Of a DNA stretch of 64,000 nucleotides, positions 1 to 64,000 are shown piece by piece. The stretch covers positions 480,001 through 544,000 of the forward strand of contig OZ244717.1 of the NCBI GenBank assembly GCA_965218975.1, written 5' to 3'. A program made the translations under genes and the position numbers. Origin of the DNA: Candidatus Oxydemutatoraceae bacterium. Its GTDB lineage: Bacteria > Pseudomonadota > Gammaproteobacteria > Poriferisulfidales > Oxydemutatoraceae. Within the stretch, counting starts at the first letter, position 1. Each line of letters starts with the position of its first letter. The notes under the pieces were generated by a model. It was given only the letters and a program-made list of their open reading frames with translations. It searched no databases and was not told the DNA's origin.

Positions 1-189
1 AATCGTACTTTGACCCTAAGCGTATTCGGGGCAAACGAGGACGCGGAGCAGGTAGTAAAATAATCGTGTTCGGAGTGTTATAAACGTAACGGCCGGGGCT
101 ATACGGAAATTGTGCCTGATATTCGTAAACGTACGTTGCAAACAGTGATTCGGGGGAAAGTGAGTTTGGAAAGAATCATTCATTCTGAC
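1..189 (+). pseudogene. IS1595-family (ISXO2-like DDE) transposase fragment, frameshifted, truncated by the IS481 end at 190
   Basis: Manual translation across a frameshift gives ...PKRIRGKRGRGAGSKIIVFGV / YKRNGRGYTEIVPDIRKRTLQTVIRGKVSLERIIHSD, typical IS1595 motifs (GKRGRGA, VFG, IHSD). Confidence 0.75.
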
Positions 190-279
190 TGTACGATGCC
201 ACCCTAAAAGGGATTTTTGAAGAGATTCTGGGGAAACGTTCGGCAGTAACATTCGGATCGGTGCTTTCTGTCCGTTGCC

Positions 280-377
280 GGGTGAGACGCGCCCGGAAAA
301 CCGAGCGGTTTTCAGCGGCGAACGACCCGACAAGGACGTCGGGGCTGGTGCTCATTAACAGAACCAAGTCTCGTCAT
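280..377. repeat. 98-bp structured repeat unit (1 copy), followed by a degenerate tail to about 403
   Basis: GGGTGAGACGCGCCCGGAAAACC..GGTTTTCAGCGGCGAACGACCCGACAAGGACGTCGGGGCTGG..ACAGAACCAAGTCTCGTCAT. Confidence 0.95.
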
Positions 378-476
378 GGATGACAAACACTTTGCCGAAC
401 ATTCGCCAGCAAATACAAAATGGTTTCATCAACTCAAAGATTTTACTGCTGCCGAGATTCGAATGAGCTTGGCGCA

Positions 477-600
477 GGGTGAGACGCGCCCGGGAAACCG
501 ATCGGTTTTCAGCAGCGAACGACCCGACAAGGACGTCGGGGCTGGTGATCATTGACAGAACCAAGTCTCGTTATGGACGACAGGCACTTTGCTGACAATC
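477..600. repeat. 98-bp unit (477-574) plus 26-bp tail GGACGACAGGCACTTTGCTGACAATC
   Basis: Direct alignment by eye with the other copies. Confidence 0.95.
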
Positions 601-925
601 CGCCGACGCCTTTTGCGCGGCGCTTTGGTGCGGTCATGCAATGCACTGAGTCCAATGCGGCGATAACGTCGGCGCCAGCGGTACAAAAAGTACTGCAACC
701 GACTTTGAATGCGTTCGGGAGTTACATCCCTCCCAAAATGAGGGCGGCATATTTCTGTTGAAGCTTGAGTGCTCATGAGCCTCCATTTTTGAAGCAAAAT
801 TGGCTCATCTAGAAACCTTTGATGCGGTGTTGTAGCCGATTTGTGCTGATATTGCATATCGGCCACCTTTTTATTGACGTCCAAGAATCCGGTATGTGTC
901 CGGACACGTACAGAGCAAAAACGGC

Positions 926-1240
926 TTATTTAATTACTACTTCGCTGCTGCCGGAATTATCCTGATTATCCACCCAAGACAGTTTAACAGTGTCGCCTGC
1001 CGCGGCGCCCGTGAAAGTGAAGGAGACAAAAGGGTTTTGTGAAACACCGGTTCCCCAATAAGCATCAAATACCAACTTGCCTTTGTGCTCAGCCGACACA
1101 CGCCGAATAAAATGCGCCGGGATTATATTGCCGCTGTCGTCTTTGCGCCGTCCGGTTTCCATCGGGTGGCTAATCAGCGCTTTAATGGTGGTTTCCCCAT
1201 CTTTCAACTTTGCCCGCATTCGAATATTTTTGTTTGCCAT
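926..1240 (-). CDS. soxZ: Thiosulfate oxidation carrier protein SoxZ
   Basis: HPMETGRRKD..G..IPAHFI and W.DN motifs; directly downstream of soxY. Confidence 0.95.
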   Translation of the reverse strand: MANKNIRMRAKLKDGETTIKALISHPMETGRRKDDSGNIIPAHFIRRVSAEHKGKLVFDAYWGTGVSQNPFVSFTFTGAAAGDTVKLSWVDNQDNSGSSEVVIK

Positions 1241-1260
1241 CGCTTCCGCTCAATTATTGC

Positions 1261-1704
1261 TTAACCGCAACCTCCCGCGGTAACCTGCACTTTACGGCGA
1301 GCACTGTAAAATTTACCATCCGCCTTGACTAAAGCAATGATGTCGGAAGTTTCACGGACTTTCACATTGACTGCAACTTCAGGCTTGTTATACTCGGTGA
1401 ACATAAATCGCGATGTCAAAGGGACAGGATTTTTTTCGACCAGAATGTTAATCATGTCAACTTTATCAAGGCTTGTTTTGACTCCGACACGTACCTGGCC
1501 GCCATTTTCGGCCACTCGCGGCACTTCAAGCTCCACATCAGATTCACTAATGCCGGCGCCGCCGGTAATGTCGGCAATGGTTTTATCCAGCTCGGTTATT
1601 GAAAAAATCGCCTTCGGCCAATCGGCGTAAGCTGGCAGCGAGAAAAAACTGACAGCCGCCCAACCGACAACGCGGCTTAAAAAATTTCTGCGACACGGAT
1701 TCAT
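1261..1704 (-). CDS. soxY: Thiosulfate oxidation carrier protein SoxY
   Basis: Tat signal RRNFL, P.VAENG motif, C-terminal VTAGGCG swinging arm; start taken at MNPCRR. Confidence 0.95.
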   Translation of the reverse strand: MNPCRRNFLSRVVGWAAVSFFSLPAYADWPKAIFSITELDKTIADITGGAGISESDVELEVPRVAENGGQVRVGVKTSLDKVDMINILVEKNPVPLTSRFMFTEYNKPEVAVNVKVRETSDIIALVKADGKFYSARRKVQVTAGGCG

Positions 1705-1962
1705 TGTTTTTCCAACCTCCGGCTTCCGCAATGTTTGAGTGTATCAATGAATTGTACTATGTTAGCATCATTATTTAATCATTCAAAGGTTTTGGCAAAA
1801 TGTTTTGTGAAAATAATCATAGCCGATTGTATCCGGCAATGATGCTTATTGCGTTGCTTAGCGCCGCTTGCGGCAATCGGGGGGATCTTTATTTGCCGGA
1901 TGAACAGAATCGTAAAGTTACCGAATCCGGCATATCACAGTCACAAGCGGCAGAATAGCACG

Positions 1963-3207
1963 ATGATGCTGATAGATAGGCAAGACGGGAAAGGGTTGCG
2001 ATTGGAGAGTGTCCCGTTGTATACGATTGCCGACCGTTTCGGCACTCCGACATACGTCTATTCCGGCGCAACATTCGAGCAAAACTGGCGCGCATTCGAT
2101 AGCGCATTATATGGGCGAGCGCATTCGGTTTGTTATGCGGTGAAAGCGTGTTCAAACATTGCATTACTACAGCTATTGGCAAAACTTGGCAGCGGTTTCG
2201 ACATTGTTTCCGGCGGTGAATTGGAGCGAGTGCGGCGTGTCGGCGGCGATCTCAACAAAGTGGTTTTTTCGGGAGTCGGCAAGTTGCCGCATGAAATTGA
2301 AAATGCGTTACGTTCAAATATTCGTTGTTTAAATGTGGAGTCATCCGCTGAATTAAAAGCTGTCGAGCAAACGGCGGAGCGGCTAGGAGGTGTCGCACCG
2401 GTTGCCTTGCGAATTAATCCCGATGTCGCTATCGATACGCACCGCTATATTGCGACCGGCTTCGGTGAAAGTAAGTTCGGGGTGTCGCCGGGGCAGGCTC
2501 GAGATATGTATCGCCGGATTGCCGGTAGCAACGTATTGCAAGCGGTCGGTATCGGTTGCCACATCGGTTCGCAGATCACCACAACCGAACCGTTCGCTCA
2601 AGCGGCTAAATTATTGATTGAACTTGCCGATGAATTGGTTGCGGACGGACTTCCTCTGCAACACATTGATTTTGGCGGCGGATTCGCAGCAGGCGATGGT
2701 ACATTAAGTGCGCATGAGTATATGCAAGTGTTGACGGATGCAATCGGCGACCGCCCATGGGAAGTACTGATTGAGCCGGGACGTTCGATCAGCGGCACGG
2801 CCGGGCTATTGTTGACGCAAGTGATCTATTTGAAGAAGAACGGACGGAAAAAATTTGCGGTGGTGGACGCAGCCATGAACGACTTAATTCGTCCGGCGTT
2901 GTATCAAGCAAAGCACTCATTAGTAGAAGTTCGCGAGCATATCGGACTTGCTCACGACGAGTGGGACATTGTCGGGGCGGTGTGCGAAAGCGGCGACTTT
3001 ATCGCACATGATTGCCGGTTGAGAATTAAGGAAGGTGATTTGCTTGCAGTGTTAACAGCGGGCGCATACGGATTTTCTATGGCGGGCAACTACAATTCAA
3101 GGCCGCGTGCTGCCGAAGTATTGGTTGACGGCGAACAATTTCATTTGATCCGCACCCGTGAAACAGTAACCGATTTAATGGCGAACGAATTTCTGCTTGA
3201 CGAATGA
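1963..3207 (+). CDS. lysA: Diaminopimelate decarboxylase
   Basis: YAVKA PLP lysine, HIGSQ, EPGR, CESGD, YNSRPR motifs; the ORF extends to 1849 but the likely start is about 1963. Confidence 0.95.
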   Translation: MMLIDRQDGKGLRLESVPLYTIADRFGTPTYVYSGATFEQNWRAFDSALYGRAHSVCYAVKACSNIALLQLLAKLGSGFDIVSGGELERVRRVGGDLNKVVFSGVGKLPHEIENALRSNIRCLNVESSAELKAVEQTAERLGGVAPVALRINPDVAIDTHRYIATGFGESKFGVSPGQARDMYRRIAGSNVLQAVGIGCHIGSQITTTEPFAQAAKLLIELADELVADGLPLQHIDFGGGFAAGDGTLSAHEYMQVLTDAIGDRPWEVLIEPGRSISGTAGLLLTQVIYLKKNGRKKFAVVDAAMNDLIRPALYQAKHSLVEVREHIGLAHDEWDIVGAVCESGDFIAHDCRLRIKEGDLLAVLTAGAYGFSMAGNYNSRPRAAEVLVDGEQFHLIRTRETVTDLMANEFLLDE

Positions 3208-3226
3208 ACCCGTAATTAAGGATGAT

Positions 3227-3550
3227 TTAATCGGCAGTAAAAGTCGTTTGCGAAATGTTGCCGGATGTGTCGATATCGACTCGGGTTACTTGCGGCATTC
3301 GTTTTAGAATATAAGCGGCGGCAAGCTCCGCTAGCGAGTGATTTTCTTGAAGGATAGCTGTTAGTATGCGATCGGCGGCAATCTGACAACGTTGCAGGGT
3401 ATTCGGGCACTCAACCCACCGCCGGCTCATTTGCCGACCGCGATTTAGATTGCGGTCGATATCGGAGAAGAAATCTTCCGCCTCCTCAAGCAAGGTATCG
3501 GTGACTTCAATCCGATAAAGCGACCCATCAATGGCGACTGTTAATAGCAA
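3227..3550 (-). CDS. Conserved hypothetical protein (107 aa)
   Basis: Clean ORF with protein-like composition; motif FF..D..L..G.QMSR.WVE.P....RCQIAAD resembles hypothetical proteins I recall from sulfur oxidisers (recollection, not a search). Confidence 0.7.
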   Translation of the reverse strand: MLLTVAIDGSLYRIEVTDTLLEEAEDFFSDIDRNLNRGRQMSRRWVECPNTLQRCQIAADRILTAILQENHSLAELAAAYILKRMPQVTRVDIDTSGNISQTTFTAD

Positions 3551-3643
3551 GCTTGTTTTTGACCGGCCGAAACAACTTTTATCTATGTCCGATACTGAGA
3601 CTATGGTTGAAGGGAAGCGGCTGTTTTCAGATTAAAGCGTAGA

Positions 3644-3844
3644 TTAACGTTTTGAACCGATTTCTTTGTGTGCGTCTTCGATGATTTCCATTGCGATTTT
3701 CATACAATCCTCACGATATCCGGCGAGCACAGACTCATCCTCAGGTGTGAAGTAATCTTTCATAGAAACCCCTGCCTCGTGCTCTTTCAAAATGAATTTT
3801 TTTTGCATTTCTATCAGTCTTTTAATTTTTTCCTGCTTAGTCAT
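3644..3844 (-). CDS. Small hypothetical helical protein (66 aa)
   Basis: ATG with AAGGTG RBS-like sequence upstream; charged amphipathic helices; co-oriented with 3227-3550. Confidence 0.7.
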   Translation of the reverse strand: MTKQEKIKRLIEMQKKFILKEHEAGVSMKDYFTPEDESVLAGYREDCMKIAMEIIEDAHKEIGSKR

Positions 3845-4021
3845 TTCTTCACCTTACAAGTACCTGAATTGATCCGTTGATTAAGGACGTTTAGCGCATT
3901 GTCGGTTGTAAGACTAACCGAAGTAACCGAACATTTCCAATATTCCTGATTAGATAGCGCATGATTACAGGTATGTCGTCCCGCGCGACGGATAAGATAT
4001 AATAGCGTCTTTTATTTCAGC

Positions 4022-4098
4022 GGGCGTGTAGCTCAGTTGGTTAGAGCACCGTCTTCACATGGCGGGGGTCGCTGGTTCGAGTCCGGCCATGCCCACCA
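4022..4098 (+). tRNA. tRNA-Val (anticodon CAC)
   Basis: Cloverleaf GGGCGTG..CATGCCC-A-CCA, D arm AGCTCAGTTGGTTAGAGC, anticodon arm CCGTC-TTCACAT-GGCGG, T loop GGTTCGAGTCC. Confidence 0.95.
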
Positions 4099-4216
4099 CA
4101 ACCTAAGCTTCTCGGCTTTCGAGAACTAACCCGTGGACGGCACAGAGTGCCGCCCGCTGATTTTGCGGCGTACGTCTTGTGAGAATGATAAGCCGAATTC
4201 TTTTGATACGAAACAG

Positions 4217-4470
4217 CTAATCAACCCCATCCACAAACGTTTCAACAAACGCTTTAATCCGGTCAATAATACGTTCTGTGATTATACGGCGCTCCTTAAT
4301 CTTCGGGCGTATATACATGATGTCAATCACGTCATCTCGCAACGGCGTCTTCTCCGTGAACAGATAATCATCAATCACTTCCCGCAACCTGTTAACGTCT
4401 AGCCCTTCATCCTCGCTTAAAGCCTGAATGGCCTTGTGCTTTTCTTCAGTCCAGTAGCCTTCAAAAGCGA
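4217..4470 (-). pseudogene. C-terminal remnant of a type I restriction endonuclease R subunit (HsdR)-like gene
   Basis: FEGYW..EK..A...L.E.EGLD...L..VI.DYLFTEK.PLRDDV...RPK..ER....ERI.D.I..FVETF resembles HsdR C-termini; cut off by the IS end at 4471. Confidence 0.55.
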
Positions 4471-4566
4471 TGTATAGTGCCAGATACATATGGGACTCAC
4501 GGCACGACTCGAAAAGGTGACCGATATGCAATATCAGCATATCGGCCACCGCATCAAATGTTTCTG
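4471..4566 (+). mobile_element. Isolated IS481 left-end fragment
   Basis: TGTATAGTGCCAGATACATATGGGACTCAC...ATGCAATATCAGCA nearly identical to 33853 onward and to the reverse complement of 6862 backward. Confidence 0.8.
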
Positions 4567-4574
4567 AGCTTATG

Positions 4575-4993
4575 CACATGCTATCGGCAAGATGGGATGG
4601 ATTGACAAACTCTTTGATGCTGTCAAAGGGGGCAATGGATAACCCATCCGACAACTCGATTTCCTGATCTAGACGTAATCCACGAAAAACGGAAATATGG
4701 TAACCGGTGAACCGACGTCTTTCCTCCGGTGCCAGAAATTCTTCCAGTCTTGATGCTACATCATTGAGGTCTTTACCCTTCGTGCAACTCATTAGCCCCG
4801 CAACGATATCGGTCAAACTTACGCACGCACCCACATTTTCGATGTGAACATTAAGTTCATCTGTTTTGGACGAGGACTCCAAGACGTGTTTTAGGACAGG
4901 GTGTTCGCGCAGGACCTTTTTAACCGCATTCAATGCCAAGAAAAGAGGTCCGTAGTGAGTCCTATAGTAAAGAGACTCTTTGTTGGCACGCAT
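4575..4993 (-). pseudogene. Truncated N-terminal part of an unknown accessory gene
   Basis: MRANKESLYY..GLRLDQEIELSDGLSIAPF; bounded on both sides by IS481 ends. Confidence 0.4.
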
Positions 4994-5135
4994 TATTATA
5001 TATAGAATAACGACGGCTGGAAAAAGGGTGTACGATGCCACCCTAAATGGGATTTTTGAAGGGCTTCGGGGGAAACGTTCGGCAGTAACATTCGGATCGG
5101 TGCTTTCTGTCCGTTGTCGGCATGAGGACGGTGCA

Positions 5136-5357
5136 GGGTGAGACGCGTCCGGAAAACCGATCGGTTTTCAGCGGCGAACGACCCGACAAGGATGTCGGGG
5201 CTGGAGATCATTGACAGAACCAAGTCTCGTCATGGGTGAGACGCGCCCGGAAAACCAATTGGTTTTCAGCGGTGAACGACCCGACAAGGATGTCGGGGCT
5301 GGCGCTCATTGACAGAACCAAGTCGCGTCATGGATGACAGGCACTTTGCCGACAATC
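5136..5357. repeat. Two tandem 98-bp units (5136-5233, 5234-5331) plus 26-bp tail
   Basis: Exact 98-bp periodicity of GGGTGAGACGCG. Confidence 0.95.
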
Positions 5358-5606
5358 CGGCACAATCCGCCGACAACACGCCAACAAACACAAAACGGTT
5401 TCATAACCGGTCATTGAATGCTTCCGTATCGGCGAATAGCAGGTCTTCCGCATGATCGATACAATCTTCTTGGACGGTGCGGTTGAAGCGCACGATGTGC
5501 GCGTTCATTTTTGGACACTTGGGATAGGTCAGCCACTGTTCAATCACGGATGATTTCCGGATGAGCCGGGCAAACTGTCCTTGAAACTCGCTCCTGCCGT
5601 CCGTCA

Positions 5607-5926
5607 GGGTGAGACGCGCCCGGAAAACCGATCGGTTTTCAGCGGCGAACAACTCGACAAGGACGTCGGGGCTGGCGCTCATTGACAGAACCAAGTCTCG
5701 TCATGGGTGAGACGCGCCCGGAAAACCAATTGGTTTTCAGCGGCGAACGATCCGACAAGGATGTCGGGGCTGGGGCTTGTTGACAGAACCCAGTCGCGTC
5801 ATGGGTGAGACGCGCCCGGAAAACCAATTGGTTTTCAGCGGTGAACGACCCGACAAGGATGTCGGGGCTGGGGCTTGTTGACAGAACCCAGTCGCGTCAT
5901 GGATGACAGGCACTTTGCCGAAATTC
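5607..5926. repeat. Three tandem 98-bp units (5607-5704, 5705-5802, 5803-5900) plus tail
   Basis: Exact 98-bp periodicity. Confidence 0.95.
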
Positions 5927-6236
5927 TGCCAGGCGCAGGAATGCGGCTGTGTTGCGGCTGTTACAGCGGTTGGTTGCCACTGCTATTGCCATTCGGGTAT
6001 AGATATTGATGGCCGTTAAGACGTAGCGGCGCACTCCGTGCTGATAACGCACAATCGTATCCAGGGCGATACAATGCCCCCGGATACTGTGCTTTGAAGT
6101 GTTTCGGCTTGCGTGCCCTGCAACGGCGCTTAAACGGTCGTTTTGTTTGTCCTTTGGCATTCAGCCGCTGCGGAATACAGCGCATTTTATCCGGCGCATC
6201 TGCGATCAGGCGCGCAATCGTGCGGACACTCGGGCA

Positions 6237-6556
6237 GGGTGAGACGCGCCCGGAAAACCAATTGGTTTTCAGCGGCGAACGATCCGACAAGGATGTCGGG
6301 GCTGGGGCTTGTTGACAGAACCAAGTCGCGTCATGGGTGAGACGCGCCCGGAAAACCGATCGGTTTTCAGCGGCGAACGACTCGACAAGGACGTCGGGGC
6401 TGGCTCTCATTGACAGAACCAAGTCTCGTCATGGGGGAGACGCGCCCGGAAAACCAATTGGTTTTCAGCGGCGAACGACCCGACAAGGATGTCGGGGCTG
6501 GGGCTTGTTGACAGAACCAAGTCTCGTCATGGACGACAGGCACTTTGCTGACAATC
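6237..6556. repeat. Three tandem 98-bp units (6237-6334, 6335-6432, 6433-6530) plus 26-bp tail
   Basis: Exact 98-bp periodicity. Confidence 0.95.
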
Positions 6557-7144
6557 CGCTGGCGCCTCTTACGCGGCGCTTTGCCGCGATCATGTAAGGC
6601 GCTGAGGCCAGTGTGGCGATAACGCCGACGCCAGCGGTACAAAGTACTGCGACCGATCTTGAATGCGTTCGGGAGTTACAACCCTCCCAAAATAATAGGG
6701 CATCATATTTCTGTTGAGCCGTTGTGTTCATAATAACCTCTATTTTTGAAGCAAAATTGGCTCATATAGAAACCTTTGATGCGGTGGCCGATGTACTGAT
6801 ATTGCATATCGGTTACCTTTTTGAGTCGTGCCGTGAATCCCACATGTATCTGGCACTGTACAAAGGGTCGGAAAACGTTGCTCGTCGCTTAGCGAGTTCG
6901 CCCACCCCTATTTTAATGATATCTAGCTCAGAGATGTAATCCATTTCAGTCTCTGCCAGCGAAGAAAGAGATTGAGCCAAACGTTTAACCCAATCGGATG
7001 CCGAAAAATGATGCTGTACCATAGTTAAGAACTTATCCTATTACATCTGATTGCGTCAATGTCTTAGATGTTAAGGATATGTAGTATAGCCAAGTCGCTA
7101 TCCAACAACACAGCGTGTAATATGCGACGAATCCGTACAAATTC

Positions 7145-7170
7145 CTTGACTTTAGTTAAAGTGCCCATAT
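7145..7170 (+). promoter_or_regulatory. Putative sigma-32 (RpoH) heat-shock promoter of groESL
   Basis: CTTGAC-N13-CCCATAT resembles the CTTGAA-N13/14-CCCCAT consensus, about 80 bp upstream of groES. Confidence 0.65.
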
Positions 7171-7250
7171 TATTGTATGCACGATGGAAGCGCCAAAGGT
7201 GCTTTATCTCGTTAAATCACTGATTCGTAAACAAACGTTAGGAGTATTAT

Positions 7251-7538
7251 ATGAAACTTCGTCCCTTATATGACCGTGTAGTCGTTAGGCGTATGGAAGA
7301 GGAGCGGACAAGTCCCGGCGGTATCGTGATACCGGACAACGCCACCGAGAAACCCATGCGTGGTGAAATTATCTCACTAGGAACCGGCAAACTGATGGAT
7401 AATGGGGAAGTCCGCCCGCCCGCTATTAAAGCAGGCGATATAGTTCTGTTTGGGAAATATTCCGGAACAGAAGTCAAAATTGATGATCAAGAACTGGTTG
7501 TAATGCGTGAAGACGACATTATGGCAGTGATTGAGTAA
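7251..7538 (+). CDS. groES: Co-chaperonin GroES
   Basis: [27 protein letters not shown]. Confidence 0.98.
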
Positions 7539-7573
7539 CTAAGAAGTAACTTTAAATTAAATAGGGAAATTAA

Positions 7574-9229
<1,656 letters not shown>

Positions 9230-9343
9230 GCAGCCTAGATGCTACATCTACCGCTGAGTTGAGTGTTTCGACCGGAACCGACGACAGTCGTTGCCGATGG
9301 TGTCCGACTGGCCGCAAGGTTCAGTATGAGCAGGATAGGGATA

Positions 9344-9385
9344 CGGGGTATTTAGAGGCAATTCGATATTGCTTCTAATACCCCG
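9344..9385. terminator. Long inverted repeat between convergent groEL and fxsA; possible terminator or stabilising hairpin
   Basis: CGGGGTATTTAGAGGCAAT-TCGAT-ATTGCTTCTAATACCCCG; no clear U-tract on the + strand. Confidence 0.4.
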
Positions 9386-9685
9386 GTGAAAAAGAAATCG
9401 GAGATGCGGTAGAGGTTCTCTAACAAAGTGTCGGATAGGTCTGCTAAATACACTTTTTCTCGTCCGATACGTCTTACATACATAAAATCCGCATTCGTAT
9501 CAGCAGTTTGTAAAAACGTAGCCCGGCACACACTGCCTTTGGTTCATTGCAAAGTGCGCACGGCGAATGAGCGAATATCAACTCGTTCGGAGCAAGCATT
9601 GCGGTGCAAAGCGCGGGCTTTTTGCGGAGACGGTTTAGATTTTTTCGTTTAAAAATGAATCCGTCCGCGTTATTGATAATAACTT

Positions 9686-10114
9686 TCAATCATTGTCGTC
9701 ATGTCGACGAAAAGTGCCCTCGATGTCGCGTCCTTTGCGACCGCTTTCTCGGGTAAACTCACGATCGAGATCGAGACCGTTTTTTACCATAAGGCGAATC
9801 AACCACATTCGACTGATCCGTAATAAACATAGAAACCCGATCAAGTCGGTTATAAAGCCGGGCACCAATAGCAATCCTCCGCCGATCAGCAGTAACAATC
9901 TTTCCAATAGCTCAAAAGCCAACAGTTCGCCGCGTGCTTGCACGGCTTGAAAGTGCATAAATGTATCAAGCCCTTGCGCCTTTAACATGCCGATGCCGAT
10001 TATGGCGGTTAAGAGAACCAAAAAAATCGTTGCCCAAACGCCTATCATTGAGCCGACCTCAATTAAGACAACGATTTCTATCAGCGGTGCAAGGATTAGC
10101 AGGAAAATTAACAT
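9686..10114 (-). CDS. fxsA: FxsA family membrane protein
   Basis: PLIEI..LI.VG..IG, LLLVPGFITD..G motifs; conserved position next to groES and cutA. Confidence 0.9.
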   Translation of the reverse strand: MLIFLLILAPLIEIVVLIEVGSMIGVWATIFLVLLTAIIGIGMLKAQGLDTFMHFQAVQARGELLAFELLERLLLLIGGGLLLVPGFITDLIGFLCLLRISRMWLIRLMVKNGLDLDREFTRESGRKGRDIEGTFRRHDDND

Positions 10115-10192
10115 AGCATGAAAGCGCCTAATAACGAATAGTGATAGCGTTATATAATAATGCAGTTAGATCAACTTTTCAGGAAAAGACTT

Positions 10193-10525
10193 ATGCCGAA
10201 GGAGTCATTGTTACTTGTCCAAACAAGCTTGCCCGATGATGCGGCGGCGGCAAAGCTTGCCGCCGCGTTGATTGAAAAGCGCCTTGCTGCTTGTGCGCAA
10301 ATTGCCGGACCGGTTGAGTCGGTATATCGTTGGCAGGGTGCGGTTGAAAAACAACGGGAATTTCTATTGACGGTAAAGACCTGCCGGGAAAATTGTCAAC
10401 ATGTGATGACTTTTCTTATTAAACATCATCCTTATACCACTCCCGAAGTCATTGCAATCCCTATTGGCATGGTGAACGACGCCTATCTGAATTGGGCAAT
10501 AGGCGAATGCGGTTCATCTCAGTAA
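10193..10525 (+). CDS. cutA: Divalent-cation tolerance protein CutA
   Basis: LIEKRLAACAQI, SVYRWQG, HPYTTPEVIA. Confidence 0.92.
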   Translation: MPKESLLLVQTSLPDDAAAAKLAAALIEKRLAACAQIAGPVESVYRWQGAVEKQREFLLTVKTCRENCQHVMTFLIKHHPYTTPEVIAIPIGMVNDAYLNWAIGECGSSQ

Positions 10526-12345
10526 GGAACGTAATGAGACGCCCGGCAATATATCTGTCCAATGCGATTACCGCTTTAGTATTTGCAACATTTCTGAGCG
10601 GATTTCTGCCCGCAGTACAAGCGGTTTCTCCGTTGGAATCTTTGCTTGATGCTCATCAGGAGGACCCTTTACCGCCTGATGAAGCTTTTCAATTGCAGCT
10701 AAGCCGCTCTGCCGAAAATAAAGGCTACATTGCGCAATGGACGATTGCCGACGGTTATTATCTGTACCGCGAAAAGATGAATATTAGCGCTGCCGGACAG
10801 CTTGCGGTAATGGACAAGCCGATAGGAAATACGATTACCGATGAGTTTTTTGGCACCACTCAGATTTTTCGACATCAAGTGCAAGTGCCGTTTCGGTTGA
10901 CTGCCATCAATGAAACGATTGAGGTGCGCTACCAAGGCTGCGCCGATTTGGGTATTTGTTATCCGCCGATCGTCAAGCAGATTGCTTACTCAGACATTGT
11001 CGCCGTGACGTCGAACGGATTATCGCCGCCGTTTTCAGCATTACCCGCTTCCGAACAGACGCAAATTGCCGAACGGATCAGCGGGCAATCTCTATTTCTA
11101 ATCGTTATCGGGTTTCTCGGAGCGGGTTTGCTATTGGCATTTACGCCGTGCGTTTTACCGATGGTGCCGATCGTTTCAGGCATGATCACTAGCAGCAGAC
11201 ATTTATCGACTTATCGCGCTTTCATGCTGACACTATTTTATGTGCTGGCAATGGCGTTGACGTATGCGGTTGCCGGTGTATTGGTGGGATTGAGCGGCGC
11301 TAATCTGCAAATTTGGGTCCAAACGCCCGCGGTTATCGGCGTATTTGTCGCAATTTTTGTGTTGTTGTCATTATCAATGTTTGGCCTTTACCCTATACGG
11401 ATTCCGGCGGTTATTCAGAACCGTTTCAGTCAGGCCGGTAATGAACAAAAAGGCAGCATGTTTGGCGCGATGATAATGGGAAGCGCGTCGGCGTTGATTG
11501 TCGGACCCTGCGTGACGCCGCCATTGGTCGGCACATTATTATTTATTGCGCAAACCGGCAGCGCGGTTATAGGTGGCGTTGCGTTATTTAGCTTAGGTAT
11601 CGGTATGGGCATCCCATTACTTGCAGTCGGCGCTTCGCTAGGGAAATGGGTGCCTAAGCCAGGCCCTTTGCTCGACCGCATCAATGTGCTGTTCGGAGTA
11701 TTATTACTTGCGGTGGCGATTTGGCTATTGGACCGAGTTATCCCGCCCATAGCGACTCAGCTTCTCGCGGGTATTTTATTGGTATTGGCGGCGATTCACT
11801 TTTTATCAGCCAAGCAAGAACGGGGCGCTGGATTGTACGCTTGGCGCGGACTAGGCACGGCGATGATTATTTATGGCGTGATGTTATTGGCCGGCGTGGC
11901 GGCGGGAGGATCGAGTTTTATTGCACCGCTAAAGCCTTTTGTACAAAACGGTCGGCATATCGAACAGGTCCTCGCATTCACTAGAGTGGAAGATTTTGCC
12001 GAATTACAGCGGCATTTGCATGCGGCGGCACAGACGGGACAACCGGTAATGTTTGATTTTTATGCCGACTGGTGCGTAACTTGCAAGGAAATGGAAGCGT
12101 TCACTTTTAATCAAGCTAAAGTTCAGGAAGCATTAGCGCCTTTTGTCGTATTGCAGGCGGACGTTACACAGAATACTGCTGAAAATCGCTTGCTGCTCAA
12201 ACATTTCGATGTTTTTGGACCGCCTGCGATACTGTTTTTCGATCGCGATGGTCAAGAATTGCGCCAAGCGCGTCTCGTCGGTTTTGTTTCGGCGGAAAAA
12301 TTTATCGCGCACCTCGCACTGCTACAAGCGACTCAAACAAGTTGA
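10492..12345 (+). CDS. dsbD: Thiol:disulfide interchange protein DsbD
   Basis: QGCAD.GICYPP, FTPCVLPM, GPC..PP, WCVTCK thioredoxin domain; true start probably about 10534. Confidence 0.95.
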   Translation: MGNRRMRFISVRNVMRRPAIYLSNAITALVFATFLSGFLPAVQAVSPLESLLDAHQEDPLPPDEAFQLQLSRSAENKGYIAQWTIADGYYLYREKMNISAAGQLAVMDKPIGNTITDEFFGTTQIFRHQVQVPFRLTAINETIEVRYQGCADLGICYPPIVKQIAYSDIVAVTSNGLSPPFSALPASEQTQIAERISGQSLFLIVIGFLGAGLLLAFTPCVLPMVPIVSGMITSSRHLSTYRAFMLTLFYVLAMALTYAVAGVLVGLSGANLQIWVQTPAVIGVFVAIFVLLSLSMFGLYPIRIPAVIQNRFSQAGNEQKGSMFGAMIMGSASALIVGPCVTPPLVGTLLFIAQTGSAVIGGVALFSLGIGMGIPLLAVGASLGKWVPKPGPLLDRINVLFGVLLLAVAIWLLDRVIPPIATQLLAGILLVLAAIHFLSAKQERGAGLYAWRGLGTAMIIYGVMLLAGVAAGGSSFIAPLKPFVQNGRHIEQVLAFTRVEDFAELQRHLHAAAQTGQPVMFDFYADWCVTCKEMEAFTFNQAKVQEALAPFVVLQADVTQNTAENRLLLKHFDVFGPPAILFFDRDGQELRQARLVGFVSAEKFIAHLALLQATQTS

Positions 12346-12902
12346 TGTGGCGTAGTTATACCTTGCTGGGCTTTGCACTAATTGCCGCAATCGGCGCTTT
12401 TTCAGCTTATGTCTTGCGACACTCCGGAATGATACCGTCAGCGCGGGAATCCCAACAAGAAAACGTGATCGGGCAGGTTATGCCGGCTTTCCGGCTAAAT
12501 AATCTTGCCGGAGAAACCATTGCATCAAACACTTGGCAAGGTAAAGTAGCGCTGATTAACTTTTGGGCTTCATGGTGTCCGCCATGCCGTCGTGAAATAC
12601 CTGCTTTTGCAGAAGTGCATGAATTTTATCGGGATCAAGGGTTTGAGGTTATAGGAATCGCAGTTGACCAGCGCGAACCTGTCATTGATTTTCTATCGGG
12701 AATGCCGCAAGTGCGTTATTTACAATTAATTGGGTTTGACGAAGCGATCGCCATCGGTCATCAGTTAGGTAACCAAAGCGGGGGACTGCCGTATAGTATT
12801 GTTGTTGACCGCAAGGGCGTAATTCGCTACGTCAAAAAAGGCGAGTTGAGCAAAAGCGCTTTATTAAATGTAATCGAGCCACTGCTGGGAAAAACCGGCT
12901 AG
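12342..12902 (+). CDS. TlpA-family thiol:disulfide oxidoreductase
   Basis: N-terminal TM anchor; NFWASWCPPCRREIP. Confidence 0.9.
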   Translation: MMWRSYTLLGFALIAAIGAFSAYVLRHSGMIPSARESQQENVIGQVMPAFRLNNLAGETIASNTWQGKVALINFWASWCPPCRREIPAFAEVHEFYRDQGFEVIGIAVDQREPVIDFLSGMPQVRYLQLIGFDEAIAIGHQLGNQSGGLPYSIVVDRKGVIRYVKKGELSKSALLNVIEPLLGKTG

Positions 12903-12930
12903 CTAATATCGAAAATATACGGAGCGGGCA

Positions 12931-14508
12931 GTGGCACAGGAAATGATGCGACCGGCAGTGTCGTTTTTCAGCATGACGTTGATCTCGCGCGTCTTCGGCT
13001 ATATTCGCGATGCCGTCATTATGATTTTTTTTGGCGCCGGAGGATTAACCGACGCATTTCTGGTCGCATTCCGTTTGCCGAATTTCCTGCGGCGTTTGTT
13101 TGCCGAGGGCGCGTTTTCGCAAGCATTTGTGCCGGTGCTGGCAGAATATCAAAAGCAAAATCCCGCAGAAATGCAAACATTCATCAATTGTGCCGCTGGC
13201 AGCTTGGGTGCGGTGTTGTTGGTATTGTCGGCGCTTGGCATGATCGGTGCACCATTGCTGATTCTTGTTATCGCCCCGGGGTTTAGTAACGATGCGGCGC
13301 AAATAACGCTATCGGCCGATTTATTGAGAATTATGTTCCCTTATATTATTTTTGTTTCATTGACGGCATTGATTGCAGGTATATTGAACGTGTATGGGTA
13401 TTTTGCAATTCCGGCGCTCACACCGGCGTTGCTTAATTTGTCGTTGATTGCCGCGACATTATGGCTCGCCCCGATTATGCAACAGCCGATTACTGCACTC
13501 GCATGGGGGGTGTTAATTGCAGGAAGCGCACAATTGTTATTGCAGTGGGTCACGCTCAAGCGTATCGGTCTTCATTTTAAGCTGATTTGGGGGTTTTATA
13601 ATGACGGAGTGCGGCGGGTTTTGCGTTTGATGTTGCCGACAGTATTGGGCGCGTCGGTGATACAGATTAATTTATTGATTGATACTATCATTGCGTCTTT
13701 TCTGGCAGCGGGAAGTATTAGTTGGTTGTATATTTCCGAACGGTTTGTCGGGTTGCCAATCGGTTTATTCGGTGTTGCTATCGCTACCGTATTATTGACG
13801 AGACTCTCGACACATTTTTCAACAGATAATCGTTCGGCATTTTGCGAAGCGCTAAGTTGGGGCAGCAGTATCGGTTGGTTATTGGCAATGCCTTGTGTCG
13901 TCGGTTTGACAGCGCTTGCCGAACCGATTCTAATATCGCTGGTGCAGTACCGTGCATTTTCTGCCGATGATACGGCAATGGCGCGGTTGAGTCTGATCGC
14001 TTATGCGACAGGTCTGCCCGCTTTTATTTTAGTCAAAATATTAAATGCAGGGTTTTTCTCACGACAAAATACTCGCCTGCCGGTGCGTACCGCACTGTCC
14101 GCTATGGCGGCGAATCTGATCATGAATTTGCTATTTGTTTGGTTGTGGAAGAAATCCGGCCAACCCGGCGCCCATGCCGGATTGGCATTGGCAACAAGCC
14201 TCGCTTCATGGTTAAACTACGCACTTCTTTATCATGCCTTAAAAAAAGAAGGGTATCAGATTATACTGCCGCAATCCTTGCTGGCAAAAGCCGTGATTGC
14301 TTGTGCAATAATGGGGTTCGTTTTACTCGGATTGTTATCTGTTACCCCTTCTTGGAACGATGCAATGGCGGTGCAACGCCTCTCCGCTCTTGGCGGGTTG
14401 ATGCTGATCGGGTTTGTCGTTTATGTATTGACATTACGGTTATTCGGAATACGTGCGCGGCAGTTAACGGCAATAGGAAAGATAAGTCGGGAGAGTAGTA
14501 ATGGATGA
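12931..14508 (+). CDS. murJ: Lipid II flippase MurJ
   Basis: SRVFGYIRD, FRLPNFLRRLFAEGAFSQAFVP. Confidence 0.97.
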   Translation: MAQEMMRPAVSFFSMTLISRVFGYIRDAVIMIFFGAGGLTDAFLVAFRLPNFLRRLFAEGAFSQAFVPVLAEYQKQNPAEMQTFINCAAGSLGAVLLVLSALGMIGAPLLILVIAPGFSNDAAQITLSADLLRIMFPYIIFVSLTALIAGILNVYGYFAIPALTPALLNLSLIAATLWLAPIMQQPITALAWGVLIAGSAQLLLQWVTLKRIGLHFKLIWGFYNDGVRRVLRLMLPTVLGASVIQINLLIDTIIASFLAAGSISWLYISERFVGLPIGLFGVAIATVLLTRLSTHFSTDNRSAFCEALSWGSSIGWLLAMPCVVGLTALAEPILISLVQYRAFSADDTAMARLSLIAYATGLPAFILVKILNAGFFSRQNTRLPVRTALSAMAANLIMNLLFVWLWKKSGQPGAHAGLALATSLASWLNYALLYHALKKEGYQIILPQSLLAKAVIACAIMGFVLLGLLSVTPSWNDAMAVQRLSALGGLMLIGFVVYVLTLRLFGIRARQLTAIGKISRESSNG

Positions 14509-14695
14509 CAGACAAGACAAACCTAATATCGCCCTCATTGGGGTTGGTACTCTCTTTGCCTCTATGGTGCTTGGCGGGTTTATTCTCGGCTACGCTATAG
14601 ATGTTTGGATTGATACGAACCCGTGGTTTATGTTAGGATTCGGCTTTTTTGGGCTTTTAGGCGGCATATTAAAAGCTCATAAACTATTGACTTGA
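14501..14695 (+). CDS. AtpZ/AtpI-like small membrane protein
   Basis: G..LGY.ID.W.DTNPWF motif at the head of the atp operon. Confidence 0.8.
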   Translation: MDDRQDKPNIALIGVGTLFASMVLGGFILGYAIDVWIDTNPWFMLGFGFFGLLGGILKAHKLLT

Positions 14696-14707
14696 GTCAA
14701 CCTAACT

Positions 14708-15920
<1,213 letters not shown>

Positions 15921-15940
15921 TACTTTAATAGGAGAGTTGA

Positions 15941-16222
<282 letters not shown>

Positions 16223-16272
16223 CTACCTATCTGTAATCGCTCATTATCAGCCCCGTTAACTAAGAGAGCAAA

Positions 16273-16743
16273 ATGAATATCACCGCTACACTGCTTGCCC
16301 AGGTCGCTGCCTTTGTACTGCTGATCTGGATGGTGAACCGCTTACTGTGGACACCGCTAATCACCGCGCTGGAAAATCGCCGCAAGCAAATTTCCGAAGG
16401 TTTGTCAGCGGCGGAGGAAGGGAAAGAAAGCCTTGCCCAAGCACAGACGCAAGCCGGCAAGATTGAAAACCAAGCTCGAAGTAAAGCCGCAAAGATTATT
16501 ACAAACGCCGAAAAACGCGCCGCGGAGATTATTGATGAAGCAAAATCAGCCGCGCAACAAGAAGCCGAAAGAATTCATCACTCGGCGCAAACGGAAATTG
16601 ATCGAAACATCGCTCAAGCAAAAGAATCTCTGCGTGCTGAAGTGTCGACACTTGCCATGCTCGGCGCCAAGCAGATACTGCGCAAAGAGGTGGATGCTGA
16701 TATACATAGTGCGGCGCTTAAAGAGTTGGAAGATCAACTGTAG
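16273..16743 (+). CDS. atpF: ATP synthase F0 subunit b
   Basis: MNITATLLAQ TM segment followed by coiled coil. Confidence 0.95.
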   Translation: MNITATLLAQVAAFVLLIWMVNRLLWTPLITALENRRKQISEGLSAAEEGKESLAQAQTQAGKIENQARSKAAKIITNAEKRAAEIIDEAKSAAQQEAERIHHSAQTEIDRNIAQAKESLRAEVSTLAMLGAKQILRKEVDADIHSAALKELEDQL

Positions 16744-16752
16744 ATATTTCCG

Positions 16753-17292
16753 ATGTCCGAACCAATGACAATTGCCCGGCCCTATGCCCGTGCCGCATTT
16801 GAAATTGCCGACAGTGAAAAGCGGATTAGCCAATGGTCCGAATTTTTGCGGATACTCGGGCAAATTACCCAACAACCCGTTATCGCACGAATGATCGGTA
16901 ATCCGATGATTGACGGTGATACCGTTGCCGAAGTGTTGTGTTGCGGCTTTAGTGCCGGTTTGACTCCACGGCAAGGGAACTTCATACGTCTGCTGGCGGA
17001 TGCACGACGGCTGATGTTTACCTCTCGCATTGCCGAATTATTTGCCGACTATCAAGCGTCCGCCGAACAAACCATCAACGTCAACATTACTAGCGCGCAG
17101 CCGCTGACCGAAGAACAAACAACGATATTACAACAAGCGCTGCAACATCGTCTTAACCGACGAATTGTAGCGCGGCAACATACAGATGAGACACTGCTTG
17201 GCGGTGCCGTTATCCGTGCGGGCGATCAAGTGATTGATGGCTCGTTTAAGACCAAACTGGAAAAACTTTCCGCAGAACTCGCACATGAATAA
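16753..17292 (+). CDS. atpH: ATP synthase subunit delta
   Basis: IARPYARAAF, LLGG.VIRAGD.VIDGS. Confidence 0.95.
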   Translation: MSEPMTIARPYARAAFEIADSEKRISQWSEFLRILGQITQQPVIARMIGNPMIDGDTVAEVLCCGFSAGLTPRQGNFIRLLADARRLMFTSRIAELFADYQASAEQTINVNITSAQPLTEEQTTILQQALQHRLNRRIVARQHTDETLLGGAVIRAGDQVIDGSFKTKLEKLSAELAHE

Positions 17293-17305
17293 TGAGGATT
17301 AAGCG

Positions 17306-18847
17306 ATGCAACTGAATGCAACCGAGATTAGTGATTTAATTAAGAAGAAAATTAAGAGTTTTCAAGCGCCTGCCGAAACACGCACGCAAGGAACAGTGAT
17401 CGGACTGACCGACGGTATCGTTCGAATCCATGGTCTGCGCGACGTAATGTACGGCGAGATGATTCAATTCGGCGACGATTTATTCGGCATGGCATTGAAC
17501 CTTGAACGTGACTCAGTCGGCGCCGTGGTACTGGGTAATTACCAAAATTTGACTGAAGGCGATACATGCTATTGCACTGGTAAAATACTTGAAGTGCCGG
17601 TCGGGCCTGTGCTTGAAGGGCGTGTGGTCGATGCTTTGGGTAATCCGATTGACGGTAAAGGGTCAATCGGCGCGAAACAAACCTTGCCGGTCGAACAAGT
17701 GGCGCCGGGAGTGATTACCCGGGTATCAGTTTCGCAACCGGTGCAAACCGGACTGAAAGCAATTGACTCTATGGTGCCGATCGGACGCGGGCAACGCGAA
17801 TTGATTATCGGTGACAGACAAGTCGGAAAAACTGCCGTCGCGATCGATACGATCATCAACCAAAAAGGCGGCAACCTAAAATGTATCTATGTCGCGGTCG
17901 GACAAAAGCAATCCTCTGTTGCCGGCGTTGTACGTAAGCTCGAAGAACACAGCGCGATGGAACACACGATTGTCGTTGCCGCAAGCGCTTCCGATCCGGC
18001 GCCGATGCAATTTTTGGCGCCGTTCGCAGGCTGCGCGATGGGTGAATACTATCGCGATTCCGGACAAGACGCATTAATCGTTTATGATGATTTGACTAAA
18101 CAAGCATGGGCATATCGCCAGATTTCACTACTTCTACGTCGTCCGCCGGGTCGCGAGGCATATCCCGGCGACATATTTTATTTGCACTCGCGCTTGCTTG
18201 AGCGCGCCGCACGCGTTAATGAATCGTATGTTGAGAAAGCCACCGGCGGTAAAGTGAAAGGACGCACCGGTTCTTTGACGGCGCTTCCCATTATCGAGAC
18301 TCAAGCGGGCGATGTGTCGGCATTTGTGCCGACCAATGTGATTTCTATCACCGACGGTCAAATTTTCCTTGAAACCGACTTGTTCAATTCGGGGTTCCGC
18401 CCGGCAATGAACGCCGGTCTGTCGGTGTCGCGCGTCGGCGGGGCGGCTCAAACAAATATTATTAAAAAGCTCGGTGGCGGGATACGGTTGGCGCTGGCGC
18501 AATATCGCGAACTAGCGGCATTCTCGCAGTTTGCGTCTGATCTCGATGAACAGACGCGTAAGCAGTTGGAGCGCGGCGAGCGGATTATGGAATTGATGAA
18601 ACAAAGACAATATTCGCCGTTATCAATCGCAGCAACGGCAGCCTCCTTGTTTGTCGCCGATAAGGGTTATTTAGACGACGTTGAAACGAGTAAAGTCGGT
18701 GCGTTTGAAAATGCCATGCATTCTTTCATGCGCGGCGAGCATCAGGAGCTAATGAATCAAATCAATGAAAATGCCGATTATAACGACGCTATTGAAGCGC
18801 AGTTGAAAGCCGCGGTTGAAAAATTCAAAACCGGCGGTTCATGGTAA
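17306..18847 (+). CDS. atpA: ATP synthase subunit alpha
   Basis: [18 protein letters not shown]. Confidence 0.99.
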
Positions 18848-18888
18848 ATATTTAATTGCGAATTTTAACTAAGAGGAAACCATAATAA

Positions 18889-19752
18889 ATGGCGGGCGAA
18901 AAAGAAATCCGTTCAAAGATTGCCAGCGTTAAGAACACGCAAAAGATCACAAAAGCGATGGAGATGGTAGCGGCAAGTAAAATGCGTCGGGCGCAGGAGC
19001 GCATGGCGGCGAGCCGTCCGTATGCCGAGAAAATCCGTGAGGCAATCGGGCACGTTGCCAACGCGCAAGCGGAGTATCAACATTCTTACCTGATTCGACG
19101 CGAGCCGGTTAAAAGTGTCGGATTCGTCGTGGTTTCGACCGACCGCGGATTATGCGGCGGCTTGAATGTCAATATTATGAAAACAGGAATGGCGGCGATG
19201 CGAGAATGGCTGGACCGGAAAGTTAAAGTTACGGTTACAGCCATTGGCAATAAAGCGGCGGGATTTTACCGCCGGTTCGGCAATCTGGTTTCGGAGACTG
19301 CCCATCTTGGCGATACCCCGCGGCTTGACGATGTGGTCGGCGCTATTAAGACAATGTTGGATGCTTATGATAACGAGGAAATTGATCGCCTATTCTTGGT
19401 AGAAAATAAATTTGTCAATACGATGATACAAAAACCGAGAACGATACAATTGTTGCCGGCCGAGCCATCGGTATCCGAGGAAGTTGCCGGCGGACGCTGG
19501 GATTATATTTATGAGCCCGAAGCGGCGCCGGTATTGGATACAATGCTTAAACGCTACATTGAATCACAAATTTACCAAGCGGTGATTGAAAACGTTGCCT
19601 GTGAAATGGCAGCACGGATGGTTGCAATGAAAAGCGCGTCGGAAAATGCCGGCGAGCTGATTTCCGATTTGCAACTGGTATACAACAAAGCGCGCCAAGC
19701 GGCAATTACTCAAGAGCTTTCCGAGATTGTCGGCGGCGCGGCGGCAGTATAA
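18889..19752 (+). CDS. atpG: ATP synthase subunit gamma
   Basis: [30 protein letters not shown]. Confidence 0.98.
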
Positions 19753-19768
19753 ACACCAGCCTATTTGA

Positions 19769-21160
<1,392 letters not shown>

Positions 21161-21165
21161 GATTT

Positions 21166-21588
21166 ATGTCCACGATAGCTGTTCGCATTGTCAGCGCCGA
21201 GCAAGAAATTTTCAGCGGTGATGTTAGCGCCGTGTTTGCTTCGGCGGAAATGGGGGAAGTGGGTATCTTCCCGCAGCACGCACCCTTGTTGACTCGTTTG
21301 CGTCCCGGCAATGTGAGGATACAGCGCGAAGGCGAAGAGGAAGAACATTTTTTTGTCTCGGGCGGTATTCTTGAAGTGCAACCGAATATAGTGACCGTAC
21401 TTGCCGATACGGTCTTGCGTGGTGACGATTTGGACGAAGCGCGTGCCGAAGAAGCGCGTCAGCGTGCCGAAGAAGCATTGCAGTCTAAGATGACCGAGCA
21501 GGAAACTGCCAAAGCAATGGCGGAACTTGCTCAAGCTGCCGCGCAACTGCGGATGATTGAAGAGTTGCGCAAGATGCGACGGAGGTAA
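21166..21588 (+). CDS. atpC: ATP synthase subunit epsilon
   Basis: [22 protein letters not shown]. Confidence 0.97.
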
Positions 21589-21610
21589 CTAATGTCTGCT
21601 CAAACTCCGG

Positions 21611-21699
21611 TGTACGTACCCAATACATTCCGGATGTTTTTAGGGCTGCTGGGGGCGCGCAATCCGGTATGGGGATTGTTCCCTATAAACCGGCATACA
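21611..21699. mobile_element. Possible ~90-bp IS481-derived MITE or scar
   Basis: Starts TGTACGTACCCAATACATTCCGGAT (compare copy A end TGTACGTGTCCGGACACATACCGGAT) and ends ...CATACA. Confidence 0.4.
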
Positions 21700-21756
21700 C
21701 TCGGTGCAGCCTACAGCAGTGCGCATTTGAGCCTATACTTACGGTATGATAGCACT

Positions 21757-22044
21757 ATGCAGATTAAAAACTTCATCACACCCTTGTTTGCGGGAATCGC
21801 CTGGCTGGTCGGCATAATCCTGTTTGCTCAACTTCTGAGCGGGACATTTGAAACCCGCAGTTGCACCACCGCTTGTGTACAAACGCTTTACTGGATAGCA
21901 TTGGTTGTCGCGGGGACCGGTTGGCTGCTCGGAGCGGTCCTTCTGCCAAAAATGCGTAACGCAGTAACGATAATCAGCATGGCGGCATTAACCGGTCTGT
22001 TGGGAATTTTTGTTGTAATGATGTTTATCGGAACATTTCTTTAG
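21757..22044 (+). CDS. Hypothetical small 3-TM membrane protein
   Basis: Three hydrophobic helices and a CTTAC motif; the upstream ORF extension overlaps the IS scar. Confidence 0.6.
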   Translation: MQIKNFITPLFAGIAWLVGIILFAQLLSGTFETRSCTTACVQTLYWIALVVAGTGWLLGAVLLPKMRNAVTIISMAALTGLLGIFVVMMFIGTFL

Positions 22045-22067
22045 ATCGTGGTTTTTTTACTTCCGGT

Positions 22068-24140
22068 CTAAACTTCGGCATACTTCGTCGCTGCCCCTAA
22101 CCACCGAGTGATCAACTTGTCGGTAATCTCGGGTTGCGATTGTGCTAATTGTTCGGCAAGACTACGCACAACGCTTAATTGCGCCATATCGCGCGCCAAG
22201 TCGGCAATCCGAAAATTCACCTCTCCCGTCTGCCGCGTACCCAACACTTCGCCCGGACCGCGGATTCGCATATCTTCCTGCGCTACCTCAAAACCATCGT
22301 TCGTACGTTTCATCACATCCAAGCGTCGCCTTGCTGTCGGTGATAAAGGCACCGAATACATCAACACACAGCTAGCTTGCCGCTGATTGCGACCGACCCG
22401 TCCACGCAATTGATGTAATTGTGCCAAACCGAATCGTTCGGCATTTTCAATAATCATCAAACCGGCATTCGGCACATCAACACCGACTTCAATAATCGTT
22501 GTTGCTACTAGCAAACTGATTTCGCCTTGTTTGAATGCTGCCAGCGCTGCCTCGCGCTCTGCCGGCTTTGTTTGTCCGTGAATCATCTGTGCGGTGACTT
22601 CAGGCATTTCATGTTGCAATAACTGATAGGTTTGTTCGGCGGTTTGATACTGCAGCTTTTCTGATTCCTTAATCAACGGGCAAACCCAAAAAGCCTGCCA
22701 TCCTTGCAGACAGGCGTTACGCACTCGCTCAATCACTTCGTCGCGCCGAGTATCCGCAATCGCAACCGTTTTCACTGCTTGTCTCCCCGGCGGCAGTTCA
22801 TCAATTACCGAATAATCAAAATCAGCGTACATGGTCATCGCCAAACTGCGCGGAATGGGCGTTGCTGTCATAATCAATTGATGAGGATGGGTATCGCCGT
22901 GTTCGCCTTTTTGCTTAAACGCCAACCGCTGATGCACACCAAAACGATGTTGTTCATCCACTACTAATAATGCCAGCGCGGCAAACTCAACTTGTTTTTG
23001 AAACAAAGCGTGCGTGCCAACTACAATATTCGCTTCACCATTGCGAATTTGACGGCGGGAGGCCCGTACCGATGCCGTTTTCTGCTTGCTAGTGAGCAGG
23101 CAAACGCGGAAACCTAAATCATTCAGCAATGAATGTAAATTTTGATAATGCTGCTCGGCAAGAATTTCGGTCGGCGCCATCAACGCTGCTTGTTTATCGT
23201 TTGCAACCGCTGCCAGCATCGCTGCCACCGCAACCAACGTCTTGCCTGAGCCGACATCCCCTTGCACTAAACGTACCATCGGTTCGGCATGAGATAAATC
23301 GGAGAATATTTCACCGACTACCCTTTGTTGCGCATTGGTTAGATGAAACGGCAGATTTTTCTGTAAGCGGTTAAACAAACCTCTCGGAGCACTGAGAGCA
23401 ATAGCTTTTTGCCGTTTAACATTTCTGCACAAGCGACGTAAACCCAGCGTGTGCGCGAGCATTTCTTCAAGCGCCAACCGTTTTTGTGCCGGATGTTCAC
23501 CAGCTTGCAGAAGTTCAATGTCGGCATCGGCGGGCGGACGATGGATATAACGAATCGCCTCTTTCAATGAGGCTTGTGACGTAAACTGCACTAGTATATT
23601 CTGCGGCAACAGCTCTTCAAGATTATTATCATCGTGTCGCAACCAATTCAATGCCAAATCGGTAAACTTACGCCAGCTGAACTGATTAATACCTTCAATA
23701 GTCGGGTAGACCGGCATATATGCCGGCTCATAATCGGTATCGCCGGTATTGACAAACCGATATTCCGGATGAATCATTTCTAAGCCTTTTTTTGTCCGCC
23801 GCGCTGTGCCAAAACAACGCAGAAACCGTCCGACTCCCAAGGTGGCTTGCTGTGCTTTTGAAAAATAGAAGAACTTAAGCTCCAAACACCCGGTTTTATC
23901 ACAAATACGCACGACCAATGTCCGCCGTCCACGGTATACGACTTGGACATGCTCAATCGTCCCCCTTACCAGAGTGTCGTGATGCGTGGGCAGGCTGGCG
24001 ATGGAATAAACGCGCGTTCGGTCTTGATAGCGAAAAGGAAAATGAAACAGTAAATCCTCAATCGTGCGAATCCCTAATTTGCCCAACTTCTCCGCAACCC
24101 GAACGCCAATCCCGTGCAGTTGTGTAACCGATACGCTCAT
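22068..24140 (-). CDS. recG: ATP-dependent DNA helicase RecG
   Basis: QGDVGSGKT, DEQHRFG, TATPIPR, QLRGRVGR. Confidence 0.98.
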   Translation of the reverse strand: MSVSVTQLHGIGVRVAEKLGKLGIRTIEDLLFHFPFRYQDRTRVYSIASLPTHHDTLVRGTIEHVQVVYRGRRTLVVRICDKTGCLELKFFYFSKAQQATLGVGRFLRCFGTARRTKKGLEMIHPEYRFVNTGDTDYEPAYMPVYPTIEGINQFSWRKFTDLALNWLRHDDNNLEELLPQNILVQFTSQASLKEAIRYIHRPPADADIELLQAGEHPAQKRLALEEMLAHTLGLRRLCRNVKRQKAIALSAPRGLFNRLQKNLPFHLTNAQQRVVGEIFSDLSHAEPMVRLVQGDVGSGKTLVAVAAMLAAVANDKQAALMAPTEILAEQHYQNLHSLLNDLGFRVCLLTSKQKTASVRASRRQIRNGEANIVVGTHALFQKQVEFAALALLVVDEQHRFGVHQRLAFKQKGEHGDTHPHQLIMTATPIPRSLAMTMYADFDYSVIDELPPGRQAVKTVAIADTRRDEVIERVRNACLQGWQAFWVCPLIKESEKLQYQTAEQTYQLLQHEMPEVTAQMIHGQTKPAEREAALAAFKQGEISLLVATTIIEVGVDVPNAGLMIIENAERFGLAQLHQLRGRVGRNQRQASCVLMYSVPLSPTARRRLDVMKRTNDGFEVAQEDMRIRGPGEVLGTRQTGEVNFRIADLARDMAQLSVVRSLAEQLAQSQPEITDKLITRWLGAATKYAEV

Positions 24141-24163
24141 TGAAACACGTCTGTTTAGTTAAG

Positions 24164-24553
24164 TTATTCGCGATCAACCACCATAATGGCATCTATTTCA
24201 ACTTGCGCGCCTTTTGGTAGAGCCGCAACTTCCACCACCGCGCGTGCCGGATAAGGCGCGCTAAAATGCTCTGCCATAATCATATTTACTGACGGAAAAT
24301 GGGTCAGGTCGGTTAGATAAATATGCATCTTTACAATGTTGTCGAAACAACCGCCGGCAGCGTGCGCCACTGCTTCCAAGTTGCAAAAAACCTGGTGTGT
24401 CTGGGCGTCAATGCCACCGTCAATCAGTTCCATAGTCGTCGGTACCAAAGGAATTTGACCGGATAAATAAACGGTATCGCCGCTTCGCACCGCTTGTGAG
24501 TAAGTTCCGATCGCTTGCGGCGCGTCGGTGGTTTGAATAATCGTCTTGCTCAT
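24164..24553 (-). CDS. ridA: RidA/YjgF family enamine deaminase
   Basis: AP.AIG.YSQA, SGQIPL, PARA.VEV..LP. Confidence 0.92.
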
Positions 24554-24621
24554 GCCAGTATTTTCAGAGTAAGCCGTTTCAGGACAGTACGGATTTGCGA
24601 ATTATAGTATAAAAGCGCTTA

Positions 24622-26787
24622 CTATACACGCATAACGCGGATGCTCTGCGAAAGATTATGAATTTTACGGATGATTTTTGCCAAATGGTCACGGTTTTTT
24701 ACCGCAATAACAAAAGTGAGCGCAACCAATCCGCTGGCGCGATTGTCAATCGTGATGTTTTCAATATTAGACCCCAACCGTGCAATCTGCCCGGCGATAA
24801 CGGCAAGCATGCCACGTTTGTGCTGCACAATGACTCGTATAGATGCCTGATACTCAACATCGGTCGCGCGCGGCGACCATTCCAGAAACAGACGACCATG
24901 TCTGTTGTCGGCGCTTGTCGACATGTTTGAGCATTCATTGCGATGTATCACCAACCCTTTGCCCGGATTCATATTGCCAAAAATTCTATCCCCAGGAATC
25001 GGGTAACAACATTTCGCATACGTCACTACCATTCCCTCAGTGCCTTTGATGGCAAGCGCCGACGTAGAGGCGCTTGATGCAGCACTATGCGCTATTTTTT
25101 CACCGAGTAATCGTCGTGTGACCAATGCCGACATCTGTTTGCCCAAACCGATTTCTTGAAACAGTTCATCGGGCTTGTTCCATCCAAACTCGATTAGCAA
25201 TCGGTTAAACGCTTGCGGAGCAAGTGTTGCAAGGTTGCTACCGTAAGCCTTCAAAGATTGCTCAAGTAGCGTTTTGCCCAACTCAATCGCGGCATCGGTG
25301 TGCAGTTGTTTTAAGTGACGCCGAATGGCAACCCGTGCTTTTGGAGTGACGGCAAAACTTAGCCATTGCGGTTTGGCTTGGATAAATCCTCCGTTGGTCA
25401 AAATTTCCACCGTTTGCCCTGTACGCAATTCTTGGCTGATGCAGCAAGCTTTTTTATTAATCAATGCCGCAGTGCAGCCCAAACCGATGTCGGTGTGAAC
25501 AGCGAACGCGAAATCCAACATCGTCGCGCCGCGCGGCAGAGTAATGATCTTCCCCTTCGGAGTGAATACATACACCTCGTCGTCAAACAAGCTACCTTTG
25601 AACTGCTCCATAAACTCTTCGGCTCCGTCGTCATCCTGCATATCAATCAATCCCTGCACCCACTCACGCGCTTTAATATGCTCGGACGCAACCGTCGTGA
25701 TATTACTACCGTCGGTCTTATACAACACATGCGCGGCAATGCCCTGTTCGGCAACGGCATTCATATCATACGTACGGATTTGCACTTCCAGAGGGATGCC
25801 GTGCGGACCAAAGAGCACCGTATGTAACGATTGATAACCGTTTGGTTTCGGAATCGCAATGTAATCCTTGAAACACCCCGGTTTGGGACGGTACAAATTA
25901 TGTACCAATCCGAGAATACGATAGCAGTTATCAACGTTTGTCGTCTTGATACGTATCGCCATGATATCCATAATCTGCGAGAAGGACAGTTGCTTTTCGC
26001 GCATTTTTCGATAGATGCTGTACACATCTTTGCGGCGGTTAAAAATCTCATGCTGAATATGATGCAGATTGAGTATCTCGGTGATGTGCCGACATACCTT
26101 CGTCATGTCATCCTGATATTTATCAATGTTTTTATTAATCGCTACAGTTAAAACGCGATGGCGTAACGGATACAAGTTGACAAATCCCAACTCCTCCAAC
26201 TCACGGCGCACTCGATCTATGCCTAAGCGTTGAGCAATCGGCGCGTAAATTCCCAATGTTTCGCGCGCGACATTACAGCGACTCCGGTGTGTCTTATATT
26301 CCAGCGTACGCATGTTATGCAGGCGATCGGCAAGTTTTACAAGAATCACTCGCAAATCTTTTGTCATCGCCAATAGCATTTTCTGAAAGCTTTCGGCTTG
26401 CCCGATTTTTCTCTGCTGCGAGCCTAAATGTTCAATTTTGCTAACCCCGTCAACGATGTCGGCAACTTGCGTGCCGAACATCCCAACGATTTCATCTTTA
26501 CAAACTTTAGTATCTTCTAACACATCGTGCAATAAACCCGCAATGATGGCAGCGGCATCCAACTTTAATTCGGCAATGACTCGCGCGACCTGCAAGGGGT
26601 GAGAAATATACGGTTCACCTGATAAACGCAACTGTCCCGAATGCGCTTGCGCGCTGAATTGATAAGCGTGTTCAATATCAGCGATATCTTGCACGGATAG
26701 ATACGACAACTGTGCATAAAAATCTTGCGGGAGACGGTCGGGGACGACCTGATCTACGGTTGCTGCATGCCCTGCCCGCAATTCCAT
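24622..26787 (-). CDS. spoT: Bifunctional (p)ppGpp synthetase/hydrolase SpoT
   Basis: Intact HD motif (LLHDVLED), KLADRLHNMRTL, TGS and ACT domains; rpoZ-spoT synteny. Confidence 0.95.
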   Translation of the reverse strand: MELRAGHAATVDQVVPDRLPQDFYAQLSYLSVQDIADIEHAYQFSAQAHSGQLRLSGEPYISHPLQVARVIAELKLDAAAIIAGLLHDVLEDTKVCKDEIVGMFGTQVADIVDGVSKIEHLGSQQRKIGQAESFQKMLLAMTKDLRVILVKLADRLHNMRTLEYKTHRSRCNVARETLGIYAPIAQRLGIDRVRRELEELGFVNLYPLRHRVLTVAINKNIDKYQDDMTKVCRHITEILNLHHIQHEIFNRRKDVYSIYRKMREKQLSFSQIMDIMAIRIKTTNVDNCYRILGLVHNLYRPKPGCFKDYIAIPKPNGYQSLHTVLFGPHGIPLEVQIRTYDMNAVAEQGIAAHVLYKTDGSNITTVASEHIKAREWVQGLIDMQDDDGAEEFMEQFKGSLFDDEVYVFTPKGKIITLPRGATMLDFAFAVHTDIGLGCTAALINKKACCISQELRTGQTVEILTNGGFIQAKPQWLSFAVTPKARVAIRRHLKQLHTDAAIELGKTLLEQSLKAYGSNLATLAPQAFNRLLIEFGWNKPDELFQEIGLGKQMSALVTRRLLGEKIAHSAASSASTSALAIKGTEGMVVTYAKCCYPIPGDRIFGNMNPGKGLVIHRNECSNMSTSADNRHGRLFLEWSPRATDVEYQASIRVIVQHKRGMLAVIAGQIARLGSNIENITIDNRASGLVALTFVIAVKNRDHLAKIIRKIHNLSQSIRVMRV

Positions 26788-26855
26788 TGCAAGTTATTGA
26801 GCGGGCGGTCCCGTGCGCTTTGCCCAGATTGCATGGTTAAAAAGACACAACCGCT

Positions 26856-27527
26856 TCATGCGTTTTTTTCTTCGTCTGCTGCCTGAGAAATCGTGTCCAA
26901 ATTTAAATCCGCCATGTTTTCCATCGCTTCGGCAGTCTGAGCATTTATTTCGTCACTATCCGTTTCAGGCTGTTGGGCTTCTTCTTCGCTTTGCAGGCTT
27001 TCAAGGCTGACAATTCTTGGATTATAAGCTGCGTCTTTAGAGGTTGTTTTATCCTCGGAAATGTCTGTCTCATTCGTATTATTACCGAACATTCTATTCG
27101 GCACATCTTCATTATCATCATCCGATGATGCGCTTTCCGCACCTTCGGTGCCTTCAGGCAACATCACCTCATTCGCTGCACCTTCTGCTATGCCTTCGTT
27201 GAAGTTTGCTCTCAAATTGCCGACTTCCATACCGGGGACGGCGACCGCACCGGGCCGCATGTTGATGTCATTAGCCAGCAGTCCGGCTAAACTTTTTCCA
27301 GACCCGGCGAGAGTCGGTTCAATCAACGGTTCATTCAACACGCTCTCGTCAACTTTGCCTTCGGCAATTTCGCGTAGGGAGACAACGGTTGTTTTGTGCT
27401 TATCCGACGACTCGATACGCGCCTCGGAGCCGGTGTGTAACAGTCGTGCACGGTGGCTAGCAATCCGCACCAGTTGAAAATGGTTTTTAATTTTCTGAAG
27501 ACAATCTTCTACAGTAATACGCGCCAT
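26856..27527 (-). CDS. rpoZ: RNA polymerase omega subunit with long acidic C-terminal extension
   Basis: MARITVEDCL..F.LV..AS.RAR..K.TVV.LREIAEG, then about 150 low-complexity acidic residues. Confidence 0.9.
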   Translation of the reverse strand: MARITVEDCLQKIKNHFQLVRIASHRARLLHTGSEARIESSDKHKTTVVSLREIAEGKVDESVLNEPLIEPTLAGSGKSLAGLLANDINMRPGAVAVPGMEVGNLRANFNEGIAEGAANEVMLPEGTEGAESASSDDDNEDVPNRMFGNNTNETDISEDKTTSKDAAYNPRIVSLESLQSEEEAQQPETDSDEINAQTAEAMENMADLNLDTISQAADEEKNA

Positions 27528-27930
27528 CTGGTTGTGACTCAAGTTAAGTTAAACGGGGCACTATTATATAAAGCTCTAGCAGTTTCGTCCACTAATTGTA
27601 TGACGATGACTCCTGCCTGCCTTCGTTATTCGCCTCTGTCGGCATGACCGACGGAATAGCCGCATTGCATGAGAGTGTTGTAAACAAGCGATCACATACA
27701 AGGAACCGGCATTTTGAAATGACCCGCGTCTGCCGGATTCATCCCGCTACGCCGACAATCACTATCGGCACACTGGCTTTAAAGAATCCTTGACACGGAT
27801 GAGTGCTACAACCGCATAATCCGTACAAGCCTATACACAAACTAACGCGCTGAAAATCAAGCCATCATTATGCTCTATTGCGTATTACCGCTGCAATGAA
27901 CCGGTAAAATCGGATCGGATGGCTTAAGCT

Positions 27931-28674
27931 TTAGTACATCAACTCAACCCGCCGATTCATTTTATGTGCTCGTTCACTGTTACCTTGATGCAGCGGACGT
28001 TCTTCACCATAGCTAACCGTTACGATCTGAGATGGGGAAACTCCCATTTCTTCAAGGATGTCCGCCACCATCCGAGCGCGTTGCAGGCCCAGCCGTTTGT
28101 TATATTCTCGCGATGCCACGCTGTCGGTATGCCCTTCAATAGTTACAATCAAGTCGGGATTTTTCTGTAAATAAGCGGCATGCGCCTCCAACAGATGCAT
28201 CCCCGCGGAGCCAGTCCGAGCTTTCTTATAATCAAACTGCACAATATTATTGTTCGGTTGCCCGCCACTTGCTTCTTGGAGACGACCGGCGGCTTGCTTA
28301 CCTTTCATTGCTGTCTCTGTAGGACGACGTGTCGGCGGCATCGCTTCTTCATCCGCCATCTGACCATCGTAGTTAAGGCGGCGAGGGGACTCCTCTGACG
28401 TTTCTTTTTTGGCACTCACCACTTCACGATACAATTCATTGCCATCCTCATCAACGTACACATAAACGATCTCTTCCACACCTTCTCCTGAAAACTCGTC
28501 CTCTTCCAATCCATTTTCCACTTCTATTTCGTCATCAAATACAATTTCTTTGACTTCTTCCTCATCGTCAAAAAACCAATCCCATGATTTTGAACTACAG
28601 CCAGTCAGCGCTAAAACGATAATTAAAGCGAGTAATAAAGGTTTGTATAAAGTCATGCTCGTTTCCCCTTTCAT
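27931..28674 (-). CDS. OmpA/Pal-like peptidoglycan-binding lipoprotein
   Basis: Lipobox LALTGC; C-terminal IEGHTD...YN..LG.QRA, SYGEERP, NRRVEL; acidic linker. Confidence 0.88.
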   Translation of the reverse strand: MKGETSMTLYKPLLLALIIVLALTGCSSKSWDWFFDDEEEVKEIVFDDEIEVENGLEEDEFSGEGVEEIVYVYVDEDGNELYREVVSAKKETSEESPRRLNYDGQMADEEAMPPTRRPTETAMKGKQAAGRLQEASGGQPNNNIVQFDYKKARTGSAGMHLLEAHAAYLQKNPDLIVTIEGHTDSVASREYNKRLGLQRARMVADILEEMGVSPSQIVTVSYGEERPLHQGNSERAHKMNRRVELMY

Positions 28675-28856
28675 TTTTTCCTTGGCAGCACCGCATCGGT
28701 CCTATTCTTAGGATCATATTTATTTGCGATGAACTTGCGTAACCGCCATTTCACATCTAGCCCGATTGTTTGCAACTATTCATTCAGGGCGCATCGCTTT
28801 GCCCCGGAATTATTTTTTATGTTTCATGCGCATTCGGCGCTTCCACGCAAATCCGA

Positions 28857-29354
28857 TTAATTCCCGCATTTACCTTCGCCGCACTTACCTTCTTTATCTT
28901 TTTTCATTTCACTTCCACCGCATTTACCTTCTTTATCTTTTTTCATTTCACTTCCACCGCATTTACCTTCTTTATCTTTTTTCATTTCACTTCCACCGCA
29001 TTTACCTTCGCCGCACTTACCTTCTTTATCTTTTTTCATTTCACTTCCACCGCATTTACCTTCGCCGCACTTACCTTCTTTATCTTTTTTCATTTCACTT
29101 CCACCGCATTTACCTTCGCCGCACTTGCCTTCTTTATCTTTTTTCATTTCACTTCCACCGCATTTACCTTCGCCGCATTTACCTTCCATGCTTTTCTTCA
29201 TTGAATGGTTGTCGGCCAATTGCATATAACCGGAAGAGAGCTCTTGCATTTCAAAAGGGGATTGTTCGGCATTCATATTCGCGGATAATGTTCCCGCAAT
29301 CACAGTTGAAACAATGGCGACAGACGCCTTGAGTTTAAATTTTTTGTGCTCCAT
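28857..29354 (-). CDS. Secreted EGKCG-repeat low-complexity protein (HvfA/bufferin-type RiPP metallophore precursor)
   Basis: Signal peptide, SPF...ELSSGY.QLA motif, 12 EGKCG units. Confidence 0.85.
   Translation of the reverse strand: MEHKKFKLKASVAIVSTVIAGTLSANMNAEQSPFEMQELSSGYMQLADNHSMKKSMEGKCGEGKCGGSEMKKDKEGKCGEGKCGGSEMKKDKEGKCGEGKCGGSEMKKDKEGKCGEGKCGGSEMKKDKEGKCGGSEMKKDKEGKCGGSEMKKDKEGKCGEGKCGN
28863..29186. repeat. Intragenic tandem repeat with 54-bp and 39-bp units (EGKCG[EGKCG]GSEMKKDK)
   Basis: Near-identical CCTTCTTTATCTTTTTTCATTTCACTTCCACCGCATTTA units. Confidence 0.95.
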
Positions 29355-29744
29355 TTTTTCCTCGCTTAAAGAAGTTACGTCAACTTTCGCGCAGTATAAT
29401 GCACTTTAATGTTTATTTCCATAATTTTATAGTATGGACCGGAACAATTTTGGTAGTTTCACACTCGCAATTTCGCTTCGTGGCGGTAGTATACGGCTTA
29501 ATACGCTACGGACAATGCGAATGGTGTGATGGGCGCGCGCTGCCCTGGACACAATCAGCGACAGCGCGCTGTTTTTCGGCAATTGTTCCCCGTTCTCAAA
29601 ACTCGAATTAAAAACTCAATGTTCGCACGCGCCGTACCGAACGGCATATATTATAAAGATGCCTTTTTTATCCGCATCTTTGCAACTTCAGCGATTATGC
29701 TCTCCTATTGAAACTCCACATCCCGAATGTCTTAACGATCGCAA

Positions 29745-31016
29745 TCAACGAGTCGCTGCTTTGTGTATTTGTCGCCGCAAATCCGCAACTTTTCCAACTA
29801 CCACTCGTGGCGGCACTTCGGTAAAATCCCGGCGCGGTTCGAGCGGTATATTTTTCGAGTGTGTCATCATGTGAGACTTCCAATCTTCACTTGCAAACTC
29901 GCGTCTCGGATTAAAGTTGACCCAGCGCCGATAATGGCCGGCATTGTTAATCACCACAGGATAAAAAGTTTGGACGTAGTGGCATGTGCGAAAATGCGCC
30001 GGAAACAATTCCAGCAGACCGGCATTTTTCGGAAGCATCATGCTAAGACCAAGCCCCGCACCATGCATTCCTATCAATATGTCAGTCTCATGAACCAAAC
30101 GCAATTGGTCGCTCATTGGCAAGTCTTCCAAAAAATGCTCTTTAACTTCGGCATCAAGAAATTTCTTGCGTAAGGCCGCGACAATTTCATCCGCATTGCT
30201 AATTTTTCTGGATACAAAGTTTGTATACGTAGTACGCACTTTGTAATCACGGCGCAACACCAAAGTGATCTTGCCGACCCTGCTACTGCGGTCCCTTAAT
30301 TTAATCCCGAAAGCAAGCGCTAGGCATTGACGTGTTTGCTCTATCACATCGCCTTGTTGCCATATGAACCGATCATACTGCACAAGCCTCAACTTGCGAA
30401 AGAAACATTTACCGCGCATACCCTCAATATGCTTTACATCAAACACCTTAGTGATCAAAGTGCCCACTTCCGTATGCATCTTGCTTCCTTGGAAAAGCAG
30501 CAGTCCGGTATGAATAGGGATATTGAAACTTGTAAAACAATGCACTAAATAGGTGAGTTCGCGCAGCACAATAGCGGGGTTTGCCCGTGCGGCTTGAGGC
30601 GGACACAGAAACACATTTTTTTCAGAAGTGGATTCGGCGGCGGCAGGCATCGGCGCCATTGTTTGCCGCCATTTGTTAAAATCGAAAACCTGCGTGAGTT
30701 TTGTGGCCGAAGGACTAATTCTGTCGCCTATACGCATAAAAGATTCTGCAAAAACTGTCTCTTTGCCGACCCTTTTACACAAATCGAAATCCACCAGCAC
30801 ATTTTCGCACTGTAATAGATGCCCTTCCTTTTTAACCGCACCGTTAAATCTTTGACAAGGAGAAACGTCACAACCAACTATCCTTTTATTTTTGCGACCA
30901 TACAAGCTTTGTTTAACGATCGGACGCACCACTCGATTATCAAATCCGGTCATGAACACTGCGATCCAATAAAACAAAATATGCATCGATAGCAATTTGA
31001 CGTATTGCCAATACAA
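29745..31016 (-). CDS. Glycosyltransferase family 61 (DUF563/EOGT-like)
   Basis: R.ISN.DE, QL.LVHETDILIGMHGAGL, LLELFP motifs. Confidence 0.8.
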   Translation of the reverse strand: MYWQYVKLLSMHILFYWIAVFMTGFDNRVVRPIVKQSLYGRKNKRIVGCDVSPCQRFNGAVKKEGHLLQCENVLVDFDLCKRVGKETVFAESFMRIGDRISPSATKLTQVFDFNKWRQTMAPMPAAAESTSEKNVFLCPPQAARANPAIVLRELTYLVHCFTSFNIPIHTGLLLFQGSKMHTEVGTLITKVFDVKHIEGMRGKCFFRKLRLVQYDRFIWQQGDVIEQTRQCLALAFGIKLRDRSSRVGKITLVLRRDYKVRTTYTNFVSRKISNADEIVAALRKKFLDAEVKEHFLEDLPMSDQLRLVHETDILIGMHGAGLGLSMMLPKNAGLLELFPAHFRTCHYVQTFYPVVINNAGHYRRWVNFNPRREFASEDWKSHMMTHSKNIPLEPRRDFTEVPPRVVVGKVADLRRQIHKAATR

Positions 31017-31350
31017 TTTATTTACTTCCTTAGTAACGCTTAGTGTAACAAAAGCGTCGGTAGAAAAATCTTGCTTCCAATACAGATTAATCGTATGGCT
31101 GCGAATTATAATCCGCCGATTGGTTAAATCTCCGATAAGCCCGTCTGATTGACAAAAGTTCCATTATCAATGAATTCTTCTTGCAGGAGTTCCGACATTT
31201 GAAAGTATTTGAGTCACTTACCTGTATATTAGTTTATATTATATTGTGTAATCTCGGTTTAGCAATCGAATAGAATTCGAATTTTTATTTAATATTTTCA
31301 GTTAAATCCTCTTAAATTCTTGCATCTTTCAGAAAACAAGCCTAAAATCT

Positions 31351-31812
31351 ATGAACATGTCGGAAATACTTTTATTAAACGGACCTAATCTTAATTTACT
31401 CGGTCAACGTGAACCTGAAGTCTATGGGTGCGACACGCTGTCAGACGTTATCCGCCGGTCGCGAGATACGGCAAGGCTGGCAGGATTGACGCTGACCGAC
31501 TTTCAAACCAATAGTGAAAGCGAATTGATTCAGCGAATTCAGGCAGTGCTGAGCGATGATACTAATTTCATTATTTTCAACCCTGGTGCATTGACGCATA
31601 CAAGTATTGCTCTGCGTGATGCGCTGCTGGCTGTTGACACTCCGTTTGTCGAAGTGCATCTATCCAATGTGTTTGCGCGGGAGGGATTTCGGCAACGTTC
31701 TTATCTGTCCGATATCGCCGTAGGTGTCGTATCCGGTTTGGGCGTGAACGGTTATCTGGCGGCAATCTCTTTTGCGGCACAATACTTGCGGCAAAAAAGC
31801 CAAGGGACCTAA
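31351..31812 (+). CDS. aroQ: Type II 3-dehydroquinate dehydratase
   Basis: LNGPNLNLLGQREPEVYG, EVHLSN. Confidence 0.97.
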   Translation: MNMSEILLLNGPNLNLLGQREPEVYGCDTLSDVIRRSRDTARLAGLTLTDFQTNSESELIQRIQAVLSDDTNFIIFNPGALTHTSIALRDALLAVDTPFVEVHLSNVFAREGFRQRSYLSDIAVGVVSGLGVNGYLAAISFAAQYLRQKSQGT

Positions 31813-32292
31813 ATGGATATTCGCAAAGTTAAAAAATTGATAGAAATGCTTCAAGACGCACCCGATATCGGTGAAATAGAAGTGCGTGAAGGCGAAGAAT
31901 CGGTGCGTTTAACGCGCACCCCTAAAACACCGAGCGTGCCAATGCCGCAACAAGTTCAAATTCCCACGCCGGCTGCGACAAAACCGGCGCCTACGGCGGG
32001 ACCGGTCACAACCGCCTACGCTGAGGTGCCTGATGAAGCAATAGAGGAGGGAAACGGTGAAGTGATTAAATCGCCGATGGTCGGCACTTTCTATGCCGCT
32101 CCCGCACCTGATGCCGAACCATTCGTTCGTGAAGGAACAACCGTTAAACAAGGCGACACCTTGTGTATTATTGAAGCGATGAAAACGATGAATCAAATTC
32201 CGGCGCCGGTCAGTGGCGCTGTAACAAAGGTTTTTGTCGAGGACAGAGACCCGGTTGAGTTTGATCAACCGTTGATGACCATTCAACCTTGA
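31813..32292 (+). CDS. accB: Biotin carboxyl carrier protein
   Basis: [23 protein letters not shown]. Confidence 0.97.
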
Positions 32293-32308
32293 GCCGTCAT
32301 GCACACCG

Positions 32309-33658
32309 ATGCTTGACAAAATTGTCATTGCAAACCGGGGAGAAATTGCTCTGCGGATTTTGCGCGCGTGCAAAGAACTTGGCGTTAAAACAGTTGCGGT
32401 TTACTCGCAAGCGGATGTTTCGCTAAAACATGTCAAACTCGCCGACGAGTCGGTCTGCATCGGCCCGGCGAATTCGAGCCAAAGCTACCTTAACATTCCG
32501 GCAATTATCAGTGCGGCGGAATTAACCGACGCAATGGCAGTTCATCCGGGCTATGGCTTTTTATCGGAAAACGCGCACTTTGCGGAACAAGTTGAATCAA
32601 GCGGATTTATTTTTATCGGTCCGCACGCAAAAACGATTGCTTTGATGGGCGATAAGATTTCCGCACGCAAAGCGATGCAAAACGCGAGTATTCCATGTGT
32701 GCCGGGCTCTGACGGACCGATCGGTTCCGATGTTTTGGAAAATATTGAAATAGCGCGTCGCATCGGCTATCCGGTTATCATCAAAGCTGCCGCCGGAGGA
32801 GGCGGGCGCGGTATGCGAGTGGTGCATAGCGAAGGGGCTTTGGCAAATGCAATCATGTTGACACGGTCGGAAGCGCAATCGACATTCGGTAGCGATACGG
32901 TATATATGGAAAAATTTCTCGGCCAGCCACGGCATATTGAATTTCAGGTACTAGCAGACGGGCATGGCAACGCAATCCACCTCGGCGAGCGCGATTGTTC
33001 TATGCAACGTCGCCATCAGAAAGTAGTCGAAGAAGCGCCAGCGCCAAGTATTGCTTCAAAGCAAAGAGAACAGATGGGCGCATTGGTCGTACAAGCATGC
33101 TTGGATATCGGGTATCGCGGCGCCGGCACTTTTGAATTTCTCTATGAGGGCGGTAAGTTTTATTTTATTGAGATGAATACCCGTATACAAGTGGAACATC
33201 CTGTGACCGAAATGATAACCGGCATTGACATTGTAAAGTTGCAACTGCAGATTGCAAGCGGGGAAAAACTTCCGCTGGCACAGTCCGACGTTGAGTTTCG
33301 CGGGCATGCGATCGAGTGCCGAATTAACGCCGAAGATCCGAAAACATTTATGCCGTCGCCCGGAAAGATTGATTGGTTTCATGCACCGGGCGGCCCAGGT
33401 ATCCGCATGGATACGCATTTATATAGCGGCTATACTGTGCCGCCATATTATGATTCTTTGATCGGCAAACTCATTGCCTATGGCGAGAACCGAGCGAGCG
33501 CCATTCAACGCTTGCGTTGCGCTTTGGATGAAATGTTTGTGACCGGTATTATCACGAACATCCACTTACATCAGGATATCCTGAACGATGCCGCATTCTG
33601 CGACGGCGGTTTGGATATTCACTATCTTGAGAAAAAACTTGCGCAACATCACGCGTAA
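32309..33658 (+). CDS. accC: Biotin carboxylase
   Basis: [28 protein letters not shown]. Confidence 0.98.
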
Positions 33659-33852
33659 AATCAATATGCCATTCTATCTGCGTAAGAGCGACGGGGAGTA
33701 TCTGCCTCGTTCTCATTTCCGGCGAATCGTTATTCTCATTGAGGCGGAGACTTTTGCACGCAGGAAAGGAAACTAAAGGCACTGAAAAATCACACAGCGG
33801 TCGGAGTTCGATAATTCATCCGCCGCTTGACGAAACAGCGAAGTGTATCTGT

Positions 33853-34536
33853 TGTATAGTGCCAGATACATATGGGACTCACAGCATGACTCGAAAAGGT
33901 GACCGATATGCAATATCAGCACATCGGCCACCGCATCAAAGGTTTCTATATGAGCCAATTTTGCTTCAAAAATAGAGGCTATTATGAACACAACGGCTCA
34001 ACAGAAATATGATGCCCTATTATTTTGGGAGGGTTGTAACTCCCGAACGCATTCAAGATCGGTCGCAGTACTTTGTACCGCTGGCGCCGACGTTATCGCC
34101 GCACTGGCCTCAGCGCCTTGCATGATCGCGGCAAAGCGCCGCGTAAGAGGCGCCAGCGGATCTGGCCGCAACCGATTCAGTGTGAAACCGTTTTGCGCTT
34201 GTTGCCAGATTGTCGGCAAAGTGCCTGTCGTCCATGACGAGACTTGGTTCTGTCAATGAACCCGAGCCTCGACGTCCTTGTCGGGTCGTTCGCCGCTGAA
34301 AACCAATTGGTTTTCCGGGCGCGTCTCACCCATGACGAGACTTGGTTCTGTCAATGAACCCCAGCCCCGACGTCCTTGTTGGGCCGTTCGCCGCTGAAAA
34401 CCGATCGGTTTTCCGGGCGCGTCTCACCCTGCACCGTCCTCATGCCGGCAACGGACAGAAAGTACCGATCCGAATGTTACTGCCGAACGCTTCCCTCGAA
34501 ACCCTTCAAAAATCCCATTTAGGATGACATCATACA
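33853..34536 (+). mobile_element. Defective IS481-family element (copy C), internally deleted, carrying two 98-bp units
   Basis: Starts TGTATAGTGCCAGATACA, ends AAATCCCATTTAGGATGACATCATACA; same transposase fragments as copies A and B. Confidence 0.85.
34208..34429. repeat. 26-bp tail plus two tandem 98-bp units (34234-34331, 34332-34429), reverse complement relative to the other blocks
   Basis: ATGACGAGACTTGGTTCTGTCAATG...GAAAACC(AATT/GATC)GGTTTTCCGGGCGCGTCTCACCC. Confidence 0.95.
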
Positions 34537-34978
34537 GCACGATGTATGTTAGATATAATTATATGCGATGATGAACTGCGTATTAAATTGAACCGGAAAT
34601 TTTCCGGCTTATGCCCTAAAAATAAGCGTTAAAAACCTTTATACGACGACTTTTTGATTTCTTCACTAAAAGCGATATGTCCAATAACTTCCTTAAATGT
34701 TTCGACATCGTACGGCGGGGTCTGCGTAAATGAAGATTCAGAGTACACTGCTACCGACAGAAATATCCGTTTTATAGCAAGGCTTCACACTGTAAACTGC
34801 TTGCCATAATAAGTGTATTATTGCCGTTTGATCGGCTTTCTCTAGACGAGCTATACGAGACCGTTTATGGAGTATAAAGTTGTTGATCAATTAAATTTTA
34901 GGAAATTGAGGCAGACATGCGTTTCGTCTGTATCTTCTCCGGACACTGTTCCAAAAAACTCTATTTGTAACAAATAAT

Positions 34979-35989
34979 ATGACAATACTAATCACCGGCG
35001 TGGCAGGTTTTATCGGTTCTGCAGTTGCTGAGTATCTTCTGCAACAAGAGGAGCGTGTGTACGGAATAGATAACTTAAACGATTACTATGACGTTAACCT
35101 CAAACGGGCCCGCCTAAATCGTTTACAGTCGTTTCCCGAGTTTTCCTTCGATAAAATAGATATTGTCGATCGCGACGAGGTAGAGAAGCTTTTTTCCGAT
35201 GAGTCGTTTGCCACGGTATTCCATGCCGCAGCACAAGCCAACGTACGCTATTCTCTGAAAAATCCAAGCGCGTACATTGAAACCAATTTAGTCGGATTTT
35301 GGAATATTTTGCATAGCTGCATGACGGCAAAAGTCAAACATCTTATATTTGCTTCGTCAAGTTCGGTGTACGGCGCGAACAAGGAAGCGCCCTCTTCCGA
35401 ATCCCATAGGGTTGATCATCCGGTTTCTTTATATGCAGCGACTAAAAGAGCCGACGAATTGCTGGCATATAGCTACGCGCACTTGTTCCGTCTTCCTTGC
35501 ACCGGAATACGCTTCTTCACTGTTTACGGTCCTTGGGGCAGACCTGATATGGCGCTGTTTTCTTTTGCAAACTCGATGCTCAAAGGACAGGCGATCGATG
35601 TGTTTAATTACGGCGAGATACGACGCGACTTTACGTATATTGACGATGCAATTGCCGGGGTAGTCGGATTGATTGGGCACATTCCGCAATCCGACGACGG
35701 CGATGCCGGCGGAAATATTTCGCCAGTTGCTAAAACACCTTATAAAATCTACAACATAGGCAGTAATCAACCGCAACAATTGATGGATTTAATCACGTAC
35801 CTTGAAAACGAGTTAGGAATAAAAGCTATTAAAAACATGTTACCTATGCAGATCGGAGACGTTCCGTCGACTTTTGCCGATACGACAGATATTGCAAGAG
35901 ATATCGGATTTAAAGCGACGGTTTCTTTGCGGGAAGGAGTGAGACGATTTGTTCGTTGGTATAAAGGTTATCTATCTGAATTAAACTGA
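34979..35989 (+). CDS. NAD-dependent epimerase (UDP-glucuronate 4-epimerase-like)
   Basis: GVAGFIG, AAQA.VRYSL.NP, YAATK, VYGPWGRPDMA. Confidence 0.9.
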   Translation: MTILITGVAGFIGSAVAEYLLQQEERVYGIDNLNDYYDVNLKRARLNRLQSFPEFSFDKIDIVDRDEVEKLFSDESFATVFHAAAQANVRYSLKNPSAYIETNLVGFWNILHSCMTAKVKHLIFASSSSVYGANKEAPSSESHRVDHPVSLYAATKRADELLAYSYAHLFRLPCTGIRFFTVYGPWGRPDMALFSFANSMLKGQAIDVFNYGEIRRDFTYIDDAIAGVVGLIGHIPQSDDGDAGGNISPVAKTPYKIYNIGSNQPQQLMDLITYLENELGIKAIKNMLPMQIGDVPSTFADTTDIARDIGFKATVSLREGVRRFVRWYKGYLSELN

Positions 35990-36010
35990 AGTCGGTATCG
36001 CGAAGCCTGT

Positions 36011-37543
36011 TTACGATAGATAGAAATAACTAATAGTTGTAATCATTACAATCGCGATCAGGTTCATCCAAAAACCGGATTTAACCATTTGTGAGACACG
36101 TATATACCCGGAACCAAATACGATTGTATTCGGCGGAGTCGCGACCGGCATCATAAATGCGCAACTCGCCGCAAAACTCACCGGTATCAGTAACAGTAGA
36201 GGGGGGATGTCAAATGCTGACGCAACTGCGGCAAACATCGGAACCAATACAGCTGTAGTTGCCGTGTTTGATGCGAATTCGGTTAAGAATACGACCAAAG
36301 TGACCACCAGCAATAACACCGCGAGATCAGGCAAATGCGCAAAGCCTGCAATTTGGGCACCTAGCAGTTGATCGACTCCATTGCTCTTAACCGCCTTCGC
36401 CAAAGCAAAGCCGCCGCCAAGCAAGATGAGAATCCCCCACGGCAGCCGCACGGCCGTCTGCCAATCCATCGCCGCTTGCCCATTTCCCGCCGGTAGCACA
36501 AATAGTAACAGCGCAGCAAGGATGGCAATACCGGCATCGGACAACCCGGCAAACGGTAAATACGTGTTGCCCGCAATTTCGACATTGATGCCACTGATAA
36601 AAGGCCGCGTTACCCATAATGTCGCCGCCAATATGAACACACTTAAGCTAATCCATTCGCCATTGCTCATTGAACCGAGCGCATAATAATGCACTTTCAG
36701 ATTCTCGCGTCGAATACCGGGTAGCTGCCGGTCCAATGGAAAAACAAGATGCGTGAGCAACAACCAGCAAGCAAATAATAAAGTCAGACTTACCGGCAAC
36801 GCCATTTTTACCCAACCGACAAATGAAATATCAGCGCTAAATTCCGCCGTCAACGAGTTTTGGATAAAATTTGCAGTAAACACGTTTGGCGGAGTGCCGA
36901 TGATTGTCGAAATACCGCCAAGACTTGCGGCATAAGCGATGGCAATCATCAAACAGACAGAAAAATTATCCGTGTAAGGGGCGGCCTTTTTCTCATCACT
37001 CACAACCGTGTCGCGTAGCGACAACACGCTTAAAGCGATGGGGAATAACATGATTGTGGTTGCGGTATTCGATACAAAGGCGCTCAAAAACGCGGATACC
37101 AGCATAAAACCTGCGACGATATTAGCCGGACGCTCGCCCATAGCCAGTAACACAAGCAATGCAATGCGTTTATCAAGATGCCAACGGTTGATAGACAATC
37201 CTAAGATTAAACCGCCGACGAACAAGAAAATTAAATCCGACGCATAAGAAGCCGCTGTAGCCTTGATATCAGCAATGCCGAACATGGGAAACAGCGCAAG
37301 AGGCAACATGGCGGTAATAGCAATATCCACTGCTTCGGTAAACCACCACACTCCCATCCAGACGGCTATTGCGATGGTCATTTTAGCTGCCGGGGCAAGT
37401 AGCACCTCATTGCCGTTCGGCGTGATATAACTATCCGGCAAGGACCAATAAAGCAATGCCCCAAGTAGAGGGCCTGCGATTAGCGCAGGATAACGTAAGC
37501 TGTTTTTGCAGGAGTCAGAACCCGCAACCGTATTGATCTTCAC
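36011..37543 (-). CDS. SLC13/DASS family sodium:anion symporter
   Basis: SNTAT twice, GTPPN, MMPVATPPN. Confidence 0.92.
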   Translation of the reverse strand: MKINTVAGSDSCKNSLRYPALIAGPLLGALLYWSLPDSYITPNGNEVLLAPAAKMTIAIAVWMGVWWFTEAVDIAITAMLPLALFPMFGIADIKATAASYASDLIFLFVGGLILGLSINRWHLDKRIALLVLLAMGERPANIVAGFMLVSAFLSAFVSNTATTIMLFPIALSVLSLRDTVVSDEKKAAPYTDNFSVCLMIAIAYAASLGGISTIIGTPPNVFTANFIQNSLTAEFSADISFVGWVKMALPVSLTLLFACWLLLTHLVFPLDRQLPGIRRENLKVHYYALGSMSNGEWISLSVFILAATLWVTRPFISGINVEIAGNTYLPFAGLSDAGIAILAALLLFVLPAGNGQAAMDWQTAVRLPWGILILLGGGFALAKAVKSNGVDQLLGAQIAGFAHLPDLAVLLLVVTLVVFLTEFASNTATTAVLVPMFAAVASAFDIPPLLLLIPVSFAASCAFMMPVATPPNTIVFGSGYIRVSQMVKSGFWMNLIAIVMITTISYFYLS

Positions 37544-37578
37544 TCGAAATCACGGACTTTCGGATTTATGGACGAAAA

Positions 37579-38436
37579 TTAATCACCGAATCGATAGCCA
37601 AATTGTTCAATATCTTGCGCGTATTTTTTGGCAACCAGCTTGCGAGTTTTATCGGAGTAAAAATCAATGTAATCCAGAGGGGCCTCTGAAGATATATTGG
37701 CTTTCACCTTGCCCCATCTAAGTAAATTTTTATCCAGATTGACACGGCTAATTATTTGAGCAAGGCCACCGGGGAAATCTTCGACGTGGCCGACAAAGTC
37801 AACAAACTTCATATCAAAAAAGTCAGATTGCAGTCTGAAATGCGGTTCGCATAAGCCGTCGGGAACGCGACATACGAAATTCACAAAATCAGAAAATGCC
37901 ATGTCTTTAAAATTCACCCAAGGATATAGAAAGTAGAAATGTCTGAATACGTCAGGGTACATTTGTAAAATCTTATCTCTGTAGCATGAAACGAGTCTCG
38001 CCCAAGGATTTCTGACAAAGGTAAAACGGAAGGCATTATCAAATTGAGGTTCCGGAAGGGGATTAATTTCAGATTTCCAGTGATTGATATAAGCATACTG
38101 CAGATAGCGAACAAATCTATCCTGCACGGCCTGTTGCTTAAGTTTGTTATAGATTGTACTCTCCTGCATCTTCGGGAGGGGAGCGCCCATGACATCAAGG
38201 AGGAATGATTGAATTAATGTGCATCCGCTTTTAGGAATCAAATAATAGGCCAAATAACGGTTTTTGCTCCTCACAAAACAGATTCTACGCTCTATATTGC
38301 CAACGTTTTTACCCACACGTAACGCGCAAAGACAATAAAATCTGAGTCGCAAATACATAACTTTTACTAATATACGACCCTTTTCCCATGCAAAGTTCAA
38401 TAAGCCGCCTTTCCATTGTTTATTCTCTTTTCTCAT
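37579..38436 (-). CDS. Sulfotransferase family 2 protein (carbohydrate sulfotransferase-like)
   Basis: 5'-PSB IPKSGCT, 3'-PB FVRNPWARLVSCY, H..LQ, Y..D...FGY. Confidence 0.85.
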   Translation of the reverse strand: MRKENKQWKGGLLNFAWEKGRILVKVMYLRLRFYCLCALRVGKNVGNIERRICFVRSKNRYLAYYLIPKSGCTLIQSFLLDVMGAPLPKMQESTIYNKLKQQAVQDRFVRYLQYAYINHWKSEINPLPEPQFDNAFRFTFVRNPWARLVSCYRDKILQMYPDVFRHFYFLYPWVNFKDMAFSDFVNFVCRVPDGLCEPHFRLQSDFFDMKFVDFVGHVEDFPGGLAQIISRVNLDKNLLRWGKVKANISSEAPLDYIDFYSDKTRKLVAKKYAQDIEQFGYRFGD

Positions 38437-38489
38437 AGCATATTTATTATTTTACAGAAGCGGGCTCGTTTGTGAAATAGCAAACTTTT

Positions 38490-38577
38490 TGTACACTGGC
38501 ATTCACTGGGGTTGCAATCCTCGATACAATCGCTCCTGACTCACCACTTGGAGTGCCAAATGTTATGGACCTATACA
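38490..38577 (+). mobile_element. Possible IS481 right-end remnant or MITE
   Basis: TGT start; ends GAGTGCCAAATGTTATGGACCTATACA (ECQMLWTYT), resembling IS481 C-termini that overlap the IR. Confidence 0.4.
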
Positions 38578-38768
38578 ACACAGTGCATTCGTACGCTTAG
38601 AATATTAATCTGAAATACCTCCTTTTAGTATTGTATAGATAATCTAAAAGCCGTTTTCACCAAAGCCTTCTATTTTGTCGGCCGAACCGTACCGCCGTAT
38701 TCCTAATCGGGTATGCCTTGAGCGTCTGATACGTTCTCCATTTTAACACTTTGTTGTATCCATCCGAA

Positions 38769-40244
38769 TTAAATTCCTAACGGAATATCAAGCACGATCC
38801 ACGCACCAAACAGCATTAGCCAGCCACTGCCGATCGCCACAGTATATGGAAGCATCACTGCAAGCAATGTACCAATACCCGCGCGTCGGTCGTAGCGGTA
38901 TAGAAACGTTGCGACTAAGGCAAAGTACGGCATCAAGGGAGTTATAATATTTGTCGCGCTGTCGCCGATTCGGTATGCCGCCTGCGTCGCTTCCGGACTG
39001 ATGCCCACGAGATATAACATCGGGATAAAAATCGGTGCGATCAATGTCCACTTCGCCGACGAGCTACCAATCAGCAGGTTAGTTATTGCCGCGAGTGCAG
39101 TGAATGCGACCAAAATGAGACTGCTCGGCAGCTCAAGACTGCGTAACCACGTGGCGCTGTGAATCGCACTAATCAAACCGAGATTAGTCCAGTGAAAATA
39201 GCTGACTGCTTGCGCCGCAAAAAACATCAGCACGATGTAGCCCGCCATCGTGCGCATACTGTTCTCCATGCTGTCAATAACACCGCATTGAGGTGTGAAC
39301 CGTCCGCTAGCGCGCCCGAAAATCCAGCCGGCCAATCCAGCGTATAAAGTGATGACGACAACGATACCTTTGATGAAAGGCGACGATGCAAAATTACCGC
39401 TACCGCGGAGTACGCCGCTATCAGGCCACAGCGCTATGGTCAGTGACAGACCGACCAACAAAGTAAACCATTTGGTGTGACGTAACCCGCGGCGATCGGC
39501 CACCGTCAATCGGTGAACGTCCGGCAGAGCAATTGTCGATTGATCGGGACGATAGTCTCCAAGGCGCGGCGCGACGATCCGTTCGGTAACCCATGCACCG
39601 ATAAACGCCACTAGCGGCGTCGAAGCCAACATAAAGAAGTAATTACTCGTCGCGCTGACTTCGTAATCTGCAACCAACAGCCGCATCGCCGAACTTGAAA
39701 TGCCGGCAAGCAACGGGTCAAGCGGTCCAATCAGGAAGTTAGCGCTAAACCCGCCGCTGACGCCGGCAAAAGCAGCAGCAATTCCCGCAATCGGGTGCCG
39801 CCCTGCCGCAATAAACAAAGAACCGGCCAACGGAATCAACACAACATAACCCACATCGGCGGCAAGACTTGAGAGAACACCCGCTAGTACCACCGAAAAA
39901 CTGAGTAACGCGGGCGGCATACGTAAGATCAGCGCACGCAACACAGTGGGTAGTAAGCCCGACTCTTCAGCAATGCCAAACCCTAGCATGGCAACCAATA
40001 CGATGCCGACCGGTGCAAAGTTGGTAAAGTTGCTTACTGTTTCGGCAAGAATTCGATGCAAGCCGGCGACGCTGATGAGATTGACCGCAACAATCGTCTC
40101 GCCGCCGATCGGATGTGTTGCCGACACATTGAACGTAGAACACAACCACGACAGTAACGGAATCAAAATACACAACGCAACGAACAACGCTGCCGGGTGC
40201 GGTAAGCGATTACCCAGCATTTCAATGCGGTCAAGAAAAGACAT
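38769..40244 (-). CDS. AbgT family transporter
   Basis: FLD.IE.LGN.LPHP, HPIAG..A.FAGVSGGFSAN, YRIGDS.TNIITP. Confidence 0.92.
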   Translation of the reverse strand: MSFLDRIEMLGNRLPHPAALFVALCILIPLLSWLCSTFNVSATHPIGGETIVAVNLISVAGLHRILAETVSNFTNFAPVGIVLVAMLGFGIAEESGLLPTVLRALILRMPPALLSFSVVLAGVLSSLAADVGYVVLIPLAGSLFIAAGRHPIAGIAAAFAGVSGGFSANFLIGPLDPLLAGISSSAMRLLVADYEVSATSNYFFMLASTPLVAFIGAWVTERIVAPRLGDYRPDQSTIALPDVHRLTVADRRGLRHTKWFTLLVGLSLTIALWPDSGVLRGSGNFASSPFIKGIVVVITLYAGLAGWIFGRASGRFTPQCGVIDSMENSMRTMAGYIVLMFFAAQAVSYFHWTNLGLISAIHSATWLRSLELPSSLILVAFTALAAITNLLIGSSSAKWTLIAPIFIPMLYLVGISPEATQAAYRIGDSATNIITPLMPYFALVATFLYRYDRRAGIGTLLAVMLPYTVAIGSGWLMLFGAWIVLDIPLGI

Positions 40245-40805
40245 TAATAATGCATCGCTTGGTCGGCACTTATAACAAGCAGTATATAAAAAGCTCTCGG
40301 TACTTGTTTTTGAGTCGTCTGATAATCTTCCACGCTTCCTACCTCCCTCGAAGCATTTGTTGCTTATGCCCGCCGAATGCCGCCGGCGCGCGGGGCGATA
40401 CCGCATAGGAGTTGATTGTAATCCATGACATTAAGCAGCTGTCAATAAAAAATTATCTCGCAATGAACTGCTCCGTGACTAATCCGACGCTAAACAGCTG
40501 TTGAAGTCAATGCCGTCATTGAGCAGGCACAGACTATTCTGCATTAAAGTATACTGGCGGTGGAATTGATATTAATCTGAGTCTCGATTGCGGGAACCAA
40601 GCAAAAAAACGAGACTTTGTCGCGCGTTTTTTTCAATAAAATGAGGGATAAAAAAAGAAACCTTAAAGCATAGAAGATAAGTGTCTAGAGAAATCCACAA
40701 TACAGGCATCGTCAAGTGCCGGTGTATATGTATAGTGTCAACTACAGCCGGAAAGATTAAAATAGGCATTCGGCTGCCAATGATAATTAAGACGGGACTT
40801 TAACG

Positions 40806-41747
40806 TTGATGAGACCAGATACTAAAACTGCCGCTGATACCGCACATGCGAAATATCGGGTTCTACAAGCAGCGTCCGCTGTGCGACAAGATTTTAAATT
40901 CCTTACCAATCTGCGCAAAAACCAACGATGGCGGGCATTTAAGTTGGCACAAACAAACATTTCCTACAAGCGTTTGATGGTACCGATTAAAAAACCTGTT
41001 CAGATCAGCGCCGCTGAAAAAACAGCTCTCCGGAACAATTGTCGAGATTATAACTTAAGTTTTTACCGTTGCGCTTCTCTCTGCGACCCGCAAACTCTTC
41101 TTACATTCTGGTCCCAGTTGGGATTAACCGATGTAATTGCTAATCCGGAAGCAGACCATTATGGACTCAGCCATATTCAAGTCAAATCTGATTCACGCTA
41201 TATCCCGTACTCAGATAAACCTCTGCTGTGGCACACTGACGGATACTACAATGTCGGAGCAAAAACCATCTACTCATTTGCAATGCACTGCATCCGTCCC
41301 GCCGTATCGGGCGGAAAAAATTACTACTTTGACCCTGAGATCCTGTACTTATTGATCGGCGATGAAAATCCGGACTACATTCGGGTGCTGGTACACCCAC
41401 TAGCAATGACGATACCGGCAAATCCAGAAATTGGCATGAATTATCGCGACGAGGTCAGTGTGCCGATGCTTACGTATGACAATGGAAAATTGCTATTTCG
41501 CTATACCGAACGCACTCATGCTATCAAGTGGCGTGACGATGCTATGCTGACTCAAGCACGCGCGTTTATACGCAACACACTACGTAACAACACACGTTAC
41601 CGCTTGGGTTACAAACTCAATGCCAACGAAGGCATAATTTGCAACAATGTGTTACATAGCCGAACAGCTTTTGTCCACCATCCGACAACTAATCCCGAAC
41701 AATCTCGCCTGCTGTACCGTGCCAGATTCCACAACGCTATCGCTTAA
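40806..41747 (+). CDS. TauD/TfdA-family Fe(II)/2-oxoglutarate dioxygenase-like protein
   Basis: HxD (WHTDGYYN), distal His and Arg (NNVLHSRTAF), C-terminal RLLYRAR; start uncertain. Confidence 0.85.
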   Translation: MMRPDTKTAADTAHAKYRVLQAASAVRQDFKFLTNLRKNQRWRAFKLAQTNISYKRLMVPIKKPVQISAAEKTALRNNCRDYNLSFYRCASLCDPQTLLTFWSQLGLTDVIANPEADHYGLSHIQVKSDSRYIPYSDKPLLWHTDGYYNVGAKTIYSFAMHCIRPAVSGGKNYYFDPEILYLLIGDENPDYIRVLVHPLAMTIPANPEIGMNYRDEVSVPMLTYDNGKLLFRYTERTHAIKWRDDAMLTQARAFIRNTLRNNTRYRLGYKLNANEGIICNNVLHSRTAFVHHPTTNPEQSRLLYRARFHNAIA

Positions 41748-41777
41748 TCGCATTGTTACCGGATCGCGCGACCGGCG

Positions 41778-41972
41778 ATGCTAAAATTAAGTACGATTCT
41801 TTTGCGACATCATAACTTATCAGGCTTTGATGAGTTGGTTACAGTCATCCGCGAACATGCCGGTGGCGGAGAAATTTTTCTTGAGTTTGACATTCGACCG
41901 CCGTTCCCGGATACGCCCGACAACTGGCAAGACCTGCTTGAAGCCACATTTACCGGTACAATGCGCAATTAA
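41778..41972 (+). CDS. Conserved small hypothetical protein (64 aa)
   Basis: ATG ORF filling the gap between the TauD-like and Cas6-like genes; motif D..PPFPDTP.NW.D.LE. Confidence 0.75.
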   Translation: MLKLSTILLRHHNLSGFDELVTVIREHAGGGEIFLEFDIRPPFPDTPDNWQDLLEATFTGTMRN

Positions 41973-42015
41973 AACGAGACTATACAAACCTGTTACGACG
42001 GACGGATTGCTCCCT

Positions 42016-42702
42016 ATGCACTGGCAAGAAGAAAAGGACGAAGAAAGGAAACAAACAAAAATATCAAGCAAGGTGTCGGATCTTTGCTTCAAAATTGACT
42101 GTCGCAGTCTGCCTATTGATCACGGTTGGATATTACAGGAAGCTCTGGAGGAAGAGCTGCCTTGGCTAGCCAATGAGCCGTTTGCGGCCATTCACGATAT
42201 TCATGGTGCGGAAAGCGGTAACGGCTGGATTCGCCCGAGTGGTGGTGACGTTATTTATCTATCGCGACGCGCCAGATTACGCATTCGTTTGCCAAACCAC
42301 CGTATTGACGATGCAAAGCTCCTAGAGCATCGAGAACTGAAACTTGCTGAATATATACTCACAATCGGGGCGAGCCGTGTATTACCACTGATTCAGCATA
42401 AAACTTTATTCGCACGTTATCTGCCGGATAATGCCCTTAACGAAGATACTTTTCTGGATGCTGTAATACAGATGCTTGCGCAAAAGAGAATTCACCCGCC
42501 GCGGATTATGAGCGGTAAACAACGTACCATGTACACTCCCAAAGGCAATCTGAACACTCGCAGTGTAATGATTGACGGATTAGACCCGGCGAGTTCATTG
42601 TTACTTCAAGAGGAAGGACTCGGGCTACAGCATCGTTTGGGTTGCGGTATATTTCTACCACACAAAGGGATCGGTGCAGTTTATAAATTAAACAACACCT
42701 AA
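42016..42702 (+). CDS. Orphan Cas6-like RAMP protein (Cas6/Cmx6-type)
   Basis: N-terminal DL.F.I....LP.DH..L, C-terminal glycine-rich loop LQEEGLGLQHRLGCGIFLPHK (GhGxxxxhGhG); likely start MHWQEE. Confidence 0.8.
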   Translation: MHWQEEKDEERKQTKISSKVSDLCFKIDCRSLPIDHGWILQEALEEELPWLANEPFAAIHDIHGAESGNGWIRPSGGDVIYLSRRARLRIRLPNHRIDDAKLLEHRELKLAEYILTIGASRVLPLIQHKTLFARYLPDNALNEDTFLDAVIQMLAQKRIHPPRIMSGKQRTMYTPKGNLNTRSVMIDGLDPASSLLLQEEGLGLQHRLGCGIFLPHKGIGAVYKLNNT

Positions 42703-42717
42703 TATAAAGGAGGTTTT

Positions 42718-43062
42718 ATGGCAACAATAACGGTTGATGAAAAAAGTATTAAGCTTACCGCAACCGGTTTCCTAGTCAACACTGAGGACTGGAATGAACA
42801 AGTGGCAAAGGCAATCGCACAAGAACAGCAAGTTGAACTTACCGATAAACATTGGGATATTATCAGGTATCTACGAGACGAGTTTTTTAAAAATAATGAA
42901 AATCAGCCTACTACGCGCAATATCGTTAAAAGCATGCAAAAAAAGTGGGATGATAAAAGTGTTTCCGCTGCAACACTGTACAAAATGTTTCCAAAGGACC
43001 CGAGCAAACAAGGCGGTATGATCGCCGGATTGCCCGAAAGCCTACGTAAGGGCGGCTATTAA
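42718..43062 (+). CDS. DsrC/TusE-family protein lacking all cysteines
   Basis: GFLVN.EDWNE.VA..IA, ELT..HW.II.YLR, LY.MFP..P, IAGLP; ends ESLRKGGY; strong RBS AAAGGAGG. Confidence 0.9.
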   Translation: MATITVDEKSIKLTATGFLVNTEDWNEQVAKAIAQEQQVELTDKHWDIIRYLRDEFFKNNENQPTTRNIVKSMQKKWDDKSVSAATLYKMFPKDPSKQGGMIAGLPESLRKGGY

Positions 43063-43077
43063 GTCATTGCGCAACCG

Positions 43078-44049
43078 ATGAGCATCGAACGAATCAAAGC
43101 GTCGGTTGCGCAAGACTTATCATTAGTTGATACTTTAGTAAAACGACAACTGCAATCGCCGCTACCGTTGATTAACGAGCTCGGTCTGCATTTGATCGCA
43201 GGCGGCGGCAAACGTCTGCGCCCTCTACTTGTTTTGTTGCTCGCGCGCGCGTTGAATTATCGTGGCGAGCAGCATTTACTAGTCGCAGCGATGATCGAAT
43301 TGATTCATACGGCAACGCTGCTACATGACGATGTAGTGGATAATTCAAGCGTCCGGCGCCATAGAAAAACCGCAAAAGAGATCTGGGGTAATGATGCAAG
43401 CGTGTTAGTCGGAGATTTTCTTTATTCGCGCGCCTTCCAAATCATCGTAGAAGTCGGTTCATTGGAAGTTGCCGGCATTCTTGCCGATACAACAAATACC
43501 ATTGCCGAAGGTGAAGTTCGCCAACTGCTGAACCGGCACCAAGCCGACATCGATGAGGCAACTTTCTTTGAAGTTATCCGCTGTAAAACAGCAGTCCTAT
43601 TTGCCGCCGGCACACATATCAGCGCACTACTTGCCAATTCCAACGCCCAAACAATCGCTTCGATGCGTGAATTCGGTATGAGTCTCGGCATCGGTTTTCA
43701 ACTGGTCGACGACATTCTTGATTACGCCGAAGGAGGGCGCTCAGGTAAAGAAGTTGGTAATGACTTGAATGAAGGCAAACCGACTCTACCATTGATTTAT
43801 GCGCTGCAAAACTGTTCGGAAGTTGAGCGAATGACATTAGAAAAAACTTTGACCAATAAAAAAAATCACTCCGAAGAGGTGGCAACCGCACTCAACATCG
43901 TGCGTAAATCCGGCGGTTTGGAATACACTCTCAATAAAGCGAAAAAATACATTGATCAAGCACAATCGTCTTTATCCGGTATCCCGGACTCATCCTATAA
44001 ACATGCACTAAATGAGTTAATGACATTTTTGCTCAATCGTACGCACTAA
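43078..44049 (+). CDS. ispB: Polyprenyl (octaprenyl) diphosphate synthase
   Basis: GGKRLRP, LLHDDVVD, FQLVDDILD, EGKPTLP. Confidence 0.93.
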   Translation: MSIERIKASVAQDLSLVDTLVKRQLQSPLPLINELGLHLIAGGGKRLRPLLVLLLARALNYRGEQHLLVAAMIELIHTATLLHDDVVDNSSVRRHRKTAKEIWGNDASVLVGDFLYSRAFQIIVEVGSLEVAGILADTTNTIAEGEVRQLLNRHQADIDEATFFEVIRCKTAVLFAAGTHISALLANSNAQTIASMREFGMSLGIGFQLVDDILDYAEGGRSGKEVGNDLNEGKPTLPLIYALQNCSEVERMTLEKTLTNKKNHSEEVATALNIVRKSGGLEYTLNKAKKYIDQAQSSLSGIPDSSYKHALNELMTFLLNRTH

Positions 44050-44469
44050 GTATCGGATTAATATAAAATTCGTATACATACTCAACATCTGCCGCTCCGC
44101 CCTTTGTCAACATCAGTGAGCATTGGAGCAAGCAATGACGTCATCAATATGACTACTTTGTAAAACTTAGGCTGCAGCGATCATGGAAGCAATAACGAGG
44201 TTATTATTGCAGTAACAGATAGTAGAATTGACTATGCTATTCGAATCCGGTCAAAGAATCTGTAAGTCAATATAGTGTGGCGGAACAATGAGACGACAAT
44301 TCCGGCGGCAGCTATGATACCGTAGCCAAACAATACTCGTTCGGACGCTCAATTCCACACCACCGCCTATGAAATTTTGCCGCCGCTTGCGTATTACATG
44401 TATTTATGCATTCGCGTTTTCTTGGAAGTGCGTCGTAATAAATATGTATAATCTAGGGACAAGTCGGCT

Positions 44470-44546
44470 CGGAGTGTAGCTCAGCTTGGTAGAGCACTGC
44501 CTTCGGGAGGCAGGGGCCGGAGGTTCAAATCCTCTCACTCCGACCA
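44470..44546 (+). tRNA. tRNA-Pro (anticodon CGG)
   Basis: CGGAGTG..CACTCCG-A-CCA; anticodon arm CTGCC-TTCGGGA-GGCAG. Confidence 0.95.
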
Positions 44547-44572
44547 ACAGTTTTTAGAACAATCATCCGGAC

Positions 44573-45631
44573 ATGCCAAAAACTGCTTTTATTACCGGAG
44601 TTACGGGACAAGACGGCGCTTATCTTGCCGAATTGTTGATTGACAAGGGATATGAGGTACACGGCCTGATCCGACGTGCTTCATCGTTTAACACTGGACG
44701 GATTGAGCATTTGTACCAAGACCCGCACTATAAAGATCGCCGTCTAATTCTCCATTATGGCGATATGGTGGATGCGAGCAGTCTTGCGCGTTTGATGCAT
44801 GAAATACAGCCGGATGAAGTGTATAACCTTGCCGCACAATCGCATGTGCAGGTGAGTTTCGAAACGCCCGAATATACCTCGGACACCAATGCGTTTGGCG
44901 TATTACGCATCTTAGATGCGATCAAGAGTATGCCGACCCCGCAAAATATCCGTTTTTATCAAGCTTCATCGTCGGAGCTATTTGGTAAAGTTCAAACCCA
45001 AATGCAGAACGAAAAAACCTCTTTCTTTCCGTGTTCGCCCTATGCGACGGCAAAGTTATTTGCGCATTGGGCTACGGTTAACTACCGAGAAGCGTTCGGT
45101 CTGCATGCTTCCAACGGAATTTTATTCAACCATGAAAGTCCGATTCGTAGCAAGACATTCGTCAGTCGTAAAATTACTTTAGCAGCGGCAAACATCAAAT
45201 GTGGGCAACAAGATTCGTTATATCTGGGTAATTTAGATGCCCGACGCGACTGGGGGCACGCGCGCGAGTATGTGGTAGGCATGTGGCAAATGCTGCAACG
45301 CGACAAACCGGATGATTATGTGTTGGCAACCGGGGAGACACACAGCGTTCGCGAATTTTGCGAATGCGCTTTTGCCGAAGCCGGCATTGCCATCCAATGG
45401 AGAAACAGCGGGGTTGACGAAAAAGGTGTTGATGCCGAAAGCGGTAAAGTGTTGATTCATGTTGACCCGGTCTATTTCCGTCCGTCTGAAGTGGATTATC
45501 TATGCGGTGATGCGGGAAAAGCCAAACGAGAGCTCGGTTGGAAACATACCATTTGCTTCAAACAGCTCATTAAAGAAATGGTCGCCACCGACTTGGGAAA
45601 GATACGGCAAGGGCATGCAGATTTTGTATGA
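44573..45631 (+). CDS. gmd: GDP-mannose 4,6-dehydratase
   Basis: [29 protein letters not shown]. Confidence 0.97.
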
Positions 45632-46572
45632 AATTCTCTTTCGGCGGTAAAAGAGTTTGGGTTGCGGGACACCGCGGCATGGTCGGTTCTGCTTTAATGC
45701 GGAGGTTGCAACAAGAAGATTGCGCTATCCTAACTGTGTCACATAGAGAATGTGATCTAACGAATCAGGCGAAAACACAAGCATGGATGCGGCATGTTCG
45801 TCCGGATGCCGTGATCATCGCTGCGGCAAAAGTCGGAGGCATCCTCGCGAACCAGACGAACCCGGTAGATTTTCTCTACCAAAATTTAATGATTGCCGCC
45901 AATATCATTCACTGCGCTTATGAGCTGAAAACGAAAAAACTATTGTTTCTCGGATCATCATGTATCTATCCCAAACTCGCCGATCAGCCGATGAGCGAGG
46001 CTGCACTCTTAACCGGCGCATTGGAATCAACCAACGAAGCATACGCCATTGCAAAAATCGCCGGCGTTAAATTATGCTCGGCGTATTACCAACAATATGG
46101 CGCGGATTTTATTTCGGTTATGCCGCCAAACTTATATGGTATTCACGATAACTTCCACCTTGAACAATCACATGTAATCCCGGCATTGATGCGTAAAATG
46201 CACGATGCAAAAGCTTCCGGTGCGAAAACAGTCAATATTTGGGGTAGTGGCAAACCGCAACGTGAGTTTATGTATGCGAATGATCTTGCCGATGCTTGCG
46301 TTTACGTCATGCAATGCTACTCCGACGCTGAGCATATCAATGTCGGTCATGGCGAAGAAATAACCATTCGTGGGCTTGCCGAAACTATTGCGCGAATTAT
46401 CGGTTACACCGGGAAGTTTGAATTCGACACTTCAAAACCCGACGGTATGCCGCGTAAAGTAATGGATAGTGCAAAGCTCGCTTCTCTGGGATGGCGTCCT
46501 CGAATATCTTTAGAGCGGGGATTGACAGAAGTTTATCGCTGGTATCAAGAAAACCCCGTTTCCGACACATAG
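45628..46572 (+). CDS. fcl: GDP-L-fucose synthase
   Basis: [37 protein letters not shown]. Confidence 0.96.
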
Positions 46573-46581
46573 TGATATACC

Positions 46582-46655
46582 GGTGCCGGTGAGTGGATTT
46601 GAACCACCGACCTACTGATTACGAATCAGTTGCTCTGCCACTGAGCTACACCGGC
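46582..46655 (-). tRNA. tRNA-Thr (anticodon CGT); encoded 3' end reads A-CCG rather than A-CCA
   Basis: rc GCCGGTGTAGCTCAGTGGCAGAGCAACTGATTCGTAATCAGTAGGTCGGTGGTTCAAATCCACTCACCGGCACC(G). Confidence 0.92.
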
Positions 46656-46683
46656 ATCAAACGACTATTTTAACGCCAACCGT

Positions 46684-47748
46684 CTAATTCTGTTCCGTCA
46701 GACCGAAATGAGCCGGATTTAGCGGCGGGTCTGTCCCGACAATCAGCGCACTGACTAGTGCGGCGGAACCGGGAGCGAGTCCGACACCATTGCGGAAATG
46801 TCCGGTGTTCAAGAACAGACCGGACATTTCCGGATGACAACCGATCAACGGCAATTCACGATTAACCCAAGGGCGTAATCCCGTCCATTGCTTTTGCACG
46901 GCGGCATGCTTTAAACCGGGCATCAATCGCTCAGCAAAAGTAGTGAGTGCTACTTTGGCGCTCAATGTTGCCGTTTGATCAAACCCACAGTCCTCAACCG
47001 TACTTCCCGCTAGCAAACGATTGCCGGAGCGTGGAATCAAGTATCGATCACCCATCGTCACAATATGCTTCCCAATAATCTCAACCCCAGCATATTGAAC
47101 GATTTGTCCGCGTTTCGGGCGGATTGAATATTGCGGTGAAATCGTGCAAACCTTCGAACTCCATGCCCCGGCACAAACGACGACAACATCTGCGGTAAAA
47201 CTTTCCGTCATTGAATACACCCCTGTCACCGATTGATCGTCTGTCATTAAGTCAACCGACTGTTTGACAAAAGACACCTTTTCCGAACGCAGACAATGAA
47301 ACAAAGCGTTTACTAAGTCGGTTACTTCAACTTGTTTTACATCCCGCAATAAAAATCCGCTCGGCGTATTCAGCATGGGTAGATATTGATGCAATGCTTG
47401 TCGGTTTAGCATCTCTCCTCGAATATTTCTTTGTTGCGCCCACTGCATTGCCGAATGCTGCGCGGATTCGTCCACATAGACGATACCGTCATCAGCCAAC
47501 CTGATTGTACAATAAGCGCGTAAATGATTTAGCCAATTTTCCCATTGCGACAATGAATATAACCACAGAGCAATAAATGCGGGCGAAAATTCCCAAGGCT
47601 TTAACGGCGCCAGAATACCACCGGCGGCAAGCGAAGCATTGCCGCCAAAACGCGATGATTCAAAAACCGTAACAGTCGCGCCGTATCGCGCCAATGCGTG
47701 GGCGGTTGTCAAACCAATCACGCCGCTCCCTATCACTATAGCTTTCAT
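46684..47748 (-). CDS. thiO: Glycine oxidase ThiO
   Basis: GSGVIG FAD motif, AS.AAGGILAP, GHFRNG..LAP; near thiS and thiG. Confidence 0.85.
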   Translation of the reverse strand: MKAIVIGSGVIGLTTAHALARYGATVTVFESSRFGGNASLAAGGILAPLKPWEFSPAFIALWLYSLSQWENWLNHLRAYCTIRLADDGIVYVDESAQHSAMQWAQQRNIRGEMLNRQALHQYLPMLNTPSGFLLRDVKQVEVTDLVNALFHCLRSEKVSFVKQSVDLMTDDQSVTGVYSMTESFTADVVVVCAGAWSSKVCTISPQYSIRPKRGQIVQYAGVEIIGKHIVTMGDRYLIPRSGNRLLAGSTVEDCGFDQTATLSAKVALTTFAERLMPGLKHAAVQKQWTGLRPWVNRELPLIGCHPEMSGLFLNTGHFRNGVGLAPGSAALVSALIVGTDPPLNPAHFGLTEQN

Positions 47749-47762
47749 CGTTTATATTTAGC

Positions 47763-48145
47763 TGCATAGACCAGTATATATGCCGGAGGGTATGCTTTTA
47801 ATAAAAAGGCGACCGATACGCAATATCAGCAACACCGGTTGCTACATCAAAAGTTTTTATATGTGCTCATTTAAAACCATCATAAGCACAGCCGCCCAAC
47901 AGAAGTATGATGCGCGGGTATTCTGGGATAAACGCGGGCCGAATGCAACCCTAGATGCATACAAGGTCAGTCGCAGCGTTTTGCGTTCTCAAGCAAGCAT
48001 TATTGGGAAAACAACCGGCCAGGGGGGCTGCACGGTAGAAATAAATTATCCCGCCAACGGCACTGATCAAAGGGTATACTCTACGAAGAAATCCGCTGCT
48101 TACGCAAGACTTACCCAAACATCGGTCCCAATAAGATCGTAGTGT
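47763..48145 (+). pseudogene. Older, degraded IS481 transposase N-terminal remnant without the 98-bp unit
   Basis: CAATATCAGCA..CATCAAAAG, TAAQQKYDARVFWDKRG..ATLDAYKVSRS and EEIRCLRKTYPNIGPNKI, homologous to copies A-C. Confidence 0.65.
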
Positions 48146-48315
48146 TACCGGAGGTGCTCCTATAAACGGTGCCGGCTACGATGCCTAGCGCCGCCCCGGC
48201 GAGTTAGATTTCATATGTGTCCGATAGCGTGCGCATCGCAAACAGCCCTAAAAAAATCCGGGCAGTAATGGCATCGTACAAAACTTTTTCATTCTGATCG
48301 CTCTATAATGGAACG

Positions 48316-48516
48316 ATGTACGTACGAATAAACGGAGAAAAGCGACAAGTCGCCGATTATTTAACCGTAGCCCAACTGCTTCAACAACTAGGCTTTACCG
48401 AACGGAAGCTGGCAGTGGAAATCAATCGACAGATTATTCCCGCATCCGAACACGCCAGAGTGAGGTTGTCAGAACATGATGCCATTGAAATTATCCACGC
48501 CGTAGGAGGTGGGTGA
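48316..48516 (+). CDS. thiS: Thiamine biosynthesis sulfur carrier ThiS
   Basis: INGE, LAVEIN..IIP, C-terminal AVGGG. Confidence 0.95.
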   Translation: MYVRINGEKRQVADYLTVAQLLQQLGFTERKLAVEINRQIIPASEHARVRLSEHDAIEIIHAVGGG

Positions 48517-49107
48517 GAACAAATCTTTGAGAAATGCGCTTGTCGCGTACTAAATTTAGGGGGAACCCAGTGAAAACCGAAATGACCCGGATTGAACAGA
48601 GCAATCCGGTCACGACCGGCAATCAGCGGAGAAGTATCGATAAACGGATCAATCGTTCGCAGAAAATCTGTTTTACCGTATCGTATAGTCTGCGCGAGAT
48701 TAAATATCGTCAATGTGTTGTTTAGACGACAAAACAGAATTTCAACTGTATGATTGTTGTCTGACGATGCGCACAAACAAAGGCTGAGAGGATTATTGCT
48801 TATTTTCCGCACCGCAAGAACATTCTTGCTCAAAATGCTCATCGCTTGTCAAATCAATTGAACTTTTATCGGCATTTGTAGCAAGCGCGAAAGTAAAAAA
48901 GACAAGTCTTTAGTATTTTGATCAACCGGGCACGTTTTAAGCAAAAAAATTCCTTTATCGGGTTGTAATCTCGACGGGATACCCCGACTTTTCAAAAATA
49001 ACAATATACATTTAAAATTAAATGCACTAATGAACCCAATTTTTATGAGCAAATGCATATAAAATATACGTCAATCGGAACTTATTCGAGAAATAAGCAA
49101 ACCTGCA

Positions 49108-49887
49108 ATGAACGACTCCGACCCTCTTATCATTGCCGATAAAACCTATCATTCGCGGTTATTGATCGGCACCGGTAAATACCGCAATTTTGCCCAAATG
49201 CAAAAGGCAGTCGAGAACTGCGGCGCCGAGATTATTACTGTCGCATTGCGCCGAACGAATCTCGGACAAACACCCGACGCGCCGAATCTATTAGATTATC
49301 TGTCTTCCGATCGCTATACGATCCTGCCGAATACTGCCGGCTGTTACTCCGCCGCAGCCGCAGTACGCACTTGCCTGCTCGCTCGCGAGCTATTGGACGG
49401 ACATTCGTTAGTCAAGCTCGAAGTGCTCGGCGATAAAAAAACATTATTTCCAAACACCGCTCAAACTTTACAGGCAGCCAAGCAGCTGGTGGCAAAACAA
49501 TTTGATGTGATGGTCTATACGAATGACGATCCTATTGCCGCACGCCAATTGGAGGAAATCGGCTGCGCCTGCATCATGCCGCTTGGCGCTCCCATCGGTT
49601 CCGGCTTGGGCATTCAAAATCATTATAACATCATGACCATTGTTGAAAATGCTAAAGTGCCGGTAATTGTCGACGCAGGCGTCGGTACCGCATCGGATGC
49701 GGCGATTGCAATGGAACTTGGATGTGACGGCGTATTAATGAACACGGCCGTGGCGCAAGCTAGGGACCCTTTGCGGATGGCAAACGCAATGAAAAAAGCA
49801 GTTGAAGCCGGACGTGCCGCCTATCTCGCCGGCAGGATACCGAAACGACAGATCGCTCAACCTTCATCACCGCCGACGGATGTTTGA
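49108..49887 (+). CDS. thiG: Thiazole synthase
   Basis: [36 protein letters not shown]. Confidence 0.97.
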
Positions 49888-50565
49888 ATGATAAGTATGA
49901 CAAGCATCATTCCGCATATTCGTAGTTATGTTTGTCGCGGAAATCGCTTTACTCCCGCGCAGCGCAGTGCTTGGGAAAAGCATTGGGCACATCACCGCCT
50001 TGACGCTTCCCAACTAGTAGAAGCGCCAAAAATTTTTGCTCGAAACACAATGTTCACTCTGGAGGTCGGTTTTGGCAACGGCAATAATCTGCTCAAGCTC
50101 GCTCAAACTAATCCCGATGCCGGTTTTGTCGGTATTGAAGTCTATCGCCCCGGCATCGGCAGATTGCTAAACGATATAGCGGAGCATAAGGTATGTAATA
50201 TACGCATTGTTTATGCCGATGTTGTCGAAGCATTGGCATCCCCGCCTCCAAGCGCAATATTTAGTCGAGTATTAATCCTATTCCCGGACCCCTGGCCAAA
50301 AAAACGCCACCATAAACGTCGCTTAATTACGCCTGAATTCTGTAATCGGTTAGTCCCTTGGATGAAACCAAATGCCACATTATTCCTTGCGACCGATTGG
50401 CAAAATTATGCCGAACAAATGCGTGGGGCGATTGCTGCCACCCCGAACTTGGAAAATTTAACGCCTGACAATGGATTTTGTGAACGTCCCGGTTGGTGCC
50501 TTGCCACCGCTTTTGAACAACAGGCGCGATATCCGGTTAAGAATCTACTGTGCCGGCGGATTTAG
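49888..50565 (+). CDS. trmB: tRNA (guanine-N7)-methyltransferase
   Basis: LEVGFGNG, FPDPWPKKRHHKRR, ATDW..YA. Confidence 0.95.
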   Translation: MISMTSIIPHIRSYVCRGNRFTPAQRSAWEKHWAHHRLDASQLVEAPKIFARNTMFTLEVGFGNGNNLLKLAQTNPDAGFVGIEVYRPGIGRLLNDIAEHKVCNIRIVYADVVEALASPPPSAIFSRVLILFPDPWPKKRHHKRRLITPEFCNRLVPWMKPNATLFLATDWQNYAEQMRGAIAATPNLENLTPDNGFCERPGWCLATAFEQQARYPVKNLLCRRI

Positions 50566-52441
50566 TCGCCGACTTCCAATTGCCGTACAAAGCAGACAGA
50601 AGACGGCTAGGTTGTCTCGGGTTGGATTGCAATACGCAGCCTGACAGATCATTCATCTTGCATTCGGCCGAAGAACACTCAAAGTCTTTTTGCCGTTGAA
50701 GATGCTTCCACGCGTACTCCAGCGCCTCATCGCGCGTAGTAAGAAAATGATCTTCCCAATCAGGATTTGCAAACCCGCAGCGACGGAATACATCCATCAC
50801 CTCAGCCTGTACCCGCACAAATAAAAACTCAATATTTTGCGACACTAAAGTTTGCGATAGAGAACGCAACATCTCCTCACCGGTTGCATCAATTTCATTA
50901 ATTGCTACCGCGTCGATAATAATAAAACGCAACTGTGGCATTGATGCGACTCGGTCCATCACACGCGTCTCAAAGTAACTTGTATTTGCAAAAAATAAAG
51001 GGCCTTCAAAACGAATAATTGAAATTTTTGGACACTGCTGAAGGATGTATCGCGCCGCATCGCGCAAAGCACCATCTTTATGCCTCGCCAAAATCGAAAT
51101 GTGCGGATGCATGGTGCGGTAGACATACAACCCTAGCGACAGTAACACACCGGCAAGGATTCCTTTTTCCAGATGCGGCGCATACAACAGAGTCAATAAG
51201 AAAGTAGCAAAAGAAACAATGGCGTCATGTTTTTGCGTTCGCCAAATATTCTTTAGCGGTTTGACACGAATCAACCCTCCGACCGCCAGAATAATGACCG
51301 CGGCCAAAGTAGGTTGCGGTAAGTGATATAGTAGCGGAGTCAAAAAGAGCAGAGTGACTGCCATAATCATCGTAGTGACGACAGATGAAAACCCCGTCAC
51401 CGCGCCGCTATCAAAATTTACGGCTGAACGTGAAAATGATCCTGAGACCACATATCCCTGAAAAAAGCTTGCAGTCATGTTAGACAATCCTTGTCCGATC
51501 AATTCTTGATCGGCATCAAGCCGTTGTCGGGTACTCGCCGCCATTGCTTTAGCAACTGAAATTGCTTCGGTAAAGCCGATCAATGCAATCGTGAACGCCA
51601 CGCTGGACAATTGCATTAATACGGCAAAACTAAACTGCGGGACCTCGAACGGCGGCAAGCCTTGAGGGATTGCCCCCACCACTTTGCCGCCATTGCCTTC
51701 AAAATCAAACCACCATGACAGCAAAATGGTGACGACTACAGCAAATAACACTCCGGGAAATTTCGGTGCAAAAAGGCGTAAAGCAATCATACTTCCCAAC
51801 GCAAGCGTAGCGATTCCAAAAGTAGGTAAATGAGGCGACTCAATCATTGCTTGAAAGGCCATCCAAACAGTTTCATAGTGGTGGTCGGCATTCTCGACTT
51901 GAACACCAAAAATCTTGTCTAGCTGCGATGTCGCGATAATAATTGCGGCGGCATTCGTAAAACCTATTACGACCGGATAGGACAGAAACGCAACCATAAT
52001 GCCAAGCCGAGCCAAGCCGAGAATTAACTGTATCAATCCGACAATTAATGCCAATGTGACGGCATAAATAAAATACTCGTCGGAACCGCTTGCCGCAATA
52101 GGACCTAGCGCCGAGGCGGTTAACAACGAAACCACTGCCACCGGTCCGGTCGCCAACTGCCGCGACGAGCCAAAAATCGCCGCGATGGCAACCGGTAAAA
52201 AAGACGCATACAAACCGTAGTGAGGCGGTAATCCCGCTAATTGCGCATAAGCCATCGACTGCGGTACTAAAATCAACGCGACGGTGGTGCCGGCAATAAA
52301 ATCCGCTTTTAAAATCCGCGGGTCGCGCAGTTCGGGAAACCACGTCATAAATGGCGTGAAATTTCCCGTCAAATCTTCTAAAACCCGCTTAAATCCCTTC
52401 AAAAACCGACCTTCTTCGAGGTTATATATGAGAGCACGCAA
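50537..52441 (-). CDS. SulP/SLC26 anion transporter with STAS domain
   Basis: PQSMAYAQLAG, GSS.QL..GP, GSFSRSA, LFFAN, D.TG; start uncertain. Confidence 0.92.
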   Translation of the reverse strand: MRALIYNLEEGRFLKGFKRVLEDLTGNFTPFMTWFPELRDPRILKADFIAGTTVALILVPQSMAYAQLAGLPPHYGLYASFLPVAIAAIFGSSRQLATGPVAVVSLLTASALGPIAASGSDEYFIYAVTLALIVGLIQLILGLARLGIMVAFLSYPVVIGFTNAAAIIIATSQLDKIFGVQVENADHHYETVWMAFQAMIESPHLPTFGIATLALGSMIALRLFAPKFPGVLFAVVVTILLSWWFDFEGNGGKVVGAIPQGLPPFEVPQFSFAVLMQLSSVAFTIALIGFTEAISVAKAMAASTRQRLDADQELIGQGLSNMTASFFQGYVVSGSFSRSAVNFDSGAVTGFSSVVTTMIMAVTLLFLTPLLYHLPQPTLAAVIILAVGGLIRVKPLKNIWRTQKHDAIVSFATFLLTLLYAPHLEKGILAGVLLSLGLYVYRTMHPHISILARHKDGALRDAARYILQQCPKISIIRFEGPLFFANTSYFETRVMDRVASMPQLRFIIIDAVAINEIDATGEEMLRSLSQTLVSQNIEFLFVRVQAEVMDVFRRCGFANPDWEDHFLTTRDEALEYAWKHLQRQKDFECSSAECKMNDLSGCVLQSNPRQPSRLLSALYGNWKSATKSAGTVDS

Positions 52442-52512
52442 ACTCAGATTATTAGTTTATACTAACATAAGCCTAGTGAGTTGTAGCAAAAATTCATTGA
52501 GGAATATACATT

Positions 52513-53547
52513 ATGGAATATCGCCGGTTAGGACGCACTGGCATTGATGTCAGCATTATCTGCCTCGGAACGATGACTTGGGGCGAACAAAATACAATTT
52601 CCCAAGCGCATCGACAGTTGGATTACGCAGTTGCACAAGGTGTCAACTTTATTGATACAGCGGAGATGTACCCCGTTCCGCCCGGCGTAGAAACTCAGGG
52701 GCTCACAGAAGCTTATATCGGCGAATGGTTGGCAAAACGTAACGATCGCAGACGCTTGATTATCGCTACCAAAGTTGCGGGGCCGGGAATGATAAGTTAT
52801 CTGCGCGACGGACCTCAACTAAGCCGCAAACATATTTTTCAGGCAGTGGATGATAGCCTACGTCGCTTACGCACCGATTACATTGATCTCTACCAGGTGC
52901 ATTGGCCGGCACGCAGTACAAACTTTTTCGGCAAGCTTGGCTATGCTTACTCCGACGATAAAGATGCGACCCCAATCGTCGATACTTTATCAGCTTTATC
53001 AGAACTGATTGATATCGGCAAAGTACGTCACATCGGCATTTCAAATGAAACGCCTTGGGGTATATTGGAATACTTGCGCTTAGCGGAACAACAATCGCAG
53101 CCGCGGATTGTCAGTATTCAAAATCCGTACAATCTACTAAACCGTGTATTTGAAATCGGACTTGCCGAAATCGCTCACCGTGAGCAAGTGGGGCTACTTG
53201 CTTATTCACCGTTAGGTTTTGGCGTGTTAAGCGGAAAATATTTAAACCATCGTGCCCCGGCCAATGCGCGCTTGACTTTATATCCTTATTTCAAGCGCTA
53301 TATTAGCGAAGCCGGAACCAAAATGACCGCAAATTATGTGCGGATTGCGAGAGAGGCGGGATTAGCCCCCGCAACTATGGCGCTTGCCTATGTCAATACT
53401 CGAAGTTTTTTAACCTCCAACATCATCGGGGCAACGACAATGGAGCAATTAGAAAAAAATATCGCAAGTGTTGACACCGTGTTAAGTGATGACGTGTTAG
53501 ATGCGATTGAAGCGCAACATCAAGCAACCCCTAATCCCTGCCCGTAA
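52513..53547 (+). CDS. tas: NADP(H)-dependent aldo-keto reductase (Tas)
   Basis: LGTMTWGEQN, FIDTAEMYPVP, SNETPWG, HQ..PNPCP. Confidence 0.9.
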   Translation: MEYRRLGRTGIDVSIICLGTMTWGEQNTISQAHRQLDYAVAQGVNFIDTAEMYPVPPGVETQGLTEAYIGEWLAKRNDRRRLIIATKVAGPGMISYLRDGPQLSRKHIFQAVDDSLRRLRTDYIDLYQVHWPARSTNFFGKLGYAYSDDKDATPIVDTLSALSELIDIGKVRHIGISNETPWGILEYLRLAEQQSQPRIVSIQNPYNLLNRVFEIGLAEIAHREQVGLLAYSPLGFGVLSGKYLNHRAPANARLTLYPYFKRYISEAGTKMTANYVRIAREAGLAPATMALAYVNTRSFLTSNIIGATTMEQLEKNIASVDTVLSDDVLDAIEAQHQATPNPCP

Positions 53548-53581
53548 TTATCGCTGTCATCCGGTATCCGCAGCCGTGACA

Positions 53582-54133
53582 TCAAACGCGGGTCAGGTCC
53601 TCCGCCACCGCCGCAAGATTAGAATAAACCGGAACATCCGTAATCGAATCAGCTGTTTGCTGAGTTTGTACTCCCTGGCCGGTTAATGTTAATATCGGCT
53701 TGGCGCCGACTGACCGTGCCGCTTCAATATCTTTGAGACTATCGCCGACAAAAGGAGTATCCTGCCATTCCAAATGAAACCGGTGGGCAATTTGTTCAAG
53801 TAAACCTGTCTTAGGCTTACGACAAGTACATCGTGCCGACGGTGTATGCGGGCAAAAAAATAATCCCTCAACTTGCGCGTTAAATCCGGCCAACGCATCC
53901 TGCAATTTCAAATGAATTGCGTACAGCATATCCAATGTTAGAAGCCCGCGTCCGATTGCCGATTGATTTGATGCAATTACGATTCGCCAACCCGCATGAT
54001 ACAACTGCGCAATCGCCTCGATACTACCGTCAATCGGTATCCATTCTTCCGGAGTTTTCACATAATCAGGGCGATCATGGTTAATAACTCCGTCTCGATC
54101 AAGAATGATTAATCGCGTCACGCTTTCCATCAC
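53582..54133 (-). CDS. gmhB: D-glycero-D-manno-heptose 1,7-bisphosphate phosphatase
   Basis: LDRDGVIN, SNQS.IGRG, CPH....C.CRKP, VGDS..D. Confidence 0.93.
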   Translation of the reverse strand: MMESVTRLIILDRDGVINHDRPDYVKTPEEWIPIDGSIEAIAQLYHAGWRIVIASNQSAIGRGLLTLDMLYAIHLKLQDALAGFNAQVEGLFFCPHTPSARCTCRKPKTGLLEQIAHRFHLEWQDTPFVGDSLKDIEAARSVGAKPILTLTGQGVQTQQTADSITDVPVYSNLAAVAEDLTRV

Positions 54134-54142
54134 ATCCCTATC

Positions 54143-55207
54143 TTATAACGGCGATTGATTCATTAACCAAGCGGTCATAATAACTTGCGGTAATGTGATT
54201 GCAGGTAATAATAAAGCGATGGCCAAAGAGCGTGTAGTATTTTTCAATACAAGTATTTCAGTATAGTCGGTGGATACTCCGGCCATCAAAAATAAAAAAC
54301 CATTTCCGGGCGCTCGAGCACGGTGGAATAGGTCCGATGCAAGCGGCACCATTCCTTCGGAACAAACCTCCGTAACCGTTGCGACCCCTAAAGTCAATAA
54401 CAAACCCACGATAGTCGCGCCGAAATAAGTTTGCAGATGATCGGTAGCAACGAATGCTTGCACCATGGCGGTAATAATGATACCGAACAAAATCCATCGA
54501 ATGGCAATACGTGAACCTTGAACACCTTCGCGCAATATCGTGCCGAACCACTCCGTCGACGGGCGGAAAGTTTGTAACCGCACACGCGCTTGCGGTATAA
54601 GCCGGAAATCTTCGGGCAATTCCAATCCGTGCGGATTGGCGACAATCCACCCGTGTTCATCAAGTAACATGAAAATAACCCCGGTGATGACGGCAATTAC
54701 CATTGAGATAGCCACAAATAACAAGGTCCACGATAAACCGATTAAAGCGATTAAAATTAATGTTAATGAAAGGGAGTTCCACGGACTGGCAATCAGAAAA
54801 GCCATGACCTGCCCGATACTGACCCCGCGCTCGTACAACTTCGCTCCGACCAGCAAAATCCCGTGGCTACATAAATCCAACAATACTCCGGCAAGTGTCG
54901 CACGTAAAATACCGTGTAACCCGCCCTGCCCCAGCAATGCCACGACCAATTCTCGCGGAATCTTTCCCAGCAAACCCACCGCTAATATCCCAAGCAAAAC
55001 ACCCCACCATATCGTGTTGAGCAATGTAAATATTGCTCCGGTGAAATGATGCAATGCCGGTAAAAACATCACGTTATCGGGAAAAAATATATGCATACCA
55101 TACGCAGCCGACGCGATCGTCAATACGCTCCAGAGCAGATAATCAATCTTCCGTGACGGCAACGTATCGCAACATGCCGTTATTTTTTTGCCGTCGGGAT
55201 TTTCCAT
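54143..55207 (-). CDS. Predicted permease (DUF318/ArsP-like)
   Basis: LLDLCSHG, FLIASPWNS, EVCSEG, many TM segments. Confidence 0.8.
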   Translation of the reverse strand: MENPDGKKITACCDTLPSRKIDYLLWSVLTIASAAYGMHIFFPDNVMFLPALHHFTGAIFTLLNTIWWGVLLGILAVGLLGKIPRELVVALLGQGGLHGILRATLAGVLLDLCSHGILLVGAKLYERGVSIGQVMAFLIASPWNSLSLTLILIALIGLSWTLLFVAISMVIAVITGVIFMLLDEHGWIVANPHGLELPEDFRLIPQARVRLQTFRPSTEWFGTILREGVQGSRIAIRWILFGIIITAMVQAFVATDHLQTYFGATIVGLLLTLGVATVTEVCSEGMVPLASDLFHRARAPGNGFLFLMAGVSTDYTEILVLKNTTRSLAIALLLPAITLPQVIMTAWLMNQSPL

Positions 55208-55217
55208 CGCCGTAAAG

Positions 55218-57296
55218 CTAGCGGTTGCTTCCGGCAGCAACAATCTCTGAAAAATCGGCAATTTGATAGAATAGCTTGCCGACATACAGTAATAGTCTGA
55301 GACGATTTTCACGCTTGCATGCATCATCCGACATCACTAATACCGAATCAAAAAAATCATCAATCGGCGCACGCAATTTAACCAATTCGCCGATAGCTGT
55401 TAAGTAATCCGCGCGCGTAATCATCTCATGCGTTTTTCTTGCACAAACTTGCGCCATCTCGAACAAATACTTCTCCTCAGCTTGCACCAACTGATCCGAT
55501 CGAGGCAAATCATTGTGCTCCGGATTCTGTTTCAATAAGTTCCGGATACGCTTATTGTTCTGCACCAAACTCTCGGCAGACGACATCTGCATAAAACTTG
55601 CTACCGCTTTCAGTCGCCGAAAGAAATCCAACGGATCTAAAGTTTCAAGGGCATTTAACGTTGCCGCAATACAATCATGCGAATAGGCATGCTCGAGGCT
55701 GTACCCCTTCATTCGCTCGGTAAAAAAAGAAACAATCCGATCTACGATTGCTTTATCATTAACGTGATGCAAGCTCAGACTTGAGCAGATCGTTTGGTGC
55801 AAATCCAACGTGATTGCTTTCTCGATTAGAATGCGGATAATCCCTAACGCGCTACGGCGCAAGGCAAACGGATCTTTGGCGCCGGTCGGCGCCCGGTTGA
55901 TGCCAAATAGACCGGTGATGGTGTCAAGTTTATCCGCTAATGCCAATGCGATCCCTGCCTGAGAATCGGGCAAAGCGTCTCCGGCGTAGCACGGTCGATA
56001 CTGTTCTGCAATAGCAGCGGCAACCTCCGGCGACTCTTGTGCCGCCAACGCATAATGCTTGCCCATGACACCCTCAAGCTCAGAATATTCCTGCACCATA
56101 TCCGTCGTCAAATCACATTTGCACAACTGCGCGGCACGCATCACTACTGCCTTGTCTGCATCGCAAATTGCCGCCAACGAACCTGCAAGCTCGGTCACAC
56201 GCTGCACTTTATCCGCCAAAGTTCCGAGTCTCTTCTCAAATATGACACCTGACAAATCTTTGCAGCGCTTCGCCAAAGGAATCTTTTTATCCTGAGCAAA
56301 GAAAAAAACCGCGTCCGCGAATCGAGGCCGCGCGACACGTTGATAGCCACTGATAATTTCATCGGGGACCTCGCTTGTCCCATTACTGACGATGGCAAAT
56401 TGCGGTAATAGTGTTGTACCAGTTTGATCTGCGATCGGAAACGCTTTCAGCGAACGGCGCAAAATACACCGCACCACCTCAGCCGGCAGCGCTAGAAAAT
56501 TCGGCTCGAACTCAGCACACAGCACTTGCGGATATTCCGTTAATGCTGCCGCCTCATCAAGACCTGCTTCATCAAATAGCACGTGTCCGTCGGATATTTT
56601 TTGCAGAGCATCGGCAATCGTTTGTCGCCGCTCGAAAAAATCGGCGATCACTTTTCCCCCACGCAAGCAATCTGAATATTCATCGGCGTGCCGGATGGTC
56701 AATACATTCGGATAATGGAAACGATGCGCATAAGTTTGATTCTTGGACGGTATATCAAATAATGAGCAACCAAGACCTTCTCTCCCATGCACCACGCATA
56801 ACCATCGTACCGGCCGCGCAAATGTATAAGGTTGCACTCCCCAACGCATTCGCTTTGCCACCGGCAATGCATTTGCGATGTCAGTCAGTGAAGCCGACAA
56901 CACTTCCGCCAGCGACATACCCGATTGCATAAGCTCGCACATCAACCGTCCGGTCTCTTCGGAACGAATCAGCTGATCAACTTCGACACCGCAAGTTTTA
57001 GCAAATCCCCGAGCGGCGGCAGTGGGTTTGCCGGCAGAATCAAACGCTTGCGCTAGCAGGGGGCCTTTGCGCATAGCTACCCGGTCCTCTTGATGCGCCG
57101 ATACATCGGAAATTGTGACTGCTAATCGACGCGGTGTATAAAAAGTTTTACGCTCAGATACTGTCGTATCAATCAACCATGCGTCGGCAAGTCGTGTAAA
57201 TAACTGTTCGGCAAATGCAACTCCCAATGACTGTAACGAATGCGGAGGTAATTCCTCAGTGCCGATTTCAACTAGCAAAGTGTCGCGCGCACTCAT
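55218..57296 (-). CDS. glyS: Glycine--tRNA ligase beta subunit
   Basis: LLVEIGTEELPP, TPRRLA, KDPFALRR. Confidence 0.97.
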   Translation of the reverse strand: MSARDTLLVEIGTEELPPHSLQSLGVAFAEQLFTRLADAWLIDTTVSERKTFYTPRRLAVTISDVSAHQEDRVAMRKGPLLAQAFDSAGKPTAAARGFAKTCGVEVDQLIRSEETGRLMCELMQSGMSLAEVLSASLTDIANALPVAKRMRWGVQPYTFARPVRWLCVVHGREGLGCSLFDIPSKNQTYAHRFHYPNVLTIRHADEYSDCLRGGKVIADFFERRQTIADALQKISDGHVLFDEAGLDEAAALTEYPQVLCAEFEPNFLALPAEVVRCILRRSLKAFPIADQTGTTLLPQFAIVSNGTSEVPDEIISGYQRVARPRFADAVFFFAQDKKIPLAKRCKDLSGVIFEKRLGTLADKVQRVTELAGSLAAICDADKAVVMRAAQLCKCDLTTDMVQEYSELEGVMGKHYALAAQESPEVAAAIAEQYRPCYAGDALPDSQAGIALALADKLDTITGLFGINRAPTGAKDPFALRRSALGIIRILIEKAITLDLHQTICSSLSLHHVNDKAIVDRIVSFFTERMKGYSLEHAYSHDCIAATLNALETLDPLDFFRRLKAVASFMQMSSAESLVQNNKRIRNLLKQNPEHNDLPRSDQLVQAEEKYLFEMAQVCARKTHEMITRADYLTAIGELVKLRAPIDDFFDSVLVMSDDACKRENRLRLLLYVGKLFYQIADFSEIVAAGSNR

Positions 57297-57308
57297 ACTT
57301 TTGTCTCA

Positions 57309-58172
57309 TCATTCGGATGCGCAATATAACTGCGCCACTTCCTGAGCCATCCGGCGCGTACGCAGAATGTACGCTTGACGTTCGATGGCGGAAATAGCAT
57401 GACGAGCATCCAGCACATTAAACGTATGAGAAGCGAAGATGAGTTGCTCGAAAGCCGCCAACGGAAGACTCTTCCGGACTAATTCTTGGCATATTTTTTC
57501 ATACTCATCGTAGTGACGCATCAATATTCCTGTATCCGCCAATTCAAAATTGTAACGCGACTGCTGTTGTTCATTGGCTAAGAATAAATCACGGTAGTGT
57601 ACGGGTTGATAACCATTGTCATCCCAGATCAAATCAAACACATTATCTTTTTCCTGCAAATACATTGCGAGCCGCTCTAAGCCGTATGTAATTTCACCGG
57701 TTGTCGGATGACACTCGAATCCACCCGCTTGTTGGAAGTAAGTAAACTGACTCACTTCCATTCCGTCCAACCATACTTCCCAGCCTAGCCCCCAAGCGCC
57801 AAGCGTCGGCGACTCCCAATTATCTTCAATAAATCGAATATCGTGTACTTTAAGGTCAATCCCTAACGCTTGCAGAGAATGCAAATAAACCTGCTGGATA
57901 TCTCCCGGCGGAGGTTTTAGTACCACTTGCAATTGATAGTAATGCTGCAAGCGGTTTGGGTTTTCGCCATACCGTCCGTCGGTCGGACGACGACAACTTT
58001 GCAAATAAACACAGCGCCAAGGCTCAGCATCGATAGCACGCAAAAAAGTTGCCGGGTGAAACGTTGCCGCTCCCATCGGTAAATCGTACGGCTGCAACAC
58101 CGTGCATCCCTGTCGCATCCAGTAGTTCTGTAATGCTGTAATCAGCTGTTGAAAAGTGTACTTTGTTTTCAT
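57309..58172 (-). CDS. glyQ: Glycine--tRNA ligase alpha subunit
   Basis: [34 protein letters not shown]. Confidence 0.98.
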
Positions 58173-58489
58173 CAATAAAGCACAAGTATAGCCAAACAAA
58201 TTATTTTCGCCGCATCTACGGCAAATCAATGTCCTTCATCCGAGGAAATCCTGCTTAATTTCAACGAGTGGTGTTACTTGCGGGCGGTAATTGCAGAACT
58301 GTTTGAGCATGTTCACCGCGTCGCGCGCGTCGCGACCACCGTTATTCAATAAATCGTAAAGATTAGCGGACATTATAATAACGAAATACCTGAAAATGGG
58401 GCACAATAAGCGTCAACGTATCGCCTGCAACACAGGTTGTCAAAATCGGACGATATGATTCCCAATAACATAAATCATGGAGTATACCA

Positions 58490-59899
58490 ATGTCAGCGGA
58501 CCGAGTTTTGTCAATGATAAAAGACAATAATATTGAATATATTGACCTGAGATTTACCGACACAAAAGGCAAAGAGCAACATGTTACTGTTCCGACCGAA
58601 GCGGTTGACCAAAACTTTTTTACTAATGGAAAAATGTTCGACGGTTCTTCCATTGCCGGATGGAAAAGTATTGACGAGTCTGATATGGCTTTGATGCCTG
58701 ATTGTTCGACCGCAGTGATTGATCCGTTTTTCTCTGATCCGACTCTGCTACTACGGTGTGACATACTAGACCCCTTAACCGGTGAAGGTTATCATCGCGA
58801 CCCGCGTTATATTGCCGGAAAAGCCGAACAATATCTGAAAGACAGCGGCATTGCGGATGCTGCTTATTTCGGGCCGGAGCCGGAATTTTTCATCTTTGGT
58901 GATGTGCGATGGTGGAACGATATCGGTCGTGCCAGTTATTTCGTTACTTCGGACGAGGCTTCATGGCGTTCCAACGATGAGATCGAAGGTGGCAATATCG
59001 GTCACCGCCCGCAAGTGAAAGGCGGTTACTTTCCGGTTCCCCCGGTGGACTCATTACAGGACATACGTTCAACTATCTGTTCGACTTTAAAAAAAATGGG
59101 GGTGTCCTCAGAAGTGCATCACCATGAAGTAGGCACCGCAGGACAGTGTGAAATCGGCACGCGCTTTGATACTTTGGTTCGCCGCGGCGATATGAACCAG
59201 ATTTTAAAGTATGTAGTATTAAATGTTGCTCATAATTACGGAAAGACCGCGACTTTCATGCCTAAACCGATAGTGGGCGATAACGGTAGCGGCATGCATG
59301 TTCACCAATCGCTAGTGCAAGGTGGCAAGAACTTATTTGCCGGCGACAAATACGCCGGTTTATCCGAAATCGCATTACACTATATCGGCGGCATCCTCAA
59401 GCATGCACGTGCCATTAATGCATTTACCAATGCCACAACGAACAGCTACAAAAGATTGGTGCCGGGTTTCGAAGCGCCGGTATTGCTTGTATATTCCGCT
59501 CGCAACCGTTCGGCGGCAATTCGCATCCCTTTTGATCCGTCCCCCAAGGGGCGCCGAATTGAAGTGCGCTTCGGCGATTCCTCAGGAAATCCGTACCTGA
59601 CTTTTGCTGCTATGCTGATGGCAGGCATTGACGGCATTAAGAACAGAACGGACCCGGGAGAACAATACGATAAAGATATGTATGACTTATCCGCTGAAGA
59701 AGAAAAAGCAATCCCGACAGTCTGCGCCTCTTTGGAGCAATCGCTAATCACATTAAATGAAAACCGTGGGTTTCTGACCGTCGGCAACGTTTTCAGCGAC
59801 GACATGATTGACGGTTATATCGAACTGAAAATGTTAGAGGTCAATCGCTTGAGAATATCCACTCATCCGGCTGAATTTGACATGTATTACAGCTGTTAG
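58490..59899 (+). CDS. glnA: Glutamine synthetase type I
   Basis: [22 protein letters not shown], adenylylation Tyr in DMYDL. Confidence 0.98.
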
Positions 59900-60873
59900 A
59901 CAATCCTTGCTTGGTCGGGACTATGGTGGTCGACATTCAGTTCTAAAGTTCCGACCAAATCGGCAACTCTTGCATAGCCGTTTTCATTAAGATATGCATT
60001 GATTGCGCAGCTCATCTTGCCACAAATTAACGGATCGTAAAACAATCCGGTGCCGACACCGACCGTGCTCGCGCCGGCGATTAAAAATTCAATCGCATCC
60101 TCCGGCGTAATCGCCCCGCCTTGCCCGATAATCGGAATTCCATACGGTTTGCATAAGCGATAAATTTCGGAAATATTGTATAGCGCAATCGGCTTGATCG
60201 CAGCGCCCGACAAGCCGCCATGGTTGTTGCCGATAACCGGGCGTCGCGTTCGAATATCAATCGCCATTCCGACTACTGTGTTAATCGCGGCGAACGCATC
60301 GCTGCCCGCTTCGATACATTGCCGCGCATTTTCAACGACATCGGTTTGATTAGGCGACAACTTAGTGATCAAAGGCTTGCTCGTTGCCCGACGGCATGCG
60401 GCAACCACTTGCGCCGACATATGCGGATAATTGCCGAATGATAGTCCGCCTTCTTTAACATTCGGGCACGAAACGTTAATTTCAATCGCATTAATTGACG
60501 AATCATCCAAGCGGCGGGTAATTTCTTCGTATTCGGCAACAGTCGTGCCCGACACATTGGCGATAAAGCACGTTTCGGAAAAATCCAACTGGGGCAATAT
60601 GTCTTGTATTAACACATCAATCCCAGGATTCTGTAATCCTATCGCATTCAGCATGCCATCCGGAGTTTCCGCGATGCGATGCGGCGCATTCCCTAACCGT
60701 GGCTTCAGTGTCGTTCCCTTCAAACACACCGCACCGACATCCCGGTGAGAAAATCCTTCAATGCGAGTGTACTCATCGCCAAATCCGACACAGCCGGATA
60801 ATAGGACTAACGGATTGTTAAAGTCCATGCCGCAAAAACTAAGCTGCAATTTTGGATACTGATTTTTTAGCAT
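59896..60873 (-). CDS. pyrD: Dihydroorotate dehydrogenase, class 1
   Basis: [27 protein letters not shown]. Confidence 0.92.
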
Positions 60874-61223
60874 CGAACACTACCCACTATTATTCTAAAG
60901 CAAATCGGTAGCGGATATATCATTGCTGCCCGATTGAATTGATTCTTCTCTTGTTTGCGGGCAGAAATTGCTCAACATTCCGGGCAAAACGACAGCAGTA
61001 AAAACAAACATACCCTTACATCACCATTGCACTATGGCTCGTTACAAAACCTGCCGGATGCCGATAGTGACCGGAAGATGATTAAGAATATGAATATAAC
61101 ATTGTCTTTACTTTGCCGAGAACACCTCCGGATATTTGCTTACCTCGAAACGGAGAATATATATTGATCCTCACAAAAGATATTCTCTGAAAACAACGAC
61201 TATTCAGCTATTAAAATACACTC

Positions 61224-61694
61224 ATGTTTGACATTGTTTTATATCAGCCGGAAATTCCGCCCAATGTCGGCAACATTATTCGCTTGTGCGCAAATACCGG
61301 CTGTCGTTTGCATTTAATTGAGCCGCTTGGATTCCGCTTTGACAATCGTGCTTTGAAACGGGCCGGATTAGACTATCACGAACGCACCATATCAATAGTG
61401 CATCCGAGTTTTAGCGAGTATCTTACGAATACAACATCGAATCAATCGCCTGCAAGATTGTTCGCTTGTTCAAGCAAGGTTCGACGCTGCTACGCCACAG
61501 TATGTTTTATGCCGAAAGATGCATTTCTATTCGGGCCGGAGACTCGAGGGCTGCCATCGGAAATATTGGTGCAAGTACCATCCGAACGTCAAATCACGAT
61601 ACCCATGCACACACATAACCGAAGTTTGAATCTAGCCAATGCAGTTGCAGTCATTGTTTATGAAGCATGGCGACAAAATGAGTTTGCACGTTAA
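61224..61694 (+). CDS. trmL: tRNA (cytidine/uridine-34 2'-O)-methyltransferase
   Basis: PEIPPN.GNI.RLC, RAGLDY, FGPETRGLP, RSLNLAN. Confidence 0.95.
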   Translation: MFDIVLYQPEIPPNVGNIIRLCANTGCRLHLIEPLGFRFDNRALKRAGLDYHERTISIVHPSFSEYLTNTTSNQSPARLFACSSKVRRCYATVCFMPKDAFLFGPETRGLPSEILVQVPSERQITIPMHTHNRSLNLANAVAVIVYEAWRQNEFAR

Positions 61695-61719
61695 TCTCAA
61701 TCTGTTAATACCAATGTCT

Positions 61720-62730
61720 CTAGTCCTCGATTTTAACGTCACGGTCTAGCAGTTGATCTACCACTTGTTTTATATCAATCTGATTGCGCAGTATCTGATT
61801 TATTGCAAAGCAGATAGGCAACTCGACATTCTCTCGTCGTGCAAAGTCACAAACGATCTGTGCGGTAAAAACCCCTTCGACGACTTGCCCGATCGCCTGT
61901 CGAGCTTGCTGATTGCTACTGCCGCGCGCGAGCAGTTTACCATAGCGATAATTGCGCGATTGCTGATCAGTACACGTTAAAACCAAGTCACCCAAACCGG
62001 CAAGACCGGAAAACGTTGCGGATGAAGCTCCCAGCCGCAGCGCAAATCGTCGAATTTCACTCAATCCGCGGGTAATTAACGCAGCACGTGCATTTGCGCC
62101 GTAGCCCAAACCATCCGACACACCGGCCGCAATCGCGATAACATTCTTGAGCGCGCCGGCAACTTCCACTCCGATAACATCTGTGCTGATATAAACGCGG
62201 AATATTTTGCTATGAAACAATGCTGCGGCGCGTTTAGCAACATCGGTATCGTATGTCGCTAATATGACCGCAGTCGGCAGCCCGGCAATCACTTCATCGG
62301 CAAAAGAAGGGCCAGACAAATAAATATCCACCGCTCTCTTATCTAGCGCCGCCGGAATCACTTGGTGCATAAACAAACCATGCTTGCGGTCCATACCTTT
62401 TGCAGTACAAATCACTCCTTGATATGACGAAGTTATATACGGTAGCGCAACGGCGAGCACAGCATGTACTGCAGCTGCCGGCACTGCAAGTATTAACCAA
62501 TCCGACCCGATAACTGTCTGCGCAAGATTATCTCGAATGACAACCGTATCCGGCAAGGAATGAGACGATAGATGCTTCCGTGCGGCGCTACGATCGGAAA
62601 GTGTCGAATGTTTTTGCGTATGTCGCGTCCACAGCCGAACCGCGTGGCCTTGATTTGCCAAATGCACCGCCAAAGCGGTCCCCCAAGCGCCTGCTCCCAG
62701 AATACCGATGCGAGTGTGTTTCGCCATCAC
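61720..62730 (-). CDS. gpsA: NAD(P)H-dependent glycerol-3-phosphate dehydrogenase
   Basis: GAGAWGTALA, GALKNVIAIA, GDLVLTC..SRN. Confidence 0.97.
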   Translation of the reverse strand: MMAKHTRIGILGAGAWGTALAVHLANQGHAVRLWTRHTQKHSTLSDRSAARKHLSSHSLPDTVVIRDNLAQTVIGSDWLILAVPAAAVHAVLAVALPYITSSYQGVICTAKGMDRKHGLFMHQVIPAALDKRAVDIYLSGPSFADEVIAGLPTAVILATYDTDVAKRAAALFHSKIFRVYISTDVIGVEVAGALKNVIAIAAGVSDGLGYGANARAALITRGLSEIRRFALRLGASSATFSGLAGLGDLVLTCTDQQSRNYRYGKLLARGSSNQQARQAIGQVVEGVFTAQIVCDFARRENVELPICFAINQILRNQIDIKQVVDQLLDRDVKIED

Positions 62731-62756
62731 ATCAAGTTAGCGCAACCCGTAAAATA

Positions 62757-63218
62757 TCAATGTGTCGTCAATGTGGTAGTTTGCCGCTCTTTTAATGCAT
62801 CCGCTTTTTGGCGATAGAGAGTTTCAAAATTCATCGGTCCTAGCAACAACTGCGGAAAACCACCTTTCGTTACCAAATCGGAAACCGCTTCACGAACAAA
62901 TGGAAACAAAATGTCGGGGCATTGCACATTCAGGACTGCGTGCGTTTGGTTCTCTTTCAAACCATCTATTGTGAATACTCCAGCCTGTTGAATCTCTAGC
63001 AAAAAAGCAATTTCCCCCTCCTGTTTGGCGGTGATTAAAACACGTAATATCATTTCATAGCGGTTGTCTTCTAACTTCCGACTGTTTGCGTTGATCTCCA
63101 CGTCCACATGCGGTTTCCATTTCTCAACATTCACAAAGGCATTGGGGGCTTCAAACGAAGCATCTTTCAGATAAATCTTATGAATCTTCAACTGTACTTT
63201 TTTAATTGATTCGGACAT
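62757..63218 (-). CDS. secB: Protein-export chaperone SecB
   Basis: IYLKD.SFEAP, CP.ILFP..RE, GGFPQL.L.P.NF. Confidence 0.95.
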   Translation of the reverse strand: MSESIKKVQLKIHKIYLKDASFEAPNAFVNVEKWKPHVDVEINANSRKLEDNRYEMILRVLITAKQEGEIAFLLEIQQAGVFTIDGLKENQTHAVLNVQCPDILFPFVREAVSDLVTKGGFPQLLLGPMNFETLYRQKADALKERQTTTLTTH

Positions 63219-63227
63219 CGTGTTGTT

Positions 63228-63485
63228 TCAAATCCTCAATAATTCGTCAAGCTTGTCTTTCTGGTCCAACTCTACCATCTCCTGATAACCGCCGACATGC
63301 ATGTCGTCAATAAAAATCTGCGGCACCGAAGTACGATCGGTGCGCGATCGCATCCTTTCATTCTCTTTGGCATCGGTGTCCACGCGAATTTCCTCATATT
63401 CGACCCCCTTTTTTTCCAACAACCGTTTTGCCCAACCGCAATAAGGGCAACGTCCCGAAGTAAAAACTTCCACTTTTACTTTCAT
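63228..63485 (-). CDS. grxC: Glutaredoxin 3
   Basis: CPYC, SVPQIFI, HVGG. Confidence 0.95.
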   Translation of the reverse strand: MKVKVEVFTSGRCPYCGWAKRLLEKKGVEYEEIRVDTDAKENERMRSRTDRTSVPQIFIDDMHVGGYQEMVELDQKDKLDELLRI

Positions 63486-63495
63486 TTGTTTATCC

Positions 63496-63924
63496 TCATT
63501 TTTTAACGAGAGGCATCCCCGTCTGTTGCCAAGCAGCGATTCCACCTTTCAAATGATGCACATTAGAAAACCCGTTTTTTACTAGCAGCCGGCATATACT
63601 CGGCGCACGTACGCCACTGGCGCAAAACGCAATCATTGGTTTCTCTTTGTGTTGTCCGATCTTATCCAATTGTTTCGGCAGATTACTTGCCGCCAAATGT
63701 TTGGCATTATGAATTGTTCCCGATTCCAACTCATGGCTCTCGCGCAAATCCAACAAGAAGGCTCCCTCACGATTGATTAATCGCACCGCTTGCGCCGGGG
63801 TAACTTCTTTATACTGCCGGGTGAAGCGTTGTGTTTCAACCACAATAATTGCCCCCAATAAGGACAAAGCAATTCCTACCAAAATTGCATTTTCTTGTAA
63901 AAAAAGTAAAAAATCGTGCTCCAT
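63496..63924 (-). CDS. Membrane-anchored rhodanese-like protein (YibN-type)
   Basis: N-terminal TM segment, D.R...E, active-site loop CASGVR, LKGG..AW; yibN-grxC-secB-gpsA synteny. Confidence 0.9.
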   Translation of the reverse strand: MEHDFLLFLQENAILVGIALSLLGAIIVVETQRFTRQYKEVTPAQAVRLINREGAFLLDLRESHELESGTIHNAKHLAASNLPKQLDKIGQHKEKPMIAFCASGVRAPSICRLLVKNGFSNVHHLKGGIAAWQQTGMPLVKK

Positions 63925-64000
63925 AAATTACCTTAATAAAATCTGTCCGGTCATTTGCTTACGCGACCTCTTAGATACTTTAAAGCCAACAACCTCTTGG

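Follow-up and report, generated by a model that had tools for sequence, protein, structure and literature searches.

Closest described systems

The closest kind of element described is the TwoAYGGAY RNA (RF01731, clan CL00106, with a Pseudomonadota extension in preprint 10.64898/2026.09.22.753630), which in the passages of that preprint that concern it has two hairpins with AYGGAY terminal loops, proposed as Csr/Rsm sites, and a copy number that varies among genomes and reaches 202. The Csr/Rsm decoy sRNAs (CsrB, CsrC, RsmX/Y/Z) also carry GGA motifs in hairpin loops of ANGGAX form, and such a loop on a stem is the published high-affinity CsrA/RsmE site in the portion of PMC4005645 on this motif; their modules are repeated, giving multivalency, and tandem gene copies are known for rsmX according to the relevant passages of PMC7911923. 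A segment lying between an intact tRNA gene and a displaced 5' or 3' copy of it marks the tRNA-gene genomic islands, as outlined for Islander (PMC4383910), and tandem duplication or template switching through microhomology is the process treated in the pertinent parts of PMC13167724 and 10.64898/2026.02.28.708716.

REP, REPIN and MITE sequences are short, structured, non-coding, multi-copy and clustered. In one-ended or rolling-circle transposition of the IS91, ISCR or ISEcp1 type, a constant end lies by a short flank, the other end is variable and head-to-tail multimers are formed; the IS91 target is CTTG/GTTC.

The 98-bp repeat analysed here has features in common with each of these. We propose, with a probability of roughly 0.55, that the unit and its tail together are one copy of a small structured element of ~100-150 nt, and that this element entered IS481-family insertion sequences a few times, antisense to the transposase. 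Its family is widespread in Gammaproteobacteria and is uncatalogued, being absent from Rfam 15, in which no model matches it.

The unit and its carriers in the window

Within the window (the whole 64,000-nt stretch of DNA analysed) the unit is present as 12 copies in six blocks. The blocks are spread over three IS481-family relics, and each runs antisense to the reading frame of the transposase:

190..917, - strand: IS481-family relic, copy A; segments M and C deleted; right inverted repeat 190-212; left end near 898-917 diverged, read by eye
280..377, + strand: block 1 of IS copy A, one 98-bp unit that directly abuts ...ccgttgcc in the right-end segment of the IS; junction class CC (11 blocks in the genome)
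378..476, + strand: tail of block 1, diverged, with IS-1 segment S4 in antisense, whose - strand codons are LRQAYPNLGSSKIFELMKPFC
477..574, + strand: block 2, one unit at site B1 in IS copy A; junction class ...ggcgCA, 28 blocks
575..600, + strand: tail of block 2; second ANGGAX hairpin spans the unit/tail boundary
4471..4494, + strand: solo left inverted repeat of IS-1, inside a 274-aa ORF, 4217-5041(-)
5029..6862, - strand: IS481-family relic, copy B; both inverted repeats (TGTAC...); transposase frame broken by three blocks
5136..5331, + strand: two units, site B4, between transposase codons FNDRL.. and ..HRPH
5332..5397, + strand: tail, 11-nt mini-repeats and ccaacaaacacaaaacggtttcat, the last being flank carried over from site B2
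5607..5900, + strand: three units, site B3, beside the LTDGGSEF codons of the DDE core
5901..5926, + strand: tail of the B3 block
6237..6530, + strand: three units, site B2 downstream junction, ...CTCACCC joined to TGCCCGAG on the - strand
6531..6556, + strand: tail of the 6237-6530 block; a deletion at GAT microhomology joins it to the N-terminal HTH codons (..KRRQR)
33853..34536, + strand: IS481-family relic, copy C, ~680 bp; reduced to the N-terminal codons, one block and the right-end segment
34208..34233, - strand: tail of the copy C block
34234..34429, - strand: two units, copy C; upstream flank of site-B1 type, downstream junction of site-B4 type

The initial annotation had counted these 12 units in six blocks and seen none in the rest of the window, and both statements are borne out. 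A search with the first 23 nt of the unit (up to 3 mismatches) gives 12 matches, against 0 expected from 100 shuffles, at 280, 477, 5136, 5234, 5607, 5705, 5803, 6237, 6335 and 6433 on the + strand and at 34309-34331 and 34407-34429 on the - strand, with no further copy elsewhere in the window; TRF reports a period of 98 with 2.0-3.1 copies and 90-94% matches at 5136-5337, 5602-5906, 6237-6532 and 34232-34429. The 26-nt tail, also at up to 3 mismatches, has five matches (575, 5332, 5901, 6531 and 34208 on the - strand), and the tail of the sixth block, at 280, is more diverged than these. The three upstream and five downstream junctions are as previously described. Because the copy C block combines a B1-type upstream flank with a B4-type downstream junction, we regard it as a recombinant between blocks. 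The unit is dissimilar to native IS-1 DNA, with a local alignment score within the shuffle range, and it has no similarity to the IS ends.

The genome has ~70 or more IS copies, and all of them are now dead: every IS481-type frame is broken, and no rve frame exceeds 246 aa, where relatives have 330-390 aa. On the reading proposed above, the element travelled as a passenger and broke the IS that carried it; it was no weapon of the host.

Structure and conservation of the element

Read on the strand that starts GGGTGAG, the element has the following parts in order. Its 5' end, GGGTGAGCCGG, hardly varies. Next comes the long hairpin P2, in which bases change freely but pairing is kept, and then an invariant single-stranded linker, CGGCGAACG. 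Hairpin P3 follows, its hexaloop reading A-N-G-G-A-X, and beyond a variable stretch the unit/tail boundary holds a second, short hairpin (P5) whose loop is of the same kind. The tail, earlier set apart as a separate module, proves to be the conserved 3' part of the element and carries this second ANGGAX hairpin.

Across 50 distinct sequences, 98.3% of cells are paired in P2 and 96.9% in P3, and the pairs that change on both sides are 7/7 and 6/6, respectively. The covariation score is 0.584, compared with 0.167 +/- 0.012 after shuffling (0/500 reach it) and at most 0.100 with partners slid, on a cross-genome alignment that was fitted to the model's structure and so favours it. The closing helix is weak (72% paired). 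An ANGGAX-type loop with at least 3/4 flanking pairs is found at P5 in 22 of 30 representatives; GGA stands there in 29, of which 25 have C:G as closing pair.

The P3 stem and ANGGAX loop are kept in 268 of 302 full units of this genome. Its 245 distinct unit sequences show almost no compensatory change, and the two solid hairpins lack a strand-specific G-U excess, so the copies here may be decaying neutrally. The 18-bp core of P2 is a perfect palindrome in both haplotypes, positions 24/27 being GC in 146, AT in 79 and mixed in 10.

Relatives and their genomic context

When 52 other genomes of the order were searched with a covariance model built from 13 units (R1), full-length matches came from two, G008 and G004, which both belong to the sister genus; in G008 the copies form a tandem array of period 149. 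Model R2 has matches in 28 of 150 genomes chosen one per family of the class, or 27 of 149 without the unpublished G192, on which we do not rely, with up to 19 copies per genome; in a phylum-wide sample 4 of 150 genomes match, all in the same class. Covariance modelling, proposed at the outset together with a comparison to Rfam, has thus recovered relatives of a family for which Rfam 15 holds no model.

The relatives' copies sit outside IS copies. Nineteen of 47 matches follow a fragment of a neighbouring tRNA, with the element placed directly upstream of the tRNA gene or head-on against its 3' end, and in both placements a duplicated piece of that tRNA precedes the element. The fragments are 5'-type in 16 of the 19, ending at tRNA position 16-17 or 27, and 3'-type in three; the tRNAs used are Lys, Thr, Met, Phe, Arg, Ser and Pro. 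At six of the 47 matches the TGA of the unit ends an ORF of 65-425 codons, so that the element starts exactly at the stop codon, and 22 copies fit neither context. Orientation agrees with the downstream tRNA in 16 of the 19 tRNA-linked copies and with the stop-sharing ORF in the six cases. Array registers differ among genomes (periods 98, 101, 142-149 and 152), as does the flank before G1 (GCA, GTTGG or the codons preceding a stop), and one genome (G164) has ~285-nt inverted doublets with conserved ends.

This placement recalls the tRNA-gene islands, but relative to the islands as PMC4383910 outlines them the insert here is only ~125 nt and non-coding, uses many different tRNAs, has no linked integrase and leaves a displaced 5' fragment that ends in the D-loop. 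Moreover, no block abuts a tRNA gene in this genome, where the nearest lies 154 nt away and 4 of 193 blocks are within 300 nt.

Copies across the genome

We searched the genome, one contig of 2.081 Mb, with blastn and counted matches of at least 40 nt. Tabulating flanks and orientation, as had been suggested, yields 319 matches in 193 blocks, mostly antisense in IS481-type DNA: within 300 bp of an IS481-family coding remnant, 141 of the 193 blocks are antisense to it and 3 are sense, 49 have no protein remnant at that distance, and the 40-nt flank of 166 matches IS-1 reference copies at the DNA level. The initial claim that the unit occurs only in IS481 genes and in one orientation therefore holds for the window and very nearly for the genome; it fails for three oppositely oriented blocks in a third IS481-type element (326250, 1216603 and 1751429) and for a few copies that no IS contains, among them an intergenic one at 393302-393465.

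It is exceedingly improbable that the blocks are mis-joined repeats produced by assembly. Short-read contigs do break inside the repeats, and none from four public runs spans a block, although they contain the repeats and the unique flanks without differences (X1, X3); the genome, however, is a single contig, the 193 blocks have consistent, site-specific junctions and graded divergence (84-100%), and the same junction types, including the native empty B4, recur in contigs from other studies' runs (X5, X6).

Spread within the IS copies

Fixed-end junctions fall into classes of 54, 28, 26, 15, 11, 10 and 9 blocks, among others. Every site is also present in its native, empty form (four for B4, five for B3, one for B2 and four for B1), and comparison with them shows that each filled site has lost native bases: 22 nt at B4, 14-37 at B3, 19 at B2 and about 9 at B1. 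Blocks at B1, at B4, in IS-2 and in IS-3 carry the flanking IS-1 sequence of site B2 (ELMKPFC codons, gaaaccgttttg), which identifies them as secondary copies of an earlier block, and further junctions arose by microhomology deletion or by recombination of units from different blocks. The variety of junctions, initially read as several independent entries, is accounted for in large part by these events. All four filled/empty combinations of B3 and B4 are present, scattered on a star-like tree of the intervening segment. Shared flanks and parsimony suggest that B2 was probably entered before B1 and B4. Every insertion into an IS has the form of a patch, put in place of 9-22 nt and joined by microhomology.

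We propose that the element would first have entered an IS481-family insertion sequence antisense to its transposase. Patch copying could then have followed, in which a copy would start exactly at the 5' end of the element, run through units and tail into a variable stretch of donor flank, and be pasted elsewhere in an IS481-type copy, at the cost of 9-22 nt of target and through joints that share 2-13 nt of microhomology. The anatomy of the patches is observed, and they probably arose by template switching, or by synthesis-dependent repair, at a repeat prone to form structures. The 98-nt core would have been duplicated in tandem between the similar 8-15-mers GGGTGAGA and GGATGACA, 98 nt apart, while unit-unit recombination between blocks would have deleted and duplicated IS segments, and co-amplification with gene conversion among the many IS copies may have multiplied the result.

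The 98-nt arrays, which can arise between GGGTGAGA and GGATGACA, and the microhomology at both ends of the patches agree with microhomology-mediated duplication and template switching as PMC13167724 and 10.64898/2026.02.28.708716 present them, but the breakpoint at the first base of the element recurs far above chance microhomology. This 5' end is the breakpoint in nearly every independent joint, at least nine sites ending in GCA here and tRNA D-loops and ORF stops elsewhere, and plain template switching does not explain it. An end so sharply defined points to site-specific nicking, to the processed end of an RNA or ssDNA, or to an enzyme that the profile searches did not reveal.

Alternative explanations

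An enzyme acting in trans would make the element a true non-autonomous transposable element, a hyper-parasite with one end enzymatically defined at G1 of GGGTGAG and the other set by read-through. We consider this unlikely, if well short of negligible. The mover would be an HUH/rolling-circle nuclease, a relaxase-like protein or a reverse transcriptase acting on a transcript with a fixed 5' end, either lost here or of a novel family, and IS481 copies, tRNA D-loops and ORF ends would be preferred or tolerated targets. Copies in this genome do have one fixed and one variable end, exactly this 5' end recurs in ~30 other genomes in very different contexts, and targets show small deletions and microhomology only, with no duplications. 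The short conserved GCA flank, the donor flank at the variable end and the head-to-tail arrays resemble IS91/ISCR/ISEcp1-type, rolling-circle copying, and the G164 doublets are like REPINs or MITEs. Yet GCA differs from the IS91 target and is itself replaced by other flanks in other genomes, no HUH or other transposase was found here, and the donor flank in secondary copies, together with their replacement of target bases, points to repair or template switching more than to clean transposition. The longer autonomous parent or mobilising enzyme initially envisaged did not appear in this genome with HUH, RT, relaxase and IS110 profiles: there is no RVT_1, Y1_Tnp, Prim-Pol, Relaxase, TrwC, Rep_trans, TnpB zinc ribbon or IS110 DEDD match, and no Y2_Tnp match, a profile whose control was also silent. 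Y1 transposases are present in 6 of 10 element-bearing and 2 of 6 element-free genomes, and no unit lies within 1.5 kb of six Y1 transposase genes. The initial statement that the unit is not a MITE, REP or attC agrees with the defining features of those kinds; unlike REPs, REPINs and MITEs, the element lacks terminal inverted repeats matching IS ends, target-site duplications and, in this genome, a Y1/RAYT gene, and has one precise and one imprecise end.

A purely DNA-level satellite, a structure-prone repeat with no RNA function spread by slippage, microhomology duplication and illegitimate recombination, seems rather improbable. Its GGA loops and conserved blocks would reflect a DNA-binding protein or common descent in place of CsrA binding; the neutral look of variation within this genome, the palindromic P2 core, which would also suit a dimeric DNA-binding protein, and the differing array registers, as expected from microhomology duplication, are in keeping with it. 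The paired substitutions in the P2 and P3 stems beside fixed ANGGAX loops and a fixed CGGCGAACG are nevertheless the signature of a selected, folded single strand, and the orientation relative to tRNAs and ORFs is non-random. Very improbable, in our view, is a device, encoded by the host or by the IS, for disabling or regulating the IS, with blocks placed in the transposase on purpose as antisense RNA genes, CsrA-titrating sites or sites required by the transposase. The window blocks and 141 of the 144 blocks with a nearby coding remnant do run antisense to the transposase, B3 sits beside the second catalytic Asp codon (LTDGGSEF), and no IS481-type frame is intact. Against this, the same element lies at tRNA genes and ORF ends where no IS carries it, three blocks face the other way, one or two entries followed by descent and recombination account for the sites, native IS-1 copies lacking a given block exist for all four sites, the unit does not resemble the IS ends, and, to our knowledge, no known system works this way. 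Of the two possibilities first offered, a hyper-parasite or a host anti-IS mechanism, the foreignness of the unit to the IS stands, given its shuffle-range alignment and its life outside IS copies in other genomes; a host anti-IS mechanism is not supported, and nothing points to it.

A possible Csr/Rsm role

Since an ANGGAX loop on a stem is a CsrA/RsmE site, we read the small structured element proposed above as an RNA module that would be made in the GGGTGAG orientation and, judging from the motif, could hold one CsrA dimer; a csrA gene is present (G000:1864162-1864317). If this is true, the tandem arrays would act as multivalent Csr/Rsm decoys. The Rfam Csr/Rsm models do not match the element, neither a promoter nor a terminator of its own was identified, and no RNA run contains the locus. 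Unlike the decoy sRNAs, its copies are tRNA leaders, 3'-UTR-like pieces or, here, antisense segments inside dead transposase genes, dispersed by the hundreds as predicted sites.

With TwoAYGGAY the element shares two GGA hairpins and a high, variable copy number (~320 units here). Its hairpins, however, are ~35 nt apart and not adjacent on a common basal stem, and it has the GGGTGAGCCGG start, P2 and the CGGCGAACG linker, all three missing from the TwoAYGGAY description; the preprint's passages on TwoAYGGAY also mention neither a place at a tRNA D-loop or ORF stop nor a nested position within an IS, all of which the element has. The RF01731 model has no match in the window (E up to 10) or in 10 relatives' loci (E up to 1). 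In one genome (G291) a genuine RF01731 match lies 1.1 kb from an element match and differs from it in sequence.

The repeat unit and its tail

The 98-bp unit (beginning GGGTGAG, with first base G1) that the initial annotation described is real and stands far above chance: its opening 23-mer has 12 matches in the window against 0 in 100 shuffles, and Tandem Repeats Finder places period-98 arrays at 5136, 5602, 6237 and 34232. A 26-nt tail follows the last unit in five of the six blocks (unit array plus tail) with at most three mismatches, and the tail of the sixth block is more diverged. The start of the tail, GGATGACA, is similar to that of the unit, GGGTGAGA, which lies 98 nt upstream, and this offers an ordinary route to a 98-nt tandem duplication.

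Across the whole genome (G000, a single 2.081-Mb contig), units fall into two haplotypes, alpha and beta, distinguished by 10 sites, and recombination between them has produced 86 combinations. The arrays have a polarity: alpha units occupy the fixed end, and beta units lie toward the tail. Compensatory change is almost absent among these units, and there is no G-U strand bias. The copies in this genome are young, and their local variation is uninformative on function.

An origin of the unit from its carrier, the insertion sequence that we call IS-1, was rejected: local alignment to native IS-1 on both strands scored 16-21, with shuffle means of 17.8-18.3 (one IS-1 reference, which was mis-oriented and contained a unit, was disregarded). 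The tail is likewise foreign to the IS. Reading tail plus TGACGG as the native flank of insertion site B3 (GKVPVV/LTDGGSEF) was rejected: all nine relatives, and likewise the native copies, lack two residues there; the tail never appears apart from a unit; and tail and unit are conserved together in other genomes. There are 52 tail-like matches that no canonical unit start follows (ATGACGAGAC, at least 7 of 10 bases), and these are mostly chance, the rest being tail variants that still precede a unit.

Carriers and genome-wide distribution

The six window blocks all lie within IS481-type relics, and all six are antisense to the transposase, in agreement with the single orientation first reported. 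The broken frames of IS-1 match rve-type transposases (two of eight rve matches exceed the cut-off), and identity to 330-390-aa proteins that combine HTH and rve domains is 44-52%. A DDE transposase of rve type with an N-terminal HTH, together with terminal inverted repeats beginning TGT, characterizes the IS481 family, to which we take the carrier, whose inverted repeats begin TGTAC, to belong.

Carrier copies and blocks in the window and in G000 (contig C1)
Window, right inverted repeat at 190: IS-1 copy A
Window 5029-6862, minus strand: IS-1 copy B, with both inverted repeats
Window 33853-34536, plus strand: IS-1 copy C
G000:C1 589504-589699, 1204942-1205360, 1220303-1220400, 1543050-1543252, 149159-153848, antisense: blocks in IS-2
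G000:C1 326250-326543, 1216603-1216700, 1751429-1751526, sense to the IS-3 transposase: blocks in IS-3
G000:C1 1507550-1507613: truncated-unit block beside a dif-like 28-mer

A BLAST search of G000 with one unit returned 319 hits (minimum length 40 nt), which group into 193 blocks and make up about 1.5% of the DNA. An IS481-family coding remnant lies within 300 bp and antisense for 141 of the 193 blocks and in the sense orientation for three, all of them in IS-3; for 49 there is no protein remnant within that distance. By DNA, an IS-1 flank accompanies 166 of the 193. Most remaining blocks are inside three other IS481-type elements (IS-2, IS-3 and IS-4) or behind another repeat module, and at least one copy lies between genes with no IS in its neighbourhood. 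IS-2 (codons RYVFTFIDPRSRVA and WLVFYNTQRPHHSLGLQSPIQ) carries units at two or three sites of its own, and near 149-153 kb the module period is 152 nt (unit plus a 60-nt tail). G000 has no intact IS481-type frame, the longest being 246 aa.

The 12 public sequencing runs listed for the locus include no RNA run, and none of the short-read contigs from public runs spans a block. Contigs from two of these runs (X1 and X5) skip 265 nt of window 5136-5402 and have 22 other letters between, which is the native (empty) form of site B4; presumably they come from other IS-1 copies in the same samples.

Three further features were noticed. A 274-aa ORF (window 4217-5041, minus strand) contains a solo left inverted repeat (4471-4494) together with some 85 nt from the left end of IS-1; the sequence adjoining that end recurs beside other IS-1 copies, so the ORF is possibly chimeric or itself part of a repeat. 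Window 28864-29188 holds nested tandem repeats of 15, 39, 54 and 93 bp (TRF scores up to 439) in what is apparently a repetitive coding region. A dif-like 28-mer (..agttcgtataatatatattatgttaaat..) at G000:C1 about 1507400-1507440 adjoins an IS-1 fragment and a truncated unit.

Joints and spread within the genome

The joints of G000 display one precise end, carried donor flank, microhomology, lost target bases and inter-block recombination. Read in unit orientation (GGGTGAG first), the upstream end is fixed and the downstream end variable. Upstream joint classes comprise 54, 28, 26, 15, 11, 10, 9 blocks and so on; nearly all read ...CA/GGGTGAG, and GCA ends at least nine different sites. Downstream, each array runs into the tail and then into differing sequences. 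Native forms of the four insertion sites in the IS-1 transposase gene (B1-B4) were taken from transposase relatives and from IS-1 copies without the given block.

Native forms of the IS-1 insertion sites
B1: seen in four copies
B2: ELMKPFCHRHQLLCPSV; seen in one copy; filled copies replace 19 nt
B3: ccggtaaaatatatcc/tgacgg; seen in five copies
B4: ggttatgg-gagtatttagcctggtataagc-tgcaccg (FNDRLWEYLAWYKLHRPH); seen in four copies

When B4 is filled, 22 nt are replaced by aaaccgttttgtgtttgttgg..tail..units. Left joints have microhomology of ATG, ATGAAA, GG.AAA or 12 nt of gaaaccgttttg, and right joints have (C)TG(C) in common. Target-site duplication is absent at the filled sites, where 9-22 nt have been lost instead.

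The initial annotation had read the different junctions as several independent entry points into the gene, and comparison with the native sites does not support that many entries. Inserts at B1, B4, IS-2 and IS-3 hold IS-1 codons that are native only upstream of B2, which marks them as copies of a block that already existed, taken along with its flank, rather than fresh entries. Other junctions are deletions or recombinants: some are simple deletions between short direct repeats, such as CTG(G)CCGCAACC with an empty form at 1501105, and others are inter-block recombinants, such as copy C, whose left side is of B1 type and whose right side is of B4 type. B3 and B4 are found filled and empty in each of the four possible combinations, and these do not cluster on the star-like tree of the intervening 205-nt segment, a pattern that points to the IS having amplified in a burst while its copies recombined or converted one another. 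The blocks probably spread in G000 when template switching, or synthesis-dependent repair, took place between IS copies and the IS was then amplified.

A wider family in Gammaproteobacteria

Sequence searches with the unit were silent beyond G000: BLAST found it in 0 of 40 relatives, exact-pattern searches gave 0 matches in the genome_contigs and metagenome_contigs collections, and there was no match in plasmids or phages. Seven loci from a loose two-hairpin pattern were dismissed as chance (alignment scores 19-31). A first covariance model, built from 13 units, found relatives that sequence search had missed; 424 genomes were searched in all. The sister genus has 2.8 tandem modules of 149 nt in one genome (G008) and one copy with the remnant of a second in another (G004). 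Aligned with the unit, these copies have the same start, a longer and different P2 hairpin, the same linker CGGCGAACG and a homologous tail, and their P3 hairpin carries compensatory changes.

A second covariance model, R2, places the family in 28 of 150 genomes drawn one per family of the class (27 of 149 without the unpublished G192), with up to 19 copies per genome. A differently drawn sample of the phylum gave four positive genomes of 150, all from the same class. In a set of 50 distinct sequences, pairing holds in 98.3% of cells for P2 and 96.9% for P3, all pairs of these two helices change on both sides, and the closing helix is weak (72% paired). The covariation score of 0.584 compares with 0.167 for shuffles and 0.10 or less for slid partners, on an alignment that was fitted to the model and so favours its structure. 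On viral contigs, a loose pattern gave 48 loci, none near a tRNA, of which 13 match R2 at E <=0.01. These 13 share a 5' half (GTGAGCCGG, P2, CCGGCGAACG) at ORF stop codons and have a poor P3, and we make no claim for phages.

Placement at tRNA genes and stop codons

The 47 matches in relatives divide into 19 behind a tRNA fragment (16 of 5' type, three of 3' type), six at ORF ends and 22 elsewhere. In G008 the array is directly upstream of tRNA-Lys, and each module ends in tRNA positions 1-19, followed by GGTGAG. Another genome, G077, has seven 145-nt modules before tRNA-Met, each with tRNA positions 1-27 (1-16 in the outermost), and beyond the gene come further modules in the opposite orientation, each carrying its final 16 nt. 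The element of G004, like those at two tRNA-Pro genes, is head-on to the gene's 3' end, behind a copy of that end. A fragment starting exactly at +1, the signature of an RNA end, was considered and rejected: in L048, L054 and L041 the duplicated stretch adds about 6-9 leader bases, which makes it a duplication at the DNA level rather than a copied mature tRNA. Integrative islands at tRNA genes also leave a regenerated tRNA and a displaced fragment, as in these 19 of 47 copies, but they carry an integrase, whereas the 'island' here is about 125 nt and non-coding. In G000 itself, 0 of 193 blocks abut a tRNA gene, and a regular-expression scan for diverged old copies near its tRNAs gave six loose matches, none convincing.

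At the six ORF ends (ORFs of 65-425 codons, rpmJ among them), the TGA of GGGTGAG is the stop codon. A further case, outside those six, starts at the stop of an xerD-like gene in G279 (C10:34493-35091; L117 995-1600, minus strand): six tandem 101-nt repeats run from its TGA, each with two ANGGAX hairpins, and the array looks like a 3'-UTR Csr/Rsm sponge. The 22 matches in other contexts include a few tRNA cases that the criterion missed and the inverted doublets of G164 (L057 and L058, C1 about 1666.6-1675.6 kb and 2612-2617 kb). The doublets, dispersed among differing flanks, are convergent, about 285 nt long and REPIN- or MITE-like in form, and their outer ends ACAGGATTAAGCA are conserved.

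Just downstream of the tRNA-Lys of the G008 array (L031 1706-1785) are three 23-nt repeats and then a SEC-C-motif ORF, which may mark the edge of an island.

Comparison with known mobile elements

The unit is not a MITE, REP or attC, as had been judged from the window, since the defining features of these elements (inverted repeats and duplication, RAYT, and the GTTRRRY core) are absent. The terminal inverted repeats of a MITE resemble those of its parent IS, and its insertion duplicates the target site, whereas the unit's ends are unlike the IS-1 inverted repeats and filled sites lose bases. REPs and REPINs depend on a RAYT (Y1 HUH) gene flanked by the repeats. The unit lacks such a partner: a search for RAYT/Y1 (PF01797) found none in G000, with positive controls in 6 of 14 genomes, and no unit lies within 1.5 kb of six Y1 genes in other genomes. 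Palindrome-associated elements of the IS200/IS605 kind have a Y1 TnpA or TnpB partner and insert 3' of a fixed 4-5-nt target, but G000 has neither Y1_Tnp nor the TnpB zinc-ribbon domain, and the flank of the unit is GCA at the nine or more sites in G000 and different in other genomes. An attC site is an imperfect palindrome bounded by RYYYAAC and GTTRRRY, with crossover in GTT; the unit boundaries (...GTCAT/GGGTGAG) have no such core at either end.

With IS91, ISCR and Helitron-like elements the unit shares one constant end and a variable other end with adjacent DNA. Searches of G000 for Rep_trans, Relaxase and TrwC found none, with positive controls, and Y2_Tnp (PF04986) had no match there, the control genomes being silent as well. 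Reverse transcriptase (PF00078) was found 0 times in G000 (controls positive in 3 of 14 genomes), and searches for IS110 and PrimPol domains found none. No transposase was seen by eye among the ORFs that separate the long arrays of G000 at 149-153 kb and at 2066-2068 kb; these ORFs are toxin-antitoxin-like, HNH, ABC and Sel1-like. The rival reading, a true mobile element with a defined nick or processed end, is kept alive by the joints, which nearly always break at the element's first base, in G000 and in other genomes.

Proposed Csr/Rsm character of the hairpins

In the passages of Duss et al. (PMC4005645) that bear on it, a high-affinity CsrA/RsmE site is an ANGGAX hexaloop directly on a stem. 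The P3 loop has this form in 31 of 32 representatives (by eye) and in 268 of 302 G000 units. P5, a hairpin with a 3-bp stem across the unit/tail boundary, has the same loop form in 22 of 30 representatives. G000 encodes csrA (PF02599 match of 90.4 bits, a 64-aa open frame, 1864162-1864317). Two ANGGAX sites about 35 nt apart presumably fit one CsrA dimer, and we infer that tandem arrays, such as the six G279 repeats and the seven of G077, may serve as multivalent CsrA decoys. Both this putative function and the proposed mechanism of movement are read from sequence.

The Rfam Csr/Rsm models (CsrB, CsrC, RsmX/Y/Z, TwoAYGGAY) gave no cmscan match on the element copies, whether in the window at the gathering threshold, in window 5000-6900 at E <=10, or in 10 relatives' loci at E <=1. 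Known ribozymes, riboswitches and sRNAs were also rejected, as no Rfam model matched the element copies in the window or in those 10 loci. GGCGAAC recalls what we take to be the J4/2 strand of HDV, and GUGAG and GAGCCGG the ends and domain V of group II introns; both readings were dropped because the order of helices does not fit. Literature searches on IS481 tandem repeats in symbionts, one-ended transposition, partial tRNA and tandem Rsm sRNA did not return the family, and those for the strings GTGAGCCGG, GUGAGCCGG, CGGCGAACG and CCGGCGAAC returned only unrelated primers.

The nearest described kind is TwoAYGGAY (RF01731). In the available passages of a preprint (10.64898/2026.09.22.753630, September 2026), TwoAYGGAY elements of Pseudomonadota are extended, multi-copy, arranged in doublets and repeat-flanked, and their loops are proposed as Csr/Rsm sites. 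Those passages call the expansion 'mobile-element-like' and leave open both its mode and the link of mobility to Csr/Rsm regulation. The element described here also has two such loops, but they are about 35 nt apart without a common basal stem, and the Rfam model is silent on the copies.

Interpretation

Judged by those passages and the Rfam model, the element is a new family of the AYGGAY, or Csr/Rsm hairpin, kind. Its niche at tRNA genes and stop codons is unusual, and its expansion in the IS481 relics of G000 is exceptional. A host mechanism that targets the IS, the other possibility raised in the initial annotation, found no support.

A bolder reading, to which we give a probability of roughly one in five, is that the element is a self-propagating CsrA-decoy RNA, at once regulatory module and mobile element, with a defined end at G1 and copying through a single-stranded intermediate into tRNA D-loops, ORF stops and, in G000, IS481 transposase genes. 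RNA processing, self-cleavage or a specific nick could then fix the end at G1 of GGGUGAG. If this unlikely reading were true, it would account for the tens to hundreds of copies found for Csr/Rsm sponge-like and TwoAYGGAY-like elements, and G000 would be the clearest fossil record of that copying, with more than 15 independent joints and matching empty sites.

G000 offers sequence-level material for the question of how AYGGAY elements expand: about 320 young copies, with the same sites in both filled and empty form, and with joints, microhomologies, lost target bases and carried donor flanks open to direct reading. The family is a second, uncatalogued AYGGAY type. Its 5' end is strict, and its striking position at tRNA D-loops and ORF stops is seen in roughly one in five of the gammaproteobacterial families sampled. 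Should the RNA be transcribed and bind CsrA, the hundreds of copies in dead transposons could shift a global regulator, and the IS burst would have had a regulatory side effect. For annotation, the family accounts for many loci of the 'broken transposase plus tandem repeat' type and for partial tRNA duplications, and its covariance model would be an easy addition to Rfam.

A genuine Rfam TwoAYGGAY match (52.7 bits, cut-off 43) lies in genome G291 at L118 320-442 (minus strand), at a distance of 1.1 kb from a member of the new family, which shows that the two kinds can share one neighbourhood.

What the first reader, a model, noticed from the sequence alone, without database searches (positions are those of the whole stretch)
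40806..43062. CRISPR-less Cas6-like protein in an apparent operon with a TauD-like dioxygenase, a 64-aa protein and a Cys-free DsrC
Seen: four co-oriented genes with gaps of 30, 43 and 15 bp. The third has the Cas6 C-terminal glycine-rich loop (GLGLQHRLGCGIF). There is no other cas gene or CRISPR array in the window, and the flanks are housekeeping genes (an AbgT-family transporter, ispB). Established: Cas6 RAMP proteins bind and cleave RNA hairpins, DsrC/TusE are sulfur carriers, and TauD-family enzymes are Fe/2OG oxygenases. I recall similar neighbourhoods in other sulfur-oxidising proteobacteria but know of no functional description. Inference: a domesticated Cas6 in a sulfur-metabolism module, for example post-transcriptional control or processing of dsr/sox RNAs, or an RNA-modification pathway.
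Basis: partly seen in the sequence, partly recalled or inferred. Interest (0 to 1): 0.8.

Follow-up and report, generated by a model that had tools for sequence, protein, structure and literature searches.

The report
Ex-CRISPR Cas6 tied to sulfur oxidation
A protein descended from the CRISPR RNA-cutting enzyme Cas6 sits in a conserved four-gene operon that travels with the sulfur-oxidation (dsr) genes rather than with CRISPR, so a Cas protein seems to have been recruited into energy metabolism.

Summary
Window 40806-43062 holds four co-oriented genes with gaps of 30, 43 and 15 bp: a TauD-like Fe/2OG dioxygenase, a 64-aa protein, a Cas6/Cmx6-family protein and a Cys-free DsrC paralogue.

"CRISPR-less" holds for the window only. 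The genome has a type I-G and a type II CRISPR-Cas locus elsewhere, and neither calls for a free-standing Cas6.

The operon is conserved. In 80 related loci the dioxygenase is found in 72, the small protein in 75 and the DsrC paralogue in 74. In 58 of 81 loci the operon lies divergent to dsrABEFHC.

In 401 genomes of the same class:
- 120 of 123 carriers of the Cas6-like gene have dsrA.
- 120 of 127 dsrA genomes carry the Cas6-like gene.
- 67 of the 123 carriers have no Cas1.

In other classes of the phylum, 0 of 47 dsrA genomes carry it, but 35 of 47 keep the dioxygenase. That dioxygenase gene is already in print as dsrQ.

The Cas6-like protein keeps the Cas6 fold, the PxDH histidine and the glycine-rich loop. 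I found no paper linking Cas6 to dsr.

Function is not shown. My best guess (about 0.4) is RNA-level control of Dsr. Verdict: a real, apparently undescribed exaptation of Cas6. Interest 0.7.

The parts
40806..41747 (+). T = TauD-like Fe(II)/2-oxoglutarate dioxygenase, the probable DsrQ orthologue
   Evidence: PF02668, E 4.5e-12. H143-x-D145...H284 (ORF numbering) and several Arg are invariant in 69 homologues. Conservation starts near residue 28, so a start at 40806/40809 is plausible. The closest solved relatives are TmpA and gamma-butyrobetaine dioxygenase, and only at E 4e-8 to 3e-5. Found in 72 of 80 related loci.
41778..41972 (+). s = 64-aa acidic protein of no known family; the gene that is nearly always next to the Cas6-like gene
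   Evidence: No Pfam or NCBIfam hit at E <= 1. Found in 75 of 80 loci. 13 columns are invariant, including D38, P41, D45, T46, P47 and W50. Median pI 4.6. The AF2 model has pLDDT 87.9, with three helices and a long PPFPDTP loop. No PDB fold match at E <= 0.001. A homologue also follows T in a genome of another class (L094:1199-1447).
42016..42702 (+). C = Cas6L, a Cas6/Cmx6-family RAMP protein outside any cas operon
   Evidence: PF09559, E 5.1e-53. TIGR02807, 102.8 bits against a cut-off of 98.85. AF2 pLDDT 85.4. Foldseek top hits are the type I-B CAST Cas6 chains 8fcu_B/8fcj_B (TM 0.73-0.79, E 1.6e-15), followed by other Cas6 structures. It is the only PF09559 match in the genome.
42718..43062 (+). 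R = DsrC/TusE-family paralogue without the two redox cysteines, ending in RKGGY
   Evidence: PF04358, E 7.8e-34. The closest solved chain is A. vinosum DsrC 1yx3, E 3.6e-30. 64 of 64 copies that follow Cas6L end in RKGGY. Mean column identity is 71%. The genome's real DsrC (G000 296537-296869) ends ...KQACKYAGLPKPTGCV.
3644..3844 (-). y = 66-aa protein. In 49 of 80 related loci it directly follows R; here it is displaced by 37 kb
   Evidence: A cluster of 49 + strand ORFs starts about 510-640 nt after the Cas6L stop. tblastn of the members against the genome hits G000 483650-483838, E 1.7e-19. The ORF is listed. No NCBIfam or PADLOC family. Whether it belongs to the module is inferred from neighbourhood alone.

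Best explanation
Window 40806-43062 is a four-gene operon: dsrQ-like dioxygenase (T), small acidic protein (s), Cas6-like protein (Cas6L) and Cys-free DsrC paralogue (R).

What I consider shown (confidence about 0.9):
- It is a lineage-specific accessory operon of the oxidative Dsr sulfur-oxidation system.
- Its usual place is divergent to dsrA. In this genome it has been moved about 228 kb away from dsrABEFHC...
- Cas6L descends from the Cmx6-type (type I-MYXAN / I-B) pre-crRNA endonuclease but no longer belongs to CRISPR. It is single-copy, lies outside cas operons, and is inherited with dsrA whether or not the genome has Cas1.

What I infer (confidence about 0.4):
- Cas6L keeps Cmx6's PxDH histidine, its glycine-rich loop and a basic strand (SRRxRxxxRxP) under strong conservation. 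So it probably still recognises, and perhaps cuts, one specific RNA, and gives post-transcriptional control or processing of a Dsr-related transcript.
- It probably acts together with s.
- R cannot carry sulfur. Its invariant RKGGY arm would dock onto a partner of DsrC, or onto another member of the operon, as a sensor or decoy.
- T would add an O2/2-oxoglutarate-dependent input, either by hydroxylating a small molecule or by hydroxylating one of these proteins.
For: Homology and fold:
- PF09559 E 5.1e-53.
- The family profile against PDB finds 8fcj_B (type I-B Cas6) at E 5.9e-23.
- Foldseek TM 0.73-0.79; the first 10 ranked chains are all Cas6 or Cas6-related proteins.
- hhalign against a bona fide Cmx6 from a full I-MYXAN locus (L088, with array, Cas3, Cmx8, Cas7, Cas5 and Cas4-Cas1) gives probability 99.7. 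The PxDH His and the GxGxxRxxGCGxF loop align.

Conserved operon:
- In 80 loci from other species, T is in 72, s in 75 and R in 74. The window's flanks are found in 2 or fewer.
- Architectures in 81 loci: T-s-C-R in 42, T-s-X-C-R in 17 and other combinations in 22.
- dsrAB lies divergently upstream in 58 of 81. Of the 23 without it, 18 have under 3.9 kb of upstream sequence. Pfam confirmed DsrA, DsrB, DsrE and DsrH on L049.

Phyletic pattern in 401 genomes of the class:
- 123 genomes have a family-type hit, and 120 of them have dsrA.
- 120 of 127 dsrA+ genomes have the family.
- 67 of the 123 have no Cas1 at E <= 1e-10.
- The weaker hits (99-118 bits, in G021, G307 and G308) lie on the same contig as Cas1.

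The genome's own CRISPR systems do not call for it. The type I-G locus carries Csb2, a Cas5-Cas6 fusion (PMC3150331 passage). The other locus is type II.

Conservation of Cas6L: 27 invariant columns in 28 sequences at 41-65% identity. They include H36, R85, R91, R134, S183, Q198 and the GCG of the loop.
Against: - No RNA target was found. Rfam gave nothing at E <= 1 over 39800-43600.
- The C-R spacers share no hairpin.
- The only conserved non-coding elements near the operon are in the dsrA/T and R/y spacers. RNAalifold gave the dsrA/T element -3.6 kcal/mol with 0 compensatory pairs. It reads as a promoter plus palindromic operators.
- Cas6L is not basic overall: median pI 6.3 in 28 members.
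- It carries a family-specific invariant stretch around HGAESGNGWxRP, about nine residues of which have no counterpart in the two true CRISPR Cas6 proteins compared. It also has an N-terminal extension that is absent from the true Cmx6 L088 and lies outside the aligned part of 8fcj_B. This points to a changed function.
- 0 of 47 dsrA+ genomes from other classes of the phylum have it. Dsr chemistry therefore does not need it.
- The roles given to s, R and T are inference only.
Confidence: 0.4

Rival explanations
1. Protein-only module. Cas6L has lost RNA work and serves as a scaffold or adaptor. With s and R it acts on a protein of the Dsr pathway (DsrC, DsrAB or DsrEFH), for example in assembly, protection or an O2-dependent hydroxylation switch. 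In that switch T would hydroxylate the exposed PPFPDTP loop of s or the RKGGY arm of R.
For: - Near-neutral to acidic pI of Cas6L (median 6.3). s and the optional protein X are strongly acidic (4.6 and 4.4).
- Cas6L has a new invariant stretch and an N-terminal extension that true Cas6 lacks.
- s is the constant neighbour. It occurs with T in another class and with Cas6L where T and R are missing next to it (4 loci of type -s-C-).
- R keeps the DsrC fold family and an invariant arm.
- The catalytic triad of T is invariant.
- T is missing from the Thiohalocapsa locus L080. That organism I recall to be an anoxygenic phototroph.
Against: - The PxDH His, the glycine-rich loop and the basic strand shared with true Cmx6 are kept. 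A pure scaffold would be hard to reconcile with that.
- No fusion of Cas6L to another domain was found among proteins of 400-2000 aa (weak evidence).
- No contact between the proteins has been shown.
Confidence: 0.3
2. Transcriptional regulator module. R, a DsrC-fold protein (I recall a helix-turn-helix-like motif in this fold), binds the palindromes in the dsrA/T and R/y spacers, possibly helped by Cas6L and s. In this way it controls dsr and its own operon at the DNA level.
For: - A conserved element of about 85 nt is found in 31 of 58 dsrA/T spacers. It contains AGTCTAG, which in the dsrA sense reads as a TAGACT -10-like box with a TTGTCA-like -35. It also holds two palindromes.
- A related GGGATA/GGGAATA motif lies between R and y.
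- A divergent arrangement next to the regulated operon is typical of regulators (established knowledge).
- CTAGACT with TTGGGATAT lies about 110 nt upstream of this genome's dsrA.
Against: - The window's own T and y upstream regions lack the TGGGRATA motif: 1 match in 64 kb, elsewhere, against 3.1 expected.
- DNA binding by R is not tested.
- This reading does not explain why a Cas6 is kept.
Confidence: 0.15
3. Sulfonate-to-sulfite module, the speculation in print for DsrQ. T splits an organosulfonate and releases sulfite that feeds the Dsr/sulfite pathway. s, Cas6L and R are helpers of unknown kind.
For: - Passages of PMC7596348 and PMC9371685 give this speculation for TauD/DsrQ.
- T belongs to PF02668 with an intact triad.
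- T follows dsrA across classes: 37 of 38 T+ genomes in the phylum sample are dsrA+.
Against: - The nearest solved relatives are TmpA and gamma-butyrobetaine dioxygenases, at E 4e-8 and weaker; taurine dioxygenase was not among the 5 chains listed at E <= 0.01.
- This reading gives no role to Cas6L, s or R, which are as conserved as T.
- s-X-C-R exists without T in L080.
Confidence: 0.12
4. Ordinary CRISPR Cas6 working in trans on one of the genome's CRISPR arrays.
For: - The genome has a type I-G array whose repeat ends in ATTGAAGC, a Cas6-type handle by my recall.
- NCBIfam places the protein just above the Cmx6 cut-off.
Against: - 67 of 123 carriers have no Cas1.
- Carriers almost always have dsrA: 120 of 123.
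- The gene lies in a conserved non-cas operon.
- The I-G locus has its own Csb2 Cas5-Cas6 fusions.
- No I-MYXAN genes were seen at either of the genome's two Cas1-bearing CRISPR-Cas loci.
- A true Cmx6 scores 187.7 bits on TIGR02807, against 102.8 here.
Confidence: 0.02

Closest known systems
Cas6/Cmx6 of type I-MYXAN (I-B) CRISPR-Cas (TIGR02807, PF09559; solved relative 8fcj_B/8fcu_B, the Cas6 of a type I-B CAST Cascade)
   Same: Clear homology. The same double-RRM RAMP fold. The glycine-rich loop is shared with both CRISPR Cas6 proteins compared; the PxDH histidine is shared with the true Cmx6 from L088, while 8fcj_B has Asn at that position.
   Different: - Not in a cas operon, with no array nearby.
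- Follows dsrA rather than Cas1.
- Has an extra N-terminal MxWQE segment and an invariant HGAESGNGWxRP stretch, part of which is an insert.
- Near-neutral pI.
- Just above the curated Cmx6 cut-off: 102.8 against 98.85 bits.
DsrC / TusE / RspA family (A. vinosum DsrC, PDB 1yx3)
   Same: PF04358 domain over its whole length and a flexible C-terminal arm after GLP. It is encoded beside dsr genes in most genomes.
   Different: Both redox cysteines are replaced: KQAC becomes KQ[AG]G, and TGCV becomes RKGGY. The arm is two residues longer, so no trisulfide or persulfide chemistry is possible. The name RspA for Cys-less members is taken from passages of PMC8477390. I did not test membership of that subgroup.
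DsrQ, the tauD-like gene transcribed divergently from dsrA (named by Lenk et al. 2012, as described in PMC7596348)
   Same: TauD family. It lies directly upstream of dsrA and divergent to it in 58 of 81 loci. It follows dsrA in other classes too.
   Different: The passages I read name only the tauD-like gene. They do not mention the small protein, the Cas6-like gene or the Cys-free DsrC that follow it. I could not read Lenk et al. 2012 itself. I made no sequence comparison with their DsrQ.
Other CRISPR derivatives that left adaptive immunity (Streptomyces I-E derivative with a STAND NTPase, haloarchaeal HRAMP, CASTs), reviewed in PMC8730458
   Same: Cas RAMP proteins kept without an adaptation module or array and put to another use (passages).
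   Different: Those keep several effector subunits and are read as defence or transposition systems. Here a single Cas6 stands alone, in an operon tied to an energy-metabolism pathway.

Membership tests
Cas6 (Cmx6 subtype; PF09559 / TIGR02807) | Sequence match above the curated cut-offs | tested here: met
   PF09559: 180.3 bits against 26.7. TIGR02807: 102.8 against 98.85, which is marginal. A true Cmx6 scores 187.7.
Cas6 (Cmx6 subtype; PF09559 / TIGR02807) | RAMP fold (two ferredoxin-like/RRM domains) with a C-terminal glycine-rich loop | tested here: met
   AF2 pLDDT 85.4. Foldseek TM 0.73-0.79 to 8fcu_B/8fcj_B, and all top hits are Cas6. The loop GLGxxRxLGCGxF is conserved.
Cas6 (Cmx6 subtype; PF09559 / TIGR02807) | Histidine at the beta1-alpha1 loop. 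I recall this as the catalytic position in several Cas6 enzymes. | tested here: met
   H36 is invariant in 28 of 28. It aligns with the His of PVDH in the true Cmx6 from L088. 8fcj_B has Asn there. Only presence was tested, not activity.
Cas6 (Cmx6 subtype; PF09559 / TIGR02807) | Encoded in a cas operon or next to a CRISPR array | tested here: not met
   No array in the window. The operon partners are T, s and R in 72-75 of 80 loci. The contrast is L088, with an array and a full cas operon.
Cas6 (Cmx6 subtype; PF09559 / TIGR02807) | Occurs together with CRISPR adaptation genes | tested here: not met
   67 of 123 carriers have no Cas1 hit at E <= 1e-10, while 120 of 123 have dsrA.
Cas6 (Cmx6 subtype; PF09559 / TIGR02807) | Binds and cleaves CRISPR repeat RNA | not testable with these tools
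   Needs biochemistry. A search with a true I-MYXAN repeat found only chance-level matches in the genome and none in the 80 loci.
DsrC (sulfur-carrying subunit) | Two conserved cysteines in the C-terminal arm | tested here: not met
   The window protein has no Cys. 64 of 64 copies end in RKGGY. 8 of the 64 have one Cys at another arm position (GGCPQS).
DsrC/TusE/RspA superfamily | PF04358 domain / TIGR03342 | tested here: met
   E 7.8e-34. TIGR03342: 103.7 bits against 53.5. 1yx3 at E 3.6e-30.
TauD/TfdA Fe(II)/2OG dioxygenases (DsrQ) | PF02668 match and the HxD...H facial triad | tested here: met
   46.9 bits against 27. H143, D145 and H284 are invariant.
TauD/TfdA Fe(II)/2OG dioxygenases (DsrQ) | Position directly upstream of dsrA and divergent to it (as DsrQ is described in PMC7596348) | tested here: inconclusive
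   Met in 58 of 81 related loci. Not met in the window itself, where dsrA lies at G000 292954, about 228 kb away. No sequence of a published DsrQ was compared.
TauD/TfdA Fe(II)/2OG dioxygenases (DsrQ) | Sulfite release from a sulfonate | not testable with these tools
   This is a speculation in print only. The nearest solved relatives are TmpA and BBOX.

The most novel reading that the evidence does not exclude
Cas6L is still a sequence-specific RNA-binding endoribonuclease. Together with a Cys-free DsrC decoy and the O2/2-oxoglutarate-dependent hydroxylase DsrQ, it forms an oxygen-responsive post-transcriptional switch for dissimilatory sulfur oxidation. That would be the first Cas protein recruited to govern a core energy-metabolism pathway, and it is present in hundreds of sulfur-oxidising species.
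Probability: 0.2. Interest if true: 0.9.

Novelty: new variant of a known kind. Interest (0 to 1): 0.7.

Why it matters
1. Exaptation. It would be a clean and very widespread case of a single Cas protein leaving CRISPR for a housekeeping pathway.

2. The Dsr system. It adds three uncharacterised, strongly conserved genes (s, Cas6L, R) to the oxidative Dsr system, a key route of the global sulfur cycle. It also gives the orphan gene dsrQ a genetic context.

3. Annotation. The sources that name these proteins call them 'type I-MYXAN CRISPR-associated protein Cas6/Cmx6' (names listed). PADLOC's Cas6 models hit the protein as well. Surveys of CRISPR content in sulfur oxidisers will therefore count false orphan cas genes.

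4. Tools. A Cas6 with a single natural RNA target, if it has one, would be a ready-made RNA-processing tool.

Tried and rejected
RNA target. I looked for one in several ways and found none.
- Rfam at E <= 1 over window 39800-43600 gave no match.
- The 66 C-R spacers, folded one by one, show no shared hairpin.
- An all-against-all short-word BLAST of 421 non-coding segments around the operon found only the dsrA/T element and an R/y motif.
- RNAalifold on 30 copies of the dsrA/T element gave -3.6 kcal/mol with no compensatory pair.
- A hand-defined 6-bp palindrome is paired in 153 of 180 cells on the + strand and 162 of 180 on the - strand. That does not separate an RNA stem from a DNA operator.
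- A true I-MYXAN repeat, taken from L088, finds only chance-level matches in the genome and none in the loci.

Small proteins.
- The ESM Atlas returned only the proteins' own clusters. For s these are auto-named 'sulfur relay protein DsrC' and have no Pfam family; for X they are 'hypothetical'.
- hhalign of s against the DsrC paralogue gave probability 0.2.
- Foldseek with the s model found nothing at E <= 0.001.

Fusions. No relative of 400-2000 aa was found. This is weak evidence.

Complex prediction. The four chains T, s, Cas6L and R were sent with Cas6L as the partner. Verdict: no answer (score 0.00, mark 0.32; controls not run). This is evidence neither for nor against binding.

Expression. 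No RNA holder was listed for window 40400-43100, and the five holders are kept as contigs.

Motif in the window. TGGGRATA occurs once in 64 kb and not near the operon, against 3.1 expected.

Promoter and terminator scan of 40200-43400: not above the shuffles.

Literature. I found no paper that links Cas6 with dsr. Of the 9 distinct papers that hold Cas6 together with DsrC or dsrAB, I read the Cas6 passages of 5. All concern ordinary CRISPR loci. The other four (a mangrove-rhizosphere microbiome study, two sulfate-reducer genome papers and a gypsum-karst-lake virus paper) I saw only as search listings. Supplements were closed and may hold gene tables that bear on this.


Full report
**1. What is there**

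The + strand of window 40806-43062 carries four ORFs:
- T, 40806-41747, 313 aa.
- s, 41778-41972, 64 aa.
- Cas6L, 42016-42702, 228 aa from the ATG at 42016. The longer ORF from 41827 overlaps s.
- R, 42718-43062, 114 aa.

Pfam and NCBIfam give the following:
- T: TauD, PF02668, E 4.5e-12.
- s: nothing.
- Cas6L: Cas6, PF09559, E 5.1e-53. TIGR02807 cas6_cmx6 scores 102.8 bits against a cut-off of 98.85.
- R: DsrC, PF04358, E 7.8e-34.

R contains no cysteine. The start of Cas6L at 42016 is backed by an N-terminal MxWQE motif, with W3 invariant in 28 of 28 homologues. For T, conservation begins near residue 28 of the ORF, so a start at 40806 or 40809 is reasonable.

**2. The genome is not CRISPR-less**

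The window is bases 480001-544000 of a single 2.081 Mb contig. Tandem Repeats Finder sees no CRISPR array in the window. PF09559 has only this one match in the genome. Cas1, however, matches twice elsewhere.

At about 332-354 kb there is a type I-G locus. It has two effector modules (Cas3g, Cas8g, Cas7g, Csb2), then Cas4-Cas1 and Cas2, and an array of about 5 kb. Csb2 is described as a Cas5-Cas6 fusion in a passage of PMC3150331.

At about 1.64 Mb there is a type II locus with a short array, Cas1 and Cas2. Its cas9 is split into two ORFs.

Neither system is of the I-MYXAN kind, and neither calls for a free-standing Cas6.

**3. It is a real Cas6 relative**

- A profile of 28 family members finds the Cas6 of a type I-B CAST Cascade (8fcj_B) at E 5.9e-23.
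- An AlphaFold2 model (pLDDT 85.4) matches 8fcu_B/8fcj_B with TM 0.73-0.79 and E 1.6e-15. Pyrococcus, Thermus and other Cas6 structures follow.
- As a control I fetched a weak hit from another genome of the class (G021, locus L088). It lies in a full I-MYXAN locus with a CRISPR array, Cas3, Cmx8, Cas7/DevR, Cas5/DevS and Cas4-Cas1. It scores 187.7 bits on TIGR02807.
- hhalign of the family against that true Cmx6 gives probability 99.7. The PxDH histidine and the glycine-rich loop align.

The dsr-linked family differs from true Cas6 in four ways:
- An 18-residue N-terminal extension.
- An invariant stretch around HGAESGNGWxRP, about nine residues of which have no counterpart in either true Cas6.
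- A short C-terminal tail.
- A near-neutral pI, median 6.3.

**4. The operon is conserved and sits next to dsr**

Of these, 572 encode a relative, and the best 80 were kept. They are mostly gammaproteobacterial MAGs by their record titles.

BLAST of the window's ORFs against ORFs of those 80 loci finds T in 72, s in 75 and R in 74. ispB is found in 2, and no hit was listed for the AbgT-like ORF.

De novo clustering gives these architectures over 81 loci, the window included:
- T-s-C-R in 42.
- T-s-X-C-R in 17. X is a 235-aa acidic protein of no family.
- T-s-C in 9.
- s-C in 4.
- Other combinations in 9.

In 58 of 81 loci a dsrA-dsrB-dsrE-dsrF-dsrH-dsrC string lies upstream on the other strand. 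Pfam confirmed DsrA, DsrB, DsrE and DsrH on L049. Of the 23 loci without it, 18 have under 3.9 kb of upstream sequence. Five have about 6 kb and no dsrAB: L023, L058, L067, L086 and the window.

A further 67-aa gene, y, follows R in 49 of 80 loci.

In this genome the pieces are scattered:
- dsrABEFHC and downstream ORFs, with sizes and order as in dsrMKLJOPN (my inference), at 292954-306427.
- y at window 3644-3844.
- The four-gene operon at 520806-523062.
- Three other common neighbours at 775-778 kb: a 2OG oxygenase, DUF6866 and a 202-aa ORF.

**5. Phyletic pattern**

I searched 401 genomes sampled from the window's class. One had candidates that could not be scored in the Cas6L search.
- 125 have a Cas6L-profile match at E <= 1e-10.
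- 127 have dsrA (TIGR02064, E <= 1e-30).
- 137 have Cas1.

I set aside two genomes whose only hit is weak (114 and 118 bits). That leaves 123 carriers. Their best scores are 139-363 bits, and the three lowest are cut by contig ends.

Of these 123, 120 have dsrA. The three exceptions are G132, G167 and G258, which are 90%, 100% and 81% complete. Seven dsrA+ genomes lack the gene; four of these are at most 90% complete. Of the 123 carriers, 67 have no Cas1.

The weak hits in G021, G307 and G308 lie on contigs that also carry Cas1.

Related genomes are not independent, so I give these figures as counts, not as tests.

I then searched a second sample of 191 genomes from the phylum.
- 49 have dsrA, and 47 of these are from other classes.
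- Cas6L was found only in G000 and one other genome of the same class. That is 0 of 47 other-class dsrA+ genomes.
- T orthologues (303-387 bits) are in 38 genomes. Of these 37 are dsrA+, and 35 are among the 47 of other classes.
- In one other-class genome (G550) T is followed by an s homologue. In another (G523) it is not.

So T, and at least sometimes s, is the older companion of oxidative Dsr. Cas6L and R were found only in genomes of the window's class.

**6. The other three proteins**

T keeps the HxD...H triad (H143, D145, H284) and several invariant Arg. Its nearest solved relatives are TmpA, DfmD and gamma-butyrobetaine dioxygenases, and only at E 4e-8 to 3e-5.

R is closest to A. vinosum DsrC (1yx3, E 3.6e-30). 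Both cysteines are replaced, and the arm ends in RKGGY in 64 of 64 copies. Eight of the 64 have one Cys at another arm position. The genome's true DsrC ends in KQACKYAGLPKPTGCV.

s is acidic and has 13 invariant columns, including a DxxPxxxDTPxxW loop. It folds with confidence into three helices but matches no known fold.

**7. What is in print**

- A passage of PMC7596348 (section 'Special Gene Arrangements') says that Lenk et al. 2012 named a tauD-like gene divergent from dsrA 'dsrQ'. They found it in most aerobic chemotrophic sulfur oxidisers they analysed. Its speculated role is sulfite release from sulfonates.
- PMC9371685 repeats this speculation.
- Lenk et al. 2012 is not held.
- PMC8477390 uses the family name DsrC/TusE/RspA.
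- PMC8730458, a review of CRISPR exaptations, mentions no dsr-linked Cas6 in its Cas6 passages.
- None of my ten searches found a paper joining Cas6 to dsr (see Tried and rejected). Supplements were closed.

**8. How it may work**

What is shown is the genetics: a Cas6 descendant fixed in a Dsr accessory operon and independent of CRISPR. The mechanism is inferred.

For an RNA role:
- The PxDH His, the glycine-rich loop, the SRRxRxxxRxP strand and R134/S183 are invariant or nearly so across sequences that are only 41-65% identical.
- The His and the loop are shared with true Cmx6.

Against an RNA role:
- I found no conserved hairpin.
- The protein is not basic overall.
- The conserved non-coding DNA nearby reads as a dsrA promoter with two palindromes. 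In the dsrA sense there is a TTGTCA-like -35 and a TAGACT -10-like box.
- A related motif lies between R and y.

Those palindromes could equally be operators for a DNA-binding protein, R being a candidate.

The absence of Cas6L from dsrA+ genomes of other classes means that it is not part of Dsr catalysis. That fits a regulatory or accessory role.

I therefore put about 0.9 on 'exapted Cas6 in a Dsr accessory operon' and about 0.4 on 'RNA-level control'. The protein-only module (0.3), the DNA-level regulator (0.15) and the sulfonate module (0.12) are the rivals. Trans-acting CRISPR Cas6 is close to excluded (0.02).

**9. Verdict**

The RNA function is untested. Part of the operon (dsrQ) is already named in print. 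The Cas6L, s and R genes appear undescribed in the literature I could search, and databases name Cas6L as a CRISPR protein. Novelty: a new variant of a known kind. Interest: 0.7.

Noticed in passing
window 5136-5337, 5602-5906, 6237-6532 and 34232-34429 (reverse orientation): A 98-bp unit, GC-rich and with an internal palindrome, stands in short tandem arrays of 2-3 copies at 90-94% matches. My k-mer scan of the whole genome flagged about 25 further places with regularly spaced repeats, which may belong to the same family.
   Followed up: no
G000 about 1641590-1645650 (locus L007:7590-11651, - strand); outside the window: The cas9 of the type II locus is split into two ORFs. One is 714 aa, matching Cas9 model positions 1-641. 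The other is 437 aa, matching positions 707-1069. Cas1, Cas2 and a short array of 36-nt repeats lie beside it.
   Followed up: partly
G000 332000-349000 (locus L006); outside the window: The type I-G locus has two effector gene sets in tandem. The first is Cas3g, Cas8g1/Csx17, Cas7g and Csb2. The second is Cas3g, Cas8g2, Cas7g and Csb2. One Cas4-Cas1, Cas2 and an array of about 5 kb follow.
   Followed up: partly
window 3227-3550 (-) and 3644-3844 (-): The y homologue (66 aa) is followed by a 107-aa ORF that also has relatives near the operon in other genomes (tblastn E 1e-35 to L061:9526-9888). Neither has an NCBIfam family. tRNA-Val lies just upstream at 4022-4098.
   Followed up: partly
loci L009-L082, dsrA/T spacer (alignment A5), and G000 292820-292850: A conserved element of about 85 nt is found in 31 of 58 spacers: AGTCTAG, about 21 nt, AAAAYCCYMCC-ATGGGGKG, about 20 nt, TTATCCCAAnAGAGATAG. 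This genome keeps CTAGACT with TTGGGATAT about 110 nt upstream of dsrA. It is probably the dsr promoter with operators; the binding protein is unknown.
   Followed up: partly
window 28864-29188: Nested tandem repeats of 15, 39, 54 and 93 bp (up to 98% matches) lie in a T/C-rich stretch. I did not check whether this is coding.
   Followed up: no
window 43063-43077: Only 15 nt separate the stop of R from the ispB start, and no terminator-like site was found. In this genome ispB may be co-transcribed with the operon.
   Followed up: no
G000 about 731000-732400, 932700-951700 and other places; outside the window: A short word recurs at a spacing of about 640 bp over many kilobases (seen in the hits). 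This suggests very large genes built of repeated domains.
   Followed up: no
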